64,000 bases of DNA, taken from contig CAUTIE010000003.1 of NCBI GenBank assembly GCA_963538475.1, positions 921 through 64,920 on the forward strand, read 5' to 3'. Within the stretch, counting starts at the first letter, position 1. Every line of letters starts with the position of its first letter. Shown here in pieces: positions 1-64,000 of the stretch. Source of the stretch: an uncultured Atopobiaceae bacterium (lineage in GTDB: Bacteria; Actinomycetota; Coriobacteriia; Coriobacteriales; Atopobiaceae). Both the position numbers and the translations under genes were made by a program. The notes beneath the pieces are model-generated. The model worked only from the letters and a program-made list of their open reading frames with translations, ran no database searches and was not told the DNA's origin.

Positions 1-152
1 AAAGACTGAGGCTCAGCCAAAGGCTCAGTAGCTGGTGCACAGGTGGCAGGGGCTCCAGCGGAGTTAAGCGGAACTCTAAGAAGGCCGTCAGAACTCTTGC
101 AAGAGCGGTCCGTTAAGCTCAACAAAATGACACTTTCTTAAAAAATTGTTAC

Positions 153-189
153 ACGCTCTGAACATATTTGTTCGGAGCGTTCTTTCTTG
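153..189 (+). terminator. Probable intrinsic terminator of the upstream gene
   Basis: Stem acgctctgaaca / tgttcggagcgt, 4-nt loop, followed by tctttctt. Confidence 0.55.
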
Positions 190-247
190 CAAATTTCCAG
201 GTACACTGTATGTACTGTTGCCAAACGTGAGAGACGTTTGATTAAGG

Positions 248-1774
248 GTGGCTCAGGCTGAGGCATCCGGAGGGGATCCAATGGAACTTCACGAGGAATG
301 TGGCGTCTTTGGAGTATGGGCGCCTGACCGTGACGTTGCTCGACTCACTTATTTTGCGCTGCACGCGCTGCAGCATCGCGGGCAAGATTCCGCAGGTATA
401 GCCGTCGGCGACGGCCAGACCGTGCTTATCAGAAAAGACACGGGCCTCGTAACTGAAGTTTTTAACAACGACGATCTCAACGCAATGCCAGGCAAAGTGG
501 CTATCGGTCACTGCCGCTACGGCACTGCGGGCGCCAAGGGCTGGGAGTCGGCCCAGCCACACATGTCGTCCATCGACGAGACCCTCATTGCTCTGGCTCA
601 CAACGGCACCCTCGTTAACTTTGACTCCTTGCGAGAAGAACTGTCTTCTCGCCAGATTTCCTTTAGATCCAACACGGATTCCGAGGTAGCAGCCCAGCTC
701 ATTGGCTACTTCACGCGTCAAACGCACCGACTGCGCACTGGCATCGCCGCAACCATGAACCTCATCGAGGGCGGCTACGCCATGGTGCTCATCCGCGAGA
801 ACGCGCTGTATGCGTTTAGGGATCCAAACGGCATTCGTCCGCTGGTACTTGGCCATATTGGCGAGGAGGGCGAGAATAACTGGGTGGTTGCATCCGAGAC
901 GTGCGCGCTGGATATTGTGGGCGCCACGTATGTGCGTGAAGTTGCTCCCGGAGAGATTATTCGTATCTCAGACAACGGTCTGTCTTCTGAGATGGGACTT
1001 TCTCCTCGTCAGCAGGCAGATTGTATCTTTGAGCAGGTGTATTTCTCGCGTCCTGACTCTATTATTAGTGGGCGCTCGGTATATTCTGTTCGCCATCAGA
1101 TGGGTCGTCAACTGGCAAAAGAGACTCCAGCCAATGTTGATCTGGTAATCGGTGTGCCAGATTCTGGTGTTCCTGCAGCTGAGGGCTTTGCACAAGAGCT
1201 GGATGTTCCGTTTGGTACCGGTCTGATTAAGAATCGATACGTTGCTCGTACGTTCATTCAGCCTACACAGCAGCTCCGTGAACTGGGAGTTCGCCTAAAA
1301 CTCAACGCACTTTCTGACGTTGTAGCAGGTAAGCGCATTGTAATGGTGGACGATTCCGTTGTTCGCGGTACCACCTCAAAGCAGATTGTTCAGCTGCTTA
1401 GGGATGCTGGCGCTGTTGAGGTGCACGTCAGAAGTGCATCCCCAAAGGTTATCTGGCCTTGCTTCTACGGTATTGATACCGCTGATCAGGACCAGCTTGT
1501 TGCGGCAAAAATGAGCACGCAGGAAATTTGCGATTATATCGGTGCAGACTCTCTTGGCTTCTTGAGCCTGGAAGGTCTGCTTTCATGTGTACCTTCTCGT
1601 GGTTACTGCGATTCCTGCTTTAGCGGCAGATATCCCGTGGCAATCCCTGAAGACTTCCATCAGAGGTTCTTGCCAGAGAACACTCCAGATAATTTGAACC
1701 CAACTTTTGTACGCAAGTTTGACCAGGTAGAACAGCAGTTAATTGACGAGGGTCGTATACCCTCAGAGCAGTAA
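248..1774 (+). CDS. purF: Amidophosphoribosyltransferase
   Basis: LHEECGVFG (Ntn Cys), LQHRGQDSAG, HNGTLVN, PRPP motif VMVDDSVVRGTT, PCFYGID; start may be ATG 281. Confidence 0.98.
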   Translation: MAQAEASGGDPMELHEECGVFGVWAPDRDVARLTYFALHALQHRGQDSAGIAVGDGQTVLIRKDTGLVTEVFNNDDLNAMPGKVAIGHCRYGTAGAKGWESAQPHMSSIDETLIALAHNGTLVNFDSLREELSSRQISFRSNTDSEVAAQLIGYFTRQTHRLRTGIAATMNLIEGGYAMVLIRENALYAFRDPNGIRPLVLGHIGEEGENNWVVASETCALDIVGATYVREVAPGEIIRISDNGLSSEMGLSPRQQADCIFEQVYFSRPDSIISGRSVYSVRHQMGRQLAKETPANVDLVIGVPDSGVPAAEGFAQELDVPFGTGLIKNRYVARTFIQPTQQLRELGVRLKLNALSDVVAGKRIVMVDDSVVRGTTSKQIVQLLRDAGAVEVHVRSASPKVIWPCFYGIDTADQDQLVAAKMSTQEICDYIGADSLGFLSLEGLLSCVPSRGYCDSCFSGRYPVAIPEDFHQRFLPENTPDNLNPTFVRKFDQVEQQLIDEGRIPSEQ

Positions 1775-1785
1775 GGGGAGAAACA

Positions 1786-2874
1786 ATGACCACTTCCGCT
1801 GATCCAACTAAGCAGATTACCTACGCCGATGCAGGCGTTGACGTTGATGAGGGAGCTCGCGCCGTTGACGCCATCAAGGCTGCTGTTGCTACAACTACTC
1901 GTCCCGAGGTCATTGGTGGCCTGGGCGGCTTTGGTTCTTGCTTCTCGGCTGCAGCCCTGAAGGACATGGAAGAGCCTGTACTGGTCAGCGGCACTGACGG
2001 CGTTGGCACCAAGCTGGCCATTGCTCAGCTGCTTAACCGCCATAACACTGTGGGCGAGGACCTGGTTGCAATGTGCGTTGACGACATTGTTCCCATGGGC
2101 GCAGAGCCTCTGTTCTTCCTAGATTACGTAGCCGTGGGCAAGCTTAAAGCCGAGGCAGTCGCAGAGGTTGTTGGTGGCATTGCAGAAGGTTGCCGCAAGA
2201 GCGGATGTGCGCTGGTAGGCGGTGAGATGGCCGAGCATCCAGGCGTTATGAATCCAGATGATTATGATCTGGCTGGTTTTGTTGTAGGCGTTGTCGACAA
2301 ACCAAAGATCTTAGGTCCCGAGAAGGTCAGTGAGGGCGATATCATTCTGGGACTGCCTTCTTCTGGCATCCACTCCAACGGATATTCGCTGGTACGTAAG
2401 GTGGCAATTGAGGGTAAGACCGTTGAGGAACTCAACCAGCCGCTGGAGGAGCTTGACGGAGAGTCCCTTGCAGATGCCGTTTTGCGTCCAACTACCATCT
2501 ATGCAGGTGGACTGCTTGCTGCACTCCGTACGGGAGCTCCTATCAAGGCTATGGCACATATCACTGGTGGTGGAATCACCGAGAACCTTAACCGTGCACT
2601 ACCATCTCATCTTGATGCAGAGGTTGATCGTGGTGGAGAGGCAGGCCCCGCATGGCCAATTCCATCAGTTATTTCTTACGTTTCTAACGCCGCTCATCTC
2701 TCTCTTGATGAGCAGTACCGCACGTTCAATATGGGCGTTGGCATGGCGCTTATTGTTGATATGGACGATGTTGATGATGTTGCAGAGGCCCTCTCTGAAC
2801 AGGGATTTGAGCCATTTGTTATGGGTCAGATTATCCCAGGCACCGGAAAGGTGGTCTACAACGATGCCAATTAA
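1786..2874 (+). CDS. purM: Phosphoribosylformylglycinamidine cyclo-ligase (AIR synthetase)
   Basis: YADAGVD, GTDGVGTK, GAEPLFFLDY, SSGIHSNGYSL, HITGGG, TFNMGVG. Confidence 0.98.
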   Translation: MTTSADPTKQITYADAGVDVDEGARAVDAIKAAVATTTRPEVIGGLGGFGSCFSAAALKDMEEPVLVSGTDGVGTKLAIAQLLNRHNTVGEDLVAMCVDDIVPMGAEPLFFLDYVAVGKLKAEAVAEVVGGIAEGCRKSGCALVGGEMAEHPGVMNPDDYDLAGFVVGVVDKPKILGPEKVSEGDIILGLPSSGIHSNGYSLVRKVAIEGKTVEELNQPLEELDGESLADAVLRPTTIYAGGLLAALRTGAPIKAMAHITGGGITENLNRALPSHLDAEVDRGGEAGPAWPIPSVISYVSNAAHLSLDEQYRTFNMGVGMALIVDMDDVDDVAEALSEQGFEPFVMGQIIPGTGKVVYNDAN

Positions 2875-3478
2875 GCTTGGCGTTCTTCTTTCTGGTTCGG
2901 GTACCAACCTCCAGGCTATTATCGATGCCATCCAGGCTGGTACGTTGGATGCAACTATTGAACTGGTTGTTTCTTCTCGCCCTAGTGCATACGGCTTGAA
3001 AAGGGCAGAGGCGGCTGGCCTGCAAACGCTGACGCTCTCAAAAGAGACATACGAGGATTCGTTTGTTGCGGATATGGTGATTGCTACCGAGCTCAAGCGC
3101 TATAACGTTGATTACGTTGTTATGGCTGGTTACATGCGTAAAGTGGGCGTTCCTATTCTGAACACCTTCCCTGATCGCGTGCTCAACCTGCACCCGGCGC
3201 TGTTGCCAAGCTTCCGCGGCGCGCACGCCATTCAGGATGCGTATGAGTATGGTGTCAAGGTAACGGGCGTTACCGTTCATCTGGCAAACGCTGATTACGA
3301 CCGCGGCCCCATTATTGCCCAGCGACCTGTTGTGGTTGAGGAGGACTGGACCGTTGACCAGCTTGAAGAGGCAATTCACCAGGTAGAGCATCAGCTGTAT
3401 CCTGAGGTGTTGCAGCTTTTTGCACAGGACAGGGTCCACGTTGAGGGCCAAAAGGTTCGCATAGAGGTAGGCAAGTAA
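2864..3478 (+). CDS. purN: Phosphoribosylglycinamide formyltransferase
   Basis: Real start is ATG 2864, overlapping the purM end; SGSGTNLQA, NLHPALLPSFRG, TGVTVH, DRGPII. Confidence 0.97.
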   Translation: MPIKLGVLLSGSGTNLQAIIDAIQAGTLDATIELVVSSRPSAYGLKRAEAAGLQTLTLSKETYEDSFVADMVIATELKRYNVDYVVMAGYMRKVGVPILNTFPDRVLNLHPALLPSFRGAHAIQDAYEYGVKVTGVTVHLANADYDRGPIIAQRPVVVEEDWTVDQLEEAIHQVEHQLYPEVLQLFAQDRVHVEGQKVRIEVGK

Positions 3479-4585
3479 ATGGCGAGAAGTGCCCAGATCA
3501 AACTGAGCGACGTAGCAACGTCGCGTGTCAATAACCTGAACTTTATGAGGTTTATTGCTGCGCTGATGGTCATTGTTTCTCACTGCTACTCAGTGGTCTT
3601 GGGCGGCGATGCTGGCAGCTATTTGCTAAAGCTAACGGGGGATCGTTTGAGTCCCGGCGGTGTTTCCGTTGGCGTCTTCTTCTTATTTGGCGGGTTTTTG
3701 ATTGCTCGTAGTTGCGAGCATTATCCTGAACCAAAGAAGTTCTTCTCGGCACGCGTTTTGAGGCTTTTTCCTGAGCTTTTGTTTGTTGTGATTTTGACTG
3801 CTTTTGTGCTTGGTCCAATACTCTCAACGCTTTCACCTGCAGAATATTTCACAAATCCACAGACGTATAAGTACCTGCTCAATGGCGTCTTAATCATGGT
3901 GCATCAGTTGCCAGGAGTGTTTACCAACAACCCTTCGGGTGACGTGGTAAATGCTGCGTTGTGGACGCTTCCTGTTGAGTTTATCTGCTACATTCTGTGT
4001 TTTATCAGCTACAAACTTACTAAGTTTGACAAAAAGAAGTTTTTGCTGCTCTCGGTACCTGTTTTTGTGTTGGCAGCAGTGTATTACGTGAAGTTTTCTC
4101 CGCTTCAGCTGAGCGTTGTGCGTGCGGTTCTTCTATTTTATCTGGGCGTTTTAATCTGGGTATTTAGAGATCACGTCACTATCTCACCTGTTTTAGGCCT
4201 TGCGTCGATTGTTCTGTGGTTTGTTATGGTCTTTAGTGGCATCGACAATCTGGCAATGCTGACAGTTTTTCCTATTGCTTGCTTCTGCCTTGCGTATGGA
4301 ATGGGCAACCATTTTAGTACGTTTGGCACCAAATTTGAGCTGTCCTATGGCATTTACCTTTGGGCTTTTCCTATTCAGCAAGCACTGGCACAGTATTTCC
4401 CAGCATGGCATCCTTATGTAAATGCACTGGTTGCAGCCTTGCTAGCAACTTGCGGAGCGTTTGTGAATCATTTTGTTGTTACTGCACCGCTTGGAAGATA
4501 CCTCAAAAAGCATCGTCAGAAGGTTCTTGAAAAACAGAAGTCTTCCAAAGGACAGAAACCTTCCGAAGAGCAGTCGGGTGCTTAA
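3479..4585 (+). CDS. Acyltransferase_3 (OafA-like) integral membrane O-acyltransferase
   Basis: RFIAALMVIVSH, VGVFFLFGGFLI, RVLRLFP, LWTLPVE, SYGIYLW; about 10 TM segments. Confidence 0.9.
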   Translation: MARSAQIKLSDVATSRVNNLNFMRFIAALMVIVSHCYSVVLGGDAGSYLLKLTGDRLSPGGVSVGVFFLFGGFLIARSCEHYPEPKKFFSARVLRLFPELLFVVILTAFVLGPILSTLSPAEYFTNPQTYKYLLNGVLIMVHQLPGVFTNNPSGDVVNAALWTLPVEFICYILCFISYKLTKFDKKKFLLLSVPVFVLAAVYYVKFSPLQLSVVRAVLLFYLGVLIWVFRDHVTISPVLGLASIVLWFVMVFSGIDNLAMLTVFPIACFCLAYGMGNHFSTFGTKFELSYGIYLWAFPIQQALAQYFPAWHPYVNALVAALLATCGAFVNHFVVTAPLGRYLKKHRQKVLEKQKSSKGQKPSEEQSGA

Positions 4586-4607
4586 AGACAAGCGCCGAGA
4601 AGAAAAA

Positions 4608-5021
4608 CTATTTTGCCAGGCCCACTAAATAGAATGCAGTTTGCATATACGCAAACGATACAACGCCCCAGATAAGAGGCACAGTTATGTCCCTAATAGT
4701 CTGCAGGGTCTCGTGAGTAGAGTGTTTGGCTATTTGTGTGAAGACGCCACAGATAATAATAAGGACGCCAATGCCCATAAGGGCTGGAACAAGAAATTGC
4801 TGTTTCAGCGCAGCTTCTGTCGTAAGAAACATTATGGCGATAAAAAATGCGATGCCCACAAAGATATAGAAGAGCATGAGCATTCCAAAACGGAGTAGAT
4901 CAAAGTTTGTGTGCTTAAAAACTTTGCTCAAGTCCCTCTTTCCAAGAAGCAGATACACCGTAAAAAAGTAAAAGGCAGTCATAGGAATACAGATAACCTT
5001 ATAGACATCCATAAGTGCCAT
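4608..5021 (-). CDS. Hypothetical membrane protein (4 TM)
   Basis: Hydrophobic 137-aa ORF with RBS-like aaggcgg. Confidence 0.7.
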   Translation of the reverse strand: MALMDVYKVICIPMTAFYFFTVYLLLGKRDLSKVFKHTNFDLLRFGMLMLFYIFVGIAFFIAIMFLTTEAALKQQFLVPALMGIGVLIIICGVFTQIAKHSTHETLQTIRDITVPLIWGVVSFAYMQTAFYLVGLAK

Positions 5022-5066
5022 ATGACCGCCTTATTTACTGAGTTAGCTTGCTGCGTGTTTCTCCGC

Positions 5067-5351
5067 TTATAGTAGTGCGGTTAGCGCAGTAACAAGTCCA
5101 AAGAGAATACCAGGGGCGTTAGCAATCATAATGGGAACATCTCGTTCTTTCTTGAAGGCGCCGTAAACAAACCACACGATGCAGTTGATCATAGCAACCA
5201 GCGGCTGGATAAAACTACCCTTATTTCCAGCAAGGTTATTGGTAATCTGAGGAATATAAGACACATACATCATGACTGATAGTACGCTGCCGATCTGTCC
5301 CATCCTGTTGAAGAAGTTCTCGTCAAACGTAATAGCGCGCTTCTCTGTCAT
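5067..5351 (-). CDS. SemiSWEET / PQ-loop sugar transporter family protein
   Basis: SYIPQI...QPLVAMINC...ANAPG, 3 TM. Confidence 0.9.
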   Translation of the reverse strand: MTEKRAITFDENFFNRMGQIGSVLSVMMYVSYIPQITNNLAGNKGSFIQPLVAMINCIVWFVYGAFKKERDVPIMIANAPGILFGLVTALTALL

Positions 5352-5419
5352 GTAAAGTAACCTCCAATGATTAATTAACGGGTTGCTGGTTCTTACCCAA
5401 TCACTTAAGAAGATATTCG

Positions 5420-5773
5420 TTAGTTTGTTGCCGAATAACTCGCATCAATCCATTGGCAGAGCTCATCAAAGTCAATGGAGCCATCCAAAAGTATGGAAAT
5501 CCAATGCTCTTTATTCATGTGGTACGCAGGCAAATAACCATCTTGATGTAGAAGCATTTCCAGAAGAAATGGATCATCTATTTTTACATTAACAAGATCG
5601 TAGCGTCTGAATTCTTTCAAGCCTAGCTTTTTACCAGGTACATCAGCAACAAGCGCAAACCACTTATTATTGTGCGGGTGGCGTAAAACAGCATACGTTG
5701 GAGCTGTCGAGAAGGGATAGTCGGGGTTTATACCGTACTGATTTGCAATGTAATCAAACAGTTTTTCTCGCAT
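5420..5773 (-). CDS. MmcQ/YjbR family protein
   Basis: KWFALV, NVKIDD, PAYHMNKEHWISI; RBS ggagg before ATG 5773. Confidence 0.9.
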   Translation of the reverse strand: MREKLFDYIANQYGINPDYPFSTAPTYAVLRHPHNNKWFALVADVPGKKLGLKEFRRYDLVNVKIDDPFLLEMLLHQDGYLPAYHMNKEHWISILLDGSIDFDELCQWIDASYSATN

Positions 5774-5922
5774 AATCTTGCCTCCCTGTCCCATATTTTA
5801 TTACGTACAAGATGTCCTTTATTGTGAGTCAGAAATTGCTATTATCCTCAGTATATACGCCTTAAACAGCTATACTAAATGTGTTTGTATATGTAATAAA
5901 AAGTCCAAGTGAAGGGCGTCAT

Positions 5923-6546
5923 ATGAGCCGAGTTTCTCGTAGAGAAGATGAGTTCTACAGCATGTTCTCTGAGTTTTCAGCGTTAATTGTTTCTACGGCA
6001 AAACTCTTTGTCTCCTATATGGAGTCATTCCCAAGTTCAGAAGATTATGAAGTCCAAATCAAGAACTACGAGACACTCTGCGATGACCAGGTAGGAAAGA
6101 TTATTTCCACCCTTAACACGTCTTTTATTACGCCATTTGATCGCGAGGACATCTCGCGTCTTGCTCTGCTTATGGACGAGATTGCAGACGGTATTGAAAG
6201 TGTCTCTGCACACCTCAGTATGTATGACATTAAAGAGATGCGTCCAGAGGCAGTTCAGGTAGCACATCTGATTCTGTTTGCATCGGAGGAGCTGCAAAAG
6301 GCCTTTGATCGTCTCCCTGATTATCACAAGGATGATTCTGTCATTCGCCATACACGCTCTGCAAATGAGTATGAGGACCAGGGTGATGTTGTTTATCGTA
6401 ACGCCCTGAGCTCTATTTTCAGAAACGTTGATGATCCGATTGAGGTTCTTAAGTGGAAGAGCCTTTTGGATAGACTTGAGTCAACCCTTGACGCTTGCAA
6501 GCATGTTGCAAACGCTGTTCAGAATGTCATCGTGAAAAATGGCTAG
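5923..6546 (+). CDS. DUF47 (PhoU-like) phosphate transport regulator
   Basis: FITPFDREDI, E..GD.VYR, D.C..VA; adjacent to pit. Confidence 0.92.
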   Translation: MSRVSRREDEFYSMFSEFSALIVSTAKLFVSYMESFPSSEDYEVQIKNYETLCDDQVGKIISTLNTSFITPFDREDISRLALLMDEIADGIESVSAHLSMYDIKEMRPEAVQVAHLILFASEELQKAFDRLPDYHKDDSVIRHTRSANEYEDQGDVVYRNALSSIFRNVDDPIEVLKWKSLLDRLESTLDACKHVANAVQNVIVKNG

Positions 6547-7534
6547 CATCTTGCTTATTGCGGTACTTGTTTCCGCTTTGATATTTGAGTTCATCAATGG
6601 CTTCCACGACACCGCAAACGCTATTGCAACCACGGTGTATACCAAGGCTTTGCCTCTACGCACAGCAATTATCATGTCGGCTATCATGAACTTTATCGGT
6701 GCACTTATGAGCGAGAAGGTCGCTATGACCATTGCGTCTGGTCTGGTTGATATTCAGCTACAGCTCTACGTTATTTTTGCTGCATTGATGGGCGCTATCA
6801 TTTGGGACCTCTTTACCTGGTGGTTCTCAATTCCAAGTTCGTCTTCGCATGCGCTTATCGGCAGCCTTATTGGCGCAACCATCGTATTTACAGGCAGCAC
6901 GGGCCATATTCTGTGGGCGGGCGTCATCGAGAAGGTTGTTATCCCTCTCTTTACCTCGCCACTTATTGGCATGGCTCTGGGCTACCTCATTATGAAGCTG
7001 GTATTTGAGATCTTTGCTGATTGGCCACCTAAAAAGGCAAACGGTCTCTTCCACCGTCTTCAGGTGCTCTCAGCTGCGTTTATGGCATACAGTCACGGCA
7101 ACAACGATGCTCAGAAGACTATGGGAATCATCACGTTAGCACTGGTAACCGCAGGTCTGCACGATCCTTCCATGGGCATTCCTCTGTGGGTCAAACTGCT
7201 TTGCGCTACAACTATGGCGCTAGGCACCTCCATTGGTGGTGGCCGCATCATGCGTACCGTTGGCGATGGTGTTACTAAGCTCACGCCAGTTATTGGCTTT
7301 GTCGCCGAAACAAGTTCCACCGTTGCAATCGAGATTATGACTGCACTTGGAGCACCAGTTTCCACTACGCAGGTCATCACCACATCCATCATGGGCGCAG
7401 GATCTGCTCGTCGTCGAAGCTCTGTACGCTGGGGCGTTGCGCGCAAGATCATTGCTGCCTGGTTTGTAACGCTGCCAGCCACCATGGCACTTGGCGGACT
7501 TATTGCCTTCCTGACCAGCTTTGTTCTGGCATAA
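6539..7534 (+). CDS. pit: Inorganic phosphate transporter, PiT family
   Basis: NGFHDTANA, PSSSSHALIG, SHGNNDAQK, PVSTTQ. Confidence 0.96.
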   Translation: MASILLIAVLVSALIFEFINGFHDTANAIATTVYTKALPLRTAIIMSAIMNFIGALMSEKVAMTIASGLVDIQLQLYVIFAALMGAIIWDLFTWWFSIPSSSSHALIGSLIGATIVFTGSTGHILWAGVIEKVVIPLFTSPLIGMALGYLIMKLVFEIFADWPPKKANGLFHRLQVLSAAFMAYSHGNNDAQKTMGIITLALVTAGLHDPSMGIPLWVKLLCATTMALGTSIGGGRIMRTVGDGVTKLTPVIGFVAETSSTVAIEIMTALGAPVSTTQVITTSIMGAGSARRRSSVRWGVARKIIAAWFVTLPATMALGGLIAFLTSFVLA

Positions 7535-7537
7535 CCT

Positions 7538-8227
7538 ATGCTCAATGTTGTACTGGTAGAGCCTGAGATTCCTGCAAACACGGGAAACATTGGTCGTACC
7601 TGTGTGGTTAGTGGAACTCATCTGCACTTGGTGGGTCCGTTGGGTTTCTCGCTAGATGACAAAAGCCTCAAGCGAGCAGGAATGGCCTACTGGCAAAGCC
7701 TTAACGTTTCTGTCTACGACAACTGGGATCAATTTCTGGAGAAGAACGGTCTTATCCAAGCATCTGGCGCACCTGCTGGGGACGCTGCACACGACGCTGT
7801 TTCCGCAGTTGGCAGCTCTTCCAACTGCACTTTTACGGTCGGCAGGTCCCCGCTACACTTTCTGACCAAGAAGGCCAAGAAAACCTACACGCAGGCAACG
7901 TATCGCGATGGGGATTACCTCATCTTTGGCAAAGAAAGCCTGGGATTATCCGAGGAACTCCTGGCACAGCATGCTGACGAGTGCGAGAGAATCCCAATGT
8001 TGCAAGATTCTGCCAGCCTGGTCAACCGCGAGGACTGGAGCCAGAAGCACGATGCGCTTGATGGAGATGACCAGTACGCTCATCCAGCGCTTTTGCAGCA
8101 GGATATCTGCGGAAACTTTATCGATCCTAACGAGTTCTCGGTCAGTGCGCTAAACGTTTCAAATGCTGCCGCCATTGTGCTGTATGAGGCGCTGCGACAG
8201 ATTGGCTTTCCGGGAATGGATGTCTAA
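7538..8227 (+). CDS. trmL: tRNA (cytidine/uridine-34-2'-O)-methyltransferase, SPOUT family, with two insertions
   Basis: PEIPANTGNIGRTC, PLGF, KRAG..YW, FGKESLGL, LNVSNAAAIVLYEALRQ. Confidence 0.93.
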   Translation: MLNVVLVEPEIPANTGNIGRTCVVSGTHLHLVGPLGFSLDDKSLKRAGMAYWQSLNVSVYDNWDQFLEKNGLIQASGAPAGDAAHDAVSAVGSSSNCTFTVGRSPLHFLTKKAKKTYTQATYRDGDYLIFGKESLGLSEELLAQHADECERIPMLQDSASLVNREDWSQKHDALDGDDQYAHPALLQQDICGNFIDPNEFSVSALNVSNAAAIVLYEALRQIGFPGMDV

Positions 8228-8309
8228 GAATTAGTTTGTTGAGTTTGTTTATGATGTAGAACGAAAAAAGTGTCAAGAATGGCTACAGAGGTAAGACGTA
8301 TGTTAATTA

Positions 8310-8343
8310 AAATCCGACAACACCATTAGATGCTGTCGGATTT
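8310..8343. terminator. Hairpin between convergent trmL and SemiSWEET genes
   Basis: aaatccgaca...tgtcggattt. Confidence 0.6.
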
Positions 8344-8368
8344 CTAAATTAAATTTGCTGCTTAATCA

Positions 8369-8632
8369 CTATAAAGCGGTGAGAAATGTTAATCCGCCTA
8401 AAATTACACCAGCAGTATTTGGAATAATGAGAATCCAGTCCTTTTTGGGCTCTTTAGTCCAACCATAGATGACCCAAATGAGACAAGAAACTGCTGCAAA
8501 TAGCGGCTGAAAAGGTTGAGCCTTTACGCCCTGTAGATTTGCAATAATTTGTGGAATATAAGCGATAAAAACAAATACTCCGATAAAAGCTCCGATAGAG
8601 CCTACAAATAGATTGATTTGTTTCTTTGACAT
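8369..8632 (-). CDS. SemiSWEET / PQ-loop family protein (second paralog, AT-rich)
   Basis: AYIPQI...QPFQPL...IIPNTAG, 3 TM; strong RBS aggaggagg. Confidence 0.9.
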   Translation of the reverse strand: MSKKQINLFVGSIGAFIGVFVFIAYIPQIIANLQGVKAQPFQPLFAAVSCLIWVIYGWTKEPKKDWILIIPNTAGVILGGLTFLTAL

Positions 8633-8795
8633 AAAACACCTCCTCCTTTGTTATTTTAATTATAAGGAGGAGGTGACGAGAAAATCAAACTACCTGTGAA
8701 ATTAGAATTTAACGTTATTGCTTTAGTTATGAAGATTGGTTTGCAGATTTATGGCTAGAGCTGCGCCTGCCTGCGGCTACTTCAAGAATACGCAA

Positions 8796-8830
8796 ACAAA
8801 AACCCGAGTGCTTTGGCACCCGGGTTTTGT
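8796..8830 (-). terminator. Terminator of the LPXTG protein gene
   Basis: acaaaaacccgagtgc-tttg-gcacccgggttttgt. Confidence 0.7.
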
Positions 8831-8850
8831 AGTTGCATTAGAACTTCCTG

Positions 8851-11430
8851 TTATGCTTCGGTTCTTTTCCTACGGCGCAAGGCAAGGGATGTTCCCAGCG
8901 CAGCTACAGAGGTCAGAGCTGCGCCAACAAAAGCCACGCTTGAGGCGTCGCCAGTCTCGGGTAGAGCGCTTTTACGCTTTGCTGGGGGCTGAGGTGCCGC
9001 AGGAGCTTCGGGGTTCTTTGTGTAGTAGAACGTGTACTCAAGCTGGTCTGCAGAAACATAACCAGTGCTATCGCCTTGAAGTGTGTAACCGTCAATCTCA
9101 CGAGCAGAAACATTCTGCAGGTTAAGCGTCTGGCTGCCAATAACATCGTCGGAATGGATTTGCTCACCGGTCTGTGCATCAACGTAATGGATGGTATAGC
9201 TGTAGCGAGCTTCCTTGCTATATGTGAAGGTCAAGACGTTATTCTCGGCATTCTCATCAAGAACCATAGAGCGAGAAGACACATCTACATAGGCATAGTC
9301 TCCGCGATCAGCTGCGTCGAGAGCCCACTTGCTGACAAGAGAACCGATTGGAGCAGTCTCAGTTATGGTTGAGAGAATCTGGCCGTCATCTGTCTGATGA
9401 ATGACCGTGTAGGAGACGGAGGAGTCGTTCTTCTTCCACAGTGCGTGCAGAGTAATGTCGCCCGTAACTGCTGCGGAGAAGCTGTATACAGAGGGGTTTC
9501 CATTGGTGTAGAGAATCCAGCCAGCAAAGGTGTAGCCCTCTCGTACGGGATCAGCGGGTTTGGTAGCTGCGTCTCCGTAGGTGAGCTCCTGCGAGTTGAC
9601 TGGTGAGCCACCCTCAGAGTTAAAGGTAACGGTCGCAGTAAGAGGAGCCCACTTGGCGTACAACACCGTATTAGTTGCTGGCATAGTGGTGTCGGTAACA
9701 GGAGTGCCCACAGTCTCTGAATTGTCGTACCAGCCCTTGAAAACATAACCAGGTCGTGGAGAAGTTAAAGAGGTGCCAGGAACATCGGTGCTGGCATTAA
9801 AGGGCTCTCCAAAGAGATGAGAGTGCGTAGCAACAGTTGTACCAGAGCTTACGTAGGTAACGGTATAGGTATTGCGCTTATAGCGGTGCTCAATCAAGTT
9901 GGAATTGTAATCAGTGGTGAGGTAGTCGTAGTTGTATGGCTGCCAACTGGTCCAACCAAGTGCATCGTAATTGGTTCCATCAAAATGGTCAATGCTCATG
10001 CGGTAGCCGTCATACGAAAAACCAGGATGTCTATTCTCGCTCTCAAGATAGTGATCAACATCATTTCTTGCAATCTCTGTAATTATGCCAGGTCGAGAAA
10101 GCGTGTGATCTCCACCCATATCGTAGGTGCCATCAAGGTTTTGATAGTAGTAGAAGCGATAACGTGGACCAAGGTTAGTAGATTGGGTATAGCGGCCGTA
10201 AATTTCTAGCACATTATCTGCAGTAATTTTGGAACCTGGGTCAGTTGTTTTTGCTTGGGTGGTGGTTGCAGTACCGCCAACACCAGGGATTATGCCATAC
10301 CAATAGTAGGTTCCAGAAGGGTCATCTGCACGCACGGCGGCGAGCATGTCGTCGCTGTACTTGTTGCCGGTATTGGGGTTGATGGCGTAAGGATTAAACG
10401 CCTCGCCATAACGAAGCGTAAGCGTTGCAAGAATGGAGCCATTTCTCTTTGGACGCACATTGACGGTGATAGTTGCAAGGTTGTAGTAAACGTTAATAGT
10501 GGTAGAGCCATCTGCTGCAATAGGAGTTGGATCACTCTCGTGGCTGTACGTTTCAAAGCGGAAAACACCCGTATTTGGCTGGACAGGAGCAGGTGCAGTC
10601 ATTGTTCCGACGGTTCCGGAAGCAGTGGTGGTTGTGACGTAGTTGTAGTTAGAAGGGTTGTTCGGGTCCTGAATAAAATAGGCATAGTGATACGTTGCTG
10701 TTGCTGGAGTCCAAAGTGCTTTTGCAGTAATAGGCTCTTGAGGCATGGTGGTGGGCAGGGAATCTGCAATACCATCGTCGTTAAGGTCCCAACCAGCAAA
10801 GGTATAACCAGTTCGCGTTGGATTAGGGACGGCAGGAACGGCATCTCCTGGATTTCCAATTACAGGAGATATCTCACTGCCGGAAGTTGAGAAGTAGATT
10901 GCGCTGCGAGGATTACGATCATAGTAGATGTACTTTACAGCCTTACCATCTGCGGTAACTTTGAGTGATAGGTCTGTAGTTGTACGCACAAAACCTGGAT
11001 AGGTGACATCTGTAGCAGTAACAATCGAATCGGGCACACCGTAATTTTCTTCGGAGGACGCCTCAACATAATTGCCGGTAGTCATTTCCTTCATGCGCTT
11101 AACGGTGTAGGTAACATAACCAGGCATGTAATAGACGGTCTGTTTAATGTAGTGATCTGAGCCAGAAGCAACGCCAGTAACGGTTGTTTGAGCAGGATCT
11201 TCCAAGTCATAGCCAGTAATTGTTGGAGCTGTAACAGACCAAGATTCTCCCTCATTTACAACTTGCTTAGAGGGGGCATGAATCTCTTCATTGTTTAGTA
11301 CATTAACGTATGAGACAACAACAGAGTATTTACCTGCATCTTCAATAGATTCTGCAATAGCAGATGCAGGAAGACTGCTTAAAGCAAGAGCGAGAGCAAA
11401 TAAAATGCTCAAAACTTTTTTAGCGCGCAT
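8851..11430 (-). CDS. Sortase-anchored surface protein with MucBP-like and InlB B-repeat (Flg_new) domains
   Basis: Signal peptide; repeats PTRTGYTFAGW, PRPGYVFKGWY, PVREGYTFAGW; IDGYT MucBP-like motif; LPETG + TM + RRRKR tail. Confidence 0.92.
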   Translation of the reverse strand: MRAKKVLSILFALALALSSLPASAIAESIEDAGKYSVVVSYVNVLNNEEIHAPSKQVVNEGESWSVTAPTITGYDLEDPAQTTVTGVASGSDHYIKQTVYYMPGYVTYTVKRMKEMTTGNYVEASSEENYGVPDSIVTATDVTYPGFVRTTTDLSLKVTADGKAVKYIYYDRNPRSAIYFSTSGSEISPVIGNPGDAVPAVPNPTRTGYTFAGWDLNDDGIADSLPTTMPQEPITAKALWTPATATYHYAYFIQDPNNPSNYNYVTTTTASGTVGTMTAPAPVQPNTGVFRFETYSHESDPTPIAADGSTTINVYYNLATITVNVRPKRNGSILATLTLRYGEAFNPYAINPNTGNKYSDDMLAAVRADDPSGTYYWYGIIPGVGGTATTTQAKTTDPGSKITADNVLEIYGRYTQSTNLGPRYRFYYYQNLDGTYDMGGDHTLSRPGIITEIARNDVDHYLESENRHPGFSYDGYRMSIDHFDGTNYDALGWTSWQPYNYDYLTTDYNSNLIEHRYKRNTYTVTYVSSGTTVATHSHLFGEPFNASTDVPGTSLTSPRPGYVFKGWYDNSETVGTPVTDTTMPATNTVLYAKWAPLTATVTFNSEGGSPVNSQELTYGDAATKPADPVREGYTFAGWILYTNGNPSVYSFSAAVTGDITLHALWKKNDSSVSYTVIHQTDDGQILSTITETAPIGSLVSKWALDAADRGDYAYVDVSSRSMVLDENAENNVLTFTYSKEARYSYTIHYVDAQTGEQIHSDDVIGSQTLNLQNVSAREIDGYTLQGDSTGYVSADQLEYTFYYTKNPEAPAAPQPPAKRKSALPETGDASSVAFVGAALTSVAALGTSLALRRRKRTEA

Positions 11431-11523
11431 TAGTTCTCCTCAAACAGCAAAAAAGATAGGTAAATCATACTAAATGACGAGAAGAACTTGCTGCTTAAGA
11501 CGCAAGTTAACCGTATATACACA

Positions 11524-11557
11524 ATCCACTTCTCCTTAAGGTGCAGGAGAAGTGGAT
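11524..11557 (-). terminator. Hairpin at the distal end of the accessory block
   Basis: Perfect 13-bp stem atccacttctcct / aggagaagtggat. Confidence 0.6.
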
Positions 11558-11681
11558 GCTTTATTAACTTTGATGAGTTTTTCGGTCAGTCCAGTCAATG
11601 TTTCAAATACATCTGTTGTTATGCTGCACGAGACTCTGTGGTAGATTGATTCACAAATTTATATTCGGAGTAGTGAGGTTA

Positions 11682-12314
11682 TTAGGCTTTTCTGATTGGA
11701 TGCCTAATGACAGTTTTTAGTTTCTCTGGAGCTATTTTACGTACATCGCTCAGATAAACTTCATGATGCATACGCTCAGCAGTGATGTCTAAAACGTATC
11801 CCTGGCTCTCCATGTATTCATGCATAAGGGAAACGGTTTCGGGTTCACTATTATAAGGTCCAATATGCAAGCATTGTACACAGAGGCCTTCTTCATAGGT
11901 AAAGAATTCTACTTTAGAAAAATCTAACTTCTTTTTCTTAGTTGCTTCAGCAACGGCCCAATCAAAATCTTCTTTGGTAACAAAGTCGGGTAGGCGAATA
12001 ACTGAAATCCACTTGAAGTTTTCTTTATGAGCGTAATCAACACCGTGAGTATCCTCTTGCCACCAGAAGCCCTCTAATGGAGGAACAACAAAATCAAAAT
12101 ATCCTTCAATATGATGTGTACTCTTTTTGCTCATTTTGATGGCATAAGCAACGCCGTAAAGCAGTCCTATTGACTGTTTGTATTCACCATCTTCTACGTT
12201 GGGATCTCCAGACCCTCTTACTGCAAGATAATTAATAGACGGAACAGTTATTATGCCTGGCTTATTTTTTGGCGCATAGAGCTCTTTAAATTCCTTTTTG
12301 AAATCAAAAGCCAT
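11682..12314 (-). CDS. GyrI-like small-molecule-binding domain protein
   Basis: DFKKEFKELY, GSGDPN, VVPPLEGFWW, HIGPY, HHEVYLSD, TVIRHPI; start MAFDF. Confidence 0.9.
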   Translation of the reverse strand: MAFDFKKEFKELYAPKNKPGIITVPSINYLAVRGSGDPNVEDGEYKQSIGLLYGVAYAIKMSKKSTHHIEGYFDFVVPPLEGFWWQEDTHGVDYAHKENFKWISVIRLPDFVTKEDFDWAVAEATKKKKLDFSKVEFFTYEEGLCVQCLHIGPYNSEPETVSLMHEYMESQGYVLDITAERMHHEVYLSDVRKIAPEKLKTVIRHPIRKA

Positions 12315-12360
12315 CAGTCTCAGCTTCCTTTGCGATAGTTTAGCGAAAATCTTATTGTAT

Positions 12361-12846
12361 CTAGTTACCTTGATTATCTTCTGTTGAGGAAAGCACCTTA
12401 GAAAGTTCAAGTAAGAGCTTTGACTTCAGGGTTTCTAATTCCTCTGGAGAAGGACAGGTTGAGCTGTCATACATCTTTTCCATGGGGTACCACCAGACAG
12501 GACCTTTGCCATTATGACCGTATTCGCCCAGATCACCCGAAACCCTAGGGAATAAATGCCAATGGAGATGAGAATCTCCGTTACCAAGCAGCTCGTAGTT
12601 CATTTTCTCGCAGGGAAATGCGCGTGATACCGCTTCTCCAACAAGGGACATTTCTTCAAGAAACTTTAGTTTAAAGTCTGTATCTAACTCGTGAAGTTCT
12701 GTTGCATGTTGCTTACATAGAAAAATCGTGTATCCCTTAAAGTGCTGATTATCACCTAAGACAACATATCCCGTTTCCAATTCTTTGACAAAATAAGGAT
12801 TATTTCCTTCTTTGATCATCTGGATCCTGTCGCAAATCAGGCACAT
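12361..12846 (-). CDS. HIT family hydrolase
   Basis: MCLIC, NYELLGN, HLHWHLFPR histidine triad. Confidence 0.92.
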   Translation of the reverse strand: MCLICDRIQMIKEGNNPYFVKELETGYVVLGDNQHFKGYTIFLCKQHATELHELDTDFKLKFLEEMSLVGEAVSRAFPCEKMNYELLGNGDSHLHWHLFPRVSGDLGEYGHNGKGPVWWYPMEKMYDSSTCPSPEELETLKSKLLLELSKVLSSTEDNQGN

Positions 12847-12899
12847 TCTTTAGTTCTTCCTTTAGATGGTAGATATTGAAATTCAGCGTAGTATGAAAT

Positions 12900-13889
12900 T
12901 TACTGATCTACACCTGCGGCCTCAGCGGGTTTCTCGGTAGGCTTCTTTGCAAAGAGCTTGCCGGATTTCTTGAGCTGATAGGCAAGAATCATGATGGTTA
13001 CCAGCATAACAATCGTGCAAACGATGGAACCTTCTGCGCCAAAGCTACCGCCGGTAAGCCAATCTGGGCCACCGCCAGGAGCAAACTGCAGCAAAGAACT
13101 GCCTGTAGTGCTACCGCTTACCAGAACGCCAAAGATATTGCCTTGGGCAAAGTTCCAGGCTCCGTGAATGCCAGCAGCTCCCCAGAGATTGTCTGTTTTG
13201 ATGATATAGAACGTTTCCATGACGCCAAAAAGAATTAGGTCGATCAGGGATTGCATAGTAAATCCGCTGTTAAACATGTGGAGAAGGCCAAACAGGCTGC
13301 TTGAAACCACAATTGCAATAATCTTGTTGGACTTCTCCGCCATGACAGGAAGGAGCCAGCCCCTGGTGATAAGTTCTTCTGTTCCGCCCTGAATTATCCA
13401 AAACGGAATGGTAAGAAGAACAAAACCAAAAGCATAGGGCGTAAAAGTAGTGCCAACTAATTGATAAGATCCGGTCAAAATGAGAATCAGCATCACAACA
13501 GAGAAGAGAAGAATTCCTAGACCAAAGCCTTTGAGCAGCTCTTTCTTCCAGTTGTCTTTGTAAAATCCTAGGGTAACAATCGGACGTTTTTCAAAGAGTT
13601 TCACCCACAGGAAAAAGAGACCTGCAATAAAGACAAAGGAAAGAAGCGTTACCAGAAGATAGTAGTCTCCAAAAATCTCTCTCAGATTGAGGGAATCGGA
13701 AAGGCGATCTGGAAGCTCTGGGTGTGTCATGTAGTAAGGGGCAATAATAAGAGCTGCTGAGATGGACATTACAATAGCGCCAATAATTTGCCCAACGACC
13801 AACAAGAAAACGGCTAAAAAGGGACTAAGCCAAGCTGGAGTTAGTCTCTTTGCCAGCTTGACGTCGAAAAACATGCGATTTTCTTGCAT
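12900..13889 (-). CDS. CPBP (CAAX/Abi) family intramembrane glutamic endopeptidase
   Basis: EELITRG, FGLLH, HGAWN motifs. Confidence 0.93.
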   Translation of the reverse strand: MQENRMFFDVKLAKRLTPAWLSPFLAVFLLVVGQIIGAIVMSISAALIIAPYYMTHPELPDRLSDSLNLREIFGDYYLLVTLLSFVFIAGLFFLWVKLFEKRPIVTLGFYKDNWKKELLKGFGLGILLFSVVMLILILTGSYQLVGTTFTPYAFGFVLLTIPFWIIQGGTEELITRGWLLPVMAEKSNKIIAIVVSSSLFGLLHMFNSGFTMQSLIDLILFGVMETFYIIKTDNLWGAAGIHGAWNFAQGNIFGVLVSGSTTGSSLLQFAPGGGPDWLTGGSFGAEGSIVCTIVMLVTIMILAYQLKKSGKLFAKKPTEKPAEAAGVDQ

Positions 13890-13976
13890 AAAAAACTCCT
13901 AGTAAACGTGCTCAAAGCGCGTTATGTAGATGACAAAATTTTAGCGACGGTGCAGGCAAACAGCGTCTACCTGCGA

Positions 13977-14585
13977 TTAACTCTCTTTATACTCTAAGAG
14001 AAAATCGCAACAATCGCCACCGTGACCTATGGTTTTTGTACGGCCCCAGATAAGTTGAGGATGCAGATTACCGTATCCTGCATCGTCACTATCACAGTAT
14101 GCAGCGGTTATTTCGGGGCAGCCATATTTTTTGGTTATCTCATAGTAGGGGCAGCTCACAATGTTGAGGCGAGCTTCGTTACCGTGACTTTCTGGATATT
14201 CAAAGGCAAATCCAGCACTTGATGTGCAGCTTTTCTCGATACCTGATTTAAAGAGGCGAGGAAACCTGCGTGCAAGACCAAATGTTTTGATGGCCCATTG
14301 GAAGAGCGGAACTCGCTTAGCGGCAAATCGCTGGAAATACTCGCGAATATACCAGACGGCCTTTTCTTGTGGGATGCCCTCTGCGCGTAGAGTTTCATAT
14401 ACCGCAATACCAGGGTAAATACGTTTGAAAGAGTGAGATCGGAGCTCCTTGGAATCGGATGCATTTTCTGCACAGAGCGCCTCGAATCGCGTTTGAGCTG
14501 CCTGTGCAATCTGGTCTGCCTTTGCCGCGCCGATGTCCTCAGAGGCTATTGCACACGTGTCTTTGATGAGCTGCTGAACTTTCAT
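13977..14585 (-). CDS. L-2-amino-thiazoline-4-carboxylate hydrolase-like family protein
   Basis: CPY...GCPE...YCDSD, RTKTIG.GGDCCDF. Confidence 0.8.
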   Translation of the reverse strand: MKVQQLIKDTCAIASEDIGAAKADQIAQAAQTRFEALCAENASDSKELRSHSFKRIYPGIAVYETLRAEGIPQEKAVWYIREYFQRFAAKRVPLFQWAIKTFGLARRFPRLFKSGIEKSCTSSAGFAFEYPESHGNEARLNIVSCPYYEITKKYGCPEITAAYCDSDDAGYGNLHPQLIWGRTKTIGHGGDCCDFLLEYKES

Positions 14586-14696
14586 ATGAGCCTCACTATT
14601 TGTAGAAATGCTCTGATGAAAAGCTAAGTAGTGCACATCAACAATTGTACGCTTAAATTTTACGAAACGCAGTAAGCGCAGGTATCCAGTAATGGT

Positions 14697-15464
14697 TTAG
14701 GTAAAGTTTTTTAGTATTTCCAGGCCAAGAAGCAGCGCCTTTTCATGCGAATCTTTACCAAAGTCCCTCTCGTCATATTCATGAACGTTTGCCAAAGAGT
14801 CTGCCGTAAAAAGGAACTGTCCAAACTGAGCTCCTCGTTTTCTGCAGCAGGCGGCTAGTGCCGAGCATTCCATTTCTACAACTGAGCATCCTTCTTGCAG
14901 GCGATACTCAACCATTTCCTTTGTCTCACGGAAGAAACCGTCAGTAGACCAGGTGGTGCACGTTTCAAAAGAGAGGCCGTCTTTTTTGAAGGTCTCTTCT
15001 ATGACAGAAATTGGATCTTCGTCGAGCTCTATATATCTTGATGCTGGAAGATAGTGATAGGACGTCCCTTCCGCCCTAAGAGCTTTGGTTGGGACGAGAA
15101 AGGCATTTTCTTGTATCTCTTTTAGAACGCCGCATGAACCAACTGCAATTATTTTCTTACATCCACAGGTAACCAGTATGTCCATTACCTGTGTGGATGA
15201 AGCAGATCCAGTAGGGGATTGAACTAAACAGATTTTCTCGCCATATGAATCTAAAACGTAGACTTTAATATCTCGAGAAACGGTCACGATTGTTTCTACG
15301 ACTTCTGCTCCGTGCTGGTTGGCGTAATCATGGACAACGTCTCCGAGAAATGCAAAGAGGCACTTTTCTGGCAGCTGGCCTGCGGTCCATTCGTGATCTG
15401 CTGAAATAACCTCTGAGGAGGTATCGTCATATTCTAAAAGAGGTATTTCGTTTTTTATAATCAC
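14697..15464 (-). CDS. Nucleoside phosphorylase (PNP_UDP_1 family)
   Basis: GSCG, RAEGTSYHY, WSTDGFFRET, VEMECSA. Confidence 0.92.
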   Translation of the reverse strand: MIIKNEIPLLEYDDTSSEVISADHEWTAGQLPEKCLFAFLGDVVHDYANQHGAEVVETIVTVSRDIKVYVLDSYGEKICLVQSPTGSASSTQVMDILVTCGCKKIIAVGSCGVLKEIQENAFLVPTKALRAEGTSYHYLPASRYIELDEDPISVIEETFKKDGLSFETCTTWSTDGFFRETKEMVEYRLQEGCSVVEMECSALAACCRKRGAQFGQFLFTADSLANVHEYDERDFGKDSHEKALLLGLEILKNFT

Positions 15465-15642
15465 GGGAGCTCCTGAGTTGTAAGTGCCTTTGAGAAGTCT
15501 ACCATCATTAAACGTTACACTTGCTTTGAGAATTCAAGGAAAAAATAACGTCGGACAAACAAAACAAATCGAGAATACATCTGTTTATTGATTGACAACG
15601 TATACCATTTGTATCAAAATCACCTTAAAAGGAGCTGATACT

Positions 15643-15912
15643 ATGGCAACAAGTCCTACTCAAATTCGCATCGATAGTAATGTCAAAACAGAAGCAAATG
15701 AACTGTTTAAAAACCTTGGCATCGATATGTCAAGTGCCGTAAACATCTTCTTGCGCCAGTGCATTTTGCACGGCGGCCTTCCTTTTAAAGTAGAAATCCC
15801 AAAGTTTAATGCTGAAACACTGGCAGCTATGGAAGAAGCACGCGATATCATGTCAGGTAAAATTCAAGCAACCTCCTACAACACCACAGATGAACTGTTT
15901 GAAGGTATGTAG
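15643..15912 (+). CDS. RelB/DinJ family antitoxin (no cognate toxin adjacent)
   Basis: QIRID...K.EA..LF..LG.DMS.AVNIFL.Q....GGLPF; RBS aaggag; ttgaca at 15592. Confidence 0.9.
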   Translation: MATSPTQIRIDSNVKTEANELFKNLGIDMSSAVNIFLRQCILHGGLPFKVEIPKFNAETLAAMEEARDIMSGKIQATSYNTTDELFEGM

Positions 15913-16649
15913 CAAATCATGTCTAAAAGCTCTTTTGTATACTCCTCTGGGTAATTGATTGAATACTCGCCATGATATAAGTCTTTCTTTATTTCAAGAA
16001 CGCTACCAGGCAGTGCTTTATGCAATTGTTCTGCTGAGCAGATCATCTTTTTCTGCTCTTTTCCTCCGACAAGTACATGGACTTTGGCGTGGGCATTCTG
16101 AAGGCTGGGTTTTATCTCATAGGATGTATTTGCTTCCAGAAATGCAATCATGTTCTCTTTTGATATTTGTGATGTGTCCCGATAATAGTCTTCAAATAAA
16201 TCTTTACGGATATGAAGGTAATCAAATTGCATCTGAGCAAAGCTCTTCTTTTTTACTAAGCCATAACTTAAAGAAAACGTTGGTTTGATCAGGAGATTTG
16301 TCAGCTTGGACGGAATGACAGACGCGCTTTCAATGACAGCGTTTTGACAAATTGAGTTTCGCTGCGTCAGCATTTCTACTAAAATCTGTGCGCCAAGGGA
16401 CAGCCCTCCAATAAGGAGAACTGAGCCTCCAAATTCTTTATCGATAAAAGAAATGAGCTGACTTGCGTTTTCCTCAATACTTATAAAATCACTGTCACTA
16501 CCTGCATGTCCGTCAAGAATCGGCAGCACAACGTGATATCGATCCTTCAGCAGTTCAGCTTCGGCTTTATAATTCCACCAAGATAAACCGCCACCATGAA
16601 GCAGCATGATTACGTCGCTATTTTGTTTTCCAAATTCTACCGTTTTCAT
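15876..16649 (-). CDS. Alpha/beta hydrolase
   Basis: LLHGGG, GHAGS, GLSLG nucleophile elbow, HGE. Confidence 0.9.
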   Translation of the reverse strand: MKTVEFGKQNSDVIMLLHGGGLSWWNYKAEAELLKDRYHVVLPILDGHAGSDSDFISIEENASQLISFIDKEFGGSVLLIGGLSLGAQILVEMLTQRNSICQNAVIESASVIPSKLTNLLIKPTFSLSYGLVKKKSFAQMQFDYLHIRKDLFEDYYRDTSQISKENMIAFLEANTSYEIKPSLQNAHAKVHVLVGGKEQKKMICSAEQLHKALPGSVLEIKKDLYHGEYSINYPEEYTKELLDMICYIPSNSSSVVL

Positions 16650-16678
16650 AGCTGCTCAATTCAATTTGTGCCTTTAAT

Positions 16679-17953
16679 CTAAGCCCGAGAAAGCACCACA
16701 ACGCATTCAACGTGCTTGGTGTGAGGGAACATGTCCACGGGCGTTACGCGCTCGATGGCAAACCCGCTGTCGAGAAGAACTTTGAGGTCCCTAGCTTGCG
16801 TCACAACGTTGCAGCTCACGTACACGATTTTCTTATGGGCTAGCTGAGCTGTTGCCTTAAGGAAGGCAGGCGTTGAACCTGCACGAGGTGGATCAAGAAT
16901 AATGACATCAAAGCTCTGACCGTCTTTTGCCAGGGCTTGCATGTAGCGAGTAGCGTCGTCGCAGATAAATTCGGCTTCAAGTTTATTGTTTCGAGCGTTT
17001 CTGCGTGCCATCTGAATGTTGTTTTCAACCTGGTCAACACCAGTGAGCAGAAGGTTGATACCTTGAGCTTCAGCGGCGTGCGCCAAGCAAAGTCCAATGG
17101 TTCCCGTGCCACAGTAAGCGTCAAGAACTCGCAGGTTACCGGCTTGCGCGGAAGTGACTGTCTGAGCGGAGGCGCCGGTCAACGCGGCGCTGGTCTGCGC
17201 GTCGCCGGTCTGTTCGGAGTCAGCAAGCTCGGAGCCAGCAAGTGCGCCGTCGATGGCCAGCTGGTAGAGCACCTCAGTTTGCTGGGGGTTTGTCTGGTAG
17301 AAACTGGTTGGACCAATCTCAAACGTGCAGCCTAAAAGTTTGTCGCTCATAGATGTTGAGCCCCAAAGTAGACGGGTTTCTCGCCCTAAGATTGCGTTGG
17401 TGCGTTTCTGGTTGACGTTCAAGAAGATGCTGGTTAGCTCGGGGTGTGCCTTGCGTAGCGCAGCAATAAACTCCTGCTCATGAGGCAGGTACTGACCGTT
17501 GACTACCAGCACAAGCATGACGTCATCGGTTGCATATCCGCAGCGTACTACGGCGTGACGGAGCGCTCCTTTGCCGCGATCCTCCTGGTAAGCGTGGATG
17601 TTGAACTGGCCAGAAAGATACGCCACGTCGTTGAGGATAGCGCGTGCTCGACCGTCTTCTACCAGGCATTCCTTTGAAGCAATAATTTTGTGCGTTCCGC
17701 TTGCGTAGAAACCGGAGCGAACCGTGCGACCTTTGCCCGGAGCAAACGGCGTTGCCGCCTTGTGACGATACGCCAGGGGTTCGTCCATTCCACGGATGGG
17801 CTCGATAGTTACGTTATTGATGCTTGCAAGCGGGGCGAGAAGTTCTTCTACCTGCTCCTGCTTGCGTTTCAGTTGGATAGGATAGGGGACCGAAAGCCAT
17901 TCACAGCCTCCGCAACTACGCGCAATAGAGCATGTTGGTGTCTTGTATCCCAT
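16679..17953 (-). CDS. rlmD: 23S rRNA (uracil-C5)-methyltransferase RlmD/RumA
   Basis: C....SCGGC Fe-S motif, SFYQTN, DAYCGTG, LDPPRAG, YVSCN, DMFPHTKHVE. Confidence 0.95.
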   Translation of the reverse strand: MGYKTPTCSIARSCGGCEWLSVPYPIQLKRKQEQVEELLAPLASINNVTIEPIRGMDEPLAYRHKAATPFAPGKGRTVRSGFYASGTHKIIASKECLVEDGRARAILNDVAYLSGQFNIHAYQEDRGKGALRHAVVRCGYATDDVMLVLVVNGQYLPHEQEFIAALRKAHPELTSIFLNVNQKRTNAILGRETRLLWGSTSMSDKLLGCTFEIGPTSFYQTNPQQTEVLYQLAIDGALAGSELADSEQTGDAQTSAALTGASAQTVTSAQAGNLRVLDAYCGTGTIGLCLAHAAEAQGINLLLTGVDQVENNIQMARRNARNNKLEAEFICDDATRYMQALAKDGQSFDVIILDPPRAGSTPAFLKATAQLAHKKIVYVSCNVVTQARDLKVLLDSGFAIERVTPVDMFPHTKHVECVVVLSRA

Positions 17954-18121
17954 AGTTCCTCTCCAAATCTTGGGTTACTACTATACCGTTTACAGGCCAA
18001 ATTGGCACGTTGAGGGGATTGTTGTATCTAATCTGTTTCATTTTTTGTATCGTTTCCCGTTTATCTAGAAAACCGTTAAGCTAACAAGCACAGTATTTTG
18101 CCAAGACAAAAGAGGTGGACT

Positions 18122-19090
18122 ATGGCTCTCATCAGCAAAATTGGTATTATCGGCGCTAATCATGTAGGCGCACATGTTGCAAATGCCCTGCTTTATCAGG
18201 GACTTGTTACCGAGCTCTACATTAGCGACACAAATGAGGTCCTCTGCAAGGCTCAGGTAAACGACCTGCTGGACGCAATGCCATTTTATCCACACCCTGC
18301 TCGCGTTTTTGAGCTTGACGACCGCTACGAGGAGCTTGCTGGCTGCGACATTATTGTTAACGCCGCAGGTCATGTAGCTGCTGCTGCGGGCAATCGCGAT
18401 GGTGAGCTCTTTGTTACTACTGACGAGGCCAAGAAGTTTGCAAAGCGCATTGCAGACGCTGGCTTCGATGGCGTTTGGGTCAACATCGCAAACCCCTGCG
18501 ACGTTGTTACCACCGAGCTCCAGTATCTGACCGGCGCTGATCCTTACAAGGTTATCGGCTCCGGCACCACGCTGGACTCCGCTCGACTCCGCCACGCGCT
18601 TTCCGGCGCAACCGGCTATCCAGCATCTTGCATCAACGCTTGGATGCTTGGCGAGCACGGCAACGGCATGTTCGCTTGCTGGTCGCACGTTTCCATTGGC
18701 TGCCTCACTCTCGACGAAGTCGCAGCTCAGACGGGCAAGACCTTTGACCTTCCAGAGCTTGAACAGGCCGGACGCATGGGCGGTTACGTCACCTACAGCG
18801 GCAAGCAGTGCACCGAGTACTCCATTGCAAACGGCGCCGTCGAGGTCATCAAGGCCGTTGTCCACGACACCAAGCTGATCACGCCAGTCTCCACGCTGCT
18901 CACCGACGTGTATGGCGTTTCTGGCTTCTACTCTTCACTTCCTGCAGTTATCGGCGCCAATGGTGTCGAGAAGGTCTTTGTGCCCGAGCTCTCCGACTCC
19001 GAGATTGAGGCATGGCGCAAGTCCTGCGAGCACGTCAAGAGTAACATAGACCAGCTCGGTTGGCTTGAGGTAGACGCTCGTATTGACTAG
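18122..19090 (+). CDS. L-lactate/malate dehydrogenase family (L-2-hydroxyacid dehydrogenase)
   Basis: IIGANHVG, NPCD, GTTLDSARL, LGEHG; RBS gaggtgg. Confidence 0.9.
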   Translation: MALISKIGIIGANHVGAHVANALLYQGLVTELYISDTNEVLCKAQVNDLLDAMPFYPHPARVFELDDRYEELAGCDIIVNAAGHVAAAAGNRDGELFVTTDEAKKFAKRIADAGFDGVWVNIANPCDVVTTELQYLTGADPYKVIGSGTTLDSARLRHALSGATGYPASCINAWMLGEHGNGMFACWSHVSIGCLTLDEVAAQTGKTFDLPELEQAGRMGGYVTYSGKQCTEYSIANGAVEVIKAVVHDTKLITPVSTLLTDVYGVSGFYSSLPAVIGANGVEKVFVPELSDSEIEAWRKSCEHVKSNIDQLGWLEVDARID

Positions 19091-19270
19091 TGCGCCACGG
19101 GTTCCGCACCGGCTGTGATTCCGGGCTGCGGGCTCCGCACACCGCGTCGGTCACATGGGCTGCGACCGCGAGCTGCGGCCCGTACCAGCTGCGGGTTCCG
19201 CACCGGCTGCGACGGGCGCCGCGCCGGCTGCGACCACAACGGCCGTCGGGCTGCGACGGGCGCGACGAAC
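19091..19270. repeat. GC-rich degenerate micro-repeat tract
   Basis: Several GCTGCG units; 18-bp direct repeat cgggttccgcaccggctg at 19098 and 19192. Confidence 0.7.
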
Positions 19271-19300
19271 ACGCCTGTGACCAGGTAATATTGCATACCG

Positions 19301-19336
19301 AACACACCTTGGGGCTTCTCCCGAGGTGTGTTTTTT
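19301..19336 (+). terminator. Terminator after the LDH-like gene
   Basis: aacacaccttggg-gcttct-cccgaggtgtgtttttt. Confidence 0.8.
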
Positions 19337-19384
19337 GTCGATTGAGCGTCTTCCTACCATCTTCTGACTGCCTTCTGATTGCTA

Positions 19385-19680
19385 GCCTGAAAAGCGCATC
19401 ATATCTGAGTAAATTTACTCAGATATGGCGAGAAAAACCGGCAAAACCACTCAGACTTGGTGCACTTTTCCGGCAAATCGTTCAGACTTGGCGAGAAAAT
19501 CAGGCTCGATGAAAGCGCCCATGACGCCACACTGGATCCAAAAGTCACGTCACGAAAGGCCCGCCTGAAAAGTGCAAAGAATCTGTATTTGAGCCACCGA
19601 TTCTTTAACAAAACCAGGCAAATCCACAGATTCTTTGATGCTTTTAGGCAAAAGTTACAGATTCTTTGTAGAAATCAGGC
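19385..19680. repeat. Two related ~120-bp multi-repeat elements (19385-19505, 19563-19680)
   Basis: Each starts GCCTGAAAAGYGCA, ends TCAGGC, and has one inverted plus three direct copies of a ~24-bp unit; 28-bp perfect palindrome at 19400-19427. Confidence 0.8.
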
Positions 19681-19865
19681 GCGCTTAGCCCAAGCCTTAC
19701 AGGTCGGTTGCTTTTCCCGAAGAGACGATCTTCTCGCCACGTGCAGCGATCCTCTCGCCACGCGCCACGTGCAGCGTTCTTCTCGCCATGCCGCTCGCCA
19801 TGCCGCTCGCCAAAAACCCTCGTCTCACCTGCAATTTTTGAACAATATTTAAATAAAAATTTCTA

Positions 19866-19894
19866 TTGACTTGTAATCAATGTGATATCACAAT
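19866..19894 (+). promoter_or_regulatory. Sigma70-type promoter with overlapping palindromic operator
   Basis: ttgact-17-cacaat; perfect palindrome tgtgatatcaca at 19881-19892. Confidence 0.6.
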
Positions 19895-19932
19895 GATGCC
19901 AACAGAAGGCTCATTGTCGCAAAGGAGATACT

Positions 19933-20925
19933 ATGAGCACCGAGAAAATCATCAAATCCAAGAGTGGTTGGCTGTTCCTGTTGATTGCTATTGTTCTTTT
20001 TGCAGTTGCAGCCCTGTTTACGCTGAATTTTGTTCTCAGCGCTATGGCGGCAGATAGAAATCCTCGCCTGGATCCGTCGTTCCCAAGCATCATTGGCGCG
20101 CTGGTATTTTTCTTTGCTGGCTTGTTTGTTTCAAGCGGTCTGTTCAGCCTTCAGCCTGGTCAGGCAAGGGTTTGCGTGTTGTTTGGCAAGTACATCGGTA
20201 CCGTTAAGGACGAGGGCCTTCGCTGGGCAAATCCTTACTACGCCAAGACCCTGTCTACACATGTGGGCGATCTTTCTTCTCTCGCCACAGGCACAGGCAC
20301 CCCTACGGTCAACGTGCACACTTCCATCATTTCCACTCGTGCTCGCACGCTGAACGGCGACGTCCTCAAGGTCAATGACCGCATGGGCAACCCAATCGAG
20401 ATCGCCGAGGTTGTTGTTTGGCGCGTCAGCGATACCGCAAAGGCCCTCTTTGACGTCGACGACTACGACAGCTACGTTGCTATGCAGGCAGAGACCGCAC
20501 TCAGGCACGTTGCTAGCATCTACAGCTACGACCACATGGAGGACGAGTCCGAGTCCAACACCGCTATTACCCTGCGCTCCAACATTGAGGAGGTCTCCGA
20601 GGCGCTTCAGTCCGAGCTGAGCCGCAACCTTTCCGTCGCTGGTATCACCGTTGACGACGCTCGCCTCACACACCTGTCCTACGCTCCTGAAATCGCGCAG
20701 GCAATGCTCCGCCGCCAGCAGGCAGAGGCAATCATCGCTGCACGTAAAAAGATTGTCGAAGGCGCCGTTTCCATGGTTGACATGGCTCTCACTCAGCTCT
20801 CCGAGAATGGTGTCGTTGAGTTCGACGAGGACCGCAAGGCCGTCATGGCTTCCAACCTCATGGTTGTTCTTTGCGGCGAGTCCGAGGCCCAGCCTGTTCT
20901 TAACACCGGTTCCTTGCAGCAGTAA
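19933..20925 (+). CDS. SPFH (band 7) domain membrane protein
   Basis: 2 [45 protein letters not shown]. Confidence 0.93.
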
Positions 20926-20942
20926 AGCTTGGCGAGAAACCC

Positions 20943-21143
20943 ATGGCACCTCGCAAACAATATCCACTTCGTGTAGCTCCAGAAGTCTGGGAGGCGGTTG
21001 AACGCTGGGCGCAAGACGACATGCGTTCAACTAACGCTCAGGTAGAATGGATTTTGCGCGACGCTCTGAGAAGGGCAAAGCGCACTCCAAAAGCAAATAA
21101 CACTCGTGTGAATAAGACAGACAAGATGGAAGAAGGAAACTAA
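20943..21143 (+). CDS. Arc-like ribbon-helix-helix DNA-binding protein
   Basis: RKQYPLRV...WA.DD.RS.NAQVE..L, typical partner of this SPFH family. Confidence 0.85.
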   Translation: MAPRKQYPLRVAPEVWEAVERWAQDDMRSTNAQVEWILRDALRRAKRTPKANNTRVNKTDKMEEGN

Positions 21144-21144
21144 C

Positions 21145-22317
21145 ATGGCCGACAATATTCCACAGCCACCTGTTCCTAACGCTCCCGTACCTCCAGCCGC
21201 TCCAGCGGCACCAGCTGCACCCGCAGCGCCCGCGGCTCCCGCAGCTCCCGTCGCACCCGCAGCGCCCGCAGCCGCAGCCCCCGCTGCTCCCGTCGCACCA
21301 GCAGCTCCTGGCGAGGTTGTTCCCGTGCTGAGCGTCCAGCACTTCACCAAGAAGTACGGCTCCAAGGTAGCTGTTTCTGACCTTTCGCTCGACGTTATGC
21401 CTGGCGACATCTACGGTTTTATCGGCCATAACGGCGCAGGTAAAACCACGCTTATCAAGTCCATCGTTGGTGCTCAACCATTTGAGGGCGGCGCTATTTT
21501 TGTGGACTCCAAGAACGTGCTGGTTGACCCTGTGGGAACAAAGCAGGTCATCGCTTACGTCCCAGATAATCCAGACATTTACGAGTTCATGAGCGGCATC
21601 AAGTACCTCAATTACGTTTGTGACATCTTTGGTGTTCCTGCGGAGAACCGCGTCGAGCGCATTACTACGCTGGCCAACCGCCTGGGTATCACTGACTCCC
21701 TGGCAAATGCCATTGGCAGCTACTCTCACGGTATGAAGCAGAAGCTGGTTCTGATTTCCGCCCTGCTCCACGAGCCAAAGCTCATCATTTTGGACGAGCC
21801 ATTTGTCGGCCTGGACCCAGCAGCAAGCTTCGAGCTCAAGAAGATGCTGCACGAGCTTGCCGACCGTGGATCTGCCGTGTTCTTCTCGTCACACGTTCTT
21901 GAGGTTGTCGAGAAACTCTGCAATAAAATTGCAATTATTCGTCAGGGCAAGCTTCTTGCTGCAGGTAAAACGGACGAGATTCGTGGTAATGCTTCACTTG
22001 AGGAAGTCTTTCTTGGCCTTGAGGCAGGCGCTCCTGGCGTTTCTGCCGAGATTGCTCAGGACATGGCCACCACAAAGGATGGCGCCGCTGTTCAGCCAGT
22101 CATTCCTGCCGCACCCGCTGCACCAGCAGCCCCAGCTGCACCTGCCGCTCCCGCTGCACCTGCAGCACCAGCAGCTCCAGCTGCTCCAGCAGCTCCAGCA
22201 GCACCTGCGGCTCCAGCGGCACCAGCAGCGCCAGCAGCGCCCGCAGCACCAACCGTGCCTGGCGCACCAGTGCCTCCAGGCGCTCCAGTTCCTCCTTCCT
22301 TCCCTAAGGAGAACTAG
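21145..22317 (+). CDS. ABC transporter ATP-binding protein with N- and C-terminal (PAA)n tails
   Basis: Walker A GHNGAGKT, signature YSHGMKQK, Walker B ILDEP, H-loop SSH. Confidence 0.95.
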   Translation: MADNIPQPPVPNAPVPPAAPAAPAAPAAPAAPAAPVAPAAPAAAAPAAPVAPAAPGEVVPVLSVQHFTKKYGSKVAVSDLSLDVMPGDIYGFIGHNGAGKTTLIKSIVGAQPFEGGAIFVDSKNVLVDPVGTKQVIAYVPDNPDIYEFMSGIKYLNYVCDIFGVPAENRVERITTLANRLGITDSLANAIGSYSHGMKQKLVLISALLHEPKLIILDEPFVGLDPAASFELKKMLHELADRGSAVFFSSHVLEVVEKLCNKIAIIRQGKLLAAGKTDEIRGNASLEEVFLGLEAGAPGVSAEIAQDMATTKDGAAVQPVIPAAPAAPAAPAAPAAPAAPAAPAAPAAPAAPAAPAAPAAPAAPAAPAAPTVPGAPVPPGAPVPPSFPKEN

Positions 22318-22319
22318 TC

Positions 22320-24164
22320 ATGGCAAACAACGTTCCACAGGCTCCTCAGCGCCCCGATGTGCCTGAGCAGAACCTGCGACTTTCAGGAGATGTCTTTATT
22401 CCAGCTCAAGTAAGCGCTGGTCAGGTTCCTGTTCTTGATCGCTCTGAGCTCAAATTGCCTTCTGACCTCAAAGTGTTCTGGATGTTGCTTAAGGTTCAGA
22501 TCACCATGATTTGGACTACGCAGGTTATAGGTGCTCGAAAGAATTTTGAGAGAAAAGTTGGCGCGAATGCTCTGCCTATTGTCGGTGGCGTTTTTGCAGT
22601 TGTTGGCGCACTCTTTATGATGGTCTACATCTACGGCGTTTCAACAACTTTAGCCATTGCCGGCTTCACAAGGCTGCTGCCTCTCGCAGGAATTCTAGCT
22701 GGTGCTCTACCTGGTGTTATTTTGACCTTTGTAAAGGCAAATGGCGTGCTTTTTGCGTACAAGGATTACGACTTTATCATGTCGTTGCCAATCAAAAAGA
22801 GCACCATTATCTATTCTCGCGTAGCTGCTCTTTATGCTGCAGAGGGTATCTGGTCTATCACCATTATGCTGCCAGTCTTTTTGGCTTACTTCTCCTTTGA
22901 GGCAGTCACGCTTCCGCGTTTGATTGGTGCCTTGTTTGCGCTTCTTCTTGGACCTAACCTTGCAGTTTCTGCTGCAATTCTCTTGGCTTTTGCGGTTGCA
23001 GCCCTTGCTGCAAAGCTGCACTTTAAGAACTTGGGAATGGTCATCGGAGGCGTTTTTGGCCTTTTCTTTATGGTCGCCTATCTGTTCTTTATCTTTACGG
23101 TATCTTTCAACGCAGATAAGTTTGTCCCAGGAGTGGTGGATAATTTCCGTGACACTGTCTTTAACGTTGCAAGTTCAGTTGGCGTAGTTTATCTTCCATC
23201 ACTGTGGATTGCGGATTTCTTTAATTCTGGCTCCCTTGTTAGCTTCTTGCTGTTTGCTCTGGTCTCCGTTGGGGCTCCTGCGGCAATCGTGGCAATCATT
23301 TCTCGCTTCAACGACCGCATTAATGCGCTGGTAAGTGAGGACAAGGTCCAGAAGAAGTTCACCACCAAACAGATTTCCACCAAGTCTGCGACGCCATTTG
23401 TTGCCCTGATCAGAAAAGAGATTCTGACCATCACGGGTTACCCAGCAGTCTTTATAAACATGCTCTTTGGCTGCTTGCTGATGGTTATTCTCGCCTTTAT
23501 TTCTATGTTCTTTAGCACGTCGTCTATCGTGGCCTATTTTGTGCCTGCATCCGAGGTTCCACGCTATCTACCTCTGGCAAGAACCATCCTGGGCATGATA
23601 ACCACCTGGTTTGGCACCTCGATGTTCTGCGCTGCCAACTCCGCCGCCATTTCGTACTCGCTGGAAGGCCGTTCAAACTGGCTGATGGCAACCATGCCGG
23701 TTTCTCCAAAGCAGATTTTTGGCGCAAAGATTGCCGTTAACATGATTTACGTGCTCATCTTCAGCGTGCTGACCCAGATTTTCTTCCTGATTCCTGGTCA
23801 CATCACCCTTGAAACGGCGCTGAGAAACGTTATTCTGCCGCTTTGCATTGTGTTCCTGGTGTCTAACGTTGGCCTGGCCATTGATATTCGCCGACCAAAC
23901 TTTGATTGGACTTCCGTCGTTGATATCACCAAGAGAAGCCTTTCGGTCACGGTGTCTTCTCTCGTGGGTACGCTGGGCTCCATGTTTGTTATCGGCGGCA
24001 CGTTCATGATGATGCTTATCCCGGTTATTGACTCGTTAAGCTCTTCAGCAGGCGTGGTCAACGAGACGCTTCCCAACATCATCTTTGTCACGCTGTCGTT
24101 GGTGAACGCAATTATCGGCTACCTGATCTTTAACAACACCGTTCACCGAGGAGTTAGAATCTAA
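22320..24164 (+). CDS. ABC-2 type exporter permease (large, many TM)
   Basis: Two repeats with KD.D...SLPI and EG...W....PV motifs; follows the ATPase. Confidence 0.88.
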   Translation: MANNVPQAPQRPDVPEQNLRLSGDVFIPAQVSAGQVPVLDRSELKLPSDLKVFWMLLKVQITMIWTTQVIGARKNFERKVGANALPIVGGVFAVVGALFMMVYIYGVSTTLAIAGFTRLLPLAGILAGALPGVILTFVKANGVLFAYKDYDFIMSLPIKKSTIIYSRVAALYAAEGIWSITIMLPVFLAYFSFEAVTLPRLIGALFALLLGPNLAVSAAILLAFAVAALAAKLHFKNLGMVIGGVFGLFFMVAYLFFIFTVSFNADKFVPGVVDNFRDTVFNVASSVGVVYLPSLWIADFFNSGSLVSFLLFALVSVGAPAAIVAIISRFNDRINALVSEDKVQKKFTTKQISTKSATPFVALIRKEILTITGYPAVFINMLFGCLLMVILAFISMFFSTSSIVAYFVPASEVPRYLPLARTILGMITTWFGTSMFCAANSAAISYSLEGRSNWLMATMPVSPKQIFGAKIAVNMIYVLIFSVLTQIFFLIPGHITLETALRNVILPLCIVFLVSNVGLAIDIRRPNFDWTSVVDITKRSLSVTVSSLVGTLGSMFVIGGTFMMMLIPVIDSLSSSAGVVNETLPNIIFVTLSLVNAIIGYLIFNNTVHRGVRI

Positions 24165-24252
24165 CTTTTGTGATGCGCTGCGTCGGCCCCATGGAATTCC
24201 ATGGCGTCTACCTGCGGTAACAACACAAAATCTTCTGTCGAGAAGAAACTTC

Positions 24253-24300
24253 GAGGCACCCACCGTATATCGTTTATCGAATGGTGGGTGTCTCTTTTTG
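24253..24300 (+). terminator. Terminator of the SPFH-ABC operon
   Basis: gaggcacccacc...ggtgggtgtctc followed by ttttt. Confidence 0.7.
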
Positions 24301-24438
24301 TGCTTTGCGGTACGGTAGGGTGGCTAGAGGTTTTCTTGTTCGGTAAGTAGCAGGAAGGGCCGAAGCATATCGCGCTAGACTCGGGCGCGAACTATCGGCT
24401 GACCTTCTCGGCTGCTTGCCGCAGTCAGAGGAGGCATC

Positions 24439-26514
24439 ATGGCCGAAAAAAATGTTTCTAAGGTAAAGAATGTGGTCCTGGTGGGCCAAGGTGGCGTGGG
24501 CAAAACCATGCTTGCCGAGGCAATGCTGCATCTGACGGGTGCAACCACTCGTTTAGGCGGCCACGCAGGCACAAAGCCCACGCTTGATTACGATTCGCAG
24601 GAGTCAGAGCGCGGATTCTCTATCTCTACTACTATCGCACCAATTACCTGGGAAAATACGCGCATTAACGTGCTCGATGCACCGTGCTATCCTGACTTTG
24701 TGGGCGACGCCTATTCGGCGATGAGCGCTGTTGAGACTGCGCTGTTTGTCGTAGATGCAGCTAGCGGACCTGGCACCATTACTACCAGGCTTTGGTTTGC
24801 CGCCGAGGACCTGTCTCTGTCCCGCGCGCTGTTCATTAACCGCCTGGATCGCCCTGATGCAGATTACGAGACCGCAATGGCTATGCTCCAGGACCGTTTT
24901 GGTTCCTCACTTGGCGCGGTAACTATTCCAATGGGCTCCGGCGAGGCTTTCTCCGGCATCATTGACGTTGTTCATCAGAAGGCTCGCAAGCTGGTAGATG
25001 GCAAGCCCGAGGTCACCGACATTCCTGCCGAGTTCCAGGCAGAGGCCCAGGCCGCTCGCGCCGCTCTGACCGAGCTGGTTGTTGAGGCGGATGACGAGCT
25101 AATGATGCGCTACCTTGAGGGCGGAGAGATTACGCAGGAAGAGCTTGAGGGCCTGCTGGGCAAGGCTCTTATGGAGCGCATTTTTGTTCCTGTCTTCTCG
25201 GGTTCTTGCGTCCGCGAAGAGGGCGTTATTTCGCTGCTTGATGCCATTGATGGTTGGTTCCCAACTATGTCCGACTTTGGCCGCATTCCGCTGGTAAACG
25301 GCGAGCAGCTTGATATTTCACCTGATGACGAGCGTCCTGTTGCGTTTGCCTTCAAGTCGCTGCAAGATCCGCAGAACGGCAAGCTTACGTTTGTGAAGGT
25401 GCTTGCAGGTACTGTTTCTGCAGGTGCCGAGCTTATCAACGCTCGCACGCGCAAGCCTGAGCGCCTTTCTCACCTGTATCGTATGTGCGGCAAAGACACG
25501 GCTGACGTCAGCACCGCTGCAGCCGGCGACATCGTGGTAGTTCCAAAGCTCGAGGCCATGACAGGCGACACGCTTTCCGTTACCGGCAAGGTTGAGGCTG
25601 CCGCATTCAGGTTCCCCAACTCCCTGTACCGCACGGCTATTGAGCCTGATGAGCGCGGTACCGAGGGCAAGCTGTTCGCATTCCTGGAGAAGGCCGCCGA
25701 CGCCGACCCAACCCTCAAAGTTGAGCGCGATGAGGACACCGGCCAGACCATTGTTTCTGCAATCGGCGAGGCACAAGTAGCCGTTCTTCTCGAGCGTCTT
25801 GAGCAGCGAGCCGGCGTTTCCGCACATAAAGTTGCGCTCCGCATCCCATATCGCGAGACGATCCGTCGAGTTGCAAGCGCTCAGGGTAGGCATAAGAAGC
25901 AGACCGGCGGTTCCGGTCAGTACGGCGACTGCTGGCTGCGCATTGAGCCAAACCCAGATGCAGGCTACGAGTTTGTCGACGAAATCGTAGGCGGCCACAT
26001 TCCACGCGGCTTCATCCCTGCTATTGATAAGGGTGTCCAGGAGACCATGCGCGAAGGCGTTTTGGCTGGTTATCCTATGATTGACGTTAAGGTTGCTGTC
26101 TACGAGGGCTCTTACCACCCCGTTGACTCTAACGAGATGGCCTTCAAGACGGCTGCTCGTATTGGTTTCCAGAAGGCCGTTGACCAGGCAGAACCTGTTC
26201 TCCTGGAGCCTATGGCCCACCTGGAGATTACCGTTCCAGACAGCTACGCAGGTTCCGTCATGGGCGACGTCTCCGCTTCCCGCGGTCGCGTAGAGGGAAT
26301 GTCTTCCGGTACCGGTGTTTCCGCTGGTGAAACTACCATTAAGGCAACGATTCCATACGCTGAGGTTACCGATTACGCTACAAGGCTGAGGTCCCTCTCG
26401 CGCGGAACGGGTGAGTACACCGTTGAGCTGGCAGGATACGAGCAGGTGCCACACGACATTCAAGCTCGTCTTGCTGCTGAGTACGCCGAGCGTCGCGCCG
26501 CCGGCGAGCGCTAA
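24439..26514 (+). CDS. Elongation factor G paralog (EF-G2-like)
   Basis: GQGGVGKT, ERGFSI, DAPCYPDF, NRLD, HKKQTGGSGQYG, YHPVDSNEMAF; not in an rpsL-rpsG operon. Confidence 0.92.
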   Translation: MAEKNVSKVKNVVLVGQGGVGKTMLAEAMLHLTGATTRLGGHAGTKPTLDYDSQESERGFSISTTIAPITWENTRINVLDAPCYPDFVGDAYSAMSAVETALFVVDAASGPGTITTRLWFAAEDLSLSRALFINRLDRPDADYETAMAMLQDRFGSSLGAVTIPMGSGEAFSGIIDVVHQKARKLVDGKPEVTDIPAEFQAEAQAARAALTELVVEADDELMMRYLEGGEITQEELEGLLGKALMERIFVPVFSGSCVREEGVISLLDAIDGWFPTMSDFGRIPLVNGEQLDISPDDERPVAFAFKSLQDPQNGKLTFVKVLAGTVSAGAELINARTRKPERLSHLYRMCGKDTADVSTAAAGDIVVVPKLEAMTGDTLSVTGKVEAAAFRFPNSLYRTAIEPDERGTEGKLFAFLEKAADADPTLKVERDEDTGQTIVSAIGEAQVAVLLERLEQRAGVSAHKVALRIPYRETIRRVASAQGRHKKQTGGSGQYGDCWLRIEPNPDAGYEFVDEIVGGHIPRGFIPAIDKGVQETMREGVLAGYPMIDVKVAVYEGSYHPVDSNEMAFKTAARIGFQKAVDQAEPVLLEPMAHLEITVPDSYAGSVMGDVSASRGRVEGMSSGTGVSAGETTIKATIPYAEVTDYATRLRSLSRGTGEYTVELAGYEQVPHDIQARLAAEYAERRAAGER

Positions 26515-26633
26515 CCCGTAGGTTAGGAGCGGCTTCTGCCGCAAGCGCCGCGAGCGCCGCGGGTGTCGTAGGCGCGGACCCGCAGGCGTGGATCTGCTGG
26601 AGCGAACCCGCAGGTAGATAACGAGCTCCTAGC

Positions 26634-26670
26634 AAGAACCCTCGCATCTTTCAGGTGCGAGGGTTCTTTT
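26634..26670 (+). terminator. Terminator after the EF-G paralog
   Basis: aagaaccctcgcatc...ggtgcgagggttctttt. Confidence 0.8.
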
Positions 26671-26925
26671 GTGTTTCTGCAGCGTGTTGGTGGCAGCTTT
26701 TCAGTCTGGGCATACGAAATAGCGCAAAATAGTGCGGTTTTAATAGGTCTTACTGGGGAATCGTATAGCTTTTAGTCAAAACAACCAGGAAACTAGAGCG
26801 TCTTGCCTGACGGCTAGGTGGTCTCACTGTTGATATACATTTATATGCATAAACTTTATTTAATATGCTGAATAATGAATAGAGAAATATAATGAATTTA
26901 ACTATGGGTAAATTCCACTTCTAAG

Positions 26926-27058
26926 GAACACACCTATGACAGATATTCTGCACAATTGCGGGCATATTACACATCAAATGAAGATAATCTGCACGTTTGA
27001 GGTATTTTCAGCGTAATGTATACGTCTTTATGACAGATTATCTGTCATAGGTGTGTTC
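26926..27058. repeat. 133-bp element with perfect 20-bp terminal inverted repeats (MITE-like)
   Basis: gaacacacctatgacagata ... tatctgtcataggtgtgttc, plus an internal partial copy. Confidence 0.75.
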
Positions 27059-27186
27059 AGTCATCAACAAAACAGTGCAATCAACTAAGTAATGCTGCTA
27101 AAACCAAATTACGAGAAATTCTTGGACGTGTTCTGGGTAAACCAAAAACATAACTTCGCACATCAAGGTTATGTTTAGATTGCCGA

Positions 27187-27231
27187 GCGTTTGACCTGTG
27201 CGTTTGACCTGCGCGTTTGACCCGCGCGTCT
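27187..27231. repeat. 13-bp tandem repeat x3 (gcgtttgaccy-gy)
   Basis: Copies at 27187, 27200, 27213. Confidence 0.8.
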
Positions 27232-27372
27232 AATGCGTCTCTCGTACGGTGTGGCTGTCCGCAGGCGCACGCCCTTAGCGCGCCCCGCGCCCTGCGCATC
27301 CCGCGGATCCCGCATGTCACACAGCAAACAAGCAATCTGCTCATTTATGTACTGTTTCAAGAAAGGCCGCAC

Positions 27373-29130
27373 ATGTACCTAGAGAATATCAATGGACCGG
27401 AAGACGTAAAGAAGCTGAACGCAGAGGCTCGTGCGGCGCTTGCGCAGGAGATTCGCAACAATCTGCTGGTCATGGAGTCAAAGCACGGCGGCCACTTTGG
27501 TCCAAACTTTGGCATCGTCGAGGCAACAATTGCGCTCCACACTGTGTTCAATTCGCCCGTTGACCATATCGTTTACGACGTCTCGCACCAGACGTATCCG
27601 CACAAGATGCTCACCGGCCGCAAGCAGGCATACATGGATCCTGCGCTTTACGACTCGGTGTCTCCTTACACCGATCCCGCCGAGACCCCGCATGACCTCT
27701 TCAAAATCGGCCACACTTCCACGTCTATCAGCTTGGCGCTTGGTCTGGCAAAGGCTCGCGACATCATGGGCGGCAAGGAGAACATCATCGCAGTTATCGG
27801 CGACGGATCCATGTCCGGCGGCGAGGCTCTTGAGGGTTTGAACGTTGCCGGCGAGCTGAACAGCAACTTTATCAGCGTCTTCAACGACAACCAGATGTCA
27901 ATTGCCGAGAACCACGGTGGCATGTACGACCAGTTTGCTGAGCTGCGCCGCACCAACGGAACTGCCGAGAATAACCTCTTCAAGTCGATGGGTCTGGACT
28001 ACCTGTATGTTAATGACGGCAACGACATCGAGGCTCTTATCGCCGTATTTGAGCAGGTAAAAGACTCGGCCCATCCGGTCGTGGTCCACATCAACACGCT
28101 CAAGGGCAAGGGCTACGCTCCCGCGGAGGCAAACAAGGAGAAGTGGCACTGGCACATGCCGTTTGACATCCAGACTGGTCAGAGCCCTGCATCCGGTTCT
28201 TCCGAGTCGTATGCCAGTATTTTTGCAGAGTATGCCCTCAAGCGCGCAAAGACTGACTCAAAGTTCTTGGTGCTTATGTCGGCTGTTCCTGGCCTGCTTG
28301 GTCTTACGCAGGAACGTCGAGAAGAGCTAGGTAAGCACTACCTTGACGTGGGCATCGCTGAAGAAACTGCAGTTGCAATGGCTTCCGGCGCGGCTCACGC
28401 GGGCGCGCATGTAGTTTGGGGCTCAAGCGCAACCTTCATCCAGCGCACCTACGACCAGCTAACTCAGGACCTGGCACTCAACCAGAATCCTGCGGTTATC
28501 GTGGGATCTGGCTCCATTAGGGGTTTGATGGCCGCCACCCACCAGGGTCTCAGCAGCATTTCCATGATCGCAAATATCCCTAACATGGTGTACCTCGCGC
28601 CGTCCAACGCCGAGGAGTACGTTGCCATGCTCGACTGGGCACTTGACCAGGACAAACACCCTGTCTACATCGCAATCCCTTCCGGTCCCGTGGTCCACGC
28701 CGAGGGTCCCGTCCGCACAAACTTCGACGCCCTCAACACCTACGAGGTCACGCGCAAGGGCTCCAAGGTGGCAGTTCTTGCCCTGGGCGATTTCTACGAC
28801 CTTGGCGAGAAAACCGTTGAGGCCCTCAGCTCCACCCTGGGAATTGAAGCCACGCTGGTCAAACCATACTTTGCCTCTGGCATCGACCAGAATCTGCTCG
28901 ACGACCTGGTAAAAGACCACGACGTCATCGTGACCATTGAGGACGGCATTATCGAGGGCGGCTGGGGACAGAATATCGCTAGCCACCTGGGAACTTCTTC
29001 CGCACGTGTGCTGAACTACGGCGTCAAAAAGGCTTTCTACGACCGCGTCAACATCGCGGACCTTATGCGAGAAAGTCATCTGGATCCCGAGCTTATTGCC
29101 GCAGACGTTAAGCAGGCGTTGGACCTGTAA
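27373..29130 (+). CDS. dxs: 1-deoxy-D-xylulose-5-phosphate synthase
   Basis: GGHFG, DVSHQTYPHKMLTGR, GHTSTS, GDGS...NDNQMSI, DVGIAE, QRTYDQ. Confidence 0.95.
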   Translation: MYLENINGPEDVKKLNAEARAALAQEIRNNLLVMESKHGGHFGPNFGIVEATIALHTVFNSPVDHIVYDVSHQTYPHKMLTGRKQAYMDPALYDSVSPYTDPAETPHDLFKIGHTSTSISLALGLAKARDIMGGKENIIAVIGDGSMSGGEALEGLNVAGELNSNFISVFNDNQMSIAENHGGMYDQFAELRRTNGTAENNLFKSMGLDYLYVNDGNDIEALIAVFEQVKDSAHPVVVHINTLKGKGYAPAEANKEKWHWHMPFDIQTGQSPASGSSESYASIFAEYALKRAKTDSKFLVLMSAVPGLLGLTQERREELGKHYLDVGIAEETAVAMASGAAHAGAHVVWGSSATFIQRTYDQLTQDLALNQNPAVIVGSGSIRGLMAATHQGLSSISMIANIPNMVYLAPSNAEEYVAMLDWALDQDKHPVYIAIPSGPVVHAEGPVRTNFDALNTYEVTRKGSKVAVLALGDFYDLGEKTVEALSSTLGIEATLVKPYFASGIDQNLLDDLVKDHDVIVTIEDGIIEGGWGQNIASHLGTSSARVLNYGVKKAFYDRVNIADLMRESHLDPELIAADVKQALDL

Positions 29131-29195
29131 GCGTTGCGCTGCGATGCCGTCGTTGCTACGGCGTTGCACTTCTCGCGTCACATCAAAACTGCAAC

Positions 29196-29229
29196 AAAAA
29201 AGAGGGGCCGCATCTGCGGTCCCTCTTCT
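29196..29229. terminator. Bidirectional terminator between dxs and gldA
   Basis: aaaaaagaggggccgca-tc-tgcggtccctcttct. Confidence 0.7.
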
Positions 29230-29332
29230 GTATCAAGCGAATGTGCTGTTGCGGTGCGCTGGCACGACTCGCTATTGCGACCTGCCGCTCGGGCGTACCT
29301 TGCGGCGCGCCGCCGCACCTGCAGCTAGAAGC

Positions 29333-30427
29333 TTAAGCCTTAAGAGCGCGGCCCATAGCGTCAGCCTGAACGATAGCTGCATAGAGCTCGTCAGGAGTGA
29401 CATCGCCAGCGAGGTTGTGGATGGTCTCACCAGGAACGCAAGCAGCCTCAGCAATCTTCTTGATCTGCTCGTCAGTGGTGATGCCAACCTCCTCGAGGGT
29501 AGTTGGAAGACCAACCTCAAGGCAGAAGTCCTGAACCTCGTCGAACTCCTCCTGAGGAACACCCTCAAGAACAAGCTGGACCAGGGTACCAAAAGCAACG
29601 CAGTTGCCGTGAGGTGCGCTGTGGCCACCAAGGGAGGTGAGGCCGTTGTAGAAGGAGTGAGCTGCTGCGCAGTTAACGTTGTCAGCGCCGACGCCACTCA
29701 TGTAGACGGTTGCCTCGCAGATAGCCTCAAGAGCTGGGGTTACAACGTTGTTCTCGCAAGCCTTAATTGCCTGTGAACCGTAATCGCGAAGGGTGAGGTA
29801 GCACTCCTTAGCAATTGCCATACCAACGCGGGTGATGCCGGTTCCCTCAAGGGAAGGAGACTCAGTGCGGATGGATGCGCGACCCTCAAAGTAGGTGCCC
29901 AGTGCGTCGCCCATGCCTGCTACCAGGAAGGAAACAGGTGCGTTAGCGATGATCTGGGTGTCGACCATAACTGCATCTGGGTTCTGTGGGTAGAAGAGGT
30001 ACTTGTCAAAGGAACCGTCATCGTTGTAAATAACGGAGAGGCCGGTGCATGGAGCGTCAGTAGCTGCAACGGTTGGAAGAATAACGATGCGCTTACCAGC
30101 GTAATATGCGGTTGCCTTTGCGGTGTCAACAGCGCTGCCGCCGCCGATAGCGACGACTACGTCGATGTTGTCCTCCTCGACGATAGCCTTCATGCGGTTA
30201 ATCTCGCCGTTGGAAGAGATGCCACCGAAGACCTCGTAGCGACGGTAATAGTCGCCCTTGCCCTCGAAGCTCTGCTCGATCATGTCGTGGGTTGCTTTGT
30301 AGCCGCTGTTAGAGCAAACAAACAGGAAGCGCTTTCCCATGTAGCCCATCTCTTTTTCGAACTCGAGACAAGCATTTTTGCCCTGAACATACTTCAGTGG
30401 CTCACGCATTGCGCGTAGCATTTTCAT
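29333..30427 (-). CDS. gldA: Glycerol dehydrogenase
   Basis: P.KYVQG, GGGSAVDTAK, PT.AATDAPC, AGMGDAL, AAAHSFYNGLT, HG..VAFG. Confidence 0.93.
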   Translation of the reverse strand: MKMLRAMREPLKYVQGKNACLEFEKEMGYMGKRFLFVCSNSGYKATHDMIEQSFEGKGDYYRRYEVFGGISSNGEINRMKAIVEEDNIDVVVAIGGGSAVDTAKATAYYAGKRIVILPTVAATDAPCTGLSVIYNDDGSFDKYLFYPQNPDAVMVDTQIIANAPVSFLVAGMGDALGTYFEGRASIRTESPSLEGTGITRVGMAIAKECYLTLRDYGSQAIKACENNVVTPALEAICEATVYMSGVGADNVNCAAAHSFYNGLTSLGGHSAPHGNCVAFGTLVQLVLEGVPQEEFDEVQDFCLEVGLPTTLEEVGITTDEQIKKIAEAACVPGETIHNLAGDVTPDELYAAIVQADAMGRALKA

Positions 30428-30605
30428 AGGTTCCCCTCTCCGGATACGTTTTAGACCTATGTAATTTATGTTAGCACTGTCAAAAGAACATAACAGTAAG
30501 GAAAATATTTCTGCAGGAGTATTACTTTAAGTTAGCCCCACTAAATCAATAGGATAGTTGGAAATAATTCTATTTGGAGATCTTATAATATGGGGAAATC
30601 AAAAT

Positions 30606-30617
30606 GGGGGGGGGGGG
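30606..30617 (+). repeat. Poly-G tract (G12) 26 nt upstream of the MFS start
   Basis: aaaat-G12-ataaaa. Confidence 0.9.
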
Positions 30618-30643
30618 ATAAAAATAATCTAAAGAGGAAATGA

Positions 30644-31951
30644 ATGTTTGAAGGAAAGTTAGCAACAACAGAAAAGAACATTCTGCTCTACGAATGGTCA
30701 AATTATATTAATTCAAGCGTTCTGATTTGGACCATCTTAACCCTCTACTATCTTTGGCGTGGTTTAAGTTATTTTGATATTGCACTAGTTCAGAGTGTTG
30801 GAGCAATAGCTACAGCAGTGCTTGAGATTCCAACAGGATGGATATCTGATCGTTGCGGGCATCATATTGTTTTAAAAATTGCTTCTTTTTCTAGACTTGT
30901 GGCAATAGTGACTTTAACTTTTGCAAATAGTTTTTTATTGATGGTGGCTTCTGAATTATTCTTTTCTTTAGCAAGTGCATCACAGTCAGGAGCTGGAAGT
31001 GCTTTTCTTTTCGAGGCAACGAGTGCAAATTCCAGGACGGATAGGAAGAATGGAACATATGCTCTAATTCTTTCAAAAATGACAGGGACACAGTCAATTA
31101 TTAGAATTACAGTTCGCTTAATAGCTCCTGTTCTTTTTAGTATCAATCCTTTGATTCCTTTTGTTATTTCAATCTTTGTATATTTTCTTGGGCTATTAGT
31201 CACTTTGGAATTTAAAGAAAATAATGTAAGCCCTAATAGAAGAAACAATTGCCTACCAGAAGAAGATGGATTTATAAGGACTAGAACTAGTAAATTGAAT
31301 CTGAAAGAAAATGTACAGACATTTATTCAGGAACTTATAAAGATTGTGAAAACAAATATATTTATTTCGCTTTGTACAGTTTCAGCAATTTCATTAATTT
31401 TAGTTAGTAATTACAGCCAGTTTATTGCCCCAAATTTAACCGGTATGGGATTTGATATAAAGTTCTTAGGGATTGTTACTGCTGCTGCAAGTTTAGGCGA
31501 GTTTTTTGGATCGAGGCTTACAGCAAAGATAGTGAAAACACTTAAAGACTCTTATAAGAAATCCGCTGAAGATAGTATTGCGTTTTCAGGAAACGTAGAA
31601 TTTCTCGTTATTTTAGTTATTCTTTCCGTGATTGCGATCTTGATGCTATGCGCTGGGCTAATCCCAAGTATATACGTATGTATTTTTACTTATGTAGCGA
31701 TTAATTTATTTTCAACCACTTTGAGTATTTTGATAAACAATCAAATGAATTTAATCGCTGAAGAGAATAATCGCGCAACATTACTCTCCGTATCAAATCA
31801 GATTGAAGAAATCGCATCAGTGGTTTCGGATCCGTTAATTGGAGTTGCCTTAGACCTTTCAGGATTTGGAACAACTTATGTTGGTTTAGGCTGTATTACT
31901 CTTGTGGTAATAGCCCTTATTTTTACTATCCATTACAGGAAATATAGATAG
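30644..31951 (+). CDS. MFS transporter (AT-rich, probably horizontally acquired)
   Basis: LEIPTGWISDRCG motif A, SGA..A..FE, RATLLS; about 12 TM. Confidence 0.9.
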   Translation: MFEGKLATTEKNILLYEWSNYINSSVLIWTILTLYYLWRGLSYFDIALVQSVGAIATAVLEIPTGWISDRCGHHIVLKIASFSRLVAIVTLTFANSFLLMVASELFFSLASASQSGAGSAFLFEATSANSRTDRKNGTYALILSKMTGTQSIIRITVRLIAPVLFSINPLIPFVISIFVYFLGLLVTLEFKENNVSPNRRNNCLPEEDGFIRTRTSKLNLKENVQTFIQELIKIVKTNIFISLCTVSAISLILVSNYSQFIAPNLTGMGFDIKFLGIVTAAASLGEFFGSRLTAKIVKTLKDSYKKSAEDSIAFSGNVEFLVILVILSVIAILMLCAGLIPSIYVCIFTYVAINLFSTTLSILINNQMNLIAEENNRATLLSVSNQIEEIASVVSDPLIGVALDLSGFGTTYVGLGCITLVVIALIFTIHYRKYR

Positions 31952-32081
31952 TCATAATCTCAACTTCTCATAATCTATTGGGTTAAAGTTATCTGGAAAG
32001 TTTACGTGAACATACACTCACGAGCCGGCAAATGATATCCTTGTAGTGTCAAATTTTCGCACTGTGGTCTTTGGAGGACAC

Positions 32082-33284
32082 ATGCTTAGTTCTGTCGAAA
32101 TCAAACCCGATGTCTACTTTGTAGGCGCCCTTGACTGGAACGCTCGCGAGTTCCACGGCTACACCACTGAGCAGGGCATTACCTACAATGCATACCTTAT
32201 CTTGGACGAGAAGGTCACGCTCATTGACACCGTCAAGCGCCCATTCTCCGAGGAGCTGGTTGAGCGCATCAAGGGCATCATCGATCCAGCAAAGATTGAC
32301 GTTCTGATCTGCAACCACATCGAGATGGATCACTCCGGTAGCGTTCCTCGCATTCTGGAGCTTGCACCAAACGCCGAGGTCTACGCAAGTGCACCTCAGG
32401 GCGTCAAGGAGCTCAAGGCCTTCTATGGCGAGAATATCAACGTCAACGGCGTAAAGACGGGCGATACGCTCAACATTGGTAAACGCACCCTGACCTTTGT
32501 GCAGACGCCAATGGTCCACTGGCCAGACAACATGGTCACGTATTCCGAGTACGACAAGATCCTCTTCTCCAACGACGCATTTGGTCAGCACTACGCTTCA
32601 ACCACTCGCTTTGAAGACGAGTCCGACTACTGCGAGGTTATGAAGCAGGCTCGCAAGTACTACGCAAACATCGTTCTTCCTTACGGTCGTCAGGCTGACT
32701 CTGCTGTTACTGCAGTTAAGGGCATTGGTCTGGAGAACATCGATATTATCGCCCCAGCTCACGGCGTTGCATGGCGCTCCCACATTGCCGACATCATCTC
32801 CAAGTACGAGGAGTGGACTACCGGCAAGCTTGAGGAGAAAGCCCTGGTTGTGTACGACTCCATGTGGGGCTCAACCGACAAGATGGCTCATGCTCTCCTG
32901 GACGGTTTTCTGGCTGAAGGCATTCCTGCCCAGCTCATCGACCTCAAGGAGACTCATATCTCCAACGTCATGTACCACTTCCTGGACTCTAAGTATGTCT
33001 GCGTTGGTTCGCCTACGCTGAACTCTAAGTTCCTGCCTACCGTTTCTTCGTTCCTGACTTATATGAGCGGTCTGTCTCCAAAGAACGACCACCGTATTGG
33101 CTTTGCGTTTGGTTCTTACGGCTGGGCTCCACTTGGACCAAAGATGGTCCAGGCCGAGCTTGAGGCAGCAGAGTTCACTATGCCACTGCCTGTTCATGCT
33201 ATCGGCTGGATTCCTTCCGATGAGGACCTGGACGCCGTTCGTGCGCAGGTCAAGGACCTTGTCGAGGCTGGCAAGCAGCTCTAA
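32082..33284 (+). CDS. FprA family flavodiiron protein (A-type flavoprotein)
   Basis: TYNAYLI, NHIEMDHSG, VHWPD, FSNDAFGQH, PAHG, YDSMWGST, GSPTLN, FGSYGW. Confidence 0.96.
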   Translation: MLSSVEIKPDVYFVGALDWNAREFHGYTTEQGITYNAYLILDEKVTLIDTVKRPFSEELVERIKGIIDPAKIDVLICNHIEMDHSGSVPRILELAPNAEVYASAPQGVKELKAFYGENINVNGVKTGDTLNIGKRTLTFVQTPMVHWPDNMVTYSEYDKILFSNDAFGQHYASTTRFEDESDYCEVMKQARKYYANIVLPYGRQADSAVTAVKGIGLENIDIIAPAHGVAWRSHIADIISKYEEWTTGKLEEKALVVYDSMWGSTDKMAHALLDGFLAEGIPAQLIDLKETHISNVMYHFLDSKYVCVGSPTLNSKFLPTVSSFLTYMSGLSPKNDHRIGFAFGSYGWAPLGPKMVQAELEAAEFTMPLPVHAIGWIPSDEDLDAVRAQVKDLVEAGKQL

Positions 33285-33308
33285 TCTAGCGGTAAATTTA
33301 GTAAGACC

Positions 33309-33345
33309 AAGGCCCGCACATTCAGCCGAATGTGCGGGCCTTTTT
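33309..33345 (+). terminator. Terminator after FprA
   Basis: aaggcccgcacattc-agcc-gaatgtgcgggccttttt. Confidence 0.85.
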
Positions 33346-33405
33346 GCTGTTAAGGGGACCAAGCAGGCAGGAATGATGCAAATGACTCAGAAGTGACTTC
33401 GAAGT

Positions 33406-33553
33406 GGTAAAAAATGCGTTTAGTTGGAAGATACACATTTCTGCATATAGCGTTTGCCCAGATAAAAAATTTCAGGGCGGTAAAAAATCGTCTTAGTTGG
33501 AGATAAATCGGCTAATTTTCAATTTTCATTTCCAACTAAACGCGTTTTTTACC
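33406..33553. repeat. 148-bp element: two direct and one inverted copy of a 24-bp unit
   Basis: ggtaaaaaatgcgtttagttggaa (33406), ggtaaaaaatcgtcttagttggag (33479), ttccaactaaacgcgttttttacc (33530). Confidence 0.8.
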
Positions 33554-33904
33554 GTTTTGGGCACATAATTTTAGACATAAAAGTTACGTATTCATGTGGA
33601 TGAATTATTCAGGCAAGATATTCAAAATCTTGCATCAAATACTGAGAACTGCTTGTTAAACGGAATTGATACGGAAAATTGCGAGCCGCGCCATCAAAAT
33701 GACGCCGCGTGGTCACCCCTCATGCCGCACGGCTGACGCGGTCGACACGGGGCAGTCGATGCACAGCCAGCATGCGCTCACATATACGGTCGGCATTTCG
33801 TGGCGAGACTGTGTCAAATTCCTGAAGACTACAAGGTAGAGCGCGTTAGAGTACAATAGTCTGTACAAAAAGTAACTTCGAAGAGGTAGGTGCCCATACA
33901 CTCG

Positions 33905-35248
33905 ATGGACATTGCGTTAAGTATTGGAATAACTCTGCTGCTTACCCTGGTAAACGGCTTTTTTTCTGCGGCCGAGATGGCCATTGTTAGCTCTCGTCGC
34001 GCGGCACTTGAGGCGGACGTGGACGAGGGCGATCCAAGAGCCCTTGCTGTCATTGACATTGCCACTGATCGCGGATATTTCCTCGCAACAATCCAGGTCG
34101 CAATTACCCTGGTAGGTTTTGCGTCCTCAGCATTTGCTGCAACAAGCCTTTCCGCGCCATTTGGCACTTGGCTTATTAGCATTGGTGTCCACGCTGACCT
34201 GGCGCTTCCTTTAGCTGTCGTGGCTATTACGCTGATTGTTTCCTTCTTTTCCGTGGTCATCGGCGAACTGGTTCCAAAGAGCATCGGCCTAGCAAACTCC
34301 GAGGCAGTGGCCAAAGCAGTCGTCGGCCCTATGAAGGCGTTCATGCAGATTGTGCGTCCACTCGTGTTCATCACGTCTGCCTCGGCAGATGCGGTTACCA
34401 CGCTGATGGGCATTGACACTACCAACGACCATCAAGAGGTCACCGAGGAAGAGCTCCGCTACATCGTCAAGGATTCCGAGGACCTTTCTGAAGAAGAAAA
34501 ATCCATGATCCACGAGGTCATCGAGATGGGCGACACTGTTGTCCGCGAGGTAATGGTCCCGCGCGTTGACATGACCGCCATGGAGGACACCGCAACTATC
34601 GCCGAGGTCCTGCGCGTCATGCGCCAGACGGGCTTCTCGCGCATCCCTATCTACCACGAGAATATTGATCGCATCGTGGGCATCGCTCACATCAAAGATT
34701 TGCTGGAGCCGGCGCTTGACCAGCACGCTAGCGACGAGAAGATCGCGCGCTTCGTGCGTTCCGCGGACTATGTGCCTGATACCAAAGACATCATTCCGCT
34801 GCTCACTGAAATGCAGACAAGCCGCGATCAGATGGTTATCGCAGTTGACGAGTACGGTGGAACTGCCGGCGTCATCACCATCGAGGACATTGTCGAGGAG
34901 ATTGTCGGCGAGATTGAGGACGAGTTTGATCCGGACAACAAGTACCTGACGCAGCTCTCTGATAGAGAGTGGCTGGTAGACGGTCGTTTCTCGCTCAATG
35001 ATGCGAATGAACTTGGATGGCCGGTTGGGGAGTCCGAGGAGTATGAGACTATCGCGGGCTTTGTGCTGGATTTGGCTGGTCATCTGCCTCGTCCGGGCGA
35101 GGTGTTTGAGAAGGATGGCTACGTGTTTCGCGTACAGTCGATGCGCCGCCGTCGCCTTTCTCTGCTGCGCGTAATTGCGCCAGAACCACAGGTAGACGGT
35201 GAATCTGAGCCAGCCAGCGAAAACTCTGACACATCAGAAAATGAATAA
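33905..35248 (+). CDS. HlyC/CorC (CNNM-CBS-CorC) family transporter
   Basis: NGFFSAAEMA, GELVPK, MVPR, SRIP, VDEYGGTAG..T.EDIVEEIVGEI.DE; alternative start GTG 33890. Confidence 0.95.
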   Translation: MDIALSIGITLLLTLVNGFFSAAEMAIVSSRRAALEADVDEGDPRALAVIDIATDRGYFLATIQVAITLVGFASSAFAATSLSAPFGTWLISIGVHADLALPLAVVAITLIVSFFSVVIGELVPKSIGLANSEAVAKAVVGPMKAFMQIVRPLVFITSASADAVTTLMGIDTTNDHQEVTEEELRYIVKDSEDLSEEEKSMIHEVIEMGDTVVREVMVPRVDMTAMEDTATIAEVLRVMRQTGFSRIPIYHENIDRIVGIAHIKDLLEPALDQHASDEKIARFVRSADYVPDTKDIIPLLTEMQTSRDQMVIAVDEYGGTAGVITIEDIVEEIVGEIEDEFDPDNKYLTQLSDREWLVDGRFSLNDANELGWPVGESEEYETIAGFVLDLAGHLPRPGEVFEKDGYVFRVQSMRRRRLSLLRVIAPEPQVDGESEPASENSDTSENE

Positions 35249-35294
35249 CTAAAAGAATGATTACAATAGAGTGAACCAATAGAAAGAGGTTGAA

Positions 35295-36188
35295 ATGGCG
35301 CAGTTGATTTCTATCAAAAAAGTTGTGGTAGGACCCAAAAACTTAACCGCTACCGTTGAGTTTTCGGCTAAAGCGCCACGTTTGACCTCGGAAAATGCTG
35401 AGGCAACCGAGCGCGTGCTTGAGCTTTTGCCTGGCCTCTCCGAGCACCTGTGCTTGGGCGACGCCGACGCTCGTTTTGGACTTGTCGCCAACGATACCGA
35501 GGTTGCGCACCTGCTTGAGCACGTAACCGTGGAGCTCCTGGCTCTGACCAACCTTGCGGGAGATGTTTCGTCCGGCAAGACTTCCCTGGTGGATTCCCGC
35601 CGCGGCCTCTACGAGATTATCCTCGCATGCCCAGACGACGTGCTGGTAGCAGCCTCGCTGTCCAGCGCCGTATGGCTCCTCAACTGGGCATATGGCAACC
35701 AGGACGAGGCCGATCCAGACATCAACGCTATCGTTTCCGGCCTCGTTGCACTCATTCAGGACCTTGACGGCGAGAAGACCGATGAGCTCGCAGACTCCGC
35801 GGAACCTGAGACGGACGCTGCACCCCAGGCAGAGAGCGTAGACGCAGAGGATTACGCCGCCGACAACTCCTCCGAGGACGTCGCTGATGCAGCAGCCGCT
35901 GATGCAGTTGAGGCTGAGGTTGCAGACGCTGAGGAGAACAACGCCGAAGTCGCAGGCATCGACGCAGCCGACGCCGCCGACGAGGACGCCGTCGCGCCCG
36001 CTGCTGACGCCGATCCCGCCGCTGCCGAGCCCGCCACTGAGCCCGCTGCCGACGTCGCCGACGAGGCCATCGCAACTGAGCTTGCCGAGGCAACAGCCGC
36101 CGAGGACGCAACCGATGACTCTGAGGTCACCGACGTTCCAGACGATTGGAACATGATTAACGTTCCTCGTCCAAAGCCCGTTCGATAA
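35295..36188 (+). CDS. Stand-alone cyanophycin synthetase N-domain-like protein with acidic Ala-rich tail
   Basis: LPGLSEHLC...AHLLEHVTVEL resembles the CphA N domain (LP.L.EH.C...GH..EHVALEL). Confidence 0.7.
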   Translation: MAQLISIKKVVVGPKNLTATVEFSAKAPRLTSENAEATERVLELLPGLSEHLCLGDADARFGLVANDTEVAHLLEHVTVELLALTNLAGDVSSGKTSLVDSRRGLYEIILACPDDVLVAASLSSAVWLLNWAYGNQDEADPDINAIVSGLVALIQDLDGEKTDELADSAEPETDAAPQAESVDAEDYAADNSSEDVADAAAADAVEAEVADAEENNAEVAGIDAADAADEDAVAPAADADPAAAEPATEPAADVADEAIATELAEATAAEDATDDSEVTDVPDDWNMINVPRPKPVR

Positions 36189-36245
36189 ACGCACCTATTG
36201 CGGTATGATTACGTACAGCGTTTTGCTGTTTAACAGGAGGTACTT

Positions 36246-36707
36246 ATGAGCAAGAAGTCTGCTGGTTTCTTTCTAGGCGCTATTTTTGGTGCTGCTGCTG
36301 GCGCTGTAGCTGGTCTTTTCCTGGCTCCACGTTCCGGCGAGGAGACTCGCGCTTTGGCTGCAGATGCTGTCAATGATGCATGGGATTCCGCACTTGATTC
36401 TTACGAGCGCACATCTAAGGTTGTGAGCACTAAGATTGACGAGGTCAAGCCTACTGTTGACGCAAAGACCGATGAGCTCCGCGCAAAGGTTGATCTTGCT
36501 CGCGAGCGCATGGATCAGCTCCGTGAGTCACTTTCTGATGCTGTGACCTCTGCTTCTAATACTGTCGCAGATGCTGCTGATGTTGTTGCAGACTCCTTTG
36601 TTGTTCCAGAGCCAACCGCCACAACCGCTGAGGCTCAGGCTGTTCGCATCGAGAACGTTGAGTCCCACGAGCAGGATCACGCTGGCGAGGGCTACCAGGA
36701 GGCATAA
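36246..36707 (+). CDS. YtxH domain protein
   Basis: FFLGAIFGAAAGAVAGLFLAPRSGEETR. Confidence 0.9.
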   Translation: MSKKSAGFFLGAIFGAAAGAVAGLFLAPRSGEETRALAADAVNDAWDSALDSYERTSKVVSTKIDEVKPTVDAKTDELRAKVDLARERMDQLRESLSDAVTSASNTVADAADVVADSFVVPEPTATTAEAQAVRIENVESHEQDHAGEGYQEA

Positions 36708-36772
36708 GCCTCACTTACAAGCAATGTGACGGGACGCCTTATGACGTCCCGTTTTTTATAGAGAGGTTTCAC

Positions 36773-37759
36773 GTGAAAACAACCGAGCTCCTAGGCGCAA
36801 AGGTCCTTCTTCCCAAAAAGCCTGCTACAAAGGGCAAGCATGCGGGAGAAGAGCGGTTTTCCAAGTTAGGAAAAATCCACAACGTGGTTTTTGCCCCCTT
36901 CAAACAGGGTGAGTCTTCACAGGTAGTGGGTGTGATGGTTCAGAAGCCCGACATTGCTGGCATGATTAAGCAGGATGACGCGTTTGTCACGCTGGAGTCT
37001 CTGGAGACCATTGAGCAGGGACTTTGCGTAAAGGATCCCGAGAATAACGTCGATAAAGCAGCAATCAAGCGCTTGAACTTGGACTTTGATACCTGTATCT
37101 TGTGGCACGGTATGGAGGCTCGCACTAAGAGCGGGAAAAGCCTGGGCTACGTGAGTGGCGCAGAGTTTGACCAGGTTACTGGTATGGTCTCGGCATTTCT
37201 TGTGGGCGACGGTGCCGGATCTGAGGCGCTGGTAGGCTCGTTTGCCATCAAACCTGAGTGGCTGCTTGGCTATTCTAACGGCGCCATGGTCCTCTCTGAT
37301 GAAGCAGCAGATGCCCAGCTCACTGGCGGTCTAGCTGCAAAGGCAGGCGAGGGATACGCAGCCGCCGCCGCTAAGGCTTCCGAAGCTACAGCTAAAGCCG
37401 GAAAGGCTGTTGCAGAGGCTACCGAGAAGGGCGCGTTTGCCCTGGGTAAGACGCTGGCCAAGGCAAAGCGTGCTATCGAAGACGCTACTGAGCCTGACGC
37501 AGAAGACGATTCTGAGCGTCCAGCTCCCGTTGCTGCAGAGGATGTTCGCCTCGAGAAGCCATCTGCGAAGGAGCAGGTCGCTGCTGACAAAGCCACTGCA
37601 GAGAAGGCCGCGGCTAGTAAGCCTGCTGCTAAGCCTGCGAGCAAGTCGTCCACGCAGGCTACTGCAAACAAGGCAGCTAAGGGTTTTGGTATGCAGCTTG
37701 GCCGCATGGGCAAGATGTTCTCTGACTTCAAGGACGAGTTTGATAAGGCAAGCAAGTAA
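36773..37759 (+). CDS. PRC-barrel domain protein
   Basis: LGKIHNVVF and G..LGYV....FD...G.V PRC-like motifs; Ala/Lys-rich C-terminus. Confidence 0.75.
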   Translation: MKTTELLGAKVLLPKKPATKGKHAGEERFSKLGKIHNVVFAPFKQGESSQVVGVMVQKPDIAGMIKQDDAFVTLESLETIEQGLCVKDPENNVDKAAIKRLNLDFDTCILWHGMEARTKSGKSLGYVSGAEFDQVTGMVSAFLVGDGAGSEALVGSFAIKPEWLLGYSNGAMVLSDEAADAQLTGGLAAKAGEGYAAAAAKASEATAKAGKAVAEATEKGAFALGKTLAKAKRAIEDATEPDAEDDSERPAPVAAEDVRLEKPSAKEQVAADKATAEKAAASKPAAKPASKSSTQATANKAAKGFGMQLGRMGKMFSDFKDEFDKASK

Positions 37760-37785
37760 TAAGCCGCAGATAAACGCATAAAAAC

Positions 37786-37817
37786 AAAGGGCGAGAAGAT
37801 CGATCTTCTCGCCCTTT
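37786..37817. terminator. Bidirectional terminator formed by an inverted pair of the GGCGAGAAGATC motif
   Basis: Perfect 32-bp palindrome aaagggcgagaagatc/gatcttctcgcccttt between convergent genes. Confidence 0.8.
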
Positions 37818-37843
37818 TTGTGTTGCAGTTGCGTGATGTTTGC

Positions 37844-39235
37844 TTACAAGCCCATGGCCTGCAGAATGAACATCACAATAGTCAGGATGATAACGGTGAT
37901 GATGGTAAACCAGGTCAGCGCGTTCCAGATGCGGCCGTTGGCGTACTTGCCCATGATGTGTTTGTCGGCCGCGATGATAACCATAAAGATGAGCAAAATC
38001 GGCAACAGAATACCGTTGATGACCTGGGCGGCCATCATGATGCCAAAGAGGCTCATGCCTGGAATCAGAACAACCAGTGCAGAAATGACCAGGACGGTTG
38101 TAATAATGCCGTGGTAGACAGGGGCTTCCTGCCAGCTACGGTCGGCTCCGCGCTCCCAACCAAATGCCTCACAGATAGCGCTTGCGGTAATGCCTGGTAG
38201 AACGCATGCTGCAAGGAAGGACGCGCCAACCATGCCCAGCGCAAAGAGCGTACTTGCATACTGACCTGCAAGTGGTTCAAGCGCGCGAGCAGCGTCGGCA
38301 GCAGAGTCAACAGAGATTCCGCGAGGGAAGAGCACGGCGCCGGTGGTCAGCATGATGAACCAGGTAATGACCTCGGCCAGGATTGCGCCGGCAACATTGT
38401 CTGCACGCTGTGCAGGAATGTCGCTGGTATCAAGGTTCTTCTCGACAACATTTGATGCAACCAGGAAGATCATGTACGGGCTGATGGTGGTACCAATGTT
38501 TGCGACCAGCAGCGAAATGTAGGACGGGTCGGCGGAAGGCTGCGGAATAATGGTGACGCGCAGGGCCTCGCCCCAGTTAGGCTGAGCCAGCACGCCGGCC
38601 ACCACGTACGTGACAAAAATGCAGCTAATTGCCAGCAGAATCTTCTCGATGCGGCGGTACGATCCGCCAACAGTTAAGAGCCAGACCATCAGAGCGCTGA
38701 TAGGTACCGAGACGTACGTCGGGATGCCAAAGAGCTCCATACTGGACGCAATACCAGCGAATTCAGAGAAGGTAACAGCAATGTTGGAGAGCAGCAACGC
38801 ACCCATTGCCAGCGTGGACAGACGGATACCAAAGCGCTCGCGTACCAGCGACGCAATGCCTTTACCGGTGACACAGCCCATTCGAGCTGCGGTTTCTTGA
38901 ACTACGATCAGCAGGAAGCACATAAGCGGCACGGTCCACAGCTGCGAGTAGCCAAACGTAGCGCCTGCGCTGGAGTAGGTTGCAATGCCACCGGCGTCGT
39001 TACCAGCAAATGCGGCGAGAAGACCGGGACCCATTGCCATCAAGATGTACTTGATGCTGTTTTTGTTGACCGGAGCCTTCTCTTTAGATGCGCGTTTGCC
39101 CTGCTCGACAACGGCGCCCAGCTCTGCGGCTGAGCCTAGCTCTGCAACCGCGTCCTGTTCTGCAGCCGCGTCCTGCTCTGCAATCACGTCCTGCTCTACA
39201 GCTGTGCCTTTTACCTTTACGTTCTCCTGCGCCAT
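37844..39235 (-). CDS. NRAMP-family divalent cation transporter, NRMT (Mg2+) type
   Basis: MGPG, GNDAGGIATY (TM1), QETAARMG, GTTISPY (TM6) instead of DPGN/MPH. Confidence 0.9.
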   Translation of the reverse strand: MAQENVKVKGTAVEQDVIAEQDAAAEQDAVAELGSAAELGAVVEQGKRASKEKAPVNKNSIKYILMAMGPGLLAAFAGNDAGGIATYSSAGATFGYSQLWTVPLMCFLLIVVQETAARMGCVTGKGIASLVRERFGIRLSTLAMGALLLSNIAVTFSEFAGIASSMELFGIPTYVSVPISALMVWLLTVGGSYRRIEKILLAISCIFVTYVVAGVLAQPNWGEALRVTIIPQPSADPSYISLLVANIGTTISPYMIFLVASNVVEKNLDTSDIPAQRADNVAGAILAEVITWFIMLTTGAVLFPRGISVDSAADAARALEPLAGQYASTLFALGMVGASFLAACVLPGITASAICEAFGWERGADRSWQEAPVYHGIITTVLVISALVVLIPGMSLFGIMMAAQVINGILLPILLIFMVIIAADKHIMGKYANGRIWNALTWFTIITVIILTIVMFILQAMGL

Positions 39236-41122
39236 TTACATCACACCTACAAGCGAGAGGGCGTAAGAGAGGACGAAGAATGTCACCACCGAAAGGCTCA
39301 TGGAAATCAGGGTAAGCGTGAGACCTGAGGTTTCCTGGTTTTTCTCCTCACGATGGCGAAGTACAGCCAAGAAAATTGGGGTCAGCAGGAAGGAGAAGAG
39401 CGTAGAGCCAGCTGCTGCGCCAAAAATCTGAATAATGGTCTGGTCAAAGAGTGCTGCGTAGAATACGCCTGCAGTTGGATCGTACGGATGGAACAGAGCC
39501 TCTAGCAGGGCATGAGCTGCGGCGCCAAGAATGCAAATGAGTCCGCTGACCAGAAGACCCAGTAGAAGCGAGCGGAAGGCAAAGCCTAAGATAGACGGAG
39601 ACTTCTCGCTACCAGGATCGTCTGTGAGGAAGAAGTTTGTCACATAGTTGACGGTATTCTCGCTCAAGTTCAGCGAGATTGGCATGGTAATAGTGCAAAG
39701 AGCTGCGAAAATACCCATGATTGGATTAGATGTTGCAGCTGTTCCTACAAAGGCAGCAATCACAACGGAAGCAACCCAGAACAAGAGCCAGAGGTTGCGG
39801 TGGAGGAACCAAATAATGTTACGGCCACGGTCGCCAGAGTCGGAATCGCTTCTACCGCCACCAACAATCTGCAGGTCCTCGGCGTGCTCCTCTTCAAGAA
39901 CGTCAAGGGCGTCGTCGACGGTAACAATACCCAGCAGGCGGTTGTCGTCAGAAACAACAGGCATAGCCAGCAGGTTGTATTTTGCAATGTTACGAGCAAC
40001 GTCCTCCTGGTCGTCCTCTGGTGAGGCGGTGACCAGGTTCTTATTAGCAATCTCCTCCAGACGAGTTTCTGGCTCTGAGACAATCAGGCGGTTCAGGGTA
40101 ACGGTGCCGGACAGGCGACCATCCTCATCAGTAAGGTAGAGGTAGCGGACGGTCTCAAAGTCCTCGTCCAGGTTACGCAGGCGATCAAAGGCGTATGCAA
40201 CGGTCTGGTCCTCAGGAACAGAAAGCGCCTCGGACGTCATAATACGGCCAGCAGTGTACTCGCGATATCCCAGCAGCTGCCTAATGGCGCGCTGCTCCTT
40301 AACGCCCATCAAGCGCAGGAGTTTCTCGGCACGGTCGTAGCTCAGCTCGGAGACAAGCTCGGCTGCGTCGTCTGGGTCCATCTCGGACAGGATGCGAGAA
40401 GCTTCTTTTTCGTTCAGGCCACCGATGAGCTCAACCGCCATAGCGTCATCGTTGAACTCTGCCATTGCTCCGGCTCGCTGCTCGTCATCAAGCTGGGCAA
40501 ATACCTGGCTACGCAGACGAGAGTCCAGGCGCTCAATAATGTCAGCAACATCAGCAGGGTGCAGCTCGTCCAGCGTTTTGTGGGAAACGGAGAGCTTGAC
40601 GTTGGAGAGGTCGCGCTCAACCAGGTCCATGTAACTCCACGCAATGATGCGCTCCTGCATGGGGTGACCCATAGCGCGCGCAATGCGGGTGACCAGGTGC
40701 TCTAGCTGGGGAGAAAGGCTACGCAGCAGACCGCGTGCGCCAACCTCTGCGCCCAGAAGGCGAAGCTGCGTTGAGCTGGTATCGGAAAGCTTGAGGTCGT
40801 TTACGCGGACAACGCGAATGCCACGCGTATCAACAATCTGCTTGTTCAGAATATCTCGGGCCAGAAGAACTTCGTTAGGCTGCAGGTACGAGAAACGAAT
40901 CTCAGTTGAAGGCACCTTGAGCCTAATGACGTCCTCATCGTAGGTATCAACATACTTGCGCCAAGAAATCATCATTGGCGTGCGGCCAGGGCCCATAAAA
41001 GCCAGGGAAGTAATGCGAGGAAAAACTTCTCCGGTAGCAATTCCAAGGTCGGAGACAGAACCGATCTTCTCGCCTTCTGAATCTAGAACCGGATTACCCA
41101 TTAACTGGGAAAGATAAATCAT
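39236..41122 (-). CDS. MgtE-family protein (PRC barrels + MgtE_N + CBS pair + divergent TM domain)
   Basis: LHPADVAD, MDPDDAA, TAGRIMT, KYNLLAMPVV, LLGIVTVDD..DVLEEE. Confidence 0.9.
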   Translation of the reverse strand: MIYLSQLMGNPVLDSEGEKIGSVSDLGIATGEVFPRITSLAFMGPGRTPMMISWRKYVDTYDEDVIRLKVPSTEIRFSYLQPNEVLLARDILNKQIVDTRGIRVVRVNDLKLSDTSSTQLRLLGAEVGARGLLRSLSPQLEHLVTRIARAMGHPMQERIIAWSYMDLVERDLSNVKLSVSHKTLDELHPADVADIIERLDSRLRSQVFAQLDDEQRAGAMAEFNDDAMAVELIGGLNEKEASRILSEMDPDDAAELVSELSYDRAEKLLRLMGVKEQRAIRQLLGYREYTAGRIMTSEALSVPEDQTVAYAFDRLRNLDEDFETVRYLYLTDEDGRLSGTVTLNRLIVSEPETRLEEIANKNLVTASPEDDQEDVARNIAKYNLLAMPVVSDDNRLLGIVTVDDALDVLEEEHAEDLQIVGGGRSDSDSGDRGRNIIWFLHRNLWLLFWVASVVIAAFVGTAATSNPIMGIFAALCTITMPISLNLSENTVNYVTNFFLTDDPGSEKSPSILGFAFRSLLLGLLVSGLICILGAAAHALLEALFHPYDPTAGVFYAALFDQTIIQIFGAAAGSTLFSFLLTPIFLAVLRHREEKNQETSGLTLTLISMSLSVVTFFVLSYALSLVGVM

Positions 41123-41484
41123 GTGTGCTCCTTACATGCGTCCGAAGACTAAAGCGTGGCTTTTGGCGAGAAACTCCGCGTATTTGCCACGGGGACTGCA
41201 TTGCGATTTCACCCCTCACGGCGCAAATCGGCACACCGCAAGAGGTCAGCGACTGTGAGGTCGAGGTTTCATGCTGACCTTTCTCTTCAACCAATAGGAC
41301 GTGAATTGTGCTTGCGAGGACAATTCACAGATGTAACTATTTTAACGATTTTCTCGCGAGGCTGTAAAGACTCTTCACATAATCTAGCTGCTCGGATTTG
41401 GCTGTAGCCGACGTACGACCGGCGCGCGTGCGACGTGCGCAGTCAGCGCACGGCTGGCCCGATTAGCGAAGCTTGACAGCACAC

Positions 41485-41522
41485 AAAAAAGCCCGGTACC
41501 TGCGGAATGCAGATACCGGGCT
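41485..41522 (-). terminator. Terminator of lemA
   Basis: aaaaaagcccggtacctgc...gcagataccgggct. Confidence 0.7.
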
Positions 41523-41552
41523 GAGCTGGTACAAAGTGTAACGAAACAGCTC

Positions 41553-42095
41553 TTAGAACTGTACGTTTGGTGCCTGACGAGCGGACTCGTCGGTAACCTG
41601 GAAACTTGTACGTGGGGAACGTCCACCAGCAAGAAGGTTGTTTGGGAAAACAGCGATGATGTTGTTGTAGTTCATGACAACATCGTTGTAGCTCAAACGA
41701 GCATAGCTGAGGCGGTTCTCGGTGTCAGTAAGCTCTGCCTGGAGCTCCAGGAAGTTCTGGTTAGCCTTGAGCTCTGGGTAGTTCTCAACAACAGCAAACA
41801 GGTTGGTCAGAGCATTGGAAAGAGTGCCGGAAGCCTGCATCTTCTCTTCAGGAGTACGAGCGTTTGCGACTGCAGCGCGAGCAGAAGTAACTGCCTCAAA
41901 AGTCTTAGACTCGTGAGCTGCGTAACCCTTAACGGTGTTGACCAGGTTAGGAATCAGATCGTTACGACGCTGAAGCTGCGTATCGATAGCTGCCCAAGCG
42001 TTATCGCACCTGTTGCTTGCGCGAATGATGTTGTTGTGAATGCTAATGGCCCAGAAAACCAGAAGGACAATAACTACAACTGCGGCAATAATCAT
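41553..42095 (-). CDS. lemA: LemA family protein
   Basis: QLQRR.DLIPNLV.TVKGYA.HE, ENYPELKA.QNF..LQ.EL..TENR. Confidence 0.96.
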   Translation of the reverse strand: MIIAAVVVIVLLVFWAISIHNNIIRASNRCDNAWAAIDTQLQRRNDLIPNLVNTVKGYAAHESKTFEAVTSARAAVANARTPEEKMQASGTLSNALTNLFAVVENYPELKANQNFLELQAELTDTENRLSYARLSYNDVVMNYNNIIAVFPNNLLAGGRSPRTSFQVTDESARQAPNVQF

Positions 42096-42341
42096 GCTAA
42101 ATCCTTTCAATCACTGACAATCCTGTGTCAGCCATCCATTTGGACAGGTTAATTATACCCAAAACTAAAAATATAAGGCGTTTTTGATTAAAGCTTTTAA
42201 CTTTTTAAGGAGTCTTTCGGTGAATGGAATGCTCGCCCACACACTGGCGAGAAGAACGTTGAGCTAGAAATGACGTGAGATGGAATGTAGATTCTGGAAG
42301 TAAATCGTGGAAGTAAAACGTAAAAGTTGAGGTCCGCCAAA

Positions 42342-42434
<93 letters not shown>

Positions 42435-42645
42435 AAAGCGGTAATATCCTACCGCATAATTCAGTTTTTTGCGAGTAGGGGATTTAGCAAGTTCGGTTTT
42501 GCTTCATAATTAAGAGCTGACAAACAAGTGTCAGGTTACTGAAGGCTTTGCGTCAGAATGTGAAAGATAAGCGTCAGGTTCGTGACGGATTTGCGACAGA
42601 ACTGCGTAAGATTTGCGACAGCAATTGGACAAGAGAGGAGCAGCT

Positions 42646-43152
42646 ATGAGCGATGAAGCGCAAGAACCTTTGACTCCGCAGGCTGCTCTTGATCAGAAGT
42701 ACATGAAACTTGCTCTTGAACAGGCAGAACTTGCGGCTCAGATAGGAGAGGTGCCTATCGGAGCAGTTGTAGTGTGCGATGGAGAGGTTATTGCCGTTGC
42801 ACATAATCGTCGTGAGATTGATAACGACCCTTCTGCGCACGCTGAGTTTCTCGCCATGCAAGAGGCTTCAAAAAAGCTTGGCCGCTGGAGGCTTTCGGGC
42901 TGTACGGTGTACGTGACGCTGGAACCTTGCTTGATGTGTGCAGGATTGATGGTCAATGCTCGTATTGATCGCTGTGTGTTTGGCGCATTTGATCCCAAGG
43001 GTGGCGCAACGGGCACCTTGTTTGATGTGAGTAGCGACCCAAGACTTAACCACGAGTTTGCAGTCTCAGGCGGAGTATTAGCAGACGAAGCATCTGCACA
43101 GCTCAAAGCGTTCTTTAAGGAGCGCCGTAAAAGCAAAAGTTTGGAAAAATAA
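42646..43152 (+). CDS. tadA: tRNA-specific adenosine(34) deaminase
   Basis: GEVPIGAV, DPSAHAE, TLEPCLMCAG, DPKGGA, F.KERR. Confidence 0.96.
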   Translation: MSDEAQEPLTPQAALDQKYMKLALEQAELAAQIGEVPIGAVVVCDGEVIAVAHNRREIDNDPSAHAEFLAMQEASKKLGRWRLSGCTVYVTLEPCLMCAGLMVNARIDRCVFGAFDPKGGATGTLFDVSSDPRLNHEFAVSGGVLADEASAQLKAFFKERRKSKSLEK

Positions 43153-43166
43153 GAAGTCTGGAAGAA

Positions 43167-43661
43167 CTATTTAAAAGAAATTTTGATTTCAGTAGCGTTT
43201 ATCAGCAAAGTTTCCAGACCAATGAAGATTATTACAAGAATGAGCTTTATAGCCATTGAGATACTGAATACAAAAGATAGAGACGCGCTTACTAATAGAA
43301 ATAATGCAACTACAGAGATTGATATCAAAATCAATTTGTCATTACTTTCAGCGTCCTGAGCCTGAACTGCGTCTCCTTGGATATTTTGAACAGTTATTTT
43401 TTTATCAAAGACTATGGAAAGTGTGATAAAAGAATTTAAAAGCACGAGAAGAGCATAGAGATACCAATAGTTGTAAGAAACGAGAAGATAAAGAAAGCAG
43501 CCAGATAATACAGTCCTAAAAAATGAAACTTTACCCGTTCTATAAAATGTATGAAGACCTGCAAAACCGCCAATAAAAGCTAATAACCCATAGGTTAAGT
43601 AAGGTTGATATTTGTTTGAGGTTGCCTGTTTAGGTGAATCCCTGACATCCGTCTCAGCCAT
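43167..43661 (-). CDS. Hypothetical membrane protein (AT-rich)
   Basis: Hydrophobic ORF, RBS ggagg before ATG 43661. Confidence 0.65.
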   Translation of the reverse strand: MAETDVRDSPKQATSNKYQPYLTYGLLAFIGGFAGLHTFYRTGKVSFFRTVLSGCFLYLLVSYNYWYLYALLVLLNSFITLSIVFDKKITVQNIQGDAVQAQDAESNDKLILISISVVALFLLVSASLSFVFSISMAIKLILVIIFIGLETLLINATEIKISFK

Positions 43662-43783
43662 AAGAGCCTCCAAAGTATGCCATAAATGCCCTTATAAATT
43701 AGTAAAATAATTTATAAGAACATTATATCACAATATGGAATAAATCTCATAAAGTGTTCCTTGAAGAATGGATTGTAGGTTTT

Positions 43784-45103
43784 TTAAACCACTTGGAAAA
43801 TAAAGAAATCAAGGTAGTGACTCTCGGGAACACCCCAAAGAATTGGGTGGTCAGGAGCTTGCTGGCGCTCTTCAATTTGTTTAAGCTGCACGTTGGTGCG
43901 ATGTGCCGCCTCGGCAATTGCCTGGGCGAGAAGATCTCTGGTCATGAAGTGAGAGCAAGAACAAGTTGCTAGATAGCCACCTCGAGGTAACAGTTTCATG
44001 GCTGCAGCGTTGATTTCCTTGTAGCCGCGCATTGCGCTTCGAACCTTGTCGCGTGTCTTAGTGAATGCAGGTGGGTCCAAAATGATGAGGTCAAACGGAC
44101 CTCCCTCTGCTTTGAGCTGAGCACGGTCTTGCGCTAACTCTGGAAGGTATTCAAGAACATTTGCGCAGGTAAAGTCCATACGATCCGCCAAGCCGTTGAG
44201 CTCTGCATTTTGGCGCGCAAGGTCAATAGCGGTTTGGCTGACATCTACACAGCGGACAAATTCTGCTCCACCAGCTGCGGCGTTAAGACCAAAAGGACCA
44301 ACGTGGCAGAAGCAATCCAGTACACGGCGACCTTGTGCAAGTTGGCGGATTGCTCGACGGTTATATTTTTGATCTAAGAAAAAGCCGGTTTTTTGACTGT
44401 TCTCCAGGTCAAGATTGAACTTGAGTCCGTTTTCGGTTGCAAGAACATGAGTTGAAGGCAGAGTAAGGGCGCTTTCTGCAATCATGTCATTCTCGTCCGG
44501 TGAAGAGCCTGTCCACCAGCCCTTATATTGCGGAAGTCCCTCTTTAAGGCGAGAGGGGGAGTCATTTCTTTCGTAGATGCCATCAATCATCTGGCTGTCT
44601 GTAGATAAAACCTCAAGCAGCAGCGGATAGATAACGTCACGCAGACGCTCCATACCAACGGTTCCTACTTGCGAAACCAATACATTCTCGTAGCGGTCAA
44701 CTATTAAGCCTGGAAAGCCATCAGCCTCAGAGAAAATAACACGACAGCAATTGGTATCCGGCTCAGTACCAGGTAGAGCGCGGTTTCCCATAGTAGTTTT
44801 ACGATGTTCCCACGCCCAGCTAATCTTGCGACTCCAAAATGCCTCGTTGAGCCTATCGTTGGCATTTCTTGTCACAATTCTGACGCGAATCTTGCTCATT
44901 TCTGACAGAAGACCGGTTCCCTGGTAAGTACCGTTCTCTTCAAAGACATCAACAATGCAACCATTTTGGTGATGCTCGCCGCTTTCTGGAGATGGCTCCA
45001 TGCGGATAACCTCACCCTCAAAGACCCAAGGATGTCCACCTGCAAGTGCGCGAGCTGCTTTCTTAGTGACAATAACCTGGGGATATGGGCGAAGTTGCTT
45101 CAT
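43784..45103 (-). CDS. RlmI/RlmK-type SAM-dependent rRNA methyltransferase (PUA + MTase)
   Basis: GHPWVF, EADGFPGL.VDRY, QKTGFFLDQ, LDPPAF, TCSCS. Confidence 0.93.
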   Translation of the reverse strand: MKQLRPYPQVIVTKKAARALAGGHPWVFEGEVIRMEPSPESGEHHQNGCIVDVFEENGTYQGTGLLSEMSKIRVRIVTRNANDRLNEAFWSRKISWAWEHRKTTMGNRALPGTEPDTNCCRVIFSEADGFPGLIVDRYENVLVSQVGTVGMERLRDVIYPLLLEVLSTDSQMIDGIYERNDSPSRLKEGLPQYKGWWTGSSPDENDMIAESALTLPSTHVLATENGLKFNLDLENSQKTGFFLDQKYNRRAIRQLAQGRRVLDCFCHVGPFGLNAAAGGAEFVRCVDVSQTAIDLARQNAELNGLADRMDFTCANVLEYLPELAQDRAQLKAEGGPFDLIILDPPAFTKTRDKVRSAMRGYKEINAAAMKLLPRGGYLATCSCSHFMTRDLLAQAIAEAAHRTNVQLKQIEERQQAPDHPILWGVPESHYLDFFIFQVV

Positions 45104-45175
45104 GATTGTCCTTCTCGCGAGAAGCGCTTACAAAAATGCCAGGCGTCATGTGCGCCTAGCGTCGATGCTCAAAAG

Positions 45176-45556
45176 TTACAGAATCAAATTGCAGAGAGCC
45201 ATAAGAGGGAATATTGCCTGTTTAATGGCTGCGGAGCGTTTGTCGGGAGAAGTTACATAGAGAAGAATTGCGGCAAATTCCATTGAACATACAGCAAAGA
45301 TAACAAGCGCTTTACCTGCTGGATTTCTGGTAGCCATCAAAAAGACGCCTACAAATACCTCAATAGCAAGAAAAAGATTGTAAAATCCCTGGTTAAAAGC
45401 CATTTTTTCGGTGCTTTCTGCCTCTTCTTTTGTCATGTTAAAGGCCTTGAGTGTGCCGTCAGAAGTCCAGGCAAATGACTCAAGATAAAAAGCAACCACA
45501 TGAAGAGCTGCTGCTCCAAGAGCAAAAATTACACCAACGCCATTAAAAGGGCCCAT
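45176..45556 (-). CDS. DUF1304 family membrane protein
   Basis: H...YLE..AW, NQGFYN.FLA, KQA. Confidence 0.88.
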   Translation of the reverse strand: MGPFNGVGVIFALGAAALHVVAFYLESFAWTSDGTLKAFNMTKEEAESTEKMAFNQGFYNLFLAIEVFVGVFLMATRNPAGKALVIFAVCSMEFAAILLYVTSPDKRSAAIKQAIFPLMALCNLIL

Positions 45557-45599
45557 TTTGATTCCTTTACTGTATTAGCTGACTGCATTTGATTATAGA

Positions 45600-46967
45600 T
45601 TACGTGTGTCGGCCATATCTGCCGCCAAATCCAAATCCTTTACCTCTTGACCTTGAACCCGAGAACATCGAGCGCGTGGTCTTAGTGGTAGAGCGGGAGT
45701 CTTGGAGCATAATGCGTCCAGTATCGTAAGAAAAACCAGGTAGATCCCATGAAGGAATGAGCGCTTTTGTGAAATACTCAATTTCTCTGAGCGGTGTGAC
45801 TTCGTCTGGCCCCATAAACGTATAGGCCTGACCTGCGGCTCCTGCACGGCCTGTTCGGCCAATGCGGTGAACATAATCCTCGGGATCAAGTGGCACATCA
45901 AAATTGATAACAGCGTCAATGCCCTGGATATCAATGCCGCGGCTCATGACATCGGTTGCAACAAGAACCTGAATGGCGCCACTGCGGAATCGCTCCAGTG
46001 CTCTTGCGCGAGCTTTTTGCGGACGGTCCGCATGCATAACGTCAACCTTGAGACCTGCGGCTTTAAGGTTTTTGTAAATACTGTCAACGCGCGACTTTGT
46101 CCTACAGAACACCAACACACGCTCTGGCGCAGGATCAAACGAGTCGATAAGAGCCTTTAAGAGCTGCGGTTTTTGTCCCTGAGTGACCGAGCATAAATGT
46201 TGCTCGATTGTTGCTGCAGTTTGTCCAGTTCTTGCAATCTCAATGCGCTCCGGATCTTTAAGCAGGGCGTCTATAGTCGATGTGATTGATGCGGGGAGCG
46301 TTGCCGAGAAAAGCAGCGTTTGGTGTGCCTTGGGTAGCTGCTCCATAATGCGGTGAACGCTTGGCCAAAATCCCATGTCAAGCATGCGGTCCGCCTCGTC
46401 GAGTACCAGTACCTGGATGTTCTCTAGGCTTGTATGCTTCTTGTCGAGAAGATCAATCAAGCGGCCAGGTGTTGCCACCAGCACATCGCAACCATTTTTC
46501 AGCGCGGTTATTTGGTGCTTGTAGCGAGCGCCACCGGTAACAATGACGGCCTGCTGACCGGTGGATGCGCAAACGCTCTTGGCAACGGCATCAATTTGAG
46601 CAGCTAGCTCTCGCGTTGGCGTGATGATGAGCGCGCGGGGATATGCGTTGCGTTTGATGTCGCCTTGCTTGGCGTTGTGTTTAGCACCGCGCCCGGCGGC
46701 CGCGTTGGGTTTGGCGTTCGCGTTGGGCTCCCTGGCGTCGGGCTTCTCGGCCCCACTGGGTTTCTCGACAGCAATGCGCTGCAGCGTAGGCAACATAAAC
46801 GCTGCAGTTTTACCCGTTCCCGTTTGCGCTGACGCAACAACGTCCTTGCCCGCCAGGACGGCGGGAATTGCCGCGGCCTGCACGGGAGTGGGTGCGTTAA
46901 ACCCAAGAGTTGCTACGCCTGCCAGAATTTGCTCGTTTAGCCCGAGCTCGGCAAAAGTTATTTCCAT
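45600..46967 (-). CDS. DEAD-box RNA helicase
   Basis: AQTGTGKT, PTRELA, TPGRL, DEAD, SAT, SRGID, HRIGRTGR. Confidence 0.97.
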   Translation of the reverse strand: MEITFAELGLNEQILAGVATLGFNAPTPVQAAAIPAVLAGKDVVASAQTGTGKTAAFMLPTLQRIAVEKPSGAEKPDAREPNANAKPNAAAGRGAKHNAKQGDIKRNAYPRALIITPTRELAAQIDAVAKSVCASTGQQAVIVTGGARYKHQITALKNGCDVLVATPGRLIDLLDKKHTSLENIQVLVLDEADRMLDMGFWPSVHRIMEQLPKAHQTLLFSATLPASITSTIDALLKDPERIEIARTGQTAATIEQHLCSVTQGQKPQLLKALIDSFDPAPERVLVFCRTKSRVDSIYKNLKAAGLKVDVMHADRPQKARARALERFRSGAIQVLVATDVMSRGIDIQGIDAVINFDVPLDPEDYVHRIGRTGRAGAAGQAYTFMGPDEVTPLREIEYFTKALIPSWDLPGFSYDTGRIMLQDSRSTTKTTRSMFSGSRSRGKGFGFGGRYGRHT

Positions 46968-47013
46968 ACAAACAAGTATACTTATGTGCAACGATTAGCT
47001 AAAGGAAGTTACC

Positions 47014-47997
47014 ATGCCTATTAATATTCCAGATGGTTTACCAGCTAAGAAAACACTGCATGAGGAGCGTATTTTTGCGCTTGAGGAAGAAGTTGCAGAA
47101 CACCAGGAGATTCGTCCGCTGCGCCTGGCAATTTTGAATTTAATGCCTAAGAAAATTCAGACTGAAACGCAGATTCTCCGTCTGATTTCAAAGTCTCCTA
47201 TTCAGGTTACCTGTGACTTTATGCGTATTTCTTCGCATGAATCTAAAAACACTGCCGCCGACCATCTGGTAACGTTTTATTCAACTTTTGATGACTTCAA
47301 AGATAAAAATTATGACGGTCTGATTGTTACCGGCGCTCCTATCGAGGATCTTAAATACGAGGATGTTGACTACTGGGATGAGTTTTGTCGCATTGTTGAT
47401 TGGTCTCAGGAGCATGTCTTTTCTACCATGTACCTGTGTTGGGGCGCACTAGCTGGCCTGTATTATCTGCACGATATTCCTAAGAAAATGCTGGGCGCTA
47501 AGCTGTTTGGTATTTTTCCGCAGCGTTTATGCGATGAGTATTGCTTCCTCACCAATGGATTTGACGAGGTACATTACATGCCACACTCCCGTCATGCTGC
47601 GATTGAGACATCAGCTCTGGTAGACCATCCTGAACTTGCGGTGCTTTCTGAGGGATTTACCAGCGGTCCTGCACTTCTCGCCACAAGAGATTTCCACGAG
47701 ATTTTTGTAACTGGTCATTTTGAATATGATCGCGACACACTTGCAGAGGAGTATTGGCGCGACTTCCATAAGGGTCTGCCTATTCGTCTGCCGGAGAATT
47801 ACTTCCCTGATAACGATCCAGAAAAGCAGCCGCTGTTTACTTGGCGCGCACATGCCAACTTGTTGTATCGCAACTGGATTAACTGGGTGTACCAGATGAC
47901 GCCGTACAACACAGACGAGATACCTGCGGCTATTGCAGATCTTCGTCAACGTGTTTCCGAGGCTGATCCTGACGCAAGGATGACTGGTAGGTTCTAA
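47014..47997 (+). CDS. metA: Homoserine O-acyltransferase, MetA family (Glu in TGAPIE suggests acetyl-CoA specificity)
   Basis: MPI.IP..LPA, ILNLMPKK, TGAPIE, CWGA, PHSRH, GH.EYD. Confidence 0.95.
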   Translation: MPINIPDGLPAKKTLHEERIFALEEEVAEHQEIRPLRLAILNLMPKKIQTETQILRLISKSPIQVTCDFMRISSHESKNTAADHLVTFYSTFDDFKDKNYDGLIVTGAPIEDLKYEDVDYWDEFCRIVDWSQEHVFSTMYLCWGALAGLYYLHDIPKKMLGAKLFGIFPQRLCDEYCFLTNGFDEVHYMPHSRHAAIETSALVDHPELAVLSEGFTSGPALLATRDFHEIFVTGHFEYDRDTLAEEYWRDFHKGLPIRLPENYFPDNDPEKQPLFTWRAHANLLYRNWINWVYQMTPYNTDEIPAAIADLRQRVSEADPDARMTGRF

Positions 47998-48126
47998 GCA
48001 GGCATTTGCACGGTGACCGAATTGCCAGCGCTTGTAACTGGCTGGATATCATTAATACAATAAAATAATTGATTGATACACGCGTATGAAGCTACGTGTA
48101 GAAACACGTATAGAGAGGATACGTTG

Positions 48127-48687
48127 ATGAAGGTTGTAATTGCTTCAGATATTCACGGCGCTGCCGACTATTGCGAGAAGCTCATGCAAGTTATAGAGGA
48201 GGAGCAACCAAAGTACGTTTTGCTTCTGGGAGATCTGCTCTATCACGGCCCTCGCAACGATCTTCCTGCAGACTACGCACCAAAGCGCGTTATTGAGATG
48301 TTGAACAGCATTTCCGATAAGGTCATTGCTGTCCGCGGAAACTGCGAGGCAGAGGTTGACCAGATGGTCCTTGACTTCCCTTGCATGGCCGATTACAACA
48401 TCTTGTTTGATAAGGATCCAAAGACCGGTAAGCAGTTCACTATCTTCTTTACCCACGGTCACGTTTTTGGCCCTGGTGTTCACAACAGCGTCGATAAATG
48501 GCCTCAGATGCCAAGCCTTGATGCATTTGTTTACGGTCACACACACAGAAAGTATAACGAGAAGGGTCATGACCATCCTGAGGTCACCGTATTTAACCCA
48601 GGTTCCGTGGGTATTCCAAAGGATGGTACCCATAGCTGCGGAATCTATGAGGATGGCGAGTTTAGGCACGTAATTCTTGGCGAGTAA
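48127..48687 (+). CDS. yfcE: YfcE-type metallophosphoesterase/phosphodiesterase
   Basis: SDIHG, GDLLYHGPRN, RGNCEAEVD, THGH, GHTH, NPGS. Confidence 0.93.
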   Translation: MKVVIASDIHGAADYCEKLMQVIEEEQPKYVLLLGDLLYHGPRNDLPADYAPKRVIEMLNSISDKVIAVRGNCEAEVDQMVLDFPCMADYNILFDKDPKTGKQFTIFFTHGHVFGPGVHNSVDKWPQMPSLDAFVYGHTHRKYNEKGHDHPEVTVFNPGSVGIPKDGTHSCGIYEDGEFRHVILGE

Positions 48688-48715
48688 GTCTGTGTTGTCT
48701 ACACGCAAAAAAAAT

Positions 48716-48799
48716 GGCGAGAAGACTGTACCGACCTCCTAATCGTTAGATTTTGGTCTAACTTTTGGGGGTCGGTACAGATCGATCGGTCTTCTCGCC
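48716..48799. repeat. Nested 84-nt stem-loop closed by an inverted GGCGAGAAGAC pair
   Basis: ggcgagaagac/gtcttctcgcc; ctgtaccgacc/ggtcggtacag; gttaga/tctaac. Confidence 0.75.
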
Positions 48800-48966
48800 T
48801 TATTTTGTGGAGTGTGAGTATTACAAGAATAAATGACAAGAAATATGTATAGAATTACAAATAATGTGCGTTGATAAAAACAATTGAATATAAAAACTAA
48901 TGAACCTTTTGGAGAATTCTCTCGTCTTAGTAAGAGACAAGAAAAACCTTCAAAAAGGGAGTTCAA

Positions 48967-49251
48967 ATGAAATGTATTCAGTGCGGTCAAGAGTTAAAAG
49001 AAGGCACAAAGTTCTGCTACTCGTGCGGAGCAAAGGTACAAAATACCTTTTGTAGCAAGTGCGGAGCCAAAATGCCTCGTAATGCAAAATTTTGTAGTTC
49101 CTGCGGAAGTAAAGCCAGCGATTATTCCTCACTTCCAACTTCAGACAAATATGCGATTGAAACCTTGTTATCCGAGAGCGGCAGAAAGCTTGTAAACGAG
49201 CTAAAAAAACAAACCCCTAAGCTTACTTACAAGGCACAAAATGATAAGTAG
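48967..49251 (+). CDS. Double zinc-ribbon protein (short, possibly truncated)
   Basis: CIQCG..FCYSCG..FCSKCG..FCSSCG. Confidence 0.8.
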   Translation: MKCIQCGQELKEGTKFCYSCGAKVQNTFCSKCGAKMPRNAKFCSSCGSKASDYSSLPTSDKYAIETLLSESGRKLVNELKKQTPKLTYKAQNDK

Positions 49252-49275
49252 ATTAAATAGGAGGATAAGCGCCAA

Positions 49276-51201
49276 ATGAAAATGTATTGCTTGAACTGCA
49301 ACAAACTCTACGACTCTTCTGACAAGTTTTGTCACATCTGTGGAAACAAGCTTGAAGATGAACTGGGCTGTTATGCCGTTCAGTTTCTCAAAGGTGATCA
49401 AAATGCTGTCGAGAAAATCTATAGATGTACTGAAGGTTGGGTAAGAGCGCTTGTCTGCCAAAGTCTTAGAGGAGCAGATGTTGAAGATTGCATGCAAGAG
49501 CTCTATCTACGTGCTTTTAAAAATATGAAGCAGTTCAAGGGTCAGCCTGCAGCTTTTAGAGGTTGGTTTAATACAGTTGTTAAGTCGGGCATTATTGATT
49601 ACGTTAGAAGTCAAAAGAGAACTTGGGATCATCAAGCTGAAAAGACAGATGATACTGAAGACGAGTTCTTTGATATTGCTGATGAAAGCATAGAGCTTAA
49701 CCCTGAAGCACGACTTGACAAAAAAGAAGCTTATAACCTTATGGATGTACTGCTCAATGAACTTACCGAAGAGCAGCGTCTTTGTATTGAACTTTTCTAC
49801 ATTGAAAACAAAAAGCAAAAAGAAATTGCTGAGTATCTCAACATTCCGTTAGGAACGGTTAAATCAAGACTGTTTAGCAGTAAAGAGATTCTTAATACAA
49901 AGATTCGTGAGATGGAGAAAAAGCAAGGTATTTGCCTGTTTGGTATGTCTCCTATTTGGTACTTTATGTGGCTTGCGCATGGAGAAAACTCCGACACAAT
50001 TATGGCGGAGACGCTTTCAAAGATTTCTCAGCTCCTTACAACTTCTGGAGCTGGTGCAGCTCAGGCGGCAGGAAAAGCAGCGGCCAAGGGCAATGCGCTA
50101 GCTGCAAAGACCACCTCATCTGCAGGCGTTAAGGCAGCTGCTACAAAGGCAGCAGGTTTAGGTGTTAAATCACTTGCTACAAAAATTGCTATTGGAGTAG
50201 TCACGCTGTCTTTTGTAGGAGCAGGTATAGCTTACTCTGCTGGAGTATTTAGTCCTTCTCAACAAAAGAGCCAAGAGGCTGAGGTGAGCACTCAAGAAAC
50301 AAATAACAAAGAGGAAGACGCACCAGAAGTAGACCCAGTTAAAAAAGCAATGTACGAGCAATACAGTGAGATTATTGATAATGCCTCAAGTTACGACTTC
50401 GGAAGCGTTCCATCGAATAACCAGCGCACCTATCAGTACGCCTTAGTGTATATGGACAGCGCTAATCCTGATATACCTCAACTTCTTTTAAAGACGCAGT
50501 CAAATAATAACGGCATAAACAATGTTAAGATTTTTAGCTTTGATAAGGACACAAAACAAGCTTATGAAGTTCAAAATACAAAGGGCATTATAGAGGGCGT
50601 TGCCGGTGCAGGTGGCTTTAGGGGTTCTTTGACAGTTGATAGTGATAAAAACGGGTTAATTGCAGTAAGTTGGTCTTCAGGTTCTGGCAGTGGCTTCGGT
50701 TACAGATATACACTTTCTGGTCAAGATGCAATCTCAACTAAAGAATGGGAGGGCACTATCACAGATCTTCCTAGTGATATGAAGGGGGAAGAAATCACTT
50801 GGTCTTTTAGTCAGGATAGGGTAGCTATTGTGCAAGCTTTCCCAGAGGTATCAATTGCAGATAAAAAACAAATAACAGTTCAGGGAAGACTTAGATATTT
50901 GACATTGCAAGAGATTCTTGATTTACAAGGAATGCAATATCCTGCACAAATGGATTTTACAGAGCGTGAATACGTCTTTGTCTTGGATAAAAAACAGGAT
51001 GTTGCGGGACGTGCTGCATATGATAGTAGTTATAAAATTATGCGTACAACAATGATTGAAGTTGATCCCCAAGATGGCTTAGATCAATATTTGGACAAAG
51101 ATATAAAGATGACGTATTCGGTTGATGACACTATGTATCCGAGCGATGCGCGTATTCCTATGTATTCGCCTTTTACCAAAAATGTTACCTTCTCGGAGTA
51201 A
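49276..51201 (+). CDS. Zinc-ribbon + ECF sigma-70 factor fused to a TM helix and a large extracytoplasmic domain
   Basis: CLNC..FCHICG; sigma2 DVEDCMQE...FRGWF; sigma4 EIAEYLNIPLGTVKSRL; Ala-rich linker; TM IAIGVVTLSFVGAGIAY. Confidence 0.88.
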   Translation: MKMYCLNCNKLYDSSDKFCHICGNKLEDELGCYAVQFLKGDQNAVEKIYRCTEGWVRALVCQSLRGADVEDCMQELYLRAFKNMKQFKGQPAAFRGWFNTVVKSGIIDYVRSQKRTWDHQAEKTDDTEDEFFDIADESIELNPEARLDKKEAYNLMDVLLNELTEEQRLCIELFYIENKKQKEIAEYLNIPLGTVKSRLFSSKEILNTKIREMEKKQGICLFGMSPIWYFMWLAHGENSDTIMAETLSKISQLLTTSGAGAAQAAGKAAAKGNALAAKTTSSAGVKAAATKAAGLGVKSLATKIAIGVVTLSFVGAGIAYSAGVFSPSQQKSQEAEVSTQETNNKEEDAPEVDPVKKAMYEQYSEIIDNASSYDFGSVPSNNQRTYQYALVYMDSANPDIPQLLLKTQSNNNGINNVKIFSFDKDTKQAYEVQNTKGIIEGVAGAGGFRGSLTVDSDKNGLIAVSWSSGSGSGFGYRYTLSGQDAISTKEWEGTITDLPSDMKGEEITWSFSQDRVAIVQAFPEVSIADKKQITVQGRLRYLTLQEILDLQGMQYPAQMDFTEREYVFVLDKKQDVAGRAAYDSSYKIMRTTMIEVDPQDGLDQYLDKDIKMTYSVDDTMYPSDARIPMYSPFTKNVTFSE

Positions 51202-51230
51202 CAAGTAGCAGGTTAGCGCAGGCATAATAC

Positions 51231-51263
51231 TATAGCCAGTGTCCATATTGGATGCTGGCTATA
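51231..51263. terminator. Hairpin between convergent genes
   Basis: tatagccagtgtcca-tat-tggatgctggctata. Confidence 0.6.
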
Positions 51264-51330
51264 GTGGTCTCTATTGGATTTACGCTTGTTGTAGACAGCC
51301 TTGTGAGCTCAGCTTGTTCAGCAGGATTTC

Positions 51331-52848
51331 TTATTTTCTAGTCAGAGTATCAGTGCCCCAGGTGCTGCTTTCAGAACTGATTGAAACCGTACGGCCGCCA
51401 TTTGTGGAGGTAAGAGTAAAGGGTTCGCTTCTCTGGCTTACCTGTCCGTTGAAGGTAAGCTGAATGCCCTTCTCGTCACCTGTCCACGAACCTGTTACAT
51501 CAGGCTCGCCACCAATTCGCCAAATAACAGTGCCGTCCTTCTGGATGACAACCTCCATAGGCTTGCCGTCAGTGCCGGTACCGCTGTACGTACCAACCCA
51601 CTTTTGAGCTTTCTTGCGGTCTTCCTCGGATTTCTTGTCTTTATCCTTCTGCTCTTGCTCTTTTTTGGTCTTCTCGGCCACGCCAGATTTAAGAGTTTCA
51701 CCCTTCTTTATCTGGTCAGATACGCGAGAGTGGTATGAATCATAGGTTGAATTGTTGCCAGTGTCGTCTCCCCAGATAACCTTTTCGTGTTCAATATCTC
51801 CGAGAAGAGCTTGCAGCTCAACAAGCTTATTTGCTACAGACTTTTGATCCATAGTATTTGCGGTATCTGTATCGTTGAAGCTGTTTGCAGTTAGCCGGCG
51901 CTTGTAGTCGGCCTCAAACCAGTCGCGAATGCTCTTCTGTCGATCAGAGATTGTGCTGTTTAGAATGTTGACTCCCGAATCATCGGTGCCGTTAGGAAGG
52001 TGGAACTGGCCGTTCTTTTGGTCAGTTTGAATCTGCTCTTGGATTTCGTTGAGTTTTTCGTACTGGTTAAGAAGTTCAACACGACTGCTGTCACTGCGAG
52101 GATCAACGCCAACGCTCTCAATCTGCTCCTGATAGGTTGCAATGCGCTGCTGGACGGCGCTGCGCTTGGCTGCGTCGTCTTGGTGGGACTGAATGACCCA
52201 AGCAATGGCCAGTACACCCACGACCAGAACAGCCGCAAGCAGGCCAAATGCCACTTTGCGGAGTGTGTCCGAGCCGTCCTTGGTTTGCTTGCGCTCAACG
52301 GAACTAGGTCCGCTTGAAACAACGGTGAACTGCGAAGGGTCAAAGTGCGAAATAGCAGTTGAATCAACGTCGTCAGAGGTGAAGACGTCGATGCGATCTG
52401 GGTCATTAATGAAGGTTGTGGGCTCCTCGGCAGCAGCGTTGGAGTTTGCGATTACGGTGGGGTCTGCGTCAGCATCTGCGTCGGCGTCCGAGTCGGTGAT
52501 AGCGGTAGGCGCCTCATCTGGGGCGATGTAGGAGTCATCTGCCGATACCTCTAGGAGTGAGGTTTCTGCAGCAGTTGTGTCTTCGTCATCGACTGGATAC
52601 TCTGCCAGGACAGTTGCATCTGGATCAGTTACGGTTTCAGCTGGCTCATCAGCTTCTGCTGGTGCGATAACCTCGGTGGCTGTGGTGGAGTTGTCGGGTT
52701 CGGTTTCTGGTGCGGGTTCTGTAGACTCGGCGAGCACATCGGGTTTCTCGACATCTGCGGCGTCCGTGACGTCAGAAAGCATCTGTCCGCAGTTAGAACA
52801 GAACTTTGCGTGCTTGCTAATTTCAGCTCCGCAGTTGGGGCAATTCAT
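51331..52848 (-). CDS. Zinc-ribbon single-pass membrane protein with acidic linker
   Basis: CPNCG...FCSNCG, D/E/T/P-rich linker, TM, extracellular coiled-coil and beta domain. Confidence 0.85.
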   Translation of the reverse strand: MNCPNCGAEISKHAKFCSNCGQMLSDVTDAADVEKPDVLAESTEPAPETEPDNSTTATEVIAPAEADEPAETVTDPDATVLAEYPVDDEDTTAAETSLLEVSADDSYIAPDEAPTAITDSDADADADADPTVIANSNAAAEEPTTFINDPDRIDVFTSDDVDSTAISHFDPSQFTVVSSGPSSVERKQTKDGSDTLRKVAFGLLAAVLVVGVLAIAWVIQSHQDDAAKRSAVQQRIATYQEQIESVGVDPRSDSSRVELLNQYEKLNEIQEQIQTDQKNGQFHLPNGTDDSGVNILNSTISDRQKSIRDWFEADYKRRLTANSFNDTDTANTMDQKSVANKLVELQALLGDIEHEKVIWGDDTGNNSTYDSYHSRVSDQIKKGETLKSGVAEKTKKEQEQKDKDKKSEEDRKKAQKWVGTYSGTGTDGKPMEVVIQKDGTVIWRIGGEPDVTGSWTGDEKGIQLTFNGQVSQRSEPFTLTSTNGGRTVSISSESSTWGTDTLTRK

Positions 52849-53014
52849 AGAGTCGCTCCTTAAATCGCCAGTTAGACTCAGTGGCTTTTAATTACACTGG
52901 GTTACTATTGTAGCGTTAACAGGAGAAACACCAAAATGTTTTTAGTTTTGAGGGCGGCTATGAGCGTTTAGTGACACGTGATGTAAATCCGCTTCGCGTG
53001 TTCAGGCTCGCTGC

Positions 53015-54016
53015 TTAGAGCAGAGAAACACCTGCTTCTGCACAGATTTCCTCGGTCTTCTTATCCCAAATAGATGCCTGCACCTCTCCGACGTGCGCTT
53101 TTTCTAGCAGCAGCATGCAAAGACGACTTTGGCCAATGCCGCCGCCGATAGTAAAGGGCAGCTCACCGTTAACGAGCATCTTGTGGAACGGCAGCTCAAG
53201 GCGGTCTTCACATCCAGCGATTGCTAGCTGCGCCTTAAGCGCCTCAGCGTCAACACGAATGCCCATGCTGCTGATTTCAACCGCACAGTCCAAGGTCTCA
53301 TCCCAGAACAGCAGGTCACCGTTGAGTGACCAGTCATCGTAGTCGGGAGATCTAAAGTCGTGAGGCTGACCGGAGTTTAGAGCGCCGCCAATACCCACGA
53401 TAAAGGTGGTTGGATGCTCGCGAACAAACAGATTTTCTCGCTGCTTAGGCGTTTGAGTGGGGTAGAGGTCTTCCAGTTCCTGCGAGGTTACGAAGGTAAC
53501 TTCGCGGCTGAGCTGCGTGTTAAGCTGCGGATAGTGCCACTTGAGCTCGTCGAGTGTGCCACAGATTGCCTCGACAATGCGACAAACGGCGTCTTCCAGC
53601 GTATCGGTATTGCGCTCGTCCTGCGTGATGATGCGCTCCCAGTCCCACTGATCAACGTAAATGGAGTGCAGGTTATCGGGCTGTTCGTCGCGACGGATAG
53701 CATTCATGTCGCAGACCAGGCCACGACCAACGGCAAAGTTGTAGCGCCAGAGTGCATATCGCTTCCATTTTGCAAGCGACTGAACTACCTCGGCGTTCTT
53801 GCCTACGTTAGGCAGGCCAAAGGCAACCGGATGCTCGACACCATTGAGGTTGTCGTTCATGCCGGTAAGCGGGTCAACAATCAGCGGAGCAGTGACGCGC
53901 GACAGCTTCAGTGCAGCGCACAGCTTGGTCAAAAACACATTCTTGACCTGCTCAATGGCTTTCTGCGTATCGTAAAGCGAAAGGCTGGAACGGTAGCCCT
54001 CGGGAATCTTGGTCAT
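53015..54016 (-). CDS. asnA: Aspartate-ammonia ligase
   Basis: NDNLNGVE, SLAKWKR, HSIYVDQWDWE, SSMGIRV, TIGGGIGQSR; RBS aaggag before ATG 54016. Confidence 0.97.
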   Translation of the reverse strand: MTKIPEGYRSSLSLYDTQKAIEQVKNVFLTKLCAALKLSRVTAPLIVDPLTGMNDNLNGVEHPVAFGLPNVGKNAEVVQSLAKWKRYALWRYNFAVGRGLVCDMNAIRRDEQPDNLHSIYVDQWDWERIITQDERNTDTLEDAVCRIVEAICGTLDELKWHYPQLNTQLSREVTFVTSQELEDLYPTQTPKQRENLFVREHPTTFIVGIGGALNSGQPHDFRSPDYDDWSLNGDLLFWDETLDCAVEISSMGIRVDAEALKAQLAIAGCEDRLELPFHKMLVNGELPFTIGGGIGQSRLCMLLLEKAHVGEVQASIWDKKTEEICAEAGVSLL

Positions 54017-54316
54017 GTGGTCTCCTTGCAAGAGAACGCTAAAAATTTGATTGCGCTGATTTTGCCTTCTTTCCATAACCCTTTGGCGAGAAACCCGTGT
54101 GATTTAACCGTTTTGTCAAAAAGAGTAAATAGTATGCACGCTGCTTTTAATGCAAGGTAACTTCTCTGTCTTGATTAGTAAGAAATGGCAGTTTTGTTCT
54201 GGGACAGCGTAAATTAGGCATGCTTTCCAGAGTGACAATTGCCTTACTGTCCAGTTTGATGGACACATAAAATCTTATGAGTATCTAGATTTGTTGCAAC
54301 AGAGAAAGGAGTTGTA

Positions 54317-55171
54317 ATGGGTCTTGATGCATTTGTTCGTTGCAGGTGTTTTGAAGAGGGAAAACTTAAACCCGGTCCAATACCCTTGGAAGATCTTTAC
54401 ATTGATGATGAAGATCATGTTTGTTCAAAGTTTTTAGATCAAAAGCTCGAGGAGCTTGGCTCTGACCTGTTTTGGGAACGCTATGGAGACCTAGAGAGCG
54501 ATTTTCTCGATTGGATTGATAATGCCTGCGAGCATGAATATGGAGAAATTTGTTCTGAAAGTGTTGGTAATTTTTGCGGCGTATTAAATATTTACGCCGA
54601 TTTAAGTTCAGATGAGGGTGAATCAAAGTATCCGTTATTAAATAACATGCTTCCTAGTATCAATGATGGTCTCTATCCTGTTGAAAAAGCACAGCCTACC
54701 CTTAATGAACTTGATAGATTTATAGAAGAGCATGCAAAGGTTCAAGGATATCAGCTCATTGACGAGGAAACGCATAAAGTTATTTTTTCTCGCGCGTTTG
54801 ATGATGGTTTTTGTATGTACTGTGATGGCAATATTAATTATGGATTCGCGAAAGACAAAATGTATTTCCATCAAAATAAGCTTTCACAAAGTTATCAGAC
54901 TGACCATTTTTACCAGATTCCAGCTGATGATTACAAACAAACGCAGAAGGTAGTTGTTTATTGTGATGACCCAAATAACTGTGAATCAAACTTTAGAATG
55001 ACTTTACGAGGTCCAATTGATATTAAATTAGACAATTCTGTTTTAAGAAGCTTCTCTGTTCAAAAGGCAACTTTAGACTTCAAAGAAACTAGTCATTTTT
55101 GGAGGCTAAATAAAATTAGAAACCTTCTTATAGCATCTATAGAAACAAAACATCCCATTATTTGGTGCTAA
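54317..55171 (+). CDS. Hypothetical protein (AT-rich, acidic, Cys-containing)
   Basis: 284-aa ORF with RBS aaaggag; no motif recognised. Confidence 0.75.
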   Translation: MGLDAFVRCRCFEEGKLKPGPIPLEDLYIDDEDHVCSKFLDQKLEELGSDLFWERYGDLESDFLDWIDNACEHEYGEICSESVGNFCGVLNIYADLSSDEGESKYPLLNNMLPSINDGLYPVEKAQPTLNELDRFIEEHAKVQGYQLIDEETHKVIFSRAFDDGFCMYCDGNINYGFAKDKMYFHQNKLSQSYQTDHFYQIPADDYKQTQKVVVYCDDPNNCESNFRMTLRGPIDIKLDNSVLRSFSVQKATLDFKETSHFWRLNKIRNLLIASIETKHPIIWC

Positions 55172-55242
55172 ACATGCTCTTTAACAGGACACATGAGCTG
55201 TGTTATCTGGTTGTGGTCTGACATCATGCCGTCTAGAGATTC

Positions 55243-55276
55243 AAAAAAGAGGACTACCACCAGGTAGTCCTCTTTT
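55243..55276. terminator. Bidirectional terminator
   Basis: aaaaaagaggactacc-acca-ggtagtcctctttt. Confidence 0.8.
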
Positions 55277-55334
55277 AGTTTGCGCTGGCGAGAAGAACGA
55301 TGCACTTGAACGATCTTCTCGCCAGATGTTGATC

Positions 55335-55685
55335 TTAGTAGGTAGGGTTCTCTACCTCAACCTTGTCGACCTCCTGGAAAGGAGCAAGGGTTGAGACCAT
55401 AACGATGGGCTCGTCATAAGGGTTGTTGACGTAGTGGACCTCGCCGGGCTCAATGTGGATGAAGTCGCCAGCCGAGAGGGTGTGGACCTCGCCGTCAACC
55501 ACAATGTCAATCTTACCCTGGAGGATGTGGAAGTTCTCCTCCATGATGTTGTGGTAGTGGGCCTGGAAATCCTGGCCTGGCTGGAACTGGACCATGGCAT
55601 AGTTCATGCGAGGACCCTTCATCAGGTACTTAGGGCCATGATCTCCGCACCTGTACTCAAAATCGTTCTCGTTGACAATAAACAT
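55335..55685 (-). CDS. Cupin domain protein (in the lsrRK transcription unit)
   Basis: PGQDFQAHYH...EE.FHILQG, GDFIHIEPGEVH. Confidence 0.9.
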   Translation of the reverse strand: MFIVNENDFEYRCGDHGPKYLMKGPRMNYAMVQFQPGQDFQAHYHNIMEENFHILQGKIDIVVDGEVHTLSAGDFIHIEPGEVHYVNNPYDEPIVMVSTLAPFQEVDKVEVENPTY

Positions 55686-55774
55686 CTTGCTTTCCTTTCA
55701 GGCGCAACTTGTAATGCGACCAAACGTTCTTTTTGCGTGCCACGCGTATCCGCGGCGCGGTGGAGTCCCGGCGT

Positions 55775-57337
55775 TTACAGACCAGGCGCTCTCCACATGC
55801 TCTTGACCTTGCCCTCTTCTGCAAGCTCAAGCTGACTCTTGTAAACATCCTTCCACTGGACATACAGCTGGTCGTAAACAGCCTTGTTGTCGGGGTTAGG
55901 GGAGAATGTCTTATCCCATTTAACAACGCGCTTTGCACCCTCAGCGATGCTTGGGTAGATGCCCACACCGTAGCCTGCAAGAACAGCGGCACCCAGAGCA
56001 GTTGCCTCTTTGACCTCCGGAATGCGAACGTTCTTGCCAGTAACGTCGGCAACAATCTGCGCCCAAAGAGGGCTCTTGGAAGCGCCGCCTGCAAAGATGA
56101 GCTCGTCTGGCTCATTGCCGGTAGCCTCTTTGACCAGGTCAATATGGCCACGGACGAGAAGGGCGGTGTTCTCCAAAATTGCACGATAGAAGGTGTACTT
56201 ATTGAAACGCTCTGGATCAAGTTCAAAGTTGGTGAACGTTGGGCTTGCGTGGGTCCAGTGGATGTAGTTCATAACGTCACTGAAGCAGCAAAGCATACCG
56301 TGGCTACCTGCAGGAATCTCTGCAGCGTGCTCGTTCATGACGTCGTATACATCAATGCCGCGCTCTTTTGCCTCGGCCTTTTCTGCCTGGCAGAAGCCGT
56401 CACGATACCAACGCATAACCAGACCAGGCTTGAATGCTAGGGCCTCGTACTGCCAAACCTGTGGAATAGCGTGGCAGTTTACACGGACGCGATACTCTGG
56501 ATCTGGAGTGCTCTTATCGGTGTTGAACTCGTACTGCCAGAAGCTACCACCAAAAACACCAGCCTGACCAGGCTCGCAAGCGCCAACGCCAATCATGCCC
56601 AGCTGACAATCACCGCCGCCGACAACAACAGGCGTACCCTCGGCAAGGCCCGTCTCTGCTGCGGCGTCTGCAGTTACAGTGCCAAGAACTTCTCCGCACT
56701 CGATAACCTGGCCAAACAGGTCGTCGCGCAGACCGCACTCCTTAGCAATCTCTGGATCCCAGGCGCGTTCTTCCAGGCTCATAATGCCGGTGGTGCTGCC
56801 GTTTGATGGCTCAACTGCCAGAACGCCGGTGAGCTTGTAGGCAAGCCAGTCGTTGAACATGCCAATCTTGGCCGCCTTGTTGTAGATCTCTGGCATCTTG
56901 TTCTTAACCCAAAGAAGACGAGGTAGAGCGCCTAGTGCATAGGTCTGGCCACTCTTCTGGTAAATCTTCTTCTCAAGTTCTGGGTCCATATCAATGAGCT
57001 GCTTGACCTCGTCAACGCTTCGAGCGTCAACGTTAGCGCACGCCCAAATCTCGTTGCCGTCCTGGTCATACAGGAGGATGCCCTCGCGCATGCAGGTGGT
57101 GGAAATACCAGCGATTTCTTTAGGATCAATGGAGGTCTTTGCTAAAACCTCTTTGATGCAGTCCAGAGCAAGCTGCCAGTCAGCAACCCAATCAAAGTCC
57201 ATGCTGCCAGGCCAACGAGGGTCCTCGTGGTGCTCCCACTCGCGCTGAGCAACCCCAACCTGCTCACCGTCAACACTAAAGAGAACGGCGCGAATACTTC
57301 CTGTTCCCGCGTCTAGTGCAAGAAGATACTTGCTCAT
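55775..57337 (-). CDS. lsrK: Autoinducer-2 kinase
   Basis: LALDAGTGSIRAV, PGSMDFD, MREG, WACANVDAR, EPSN..TTG, GGGDCQLG, GGSFWQ, WRAPGL. Confidence 0.95.
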   Translation of the reverse strand: MSKYLLALDAGTGSIRAVLFSVDGEQVGVAQREWEHHEDPRWPGSMDFDWVADWQLALDCIKEVLAKTSIDPKEIAGISTTCMREGILLYDQDGNEIWACANVDARSVDEVKQLIDMDPELEKKIYQKSGQTYALGALPRLLWVKNKMPEIYNKAAKIGMFNDWLAYKLTGVLAVEPSNGSTTGIMSLEERAWDPEIAKECGLRDDLFGQVIECGEVLGTVTADAAAETGLAEGTPVVVGGGDCQLGMIGVGACEPGQAGVFGGSFWQYEFNTDKSTPDPEYRVRVNCHAIPQVWQYEALAFKPGLVMRWYRDGFCQAEKAEAKERGIDVYDVMNEHAAEIPAGSHGMLCCFSDVMNYIHWTHASPTFTNFELDPERFNKYTFYRAILENTALLVRGHIDLVKEATGNEPDELIFAGGASKSPLWAQIVADVTGKNVRIPEVKEATALGAAVLAGYGVGIYPSIAEGAKRVVKWDKTFSPNPDNKAVYDQLYVQWKDVYKSQLELAEEGKVKSMWRAPGL

Positions 57338-57351
57338 CAGATCCTCCTTGT

Positions 57352-58266
57352 TTACGAAAGAAGCAGCTCAGCAGCGGTGTCTGAATCCGTGATGAGCACG
57401 TTCAGATAGCCGCCGTTAAGCACTGCTTTAATTGCCGTAACTTTATCTTTGCCACCAGCAACGCCAACAACGTTCTTGAGCTGGCGAAGCTTGTCCAGAT
57501 CGGTGCTAATGACGCGATCTTCAATTTCTGTCTGAATAAGATTGCCGTCTTTATCCATAAAGTGATTGAGGACGTCGCCGACAGCTCCCTGCATCTTAAG
57601 CACGGTCAGCTCGCCCTCGTTAAGGATGCCGTTGCGCAAAACGGTAGCGCCCTCAACTGCGGCGCCGATGCCGACCACACTCATGTCTGCATATTCCGTC
57701 ATAGTGGACACGTCTTGCAGGCTTTTCTCGTCAAGAAGCGCATCGCGCACTTGGCGAGAAGACACAACAAGTGGAGACGGTGTCAGGAACAGGTGCATGG
57801 AGTAGGCAGTGGTGCCAACGGATGGCAGGTAGTAGCTCACGCCGCCCGTAAGGCTTACAACGTTGAGCGACTCCTCACGGTTCTTGGCAAGAAATCCCAA
57901 CATACGACTGACGGTATCGCCGTAGCCAATGTTGAGGTAGCCGTCCTCGCGCAGGTGATCGGAGACGTAGTGAGCTGCGCCCTGAGCAATAGATTGATTA
58001 ATGGCAGAGCTGTCCAGGGGAGTTGGGACCACAAAAGCGTCCTTGAGGCCAAAGCGGTCAATAAGGAGTTGTTCTGCGGAAACGCGCTGGCTATCGTTTT
58101 TTCTGAAGCTGAACTGAACAATGCCCTGCGCGCGAGCCTCTTCAAGCAGACGGATAACTTTTGCACGAGAAACGCCCATGACCTCAGCAATCTGAGCCTG
58201 GGTGTTATCTTCCATGTAGTAATACCACGCAGCCTTGGTGGCTAGTGCATATGTTTGTTCGTCCAT
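57352..58266 (-). CDS. lsrR: SorC/LsrR family transcriptional repressor
   Basis: AWYYY..D.TQ.QIA..MG.SR.KV, IGYGDT, SLTGG, VGIGA, VAGG..K, LITD; next to lsrK. Confidence 0.9.
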   Translation of the reverse strand: MDEQTYALATKAAWYYYMEDNTQAQIAEVMGVSRAKVIRLLEEARAQGIVQFSFRKNDSQRVSAEQLLIDRFGLKDAFVVPTPLDSSAINQSIAQGAAHYVSDHLREDGYLNIGYGDTVSRMLGFLAKNREESLNVVSLTGGVSYYLPSVGTTAYSMHLFLTPSPLVVSSRQVRDALLDEKSLQDVSTMTEYADMSVVGIGAAVEGATVLRNGILNEGELTVLKMQGAVGDVLNHFMDKDGNLIQTEIEDRVISTDLDKLRQLKNVVGVAGGKDKVTAIKAVLNGGYLNVLITDSDTAAELLLS

Positions 58267-58279
58267 CCGTCCTCCAGTT

Positions 58280-58312
58280 GATACTTTTGTTTAATAATAA
58301 AACATTTGTATC
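58280..58312. promoter_or_regulatory. Candidate LsrR operator
   Basis: GATAC-ttt-TGTTT-N7-AAACA-ttt-GTATC symmetric palindrome just upstream of lsrR. Confidence 0.55.
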
Positions 58313-58549
58313 TAACATACTAGACTTCATTATAGTAATTATTCTCCCTATTAACAGGAAGATATACTACAAATACCATAATTGCGTATAGAGGTATTGC
58401 GGACTATTGTTCATAATACAATCAAAAATACCATTCACGGCAGTAATAATACCGTTTGCCGTGACGGTGCTTTGAAGAATGCCTATTTATATATATCTTC
58501 AAAGTGTGAGATTTTGTACGGCCGTTTGTTATTTTTGGTAGGAGGTACT

Positions 58550-60103
58550 ATGGGTGAAACTTTTGACATCGATATCGATGCCACTGACCCAAAGTCGCCT
58601 GAAGGAAAAGATGTGTGCGAGCAGTGCGACACACTTCTTTCCGTCCGCGGAATCAAGAAGTCATTTGGTTCCAACGAGGTATTAAAAGGCATTAACTTAG
58701 ATTTGGCGCCAGGAGAGGTCATCTCTCTTATTGGTGGCAACGGTTCCGGTAAATCTACCCTCATGAAGATCATCATGGGTATTTACTCTGCCGATGAGGG
58801 AGAAATTTCTATCGATCGTCAAAAGGTTGATATCTCCAACCCTAAGGCCGCACTTGCGCACAGTATTTATATGGTTCCTCAGGAGCCAATGCTGTTCCCT
58901 AACATGACCGTTAGAGAAAACATCACCATTGGCTTTGAGGCCCCAAAAGCCGAGCTCAACAAGATGCTCGAAGATACTATGAAAGAGATTGGCTGGGAGC
59001 TTGACCTGGACCGCAAGGCAATGACGCTTTCCATTGCTGAGCAGGGTATGGTTGAGATTCTCCGCGGTCTTATGCGCCACTCCGAGATTCTTATTCTGGA
59101 CGAGCCAACTTCTGCACTTACCTTTGACGAGGTACAGAGCCTCTTCAAGGTAGTCCAGGAGCTCAAGCAGAAAAACATTGGCATCATCTACATTACCCAC
59201 CGACTGGCAGAGGTCTTTGAGATTTCTACCAGCATTGGCATTCTGCGCGACGGCGTTATGGCCATGCGTGGCAAGGTAGAGGACTTCACGCGAGAAGATC
59301 TTGTACGCGGACTTCTTCCACCAGACGCAGCAGAGATTAAGAAAGAAATTGCCGAGAGCGCAAACATTGATTACGACGCAGAGCCTATTTTTGAACTTGC
59401 TGAGTTCACCGGCTATGGCTTTGCTGACGTAAACCTCAACATTTATCCAGGCGAGATTGTTGGTCTTGCAGGTATCGTTGGTGCCGGTAGATCAGAGATG
59501 GCTACCACCATTTACGGTATGGATAAGGTGTTGGGCGGCAAGGTATTTGTTGACGGCAAAGACATCACCGGCAAGTCCACCAAAGACGTCATTGCTGCAG
59601 GTCTGAGCTATGTCCCAGAGGACCGCTTTAACGACGGTCTGTTTAGAATTCGTGACGTTGCCGAGAACACCACAAGCTCTCTGCTTGCTAACTCTTCTCT
59701 TGGTAAGTTGCTGCTTAACCGCAAAGAAGAAGATAGAGTTTCTCAGAACTACGTTGATAACTTCCGTACCAAGGTCACTGGCCTTGATCAAGAGGTAGGC
59801 GGCCTCTCTGGTGGTAACCAGCAGAAGATTGTTATTGGCCGCGCATTCTCGGTTGCTCCAAAGGTTGTTATTTTGGACGAGCCAACCCGTGGTATTGACG
59901 CTGCTGCTCGCGGCGATGTGTACGCCGTTTTGCAGGAGCTTCGTAAGCAAGGTGTTTCTATTCTTCTGATTTCTTCTGATATGGAAGAGATTATTGAGCT
60001 TGCTGATCGCGCGTTCACCATGTACCAGGGACGCATTAATCACGAGTTCAAAAAAGAAGAAATTACGCAGGACAACCTCATGTCCGCTGCATTTGGATTG
60101 TAG
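58550..60103 (+). CDS. lsrA: AI-2 ABC transporter ATP-binding protein
   Basis: GGNGSGKST, VPQEP, LDEPT x2, LSGGNQQK; RBS aggagg before ATG 58550. Confidence 0.92.
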   Translation: MGETFDIDIDATDPKSPEGKDVCEQCDTLLSVRGIKKSFGSNEVLKGINLDLAPGEVISLIGGNGSGKSTLMKIIMGIYSADEGEISIDRQKVDISNPKAALAHSIYMVPQEPMLFPNMTVRENITIGFEAPKAELNKMLEDTMKEIGWELDLDRKAMTLSIAEQGMVEILRGLMRHSEILILDEPTSALTFDEVQSLFKVVQELKQKNIGIIYITHRLAEVFEISTSIGILRDGVMAMRGKVEDFTREDLVRGLLPPDAAEIKKEIAESANIDYDAEPIFELAEFTGYGFADVNLNIYPGEIVGLAGIVGAGRSEMATTIYGMDKVLGGKVFVDGKDITGKSTKDVIAAGLSYVPEDRFNDGLFRIRDVAENTTSSLLANSSLGKLLLNRKEEDRVSQNYVDNFRTKVTGLDQEVGGLSGGNQQKIVIGRAFSVAPKVVILDEPTRGIDAAARGDVYAVLQELRKQGVSILLISSDMEEIIELADRAFTMYQGRINHEFKKEEITQDNLMSAAFGL

Positions 60104-60113
60104 GAGGTGACGT

Positions 60114-61190
60114 ATGGATCTTGTAAAGCGCCTTCTCAAGGCTAGGGGACTGAGCAGCCTCGCATTCCTGATTGCTCTCTTTATTATTGTTGGTGCAATG
60201 AATCCTGCATTCTTGACGCCAGCAACAATTGCTGCCTGCTTTAACACGTCCGTTGTCTACACATTGGTCGCTGTTGGCGTGGCTTTCACCCTGTTCATTG
60301 GTGAGATTGACGTTTCTGTTGGTTCCAACCTGGGTCTTGTTGCTGTGGTAGTGGGCAGCATGCTGAGAGATGGAACTCCACTTCCTGTTGCTTGCCTGGT
60401 AGGTATTCTTATTGGTGTAGCAATTGGCTTGGTAAACGCCTGGGGCGTTGCCGTTATGAAGGCTCCATCGCTCATCTTTACTCTGGGTACCAACGGTGTT
60501 CTGCGCGGTATCGTTTACGTGTACACCAATGGTCAGTGGGTTGAGAACCTCCCTAAGGAGTTCAAGGACTTCTCGGCAGTAACTGGTATTGGTGACTTCA
60601 CGGTGTACTATTGCGCAGTTATTGCACTGGTTATCTTGATTCACTTTGCACTGACCCAGACCCGTCGTGGTCGCTGGTTTGCAGCAGTTGGCGATAACGC
60701 TAACGGTGCAACCCTGGTTGGTATTCCAGCTCTTCAAACCAAGATTCTGGCATACGTCATCTGCGGCGTTATGGCAGCTATCGGCGGTATCATCTTCTGC
60801 AGCCGTATTGGCTTTGTTACTCCAATGAGCGGTAACGGCTACGAGATGAAGGCTATTGCAGCTTGCGTTCTTGGTGGCGTTAGCCTGCTTGGTGGCGTTG
60901 GCTCCGTCCTTGGTGCAGCTGTCGGTTCCGTCATCATGGCATCCATCAGCTACCTGTTGGTCTTCATGGGCTTCTCGTCAAATTACGACAACGCAATTAC
61001 CGGCGTCATTCTGATTGTCATTGTTGTTGTGGACGCCCTGCTTCAGCACCGCTCCATTGTTCAGAACAGGCATGCTCGTCTGAACGCACGCGTTTCTCCA
61101 AAGGCAACTTCTGAGATTCTTGCAGAGCAGATTGCAGACTTTGGTGAAGCTGCAATGAGCCCTTTGGGTAAGAAGGGCGGTGTTCGCTAA
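60114..61190 (+). CDS. lsrC: AI-2 ABC transporter permease
   Basis: EIDVSVGS, GQWVENLP, AVGDN..GA, EMKAIAACVLGGVSL.GG.G. Confidence 0.9.
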   Translation: MDLVKRLLKARGLSSLAFLIALFIIVGAMNPAFLTPATIAACFNTSVVYTLVAVGVAFTLFIGEIDVSVGSNLGLVAVVVGSMLRDGTPLPVACLVGILIGVAIGLVNAWGVAVMKAPSLIFTLGTNGVLRGIVYVYTNGQWVENLPKEFKDFSAVTGIGDFTVYYCAVIALVILIHFALTQTRRGRWFAAVGDNANGATLVGIPALQTKILAYVICGVMAAIGGIIFCSRIGFVTPMSGNGYEMKAIAACVLGGVSLLGGVGSVLGAAVGSVIMASISYLLVFMGFSSNYDNAITGVILIVIVVVDALLQHRSIVQNRHARLNARVSPKATSEILAEQIADFGEAAMSPLGKKGGVR

Positions 61191-62224
61191 TGATGAAGAC
61201 GCTTAAGGGATTCTTGTCCAAGGGTCAGACAAGCTGGAACATGATCCTCATCGGTCTGCTTGTGCTTGAGTTTGTGATTTTTGGTGCTGCAAACGGCAAG
61301 TTCTTGCGTCCAGCACTACTGTTTACCAGCATTAACGATAACCTGCCAGTCTTCATGATCTCGCTCTTTGTAACGCTTGTTATGGTTACCGGCGGCATCG
61401 ACATTCAGGTTGCTTCCCTGGTTGGCCTCACATCCATCACCATTGGCGTTGGCTGGCAGGACTTTGGTCTTCCTATCTGGGGCGCCGTGGGTGTTGCCTT
61501 TGTCCTGGTTGTTGCTTGCGGTGCACTTTCGGGCTTCTTGATTGCGTACTGTCGAGTGCAAGCAATGGTTGTTACCCTGGGTGGTAGCTTCTTGTACTCC
61601 GGTTTGGCGCTGCTCATCTCAACGCTTTCCAAGACTGAGAGCTACCAGGGAATTGGCGGTTTCCCCGAGGACTTCAAGTTTGTCTCTAACTTCCAGCTCT
61701 TTGGTGTTATTCCATTCCAGCTTCTTATTTACATCCTGATGTTGGTCATTGCATTCATTCTGCTGCACAAGACCAAGTATGGTCGCCGCGTTACCCTGGT
61801 TGGTGTTAACCAGAGTGCAGCTGAGTTCTCTGGTATCAACAGCCGAGCAGTCATCATGTCCACCTACATGCTCACTGCAGTCTCCGCAGTTATTGCAGGC
61901 GTGGTTCTGACCGCTTACCTGGGTACCGCTAAGTCCGATCTTGGCGCTGACCTCACCATGGACATCATCACCGCAGTTGTTTTGGGCGGCACGCTCTCCA
62001 CTGGTGGTAAGGGCTCCATTGTTGGCACCGCACTTGCATCGTTTGTTATTGCATTTTTGCGCTTCGGCTTGCCATTGTGCTTCAAGGTAAGCCCACAGTA
62101 CCTGGATATTCCTGTTGGTGTCCTGCTGGTTGTTGTCATCGTTGCTCGATCGGCAGCAAGCGGAACAAATATCGGTACGTTTTTGAAATCGCTGCTTTCA
62201 AGCAGCAGTAAAGCCAAGGCATAA
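61190..62224 (+). CDS. lsrD: AI-2 ABC transporter permease
   Basis: GGIDI, VTLGG..LY.G.AL, YQGIGGFP, ITAVVLGG. Confidence 0.9.
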   Translation: MMKTLKGFLSKGQTSWNMILIGLLVLEFVIFGAANGKFLRPALLFTSINDNLPVFMISLFVTLVMVTGGIDIQVASLVGLTSITIGVGWQDFGLPIWGAVGVAFVLVVACGALSGFLIAYCRVQAMVVTLGGSFLYSGLALLISTLSKTESYQGIGGFPEDFKFVSNFQLFGVIPFQLLIYILMLVIAFILLHKTKYGRRVTLVGVNQSAAEFSGINSRAVIMSTYMLTAVSAVIAGVVLTAYLGTAKSDLGADLTMDIITAVVLGGTLSTGGKGSIVGTALASFVIAFLRFGLPLCFKVSPQYLDIPVGVLLVVVIVARSAASGTNIGTFLKSLLSSSSKAKA

Positions 62225-62269
62225 GCTTTGGGGAAATTGTGCCTTAGGCACAGACAAGGGAGGTTACCT

Positions 62270-63394
62270 ATGCAAGAGATTACTCGTCGTGGTTTTATTG
62301 GTGCCGCTGGTATCACCGCAGTTAGCGCTGGCCTCGCTCTGGCAGGCTGCAATAATGGTGGTGGCGAGAAGAAGGAAGAGACCAAGAAGTCCGAGGGTGG
62401 CGGAGACGTCAAGGGCAAGACCGTAGCATTTATTCCTAAGGTCACCGGCAACGCATTCTTCGAGTCCGCAAACAAGGGCGCACAGGATAAGTCCAAGGAG
62501 TGGGGCTTCACCGTTGACTACATCGGCGACGCAACCGCATCTGTTTCCGCTCAGGTTTCCGTCATCAACCAGGCAGTTGCTAACGGTGTAGACGCAATCA
62601 GCATCTCTACCGTTGATGCAAAGGGCGTTTCCGACGCACTGAAGAAGGCAACTGCTGCTGGTATCGTAGTTACCACTTGGGACTCTGACGCTAACCCAGA
62701 GGATCGTACCCTCATGGTTTCTCAGGGTACCCCAGAGATCCTTGGCCAGATGCTTGTTGACATGGGTGTTGCTGGCCTCAAGGAGCGCGGCAAGGACCCA
62801 GAGAAGGACGAGATCACCTATGTCTGGCACTACTCCCAGGCAACCGTTACCGACCAGAACTCCTGGCAGGTAGCTGCACAGAAGATCATCAAGGAGAAGT
62901 ATCCTAAGTGGAAGAACGTCCACGAGAACTACTACTCCAATCAGGACGCAGAGCAGGCAATCACCATTGGTGAGGCAATCCTTGACGCTTACCCAGAGAT
63001 TGACCTGATCATCTGCAACGACTCCACCGCTCTTCCTGGCCAGCTCCAGGCTGCAGAGAACAAGGGCTACGACGCAAAGAAGATCACCATCACCGGTTTT
63101 GCTTCTCCACAGTCCATCAAGTCCTACTGCGAGCACGGCACCATCTACAACTGGGGCCTCTGGGACTGCGCAGTTCAGGGCGCTATGGGCTGCTACGTTG
63201 CAGCATTCCTCGCAGCTGGTAACGAGGTCAAGGTTGGCGACACCATCTCCATCCCAAGCATTGGCGATGTCAAGGTTGAGGCTAACGACTCCATCTCCGA
63301 GGGTGCAAAGACTGGCGAGAAGAACAACGGCGTTGTCCTGCTTCCTGAGCGCCTTGTCTTCACCAAGGAGAACATGAACAACTACTCCTTCTAA
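62270..63394 (+). CDS. lsrB: AI-2 binding lipoprotein with twin-arginine-like signal
   Basis: ITRRGF...LAGC; FIPK, TWDSD, QGTP..LG..LVDM, TVTDQNSW, GLWD, VLLPER..FTKEN. Confidence 0.92.
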   Translation: MQEITRRGFIGAAGITAVSAGLALAGCNNGGGEKKEETKKSEGGGDVKGKTVAFIPKVTGNAFFESANKGAQDKSKEWGFTVDYIGDATASVSAQVSVINQAVANGVDAISISTVDAKGVSDALKKATAAGIVVTTWDSDANPEDRTLMVSQGTPEILGQMLVDMGVAGLKERGKDPEKDEITYVWHYSQATVTDQNSWQVAAQKIIKEKYPKWKNVHENYYSNQDAEQAITIGEAILDAYPEIDLIICNDSTALPGQLQAAENKGYDAKKITITGFASPQSIKSYCEHGTIYNWGLWDCAVQGAMGCYVAAFLAAGNEVKVGDTISIPSIGDVKVEANDSISEGAKTGEKNNGVVLLPERLVFTKENMNNYSF

Positions 63395-63412
63395 TCAAGG
63401 CGTAAGTTCACG

Positions 63413-63442
63413 GCTGGCGAGAAGACCGATCTTCTCGCCAGC
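63413..63442. repeat. Hairpin of an inverted TGGCGAGAAGA pair after lsrB
   Basis: gctggcgagaaga-ccga-tcttctcgccagc. Confidence 0.8.
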
Positions 63443-63561
63443 TTATGAGGTAATTCAGCCGCAGAGGAGGGCGATCCTCCCGGGGCGGTTCTCCTAAGGA
63501 GGGCACCGCCAAAGAACCACTCCTCTTCTGCGAGCTTTAAGGTTTTATTGAAAGGATTTTC

Positions 63562-64000
63562 ATGGCAGATCTGGACGGATTGAAAGTAGCTAAGGATTAT
63601 CACGTAGACACTCCTTTTGCTAACAATCAGGGATTTTATGTAAAGGGTGCAAACAACCTCGACTGGGGTATGCAGAAGCACCTCTCCAACATTTTTGATC
63701 CAAAGAGCGGCAACACTGTAATGTTCGCATTTGACCACGGTTATTTCATGGGTTCAACCGCTGGTCTTGAGCGTCTTGACCTGCTGCTTCCACAGCTTGC
63801 TCCTTACGTTGACTGCTTCATGGGCACCCGTGGCGCAATCAGGACCTGCGTTTCTCCTGAGGTCTCTAAGGGCATTGCTCTTCGCGTTTCTTCTGGTTCT
63901 TCTATGCTGCAGTCCGACCTCTCGCACGAGGTTGTTGCTGTTGACATCGAGGATGCTATCCGCATGAACGCAGACTGCATGGCTGTTCAGACCTTCATCG
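63562..64000 (+). CDS. lsrF: 3-hydroxy-5-phosphonooxypentane-2,4-dione thiolase (partial, runs off the window)
   Basis: Read from DNA, absent from the ORF track: MADLDG...LDWGMQ..LS.IFDPKSGNTVMFAFDHGYFMG.T.GLER.D. Confidence 0.93.
   Translation, partial: MADLDGLKVAKDYHVDTPFANNQGFYVKGANNLDWGMQKHLSNIFDPKSGNTVMFAFDHGYFMGSTAGLERLDLLLPQLAPYVDCFMGTRGAIRTCVSPEVSKGIALRVSSGSSMLQSDLSHEVVAVDIEDAIRMNADCMAVQTFI

Follow-up and report, generated by a model that had tools for sequence, protein, structure and literature searches.

HIP1 of cyanobacteria occurs in thousands of copies in any reading frame, shows no polarity and is missing from some lineages. Uptake sequences, the DUS of Neisseriaceae and the USS of Pasteurellaceae, are described in PMC3630211 as unique to Neisseria and the Pasteurellaceae. 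DUS reach about 2,000 copies per genome on both strands, in coding and intergenic DNA, form inverted pairs at terminators and fall into eight lineage dialects (PMC3630211). For USS (PMC7811141, PMC2817400), the inner core is strict and the flanks are weaker; copies arise by point mutation and are scarce in recently acquired DNA and in conserved genes, tripeptides encoded by the motif are more frequent, spacing is rather even, and there are two or more versions.

Here we describe a short DNA word that a host-associated bacterium carries at roughly one copy per 760-800 bases over its whole chromosome, and that shows the traits listed for DUS and USS (PMC7811141, PMC2817400, PMC3630211), dialects included. 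The word also differs from both. Compared with DUS it is shorter and more degenerate, has a spaced last base and sits in a monoderm host in which only a Tad pilus was found; there was no ComP-like receptor among the proteins compared, and an uptake bias is putative. Host mucosal habitat is common to the DUS-bearing Neisseriaceae and the hosts of the word. Compared with USS, its sequence is unrelated, AT-rich flanking tracts are not seen, and it is patchy over several families where USS marks one. Like HIP1 it runs to thousands of copies in any frame, with no polarity and with absence from some lineages; unlike HIP1 it is non-palindromic, has graded flanks and has no conserved methyltransferase in the families searched.

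Results

We analysed a stretch of 64,000 nucleotides (the window) together with the 1.49-Mb genome to which it belongs. The preliminary description had placed 35 copies of GGCGAGAA in the window (21 on the + strand, 14 on the - strand), and all 35 positions are exact. It expected about 2 by chance; 100 dinucleotide shuffles gave a mean of 2.29 and a maximum of 8. Its figure of 16 intergenic copies is fair, because one of the 17 of 35 that our re-called genes leave intergenic (3481) overlaps a possible start codon. Its consensus, TGGCGAGAAGAHCG, has to be replaced by tgg-CGAGAA-r-n-n-C, since the fourth base after the hexamer is almost always C (as in 30 of the 35 copies of the 8-mer) and, right after AA, A is as frequent as G. 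In this non-palindromic form the inner part is strict (AGAA and the last C) and the flanks are graded. The first copy count was accordingly too low: the core CGAGAAnnnC is found 96 times in the window, against 35, and 1,958 times in the genome, almost evenly split between strands (972 and 986), the most frequent genome-wide form being CGAGAAACCC with 189 copies. The AT-rich MFS, ECF and 54317 genes do lack the 8-mer, as first reported, but there is a single core copy in each of them (31598, 49410, 54500).

The hairpins first named in the window are present, and the four that were folded gave z scores of -4.9 to -8.7 (Table 1). The copy at 632 in purF is retained in 13 of the 16 alleles that cover the position. 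Over the genome, inverted pairs occupy 17 of 114 convergent gaps, 20 of 588 tandem gaps and 2 of 134 divergent gaps, so that inverted pairs in terminator hairpins, a DUS and USS trait, are found here too.

Table 1. Copies of the word and associated hairpins in the window
Position	Strand	Feature	z score
632..63437	both	Dispersed core CGAGAAnnnC, 96 copies, coding and intergenic	
631..653		Inverted pair within purF; the copy at 632 is a full core, the one at 646 lacks the last C	
19427..19787		Four intergenic copies (19427+, 19490+, 19731-, 19780-) flanking a small hairpin-rich repeated element on both sides	
37786..37817		Hairpin from a perfect inverted pair between convergent genes, flanked by T-runs on either side; bidirectional terminator-like	-4.9 and -7.3
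45108..45127		Two copies that overlap and point in opposite directions, upstream of an rlmI-type gene	
48716..48799		Inverted pair closing a long hairpin; left copy without the last C	-8.7
55285..55325		Hairpin from an inverted pair between convergent genes	-4.9
63413..63442		Hairpin from an inverted pair directly after an lsrB-like gene	-6.8

The enrichment outlives the codon-aware nulls that had been proposed as a check. We counted 1,569 coding copies where synonymous-codon shuffles gave 370 +/- 19, a 4.2-fold excess that is present in all 6 frames, while three control words gave 0.9-1.3 in the same test; between genes, 382 copies compare with 21 expected (18-fold). Furthermore, the spacing is slightly more even than random when three site-poor, foreign-looking stretches are excluded, with a gap CV of 0.927 against 1.006 +/- 0.025 and 10-17% too few pairs at distances of 80-600 bases.

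Between species, 98 of 1,026 synonymous core positions had changed where 332 changes were expected, that is 0.29 of the background rate, and four control words gave 0.91-1.06. The source genome and one relative (G131) have 335 sites in common, with 105 and 52 private to each, and near-matches are partly conserved. Origin and upkeep are by point mutation rather than insertion, as for DUS and USS. The sites fall in variable stretches of proteins, and the tripeptide GEK occurs 18 times, against 6 in motif-poor relatives, over 42.8 thousand aligned residues. Strongly constrained genes are poor in sites: the excess over the null is 2.4-fold in the ribosomal-protein cluster versus 4.2 genome-wide, and the most conserved orthologues have 1.13 motif codons per 100 residues versus 1.6-1.7. 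There are no copies in comEA and recA, and the tad operon has 5 in 9.6 kb.

Foreign DNA had been suggested to be depleted, and it is. A 30-kb prophage holds 7 sites where the genome rate predicts 40, its 6 coding sites showing no excess over the 5.0 obtained by shuffling, and a restriction island holds 3 where 12 are predicted. DUS and USS, too, are scarce in recently acquired DNA and in genes under strong constraint. Alleles are close to linkage equilibrium. Viral contigs were uninformative: 62 stretches have a paired pattern, but their density of core copies is never above 1.1 per kb, and their host-like proteins do not exceed 37% identity.

The word is strong in 11 of 11 genomes of the genus that we indexed and in several further lineages of Coriobacteriales; it is not enriched in others, and whole lineages within the same family are without it. 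The label "lineage-specific" in the preliminary description is therefore too narrow, as the signal reaches several families of the order, with dialects. In G053, CGATAAnnnC occurs 1,522 times versus 116 with G, and CGAGAAnnnC only 275 times, a dialect with ill-defined flanks for which the basis is the counts over the whole genome plus some 20 kb of sequence. In G094 and G049 a C is favoured before the core (TGC-CGAGAA). Lineage dialects are likewise a trait of DUS and USS. A further genus (g20) shows signs of a different enriched word. Collectively, these results show that the word is written by point mutation where the protein code allows, is held between species and differs among lineages.

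The search for competence genes that had been advised was successful: the genome encodes an intact comEA-comEC, dprA and a Tad pilus operon with its ATPase. These genes are not specific for the word, because they are near-universal in the order (ComEC in 148 of 151 genomes, a TadG-like pilin in 150 of 151, including where the word is not enriched). G131 has a stop codon in tadG, yet its index is 13.3. The regions upstream of comEA and of tad resemble each other: 6 of 17 genomes reach p of 0.1 or lower, and the combined value is 6e-4, in which related genomes are not independent. An array with an 11-base period lies upstream of both, but it is not competence-specific, because nagB and the genes for a tRNA deaminase and an alcohol dehydrogenase are preceded by it as well; it thus gave no lead to a receptor gene.

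A comparison by eye over about 20 genomes showed no residues that clearly follow the motif in ComEA, in the viewed stretch of ComEC or in small Tad proteins. Three columns of TadG give an imperfect division of the motif groups; its tip domain is acidic. Structure models of the TadG-like pilin are confident (tip pLDDT 93); it had one Atlas cluster match at 0.79, no match in Pfam, PDB sequences, Foldseek or VIA-align (best Z 4.8), and was not found on plasmids. This lack of matches is neutral on its DNA binding. In a literature search that mostly leaves out subscription journals, we found no paper demonstrating competence in these bacteria, Atopobiaceae going unmentioned in the matches listed, and none on a DNA uptake sequence in Coriobacteriia or an overrepresented motif in Lancefieldella; the matches listed for the 8-mer had titles on unrelated subjects. 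In Micrococcus luteus, also an actinobacterium, transformation is mediated by Tad pili (PMC6916266).

Discussion

On balance we favour the reading that the word is a DNA-uptake sequence, the preferred site of a sequence-specific protein of the DNA-uptake pathway, accumulated through biased transformation. Every genomic test proposed at the outset agrees with it, which partly supports the reading; its defining property would be biased uptake. Under this model, a Tad pilus component, ComEA or ComEC would bind tgg-CGAGAA-r-n-n-C, fragments bearing the word would be taken up and recombined more often, and molecular drive would fill the core genome until sites stand about 760 bases apart on average. 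Recent arrivals would stay empty of sites under such drive, inverted pairs may have been recruited as terminator stems, and in lineages without the word uptake would be unbiased or rarely used. Against an uptake sequence stand the near-universal competence genes beside a patchy motif, and the comparison of ComEA, part of ComEC and the Tad proteins in about 20 genomes, which revealed no receptor that follows the motif. Furthermore, as the core has only 7 bases, simple arithmetic gives a chance copy about every 8 kb of foreign DNA, which makes it a weak filter. The counts in comEA, recA and the tad operon, the index of G131 despite its tadG stop codon, and the lack of a paper demonstrating competence also speak against the reading.

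Several other explanations have to be weighed. For this genus, a codon or codon-pair artefact and an inserted repeat of the REP type are refuted: about half of the coding copies (769 of 1,569) do lie in the Glu-Lys/Asn frame, and much of the raw count in high-GC relatives is codon-driven, but the excess extends to six frames and to intergenic DNA and persists when amino-acid pairs are retained (159 observed versus 27). The REP-like alternative raised in the preliminary description is unsupported, as 80% of the copies are coding (1,569 of about 1,950), their flanks are unique, and the suggested check for a RAYT or Y1 transposase (PF01797) gave no match in the 97% complete genome. A short, asymmetric, purine-rich and abundant word could recall polar signals such as Chi, KOPS or SRS; this reading is refuted and barely conceivable, because polarity is absent. 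Leading and lagging copies number 240 and 233 in 420 kb of a one-contig relative and 827 and 765 in the source genome (strong sites 262:257, intergenic sites 158:165), and there is no origin-to-terminus gradient, as assessed by sampling 21 stretches. It is very improbable that the copies are variant DnaA boxes dispersed over the chromosome. The word agrees with the boxes around dnaA, at the genome's own origin, in 6 of 9 positions, but differs at positions fixed in those boxes, TGT(T/A/C)GA(A/T)AA, which are the same in motif-rich and motif-poor genomes, and requires the spaced C; the form that would match them, CGAAAAnnnC, shows no enrichment (77 versus 59 with G), and DnaA domain IV does not track the motif. 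A second weak Bac_DnaA_C match proved not to be a real gene. Slightly less remote, though improbable, is a HIP1-like site of a methyltransferase multiplied through methyl-directed repair. Some restriction-modification sites are built in a similar way, short and asymmetric with one spaced base, and N6, N6/N4 and C5 methyltransferases are encoded in the genome (the last two searched in the source genome); however, no universal cognate enzyme was found in the genus among the N6, D12 and Eco57I families. The N6 enzyme is in 8 of 41 genomes of the genus where the motif is in every one counted, the D12 family is in 2 of 21 and absent here, the Eco57I family is in 13 of 21 as unlike proteins, the N6/N4 gene sits in a motif-poor low-GC island, and the word is not a palindrome. 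Graded flanks and partly conserved near-matches fit binding affinity rather than an all-or-none site.

The main rival is a cytoplasmic reader, and the word may be a chromosome-wide protein-binding signal, the alternative offered in the preliminary description. We consider it rather unlikely, though much less so than the explanations above, that the word serves a protein needing or favouring chromosome-wide, orientation-free sites. Such a protein could organise the nucleoid, or could act in repair or recombination in a way that favours site-bearing alleles, and protein and word would drift together to give dialects. Such a reader accounts equally well for every genomic pattern, including the constraint, the absent polarity and the dialects, and it needs no match between competence genes and motif, where none exists. 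It fits less well with sites that show no regional preference and no preferred location within genes or at promoters, with a 30-kb prophage that is carried with 7 sites, and with entire lineages of the same family that lack the word. Candidate readers, namely mIHF, DnaA domain IV and a winged-helix protein beside dnaA, look the same by eye in motif-rich and motif-poor genomes. We rejected mIHF, which shows no pattern, and the winged-helix ATPase gene, which is in 30 of 34 genomes, motif-rich and motif-poor, and was not found with the query used in motif-rich G049.

If the word is an uptake sequence, it would be the third such family and, as far as our searches reach, the first in a monoderm. 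A fuller scenario, to which we give a little under even weight, is that this third family evolved independently in the monoderm Coriobacteriales, that a Tad-pilus competence machine reads the word via an undescribed receptor, that at least three dialects act as barriers to gene flow among lineages of the mouth, vagina and gut, and that the motif-free sisters represent the state before or after specificity. If this is true, self-specific uptake would have evolved again on a different filament, and the word would be a simple tool for genetic work on bacteria in which manipulation is difficult. Because the sister lineages share the same competence genes while their signal is strong, weak, altered or absent, comparing them offers a test of molecular drive versus selection. 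If the reader is instead cytoplasmic, the word would point to a new chromosome-wide protein with about 2,000 conserved sites.

Form and enrichment of the motif

The genome under study (G000; 1.49 Mb, 48% GC) has GGCGAGAA as its commonest 8-mer, with 722 copies, and the 35 positions that the preliminary description listed for an over-represented 8-mer all proved exact, against 2.29 expected. Flank and single-substitution profiles define the unit as tgg-CGAGAA-r-n-n-C: of about 2,680 CGAGAA hexamers, 73% have a C at position ten, and the bases 5′ of the core are T (55%), G (58%) and G (53%). We found 1,958 copies of the core, CGAGAAnnnC (972 and 986 by strand), that is one per 760 bases, 96 of them in the window; intergenic copies favour TGG-CGAGAA-A(A/C)n-C. 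At some sites (for example on contig C27) the motif is amplified in tandem, as three to five repeats of a 12-base unit.

The enrichment also withstood the codon-aware null against which it was to be judged. With synonymous codons shuffled within the 1,269 genes called by a self-trained model, 370 ± 19 coding cores are expected and 1,569 are seen, the excess being 2.0- to 14-fold in each of the six frames, while three control words give 0.89-1.31. A null preserving amino-acid pairs yields 27 against 159 seen (140-kb sample), and 382 intergenic copies compare with 21 expected. Because the excess survives both codon nulls and holds between genes, it is not codon bias.

Conservation, range and dialects

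The motif is maintained between genomes. Across 323 kb aligned with the one-contig relative G131 (88% identical, 435 sites), 98 of 1,026 synonymous core positions changed where 332 were expected, and the inner AGAA is almost invariant; four control words score 0.91-1.06 and two near-variants are kept in part (0.68 and 0.51). The two genomes have 335 sites in common, with 105 and 52 private. In a comparison with 122 orthologues of five motif-poor genomes, the GEK tripeptide is raised (18 vs 6) and the FS and SR dipeptides are not; motif-coded residues are slightly less conserved than their residue type (362 of 617 vs 390), and the same holds for the residues next to them (1,131 of 1,914 vs 1,232).

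Next to whole-genome counts in 151 Coriobacteriales genomes, we computed for 43 an index, CGAGAAnnnC/CGAGAAnnnG. It is 8.2-13.3 in all 11 genomes of the genus, 5.9-7.5 in genus g19, 4.8-5.4 in g18, 2.6-3.8 in g21 and g22, and 5.9, 4.6 and 3.8 in G049, G032 and G042 of other families; low values were obtained for g20 and g23, which share the family of G000 (1.1-1.7), and for two genomes of family f3 (1.2). Codon-aware tests agree (15 genomes, samples of 100-180 kb), with, for example, an excess in G108 (230 vs 109) and G032 (162 vs 64), a small one in G031 (95 vs 67) and G036 (73 vs 56), and no clear one in G051 (95 vs 96) and G155 (95 vs 87). GGCGAGAAnnnC has 1,157 copies in a record named "uncultured Atopobiaceae bacterium" and 85-116 in four others, two named Collinsella.

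The spelling varies with lineage. TGC is preferred before the core in G094 and G049, and in G053 one base of the core is exchanged (1,522 CGATAAnnnC vs 116 with G; only 275 of the CGAGAA form), a form also present more weakly in G030, G041, G042 and G033 (ratios 4.6, 3.9, 4.4 and 2.6). G110 is strongly depleted, with 27 copies vs 384 of the reversed control. Motif-free g20 (G051, G163; loci L188-L194, L071, L097) has another enriched word, TGnCGGnA (in G051, 293 vs 141 in genes and 25 vs 8.9 between them), which often takes the palindromic form TGCCGGCA and is perhaps a distant dialect.

Placement in the genome

Core density per kb in G000 is 2.9 in convergent gaps, 1.7 in tandem gaps, and 1.2 in both divergent gaps and genes, within which positions are flat; inverted pairs occupy 17 of 114 convergent, 20 of 588 tandem and 2 of 134 divergent gaps. 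The gap CV is 0.977 vs 1.01 ± 0.02 over all contigs, and 0.927 vs 1.006 ± 0.025 with three site-poor stretches removed and hairpin pairs merged; in this reduced set, pairs 80-600 bases apart are fewer and those 40-80 apart more frequent. A 30-kb prophage has 7 core copies (6 in its genes vs 5.0 by shuffling) and a restriction island 3.

Features located in G000, the window and G131
Feature	Location	Strand	Remarks
TadG-like pilin gene	L063:4553-6691 = G000 C1:60553-62691	-	mostly single copy
HATPase + winged-helix gene	G000 C43:1193-2071	+	between rpmH and dnaA, amid origin boxes
tadG-like gene	G131 C1:1160664-1162799		one in-frame stop; motif fully retained in G131
Prophage	G000 C1, about 117400-148000		siphovirus-like, apparently complete, normal GC, almost without motif
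CAAAGAATCTGT repeat	window, about 19560-19690		small, non-coding, hairpin-rich; two motif copies on either side; its 12-mer has 45 copies over 11 contigs; possibly a miniature transposon
Two repeat families	window, about 26927 and 27048; also G000 C2, C6, C13, C21, C41 and others		palindrome of roughly 50 bases (43 copies of its 12-mer); repeat with AACACACCTA (35 copies), at times adjoining the palindrome
lsr-like autoinducer-2 uptake cluster	window 55775-63394		best matches lsrK, lsrR, lsrACDB, below or near cut-offs
11-base-period array	window 42530-42640	+	GTCAGA-like direct repeats
11-base-period array	G000 C1, near 68990	-	
11-base-period array	G000 C32, near 200-370	+	
11-base-period array	G000 C32, near 2230	-	
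11-base-period array	G000 C28, near 2770	+	

Competence genes

The comEA and comEC genes that the preliminary description proposed to look for are present, adjacent and intact (250 and 808 aa). dprA follows a gene that we take to be comM-like, and the tad operon is full and intact, encoding Flp, three TadE-like pilins and one TadG-like pilin of 713 aa. ComEC occurs in 148 of the order's 151 genomes, and 150 of the 151 searched carry the TadG-like gene, so that the patchy spread of the motif is not accounted for by the presence of these genes. No receptor for the motif was found in the proteins compared. The TadG-like pilin carries an inserted domain of 200 residues with an invariant His, three invariant Cys and invariant Arg/Tyr residues, the His/Cys set being zinc-site-like; its model is confident and matched no known fold. 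A search of 34 genomes found the HATPase and winged-helix gene in 30.

The upstream regions of comEA and the tad operon are more alike than other upstream regions are (p ≤ 0.1 in 6 of 17 related genomes; combined p = 6e-4), and this sequence likeness hints at joint control. Arrays with the 11-base period precede several loci, among them comEA, nagB, rpsF-ssb, the tRNA deaminase gene and the tad operon; their unit varies among lineages, and they look like winged-helix regulator sites. Among 14 purF-purM alleles, four-gamete conflicts affect 37% of site pairs less than 50 bases apart and 44-49% of those farther apart, and r-squared drops from 0.19 to 0.13-0.15; diversity is 0.099, so that repeated mutation contributes to the conflicts.

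Possible roles

Replichore polarity had been named as the mark of a Chi or KOPS signal. There is none: in 21 samples of 20 kb from around the G131 chromosome, 240 copies lie in leading and 233 in lagging orientation, skew-oriented contigs of G000 have 827 and 765, and we reject Chi/KOPS on these counts. A REP element was likewise rejected because most copies are coding and a Y1 transposase was not found in G000. Were the motif a methyltransferase site, a cognate enzyme might be shared, but of the methyltransferases searched none is universal in the genus; as for a DnaA box, the origin boxes are unlike the motif and the same in motif-rich and motif-poor genomes. Taken together, all such further readings are very improbable. 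That a cytoplasmic protein reads the motif is a more serious proposal, though we consider it rather unlikely.

The passages cited here describe uptake sequences as numbering hundreds to thousands with pairs in terminators (PMC12616744), having eight dialects and inverted pairs (PMC3630211), arising by point mutation, scarce in new DNA and constrained genes, built on an inner core and spaced rather evenly under molecular drive (PMC7811141), and as doubling tripeptides and lying at poorly conserved residues (PMC2817400). All six genomic features tested are found in our motif. On paper it would work like an uptake sequence; since the likeness is one of genomic features, we leave it unassigned to that class, and the genomic pattern by itself does not prove an uptake role. 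According to the cited passages, only Neisseria and the Pasteurellaceae require uptake sequences (PMC3630211), and sequence-specific pilin binding belongs to diderms (PMC12378983); Tad-dependent transformation is reported in Micrococcus luteus (PMC6916266).

Our literature searches did not find a description of the motif, and the CGAGAAnnnC signal is apparently undescribed so far. It is a real, conserved genome-wide signal with dialects in several Coriobacteriales lineages, and we lean slightly towards its being an uptake sequence.
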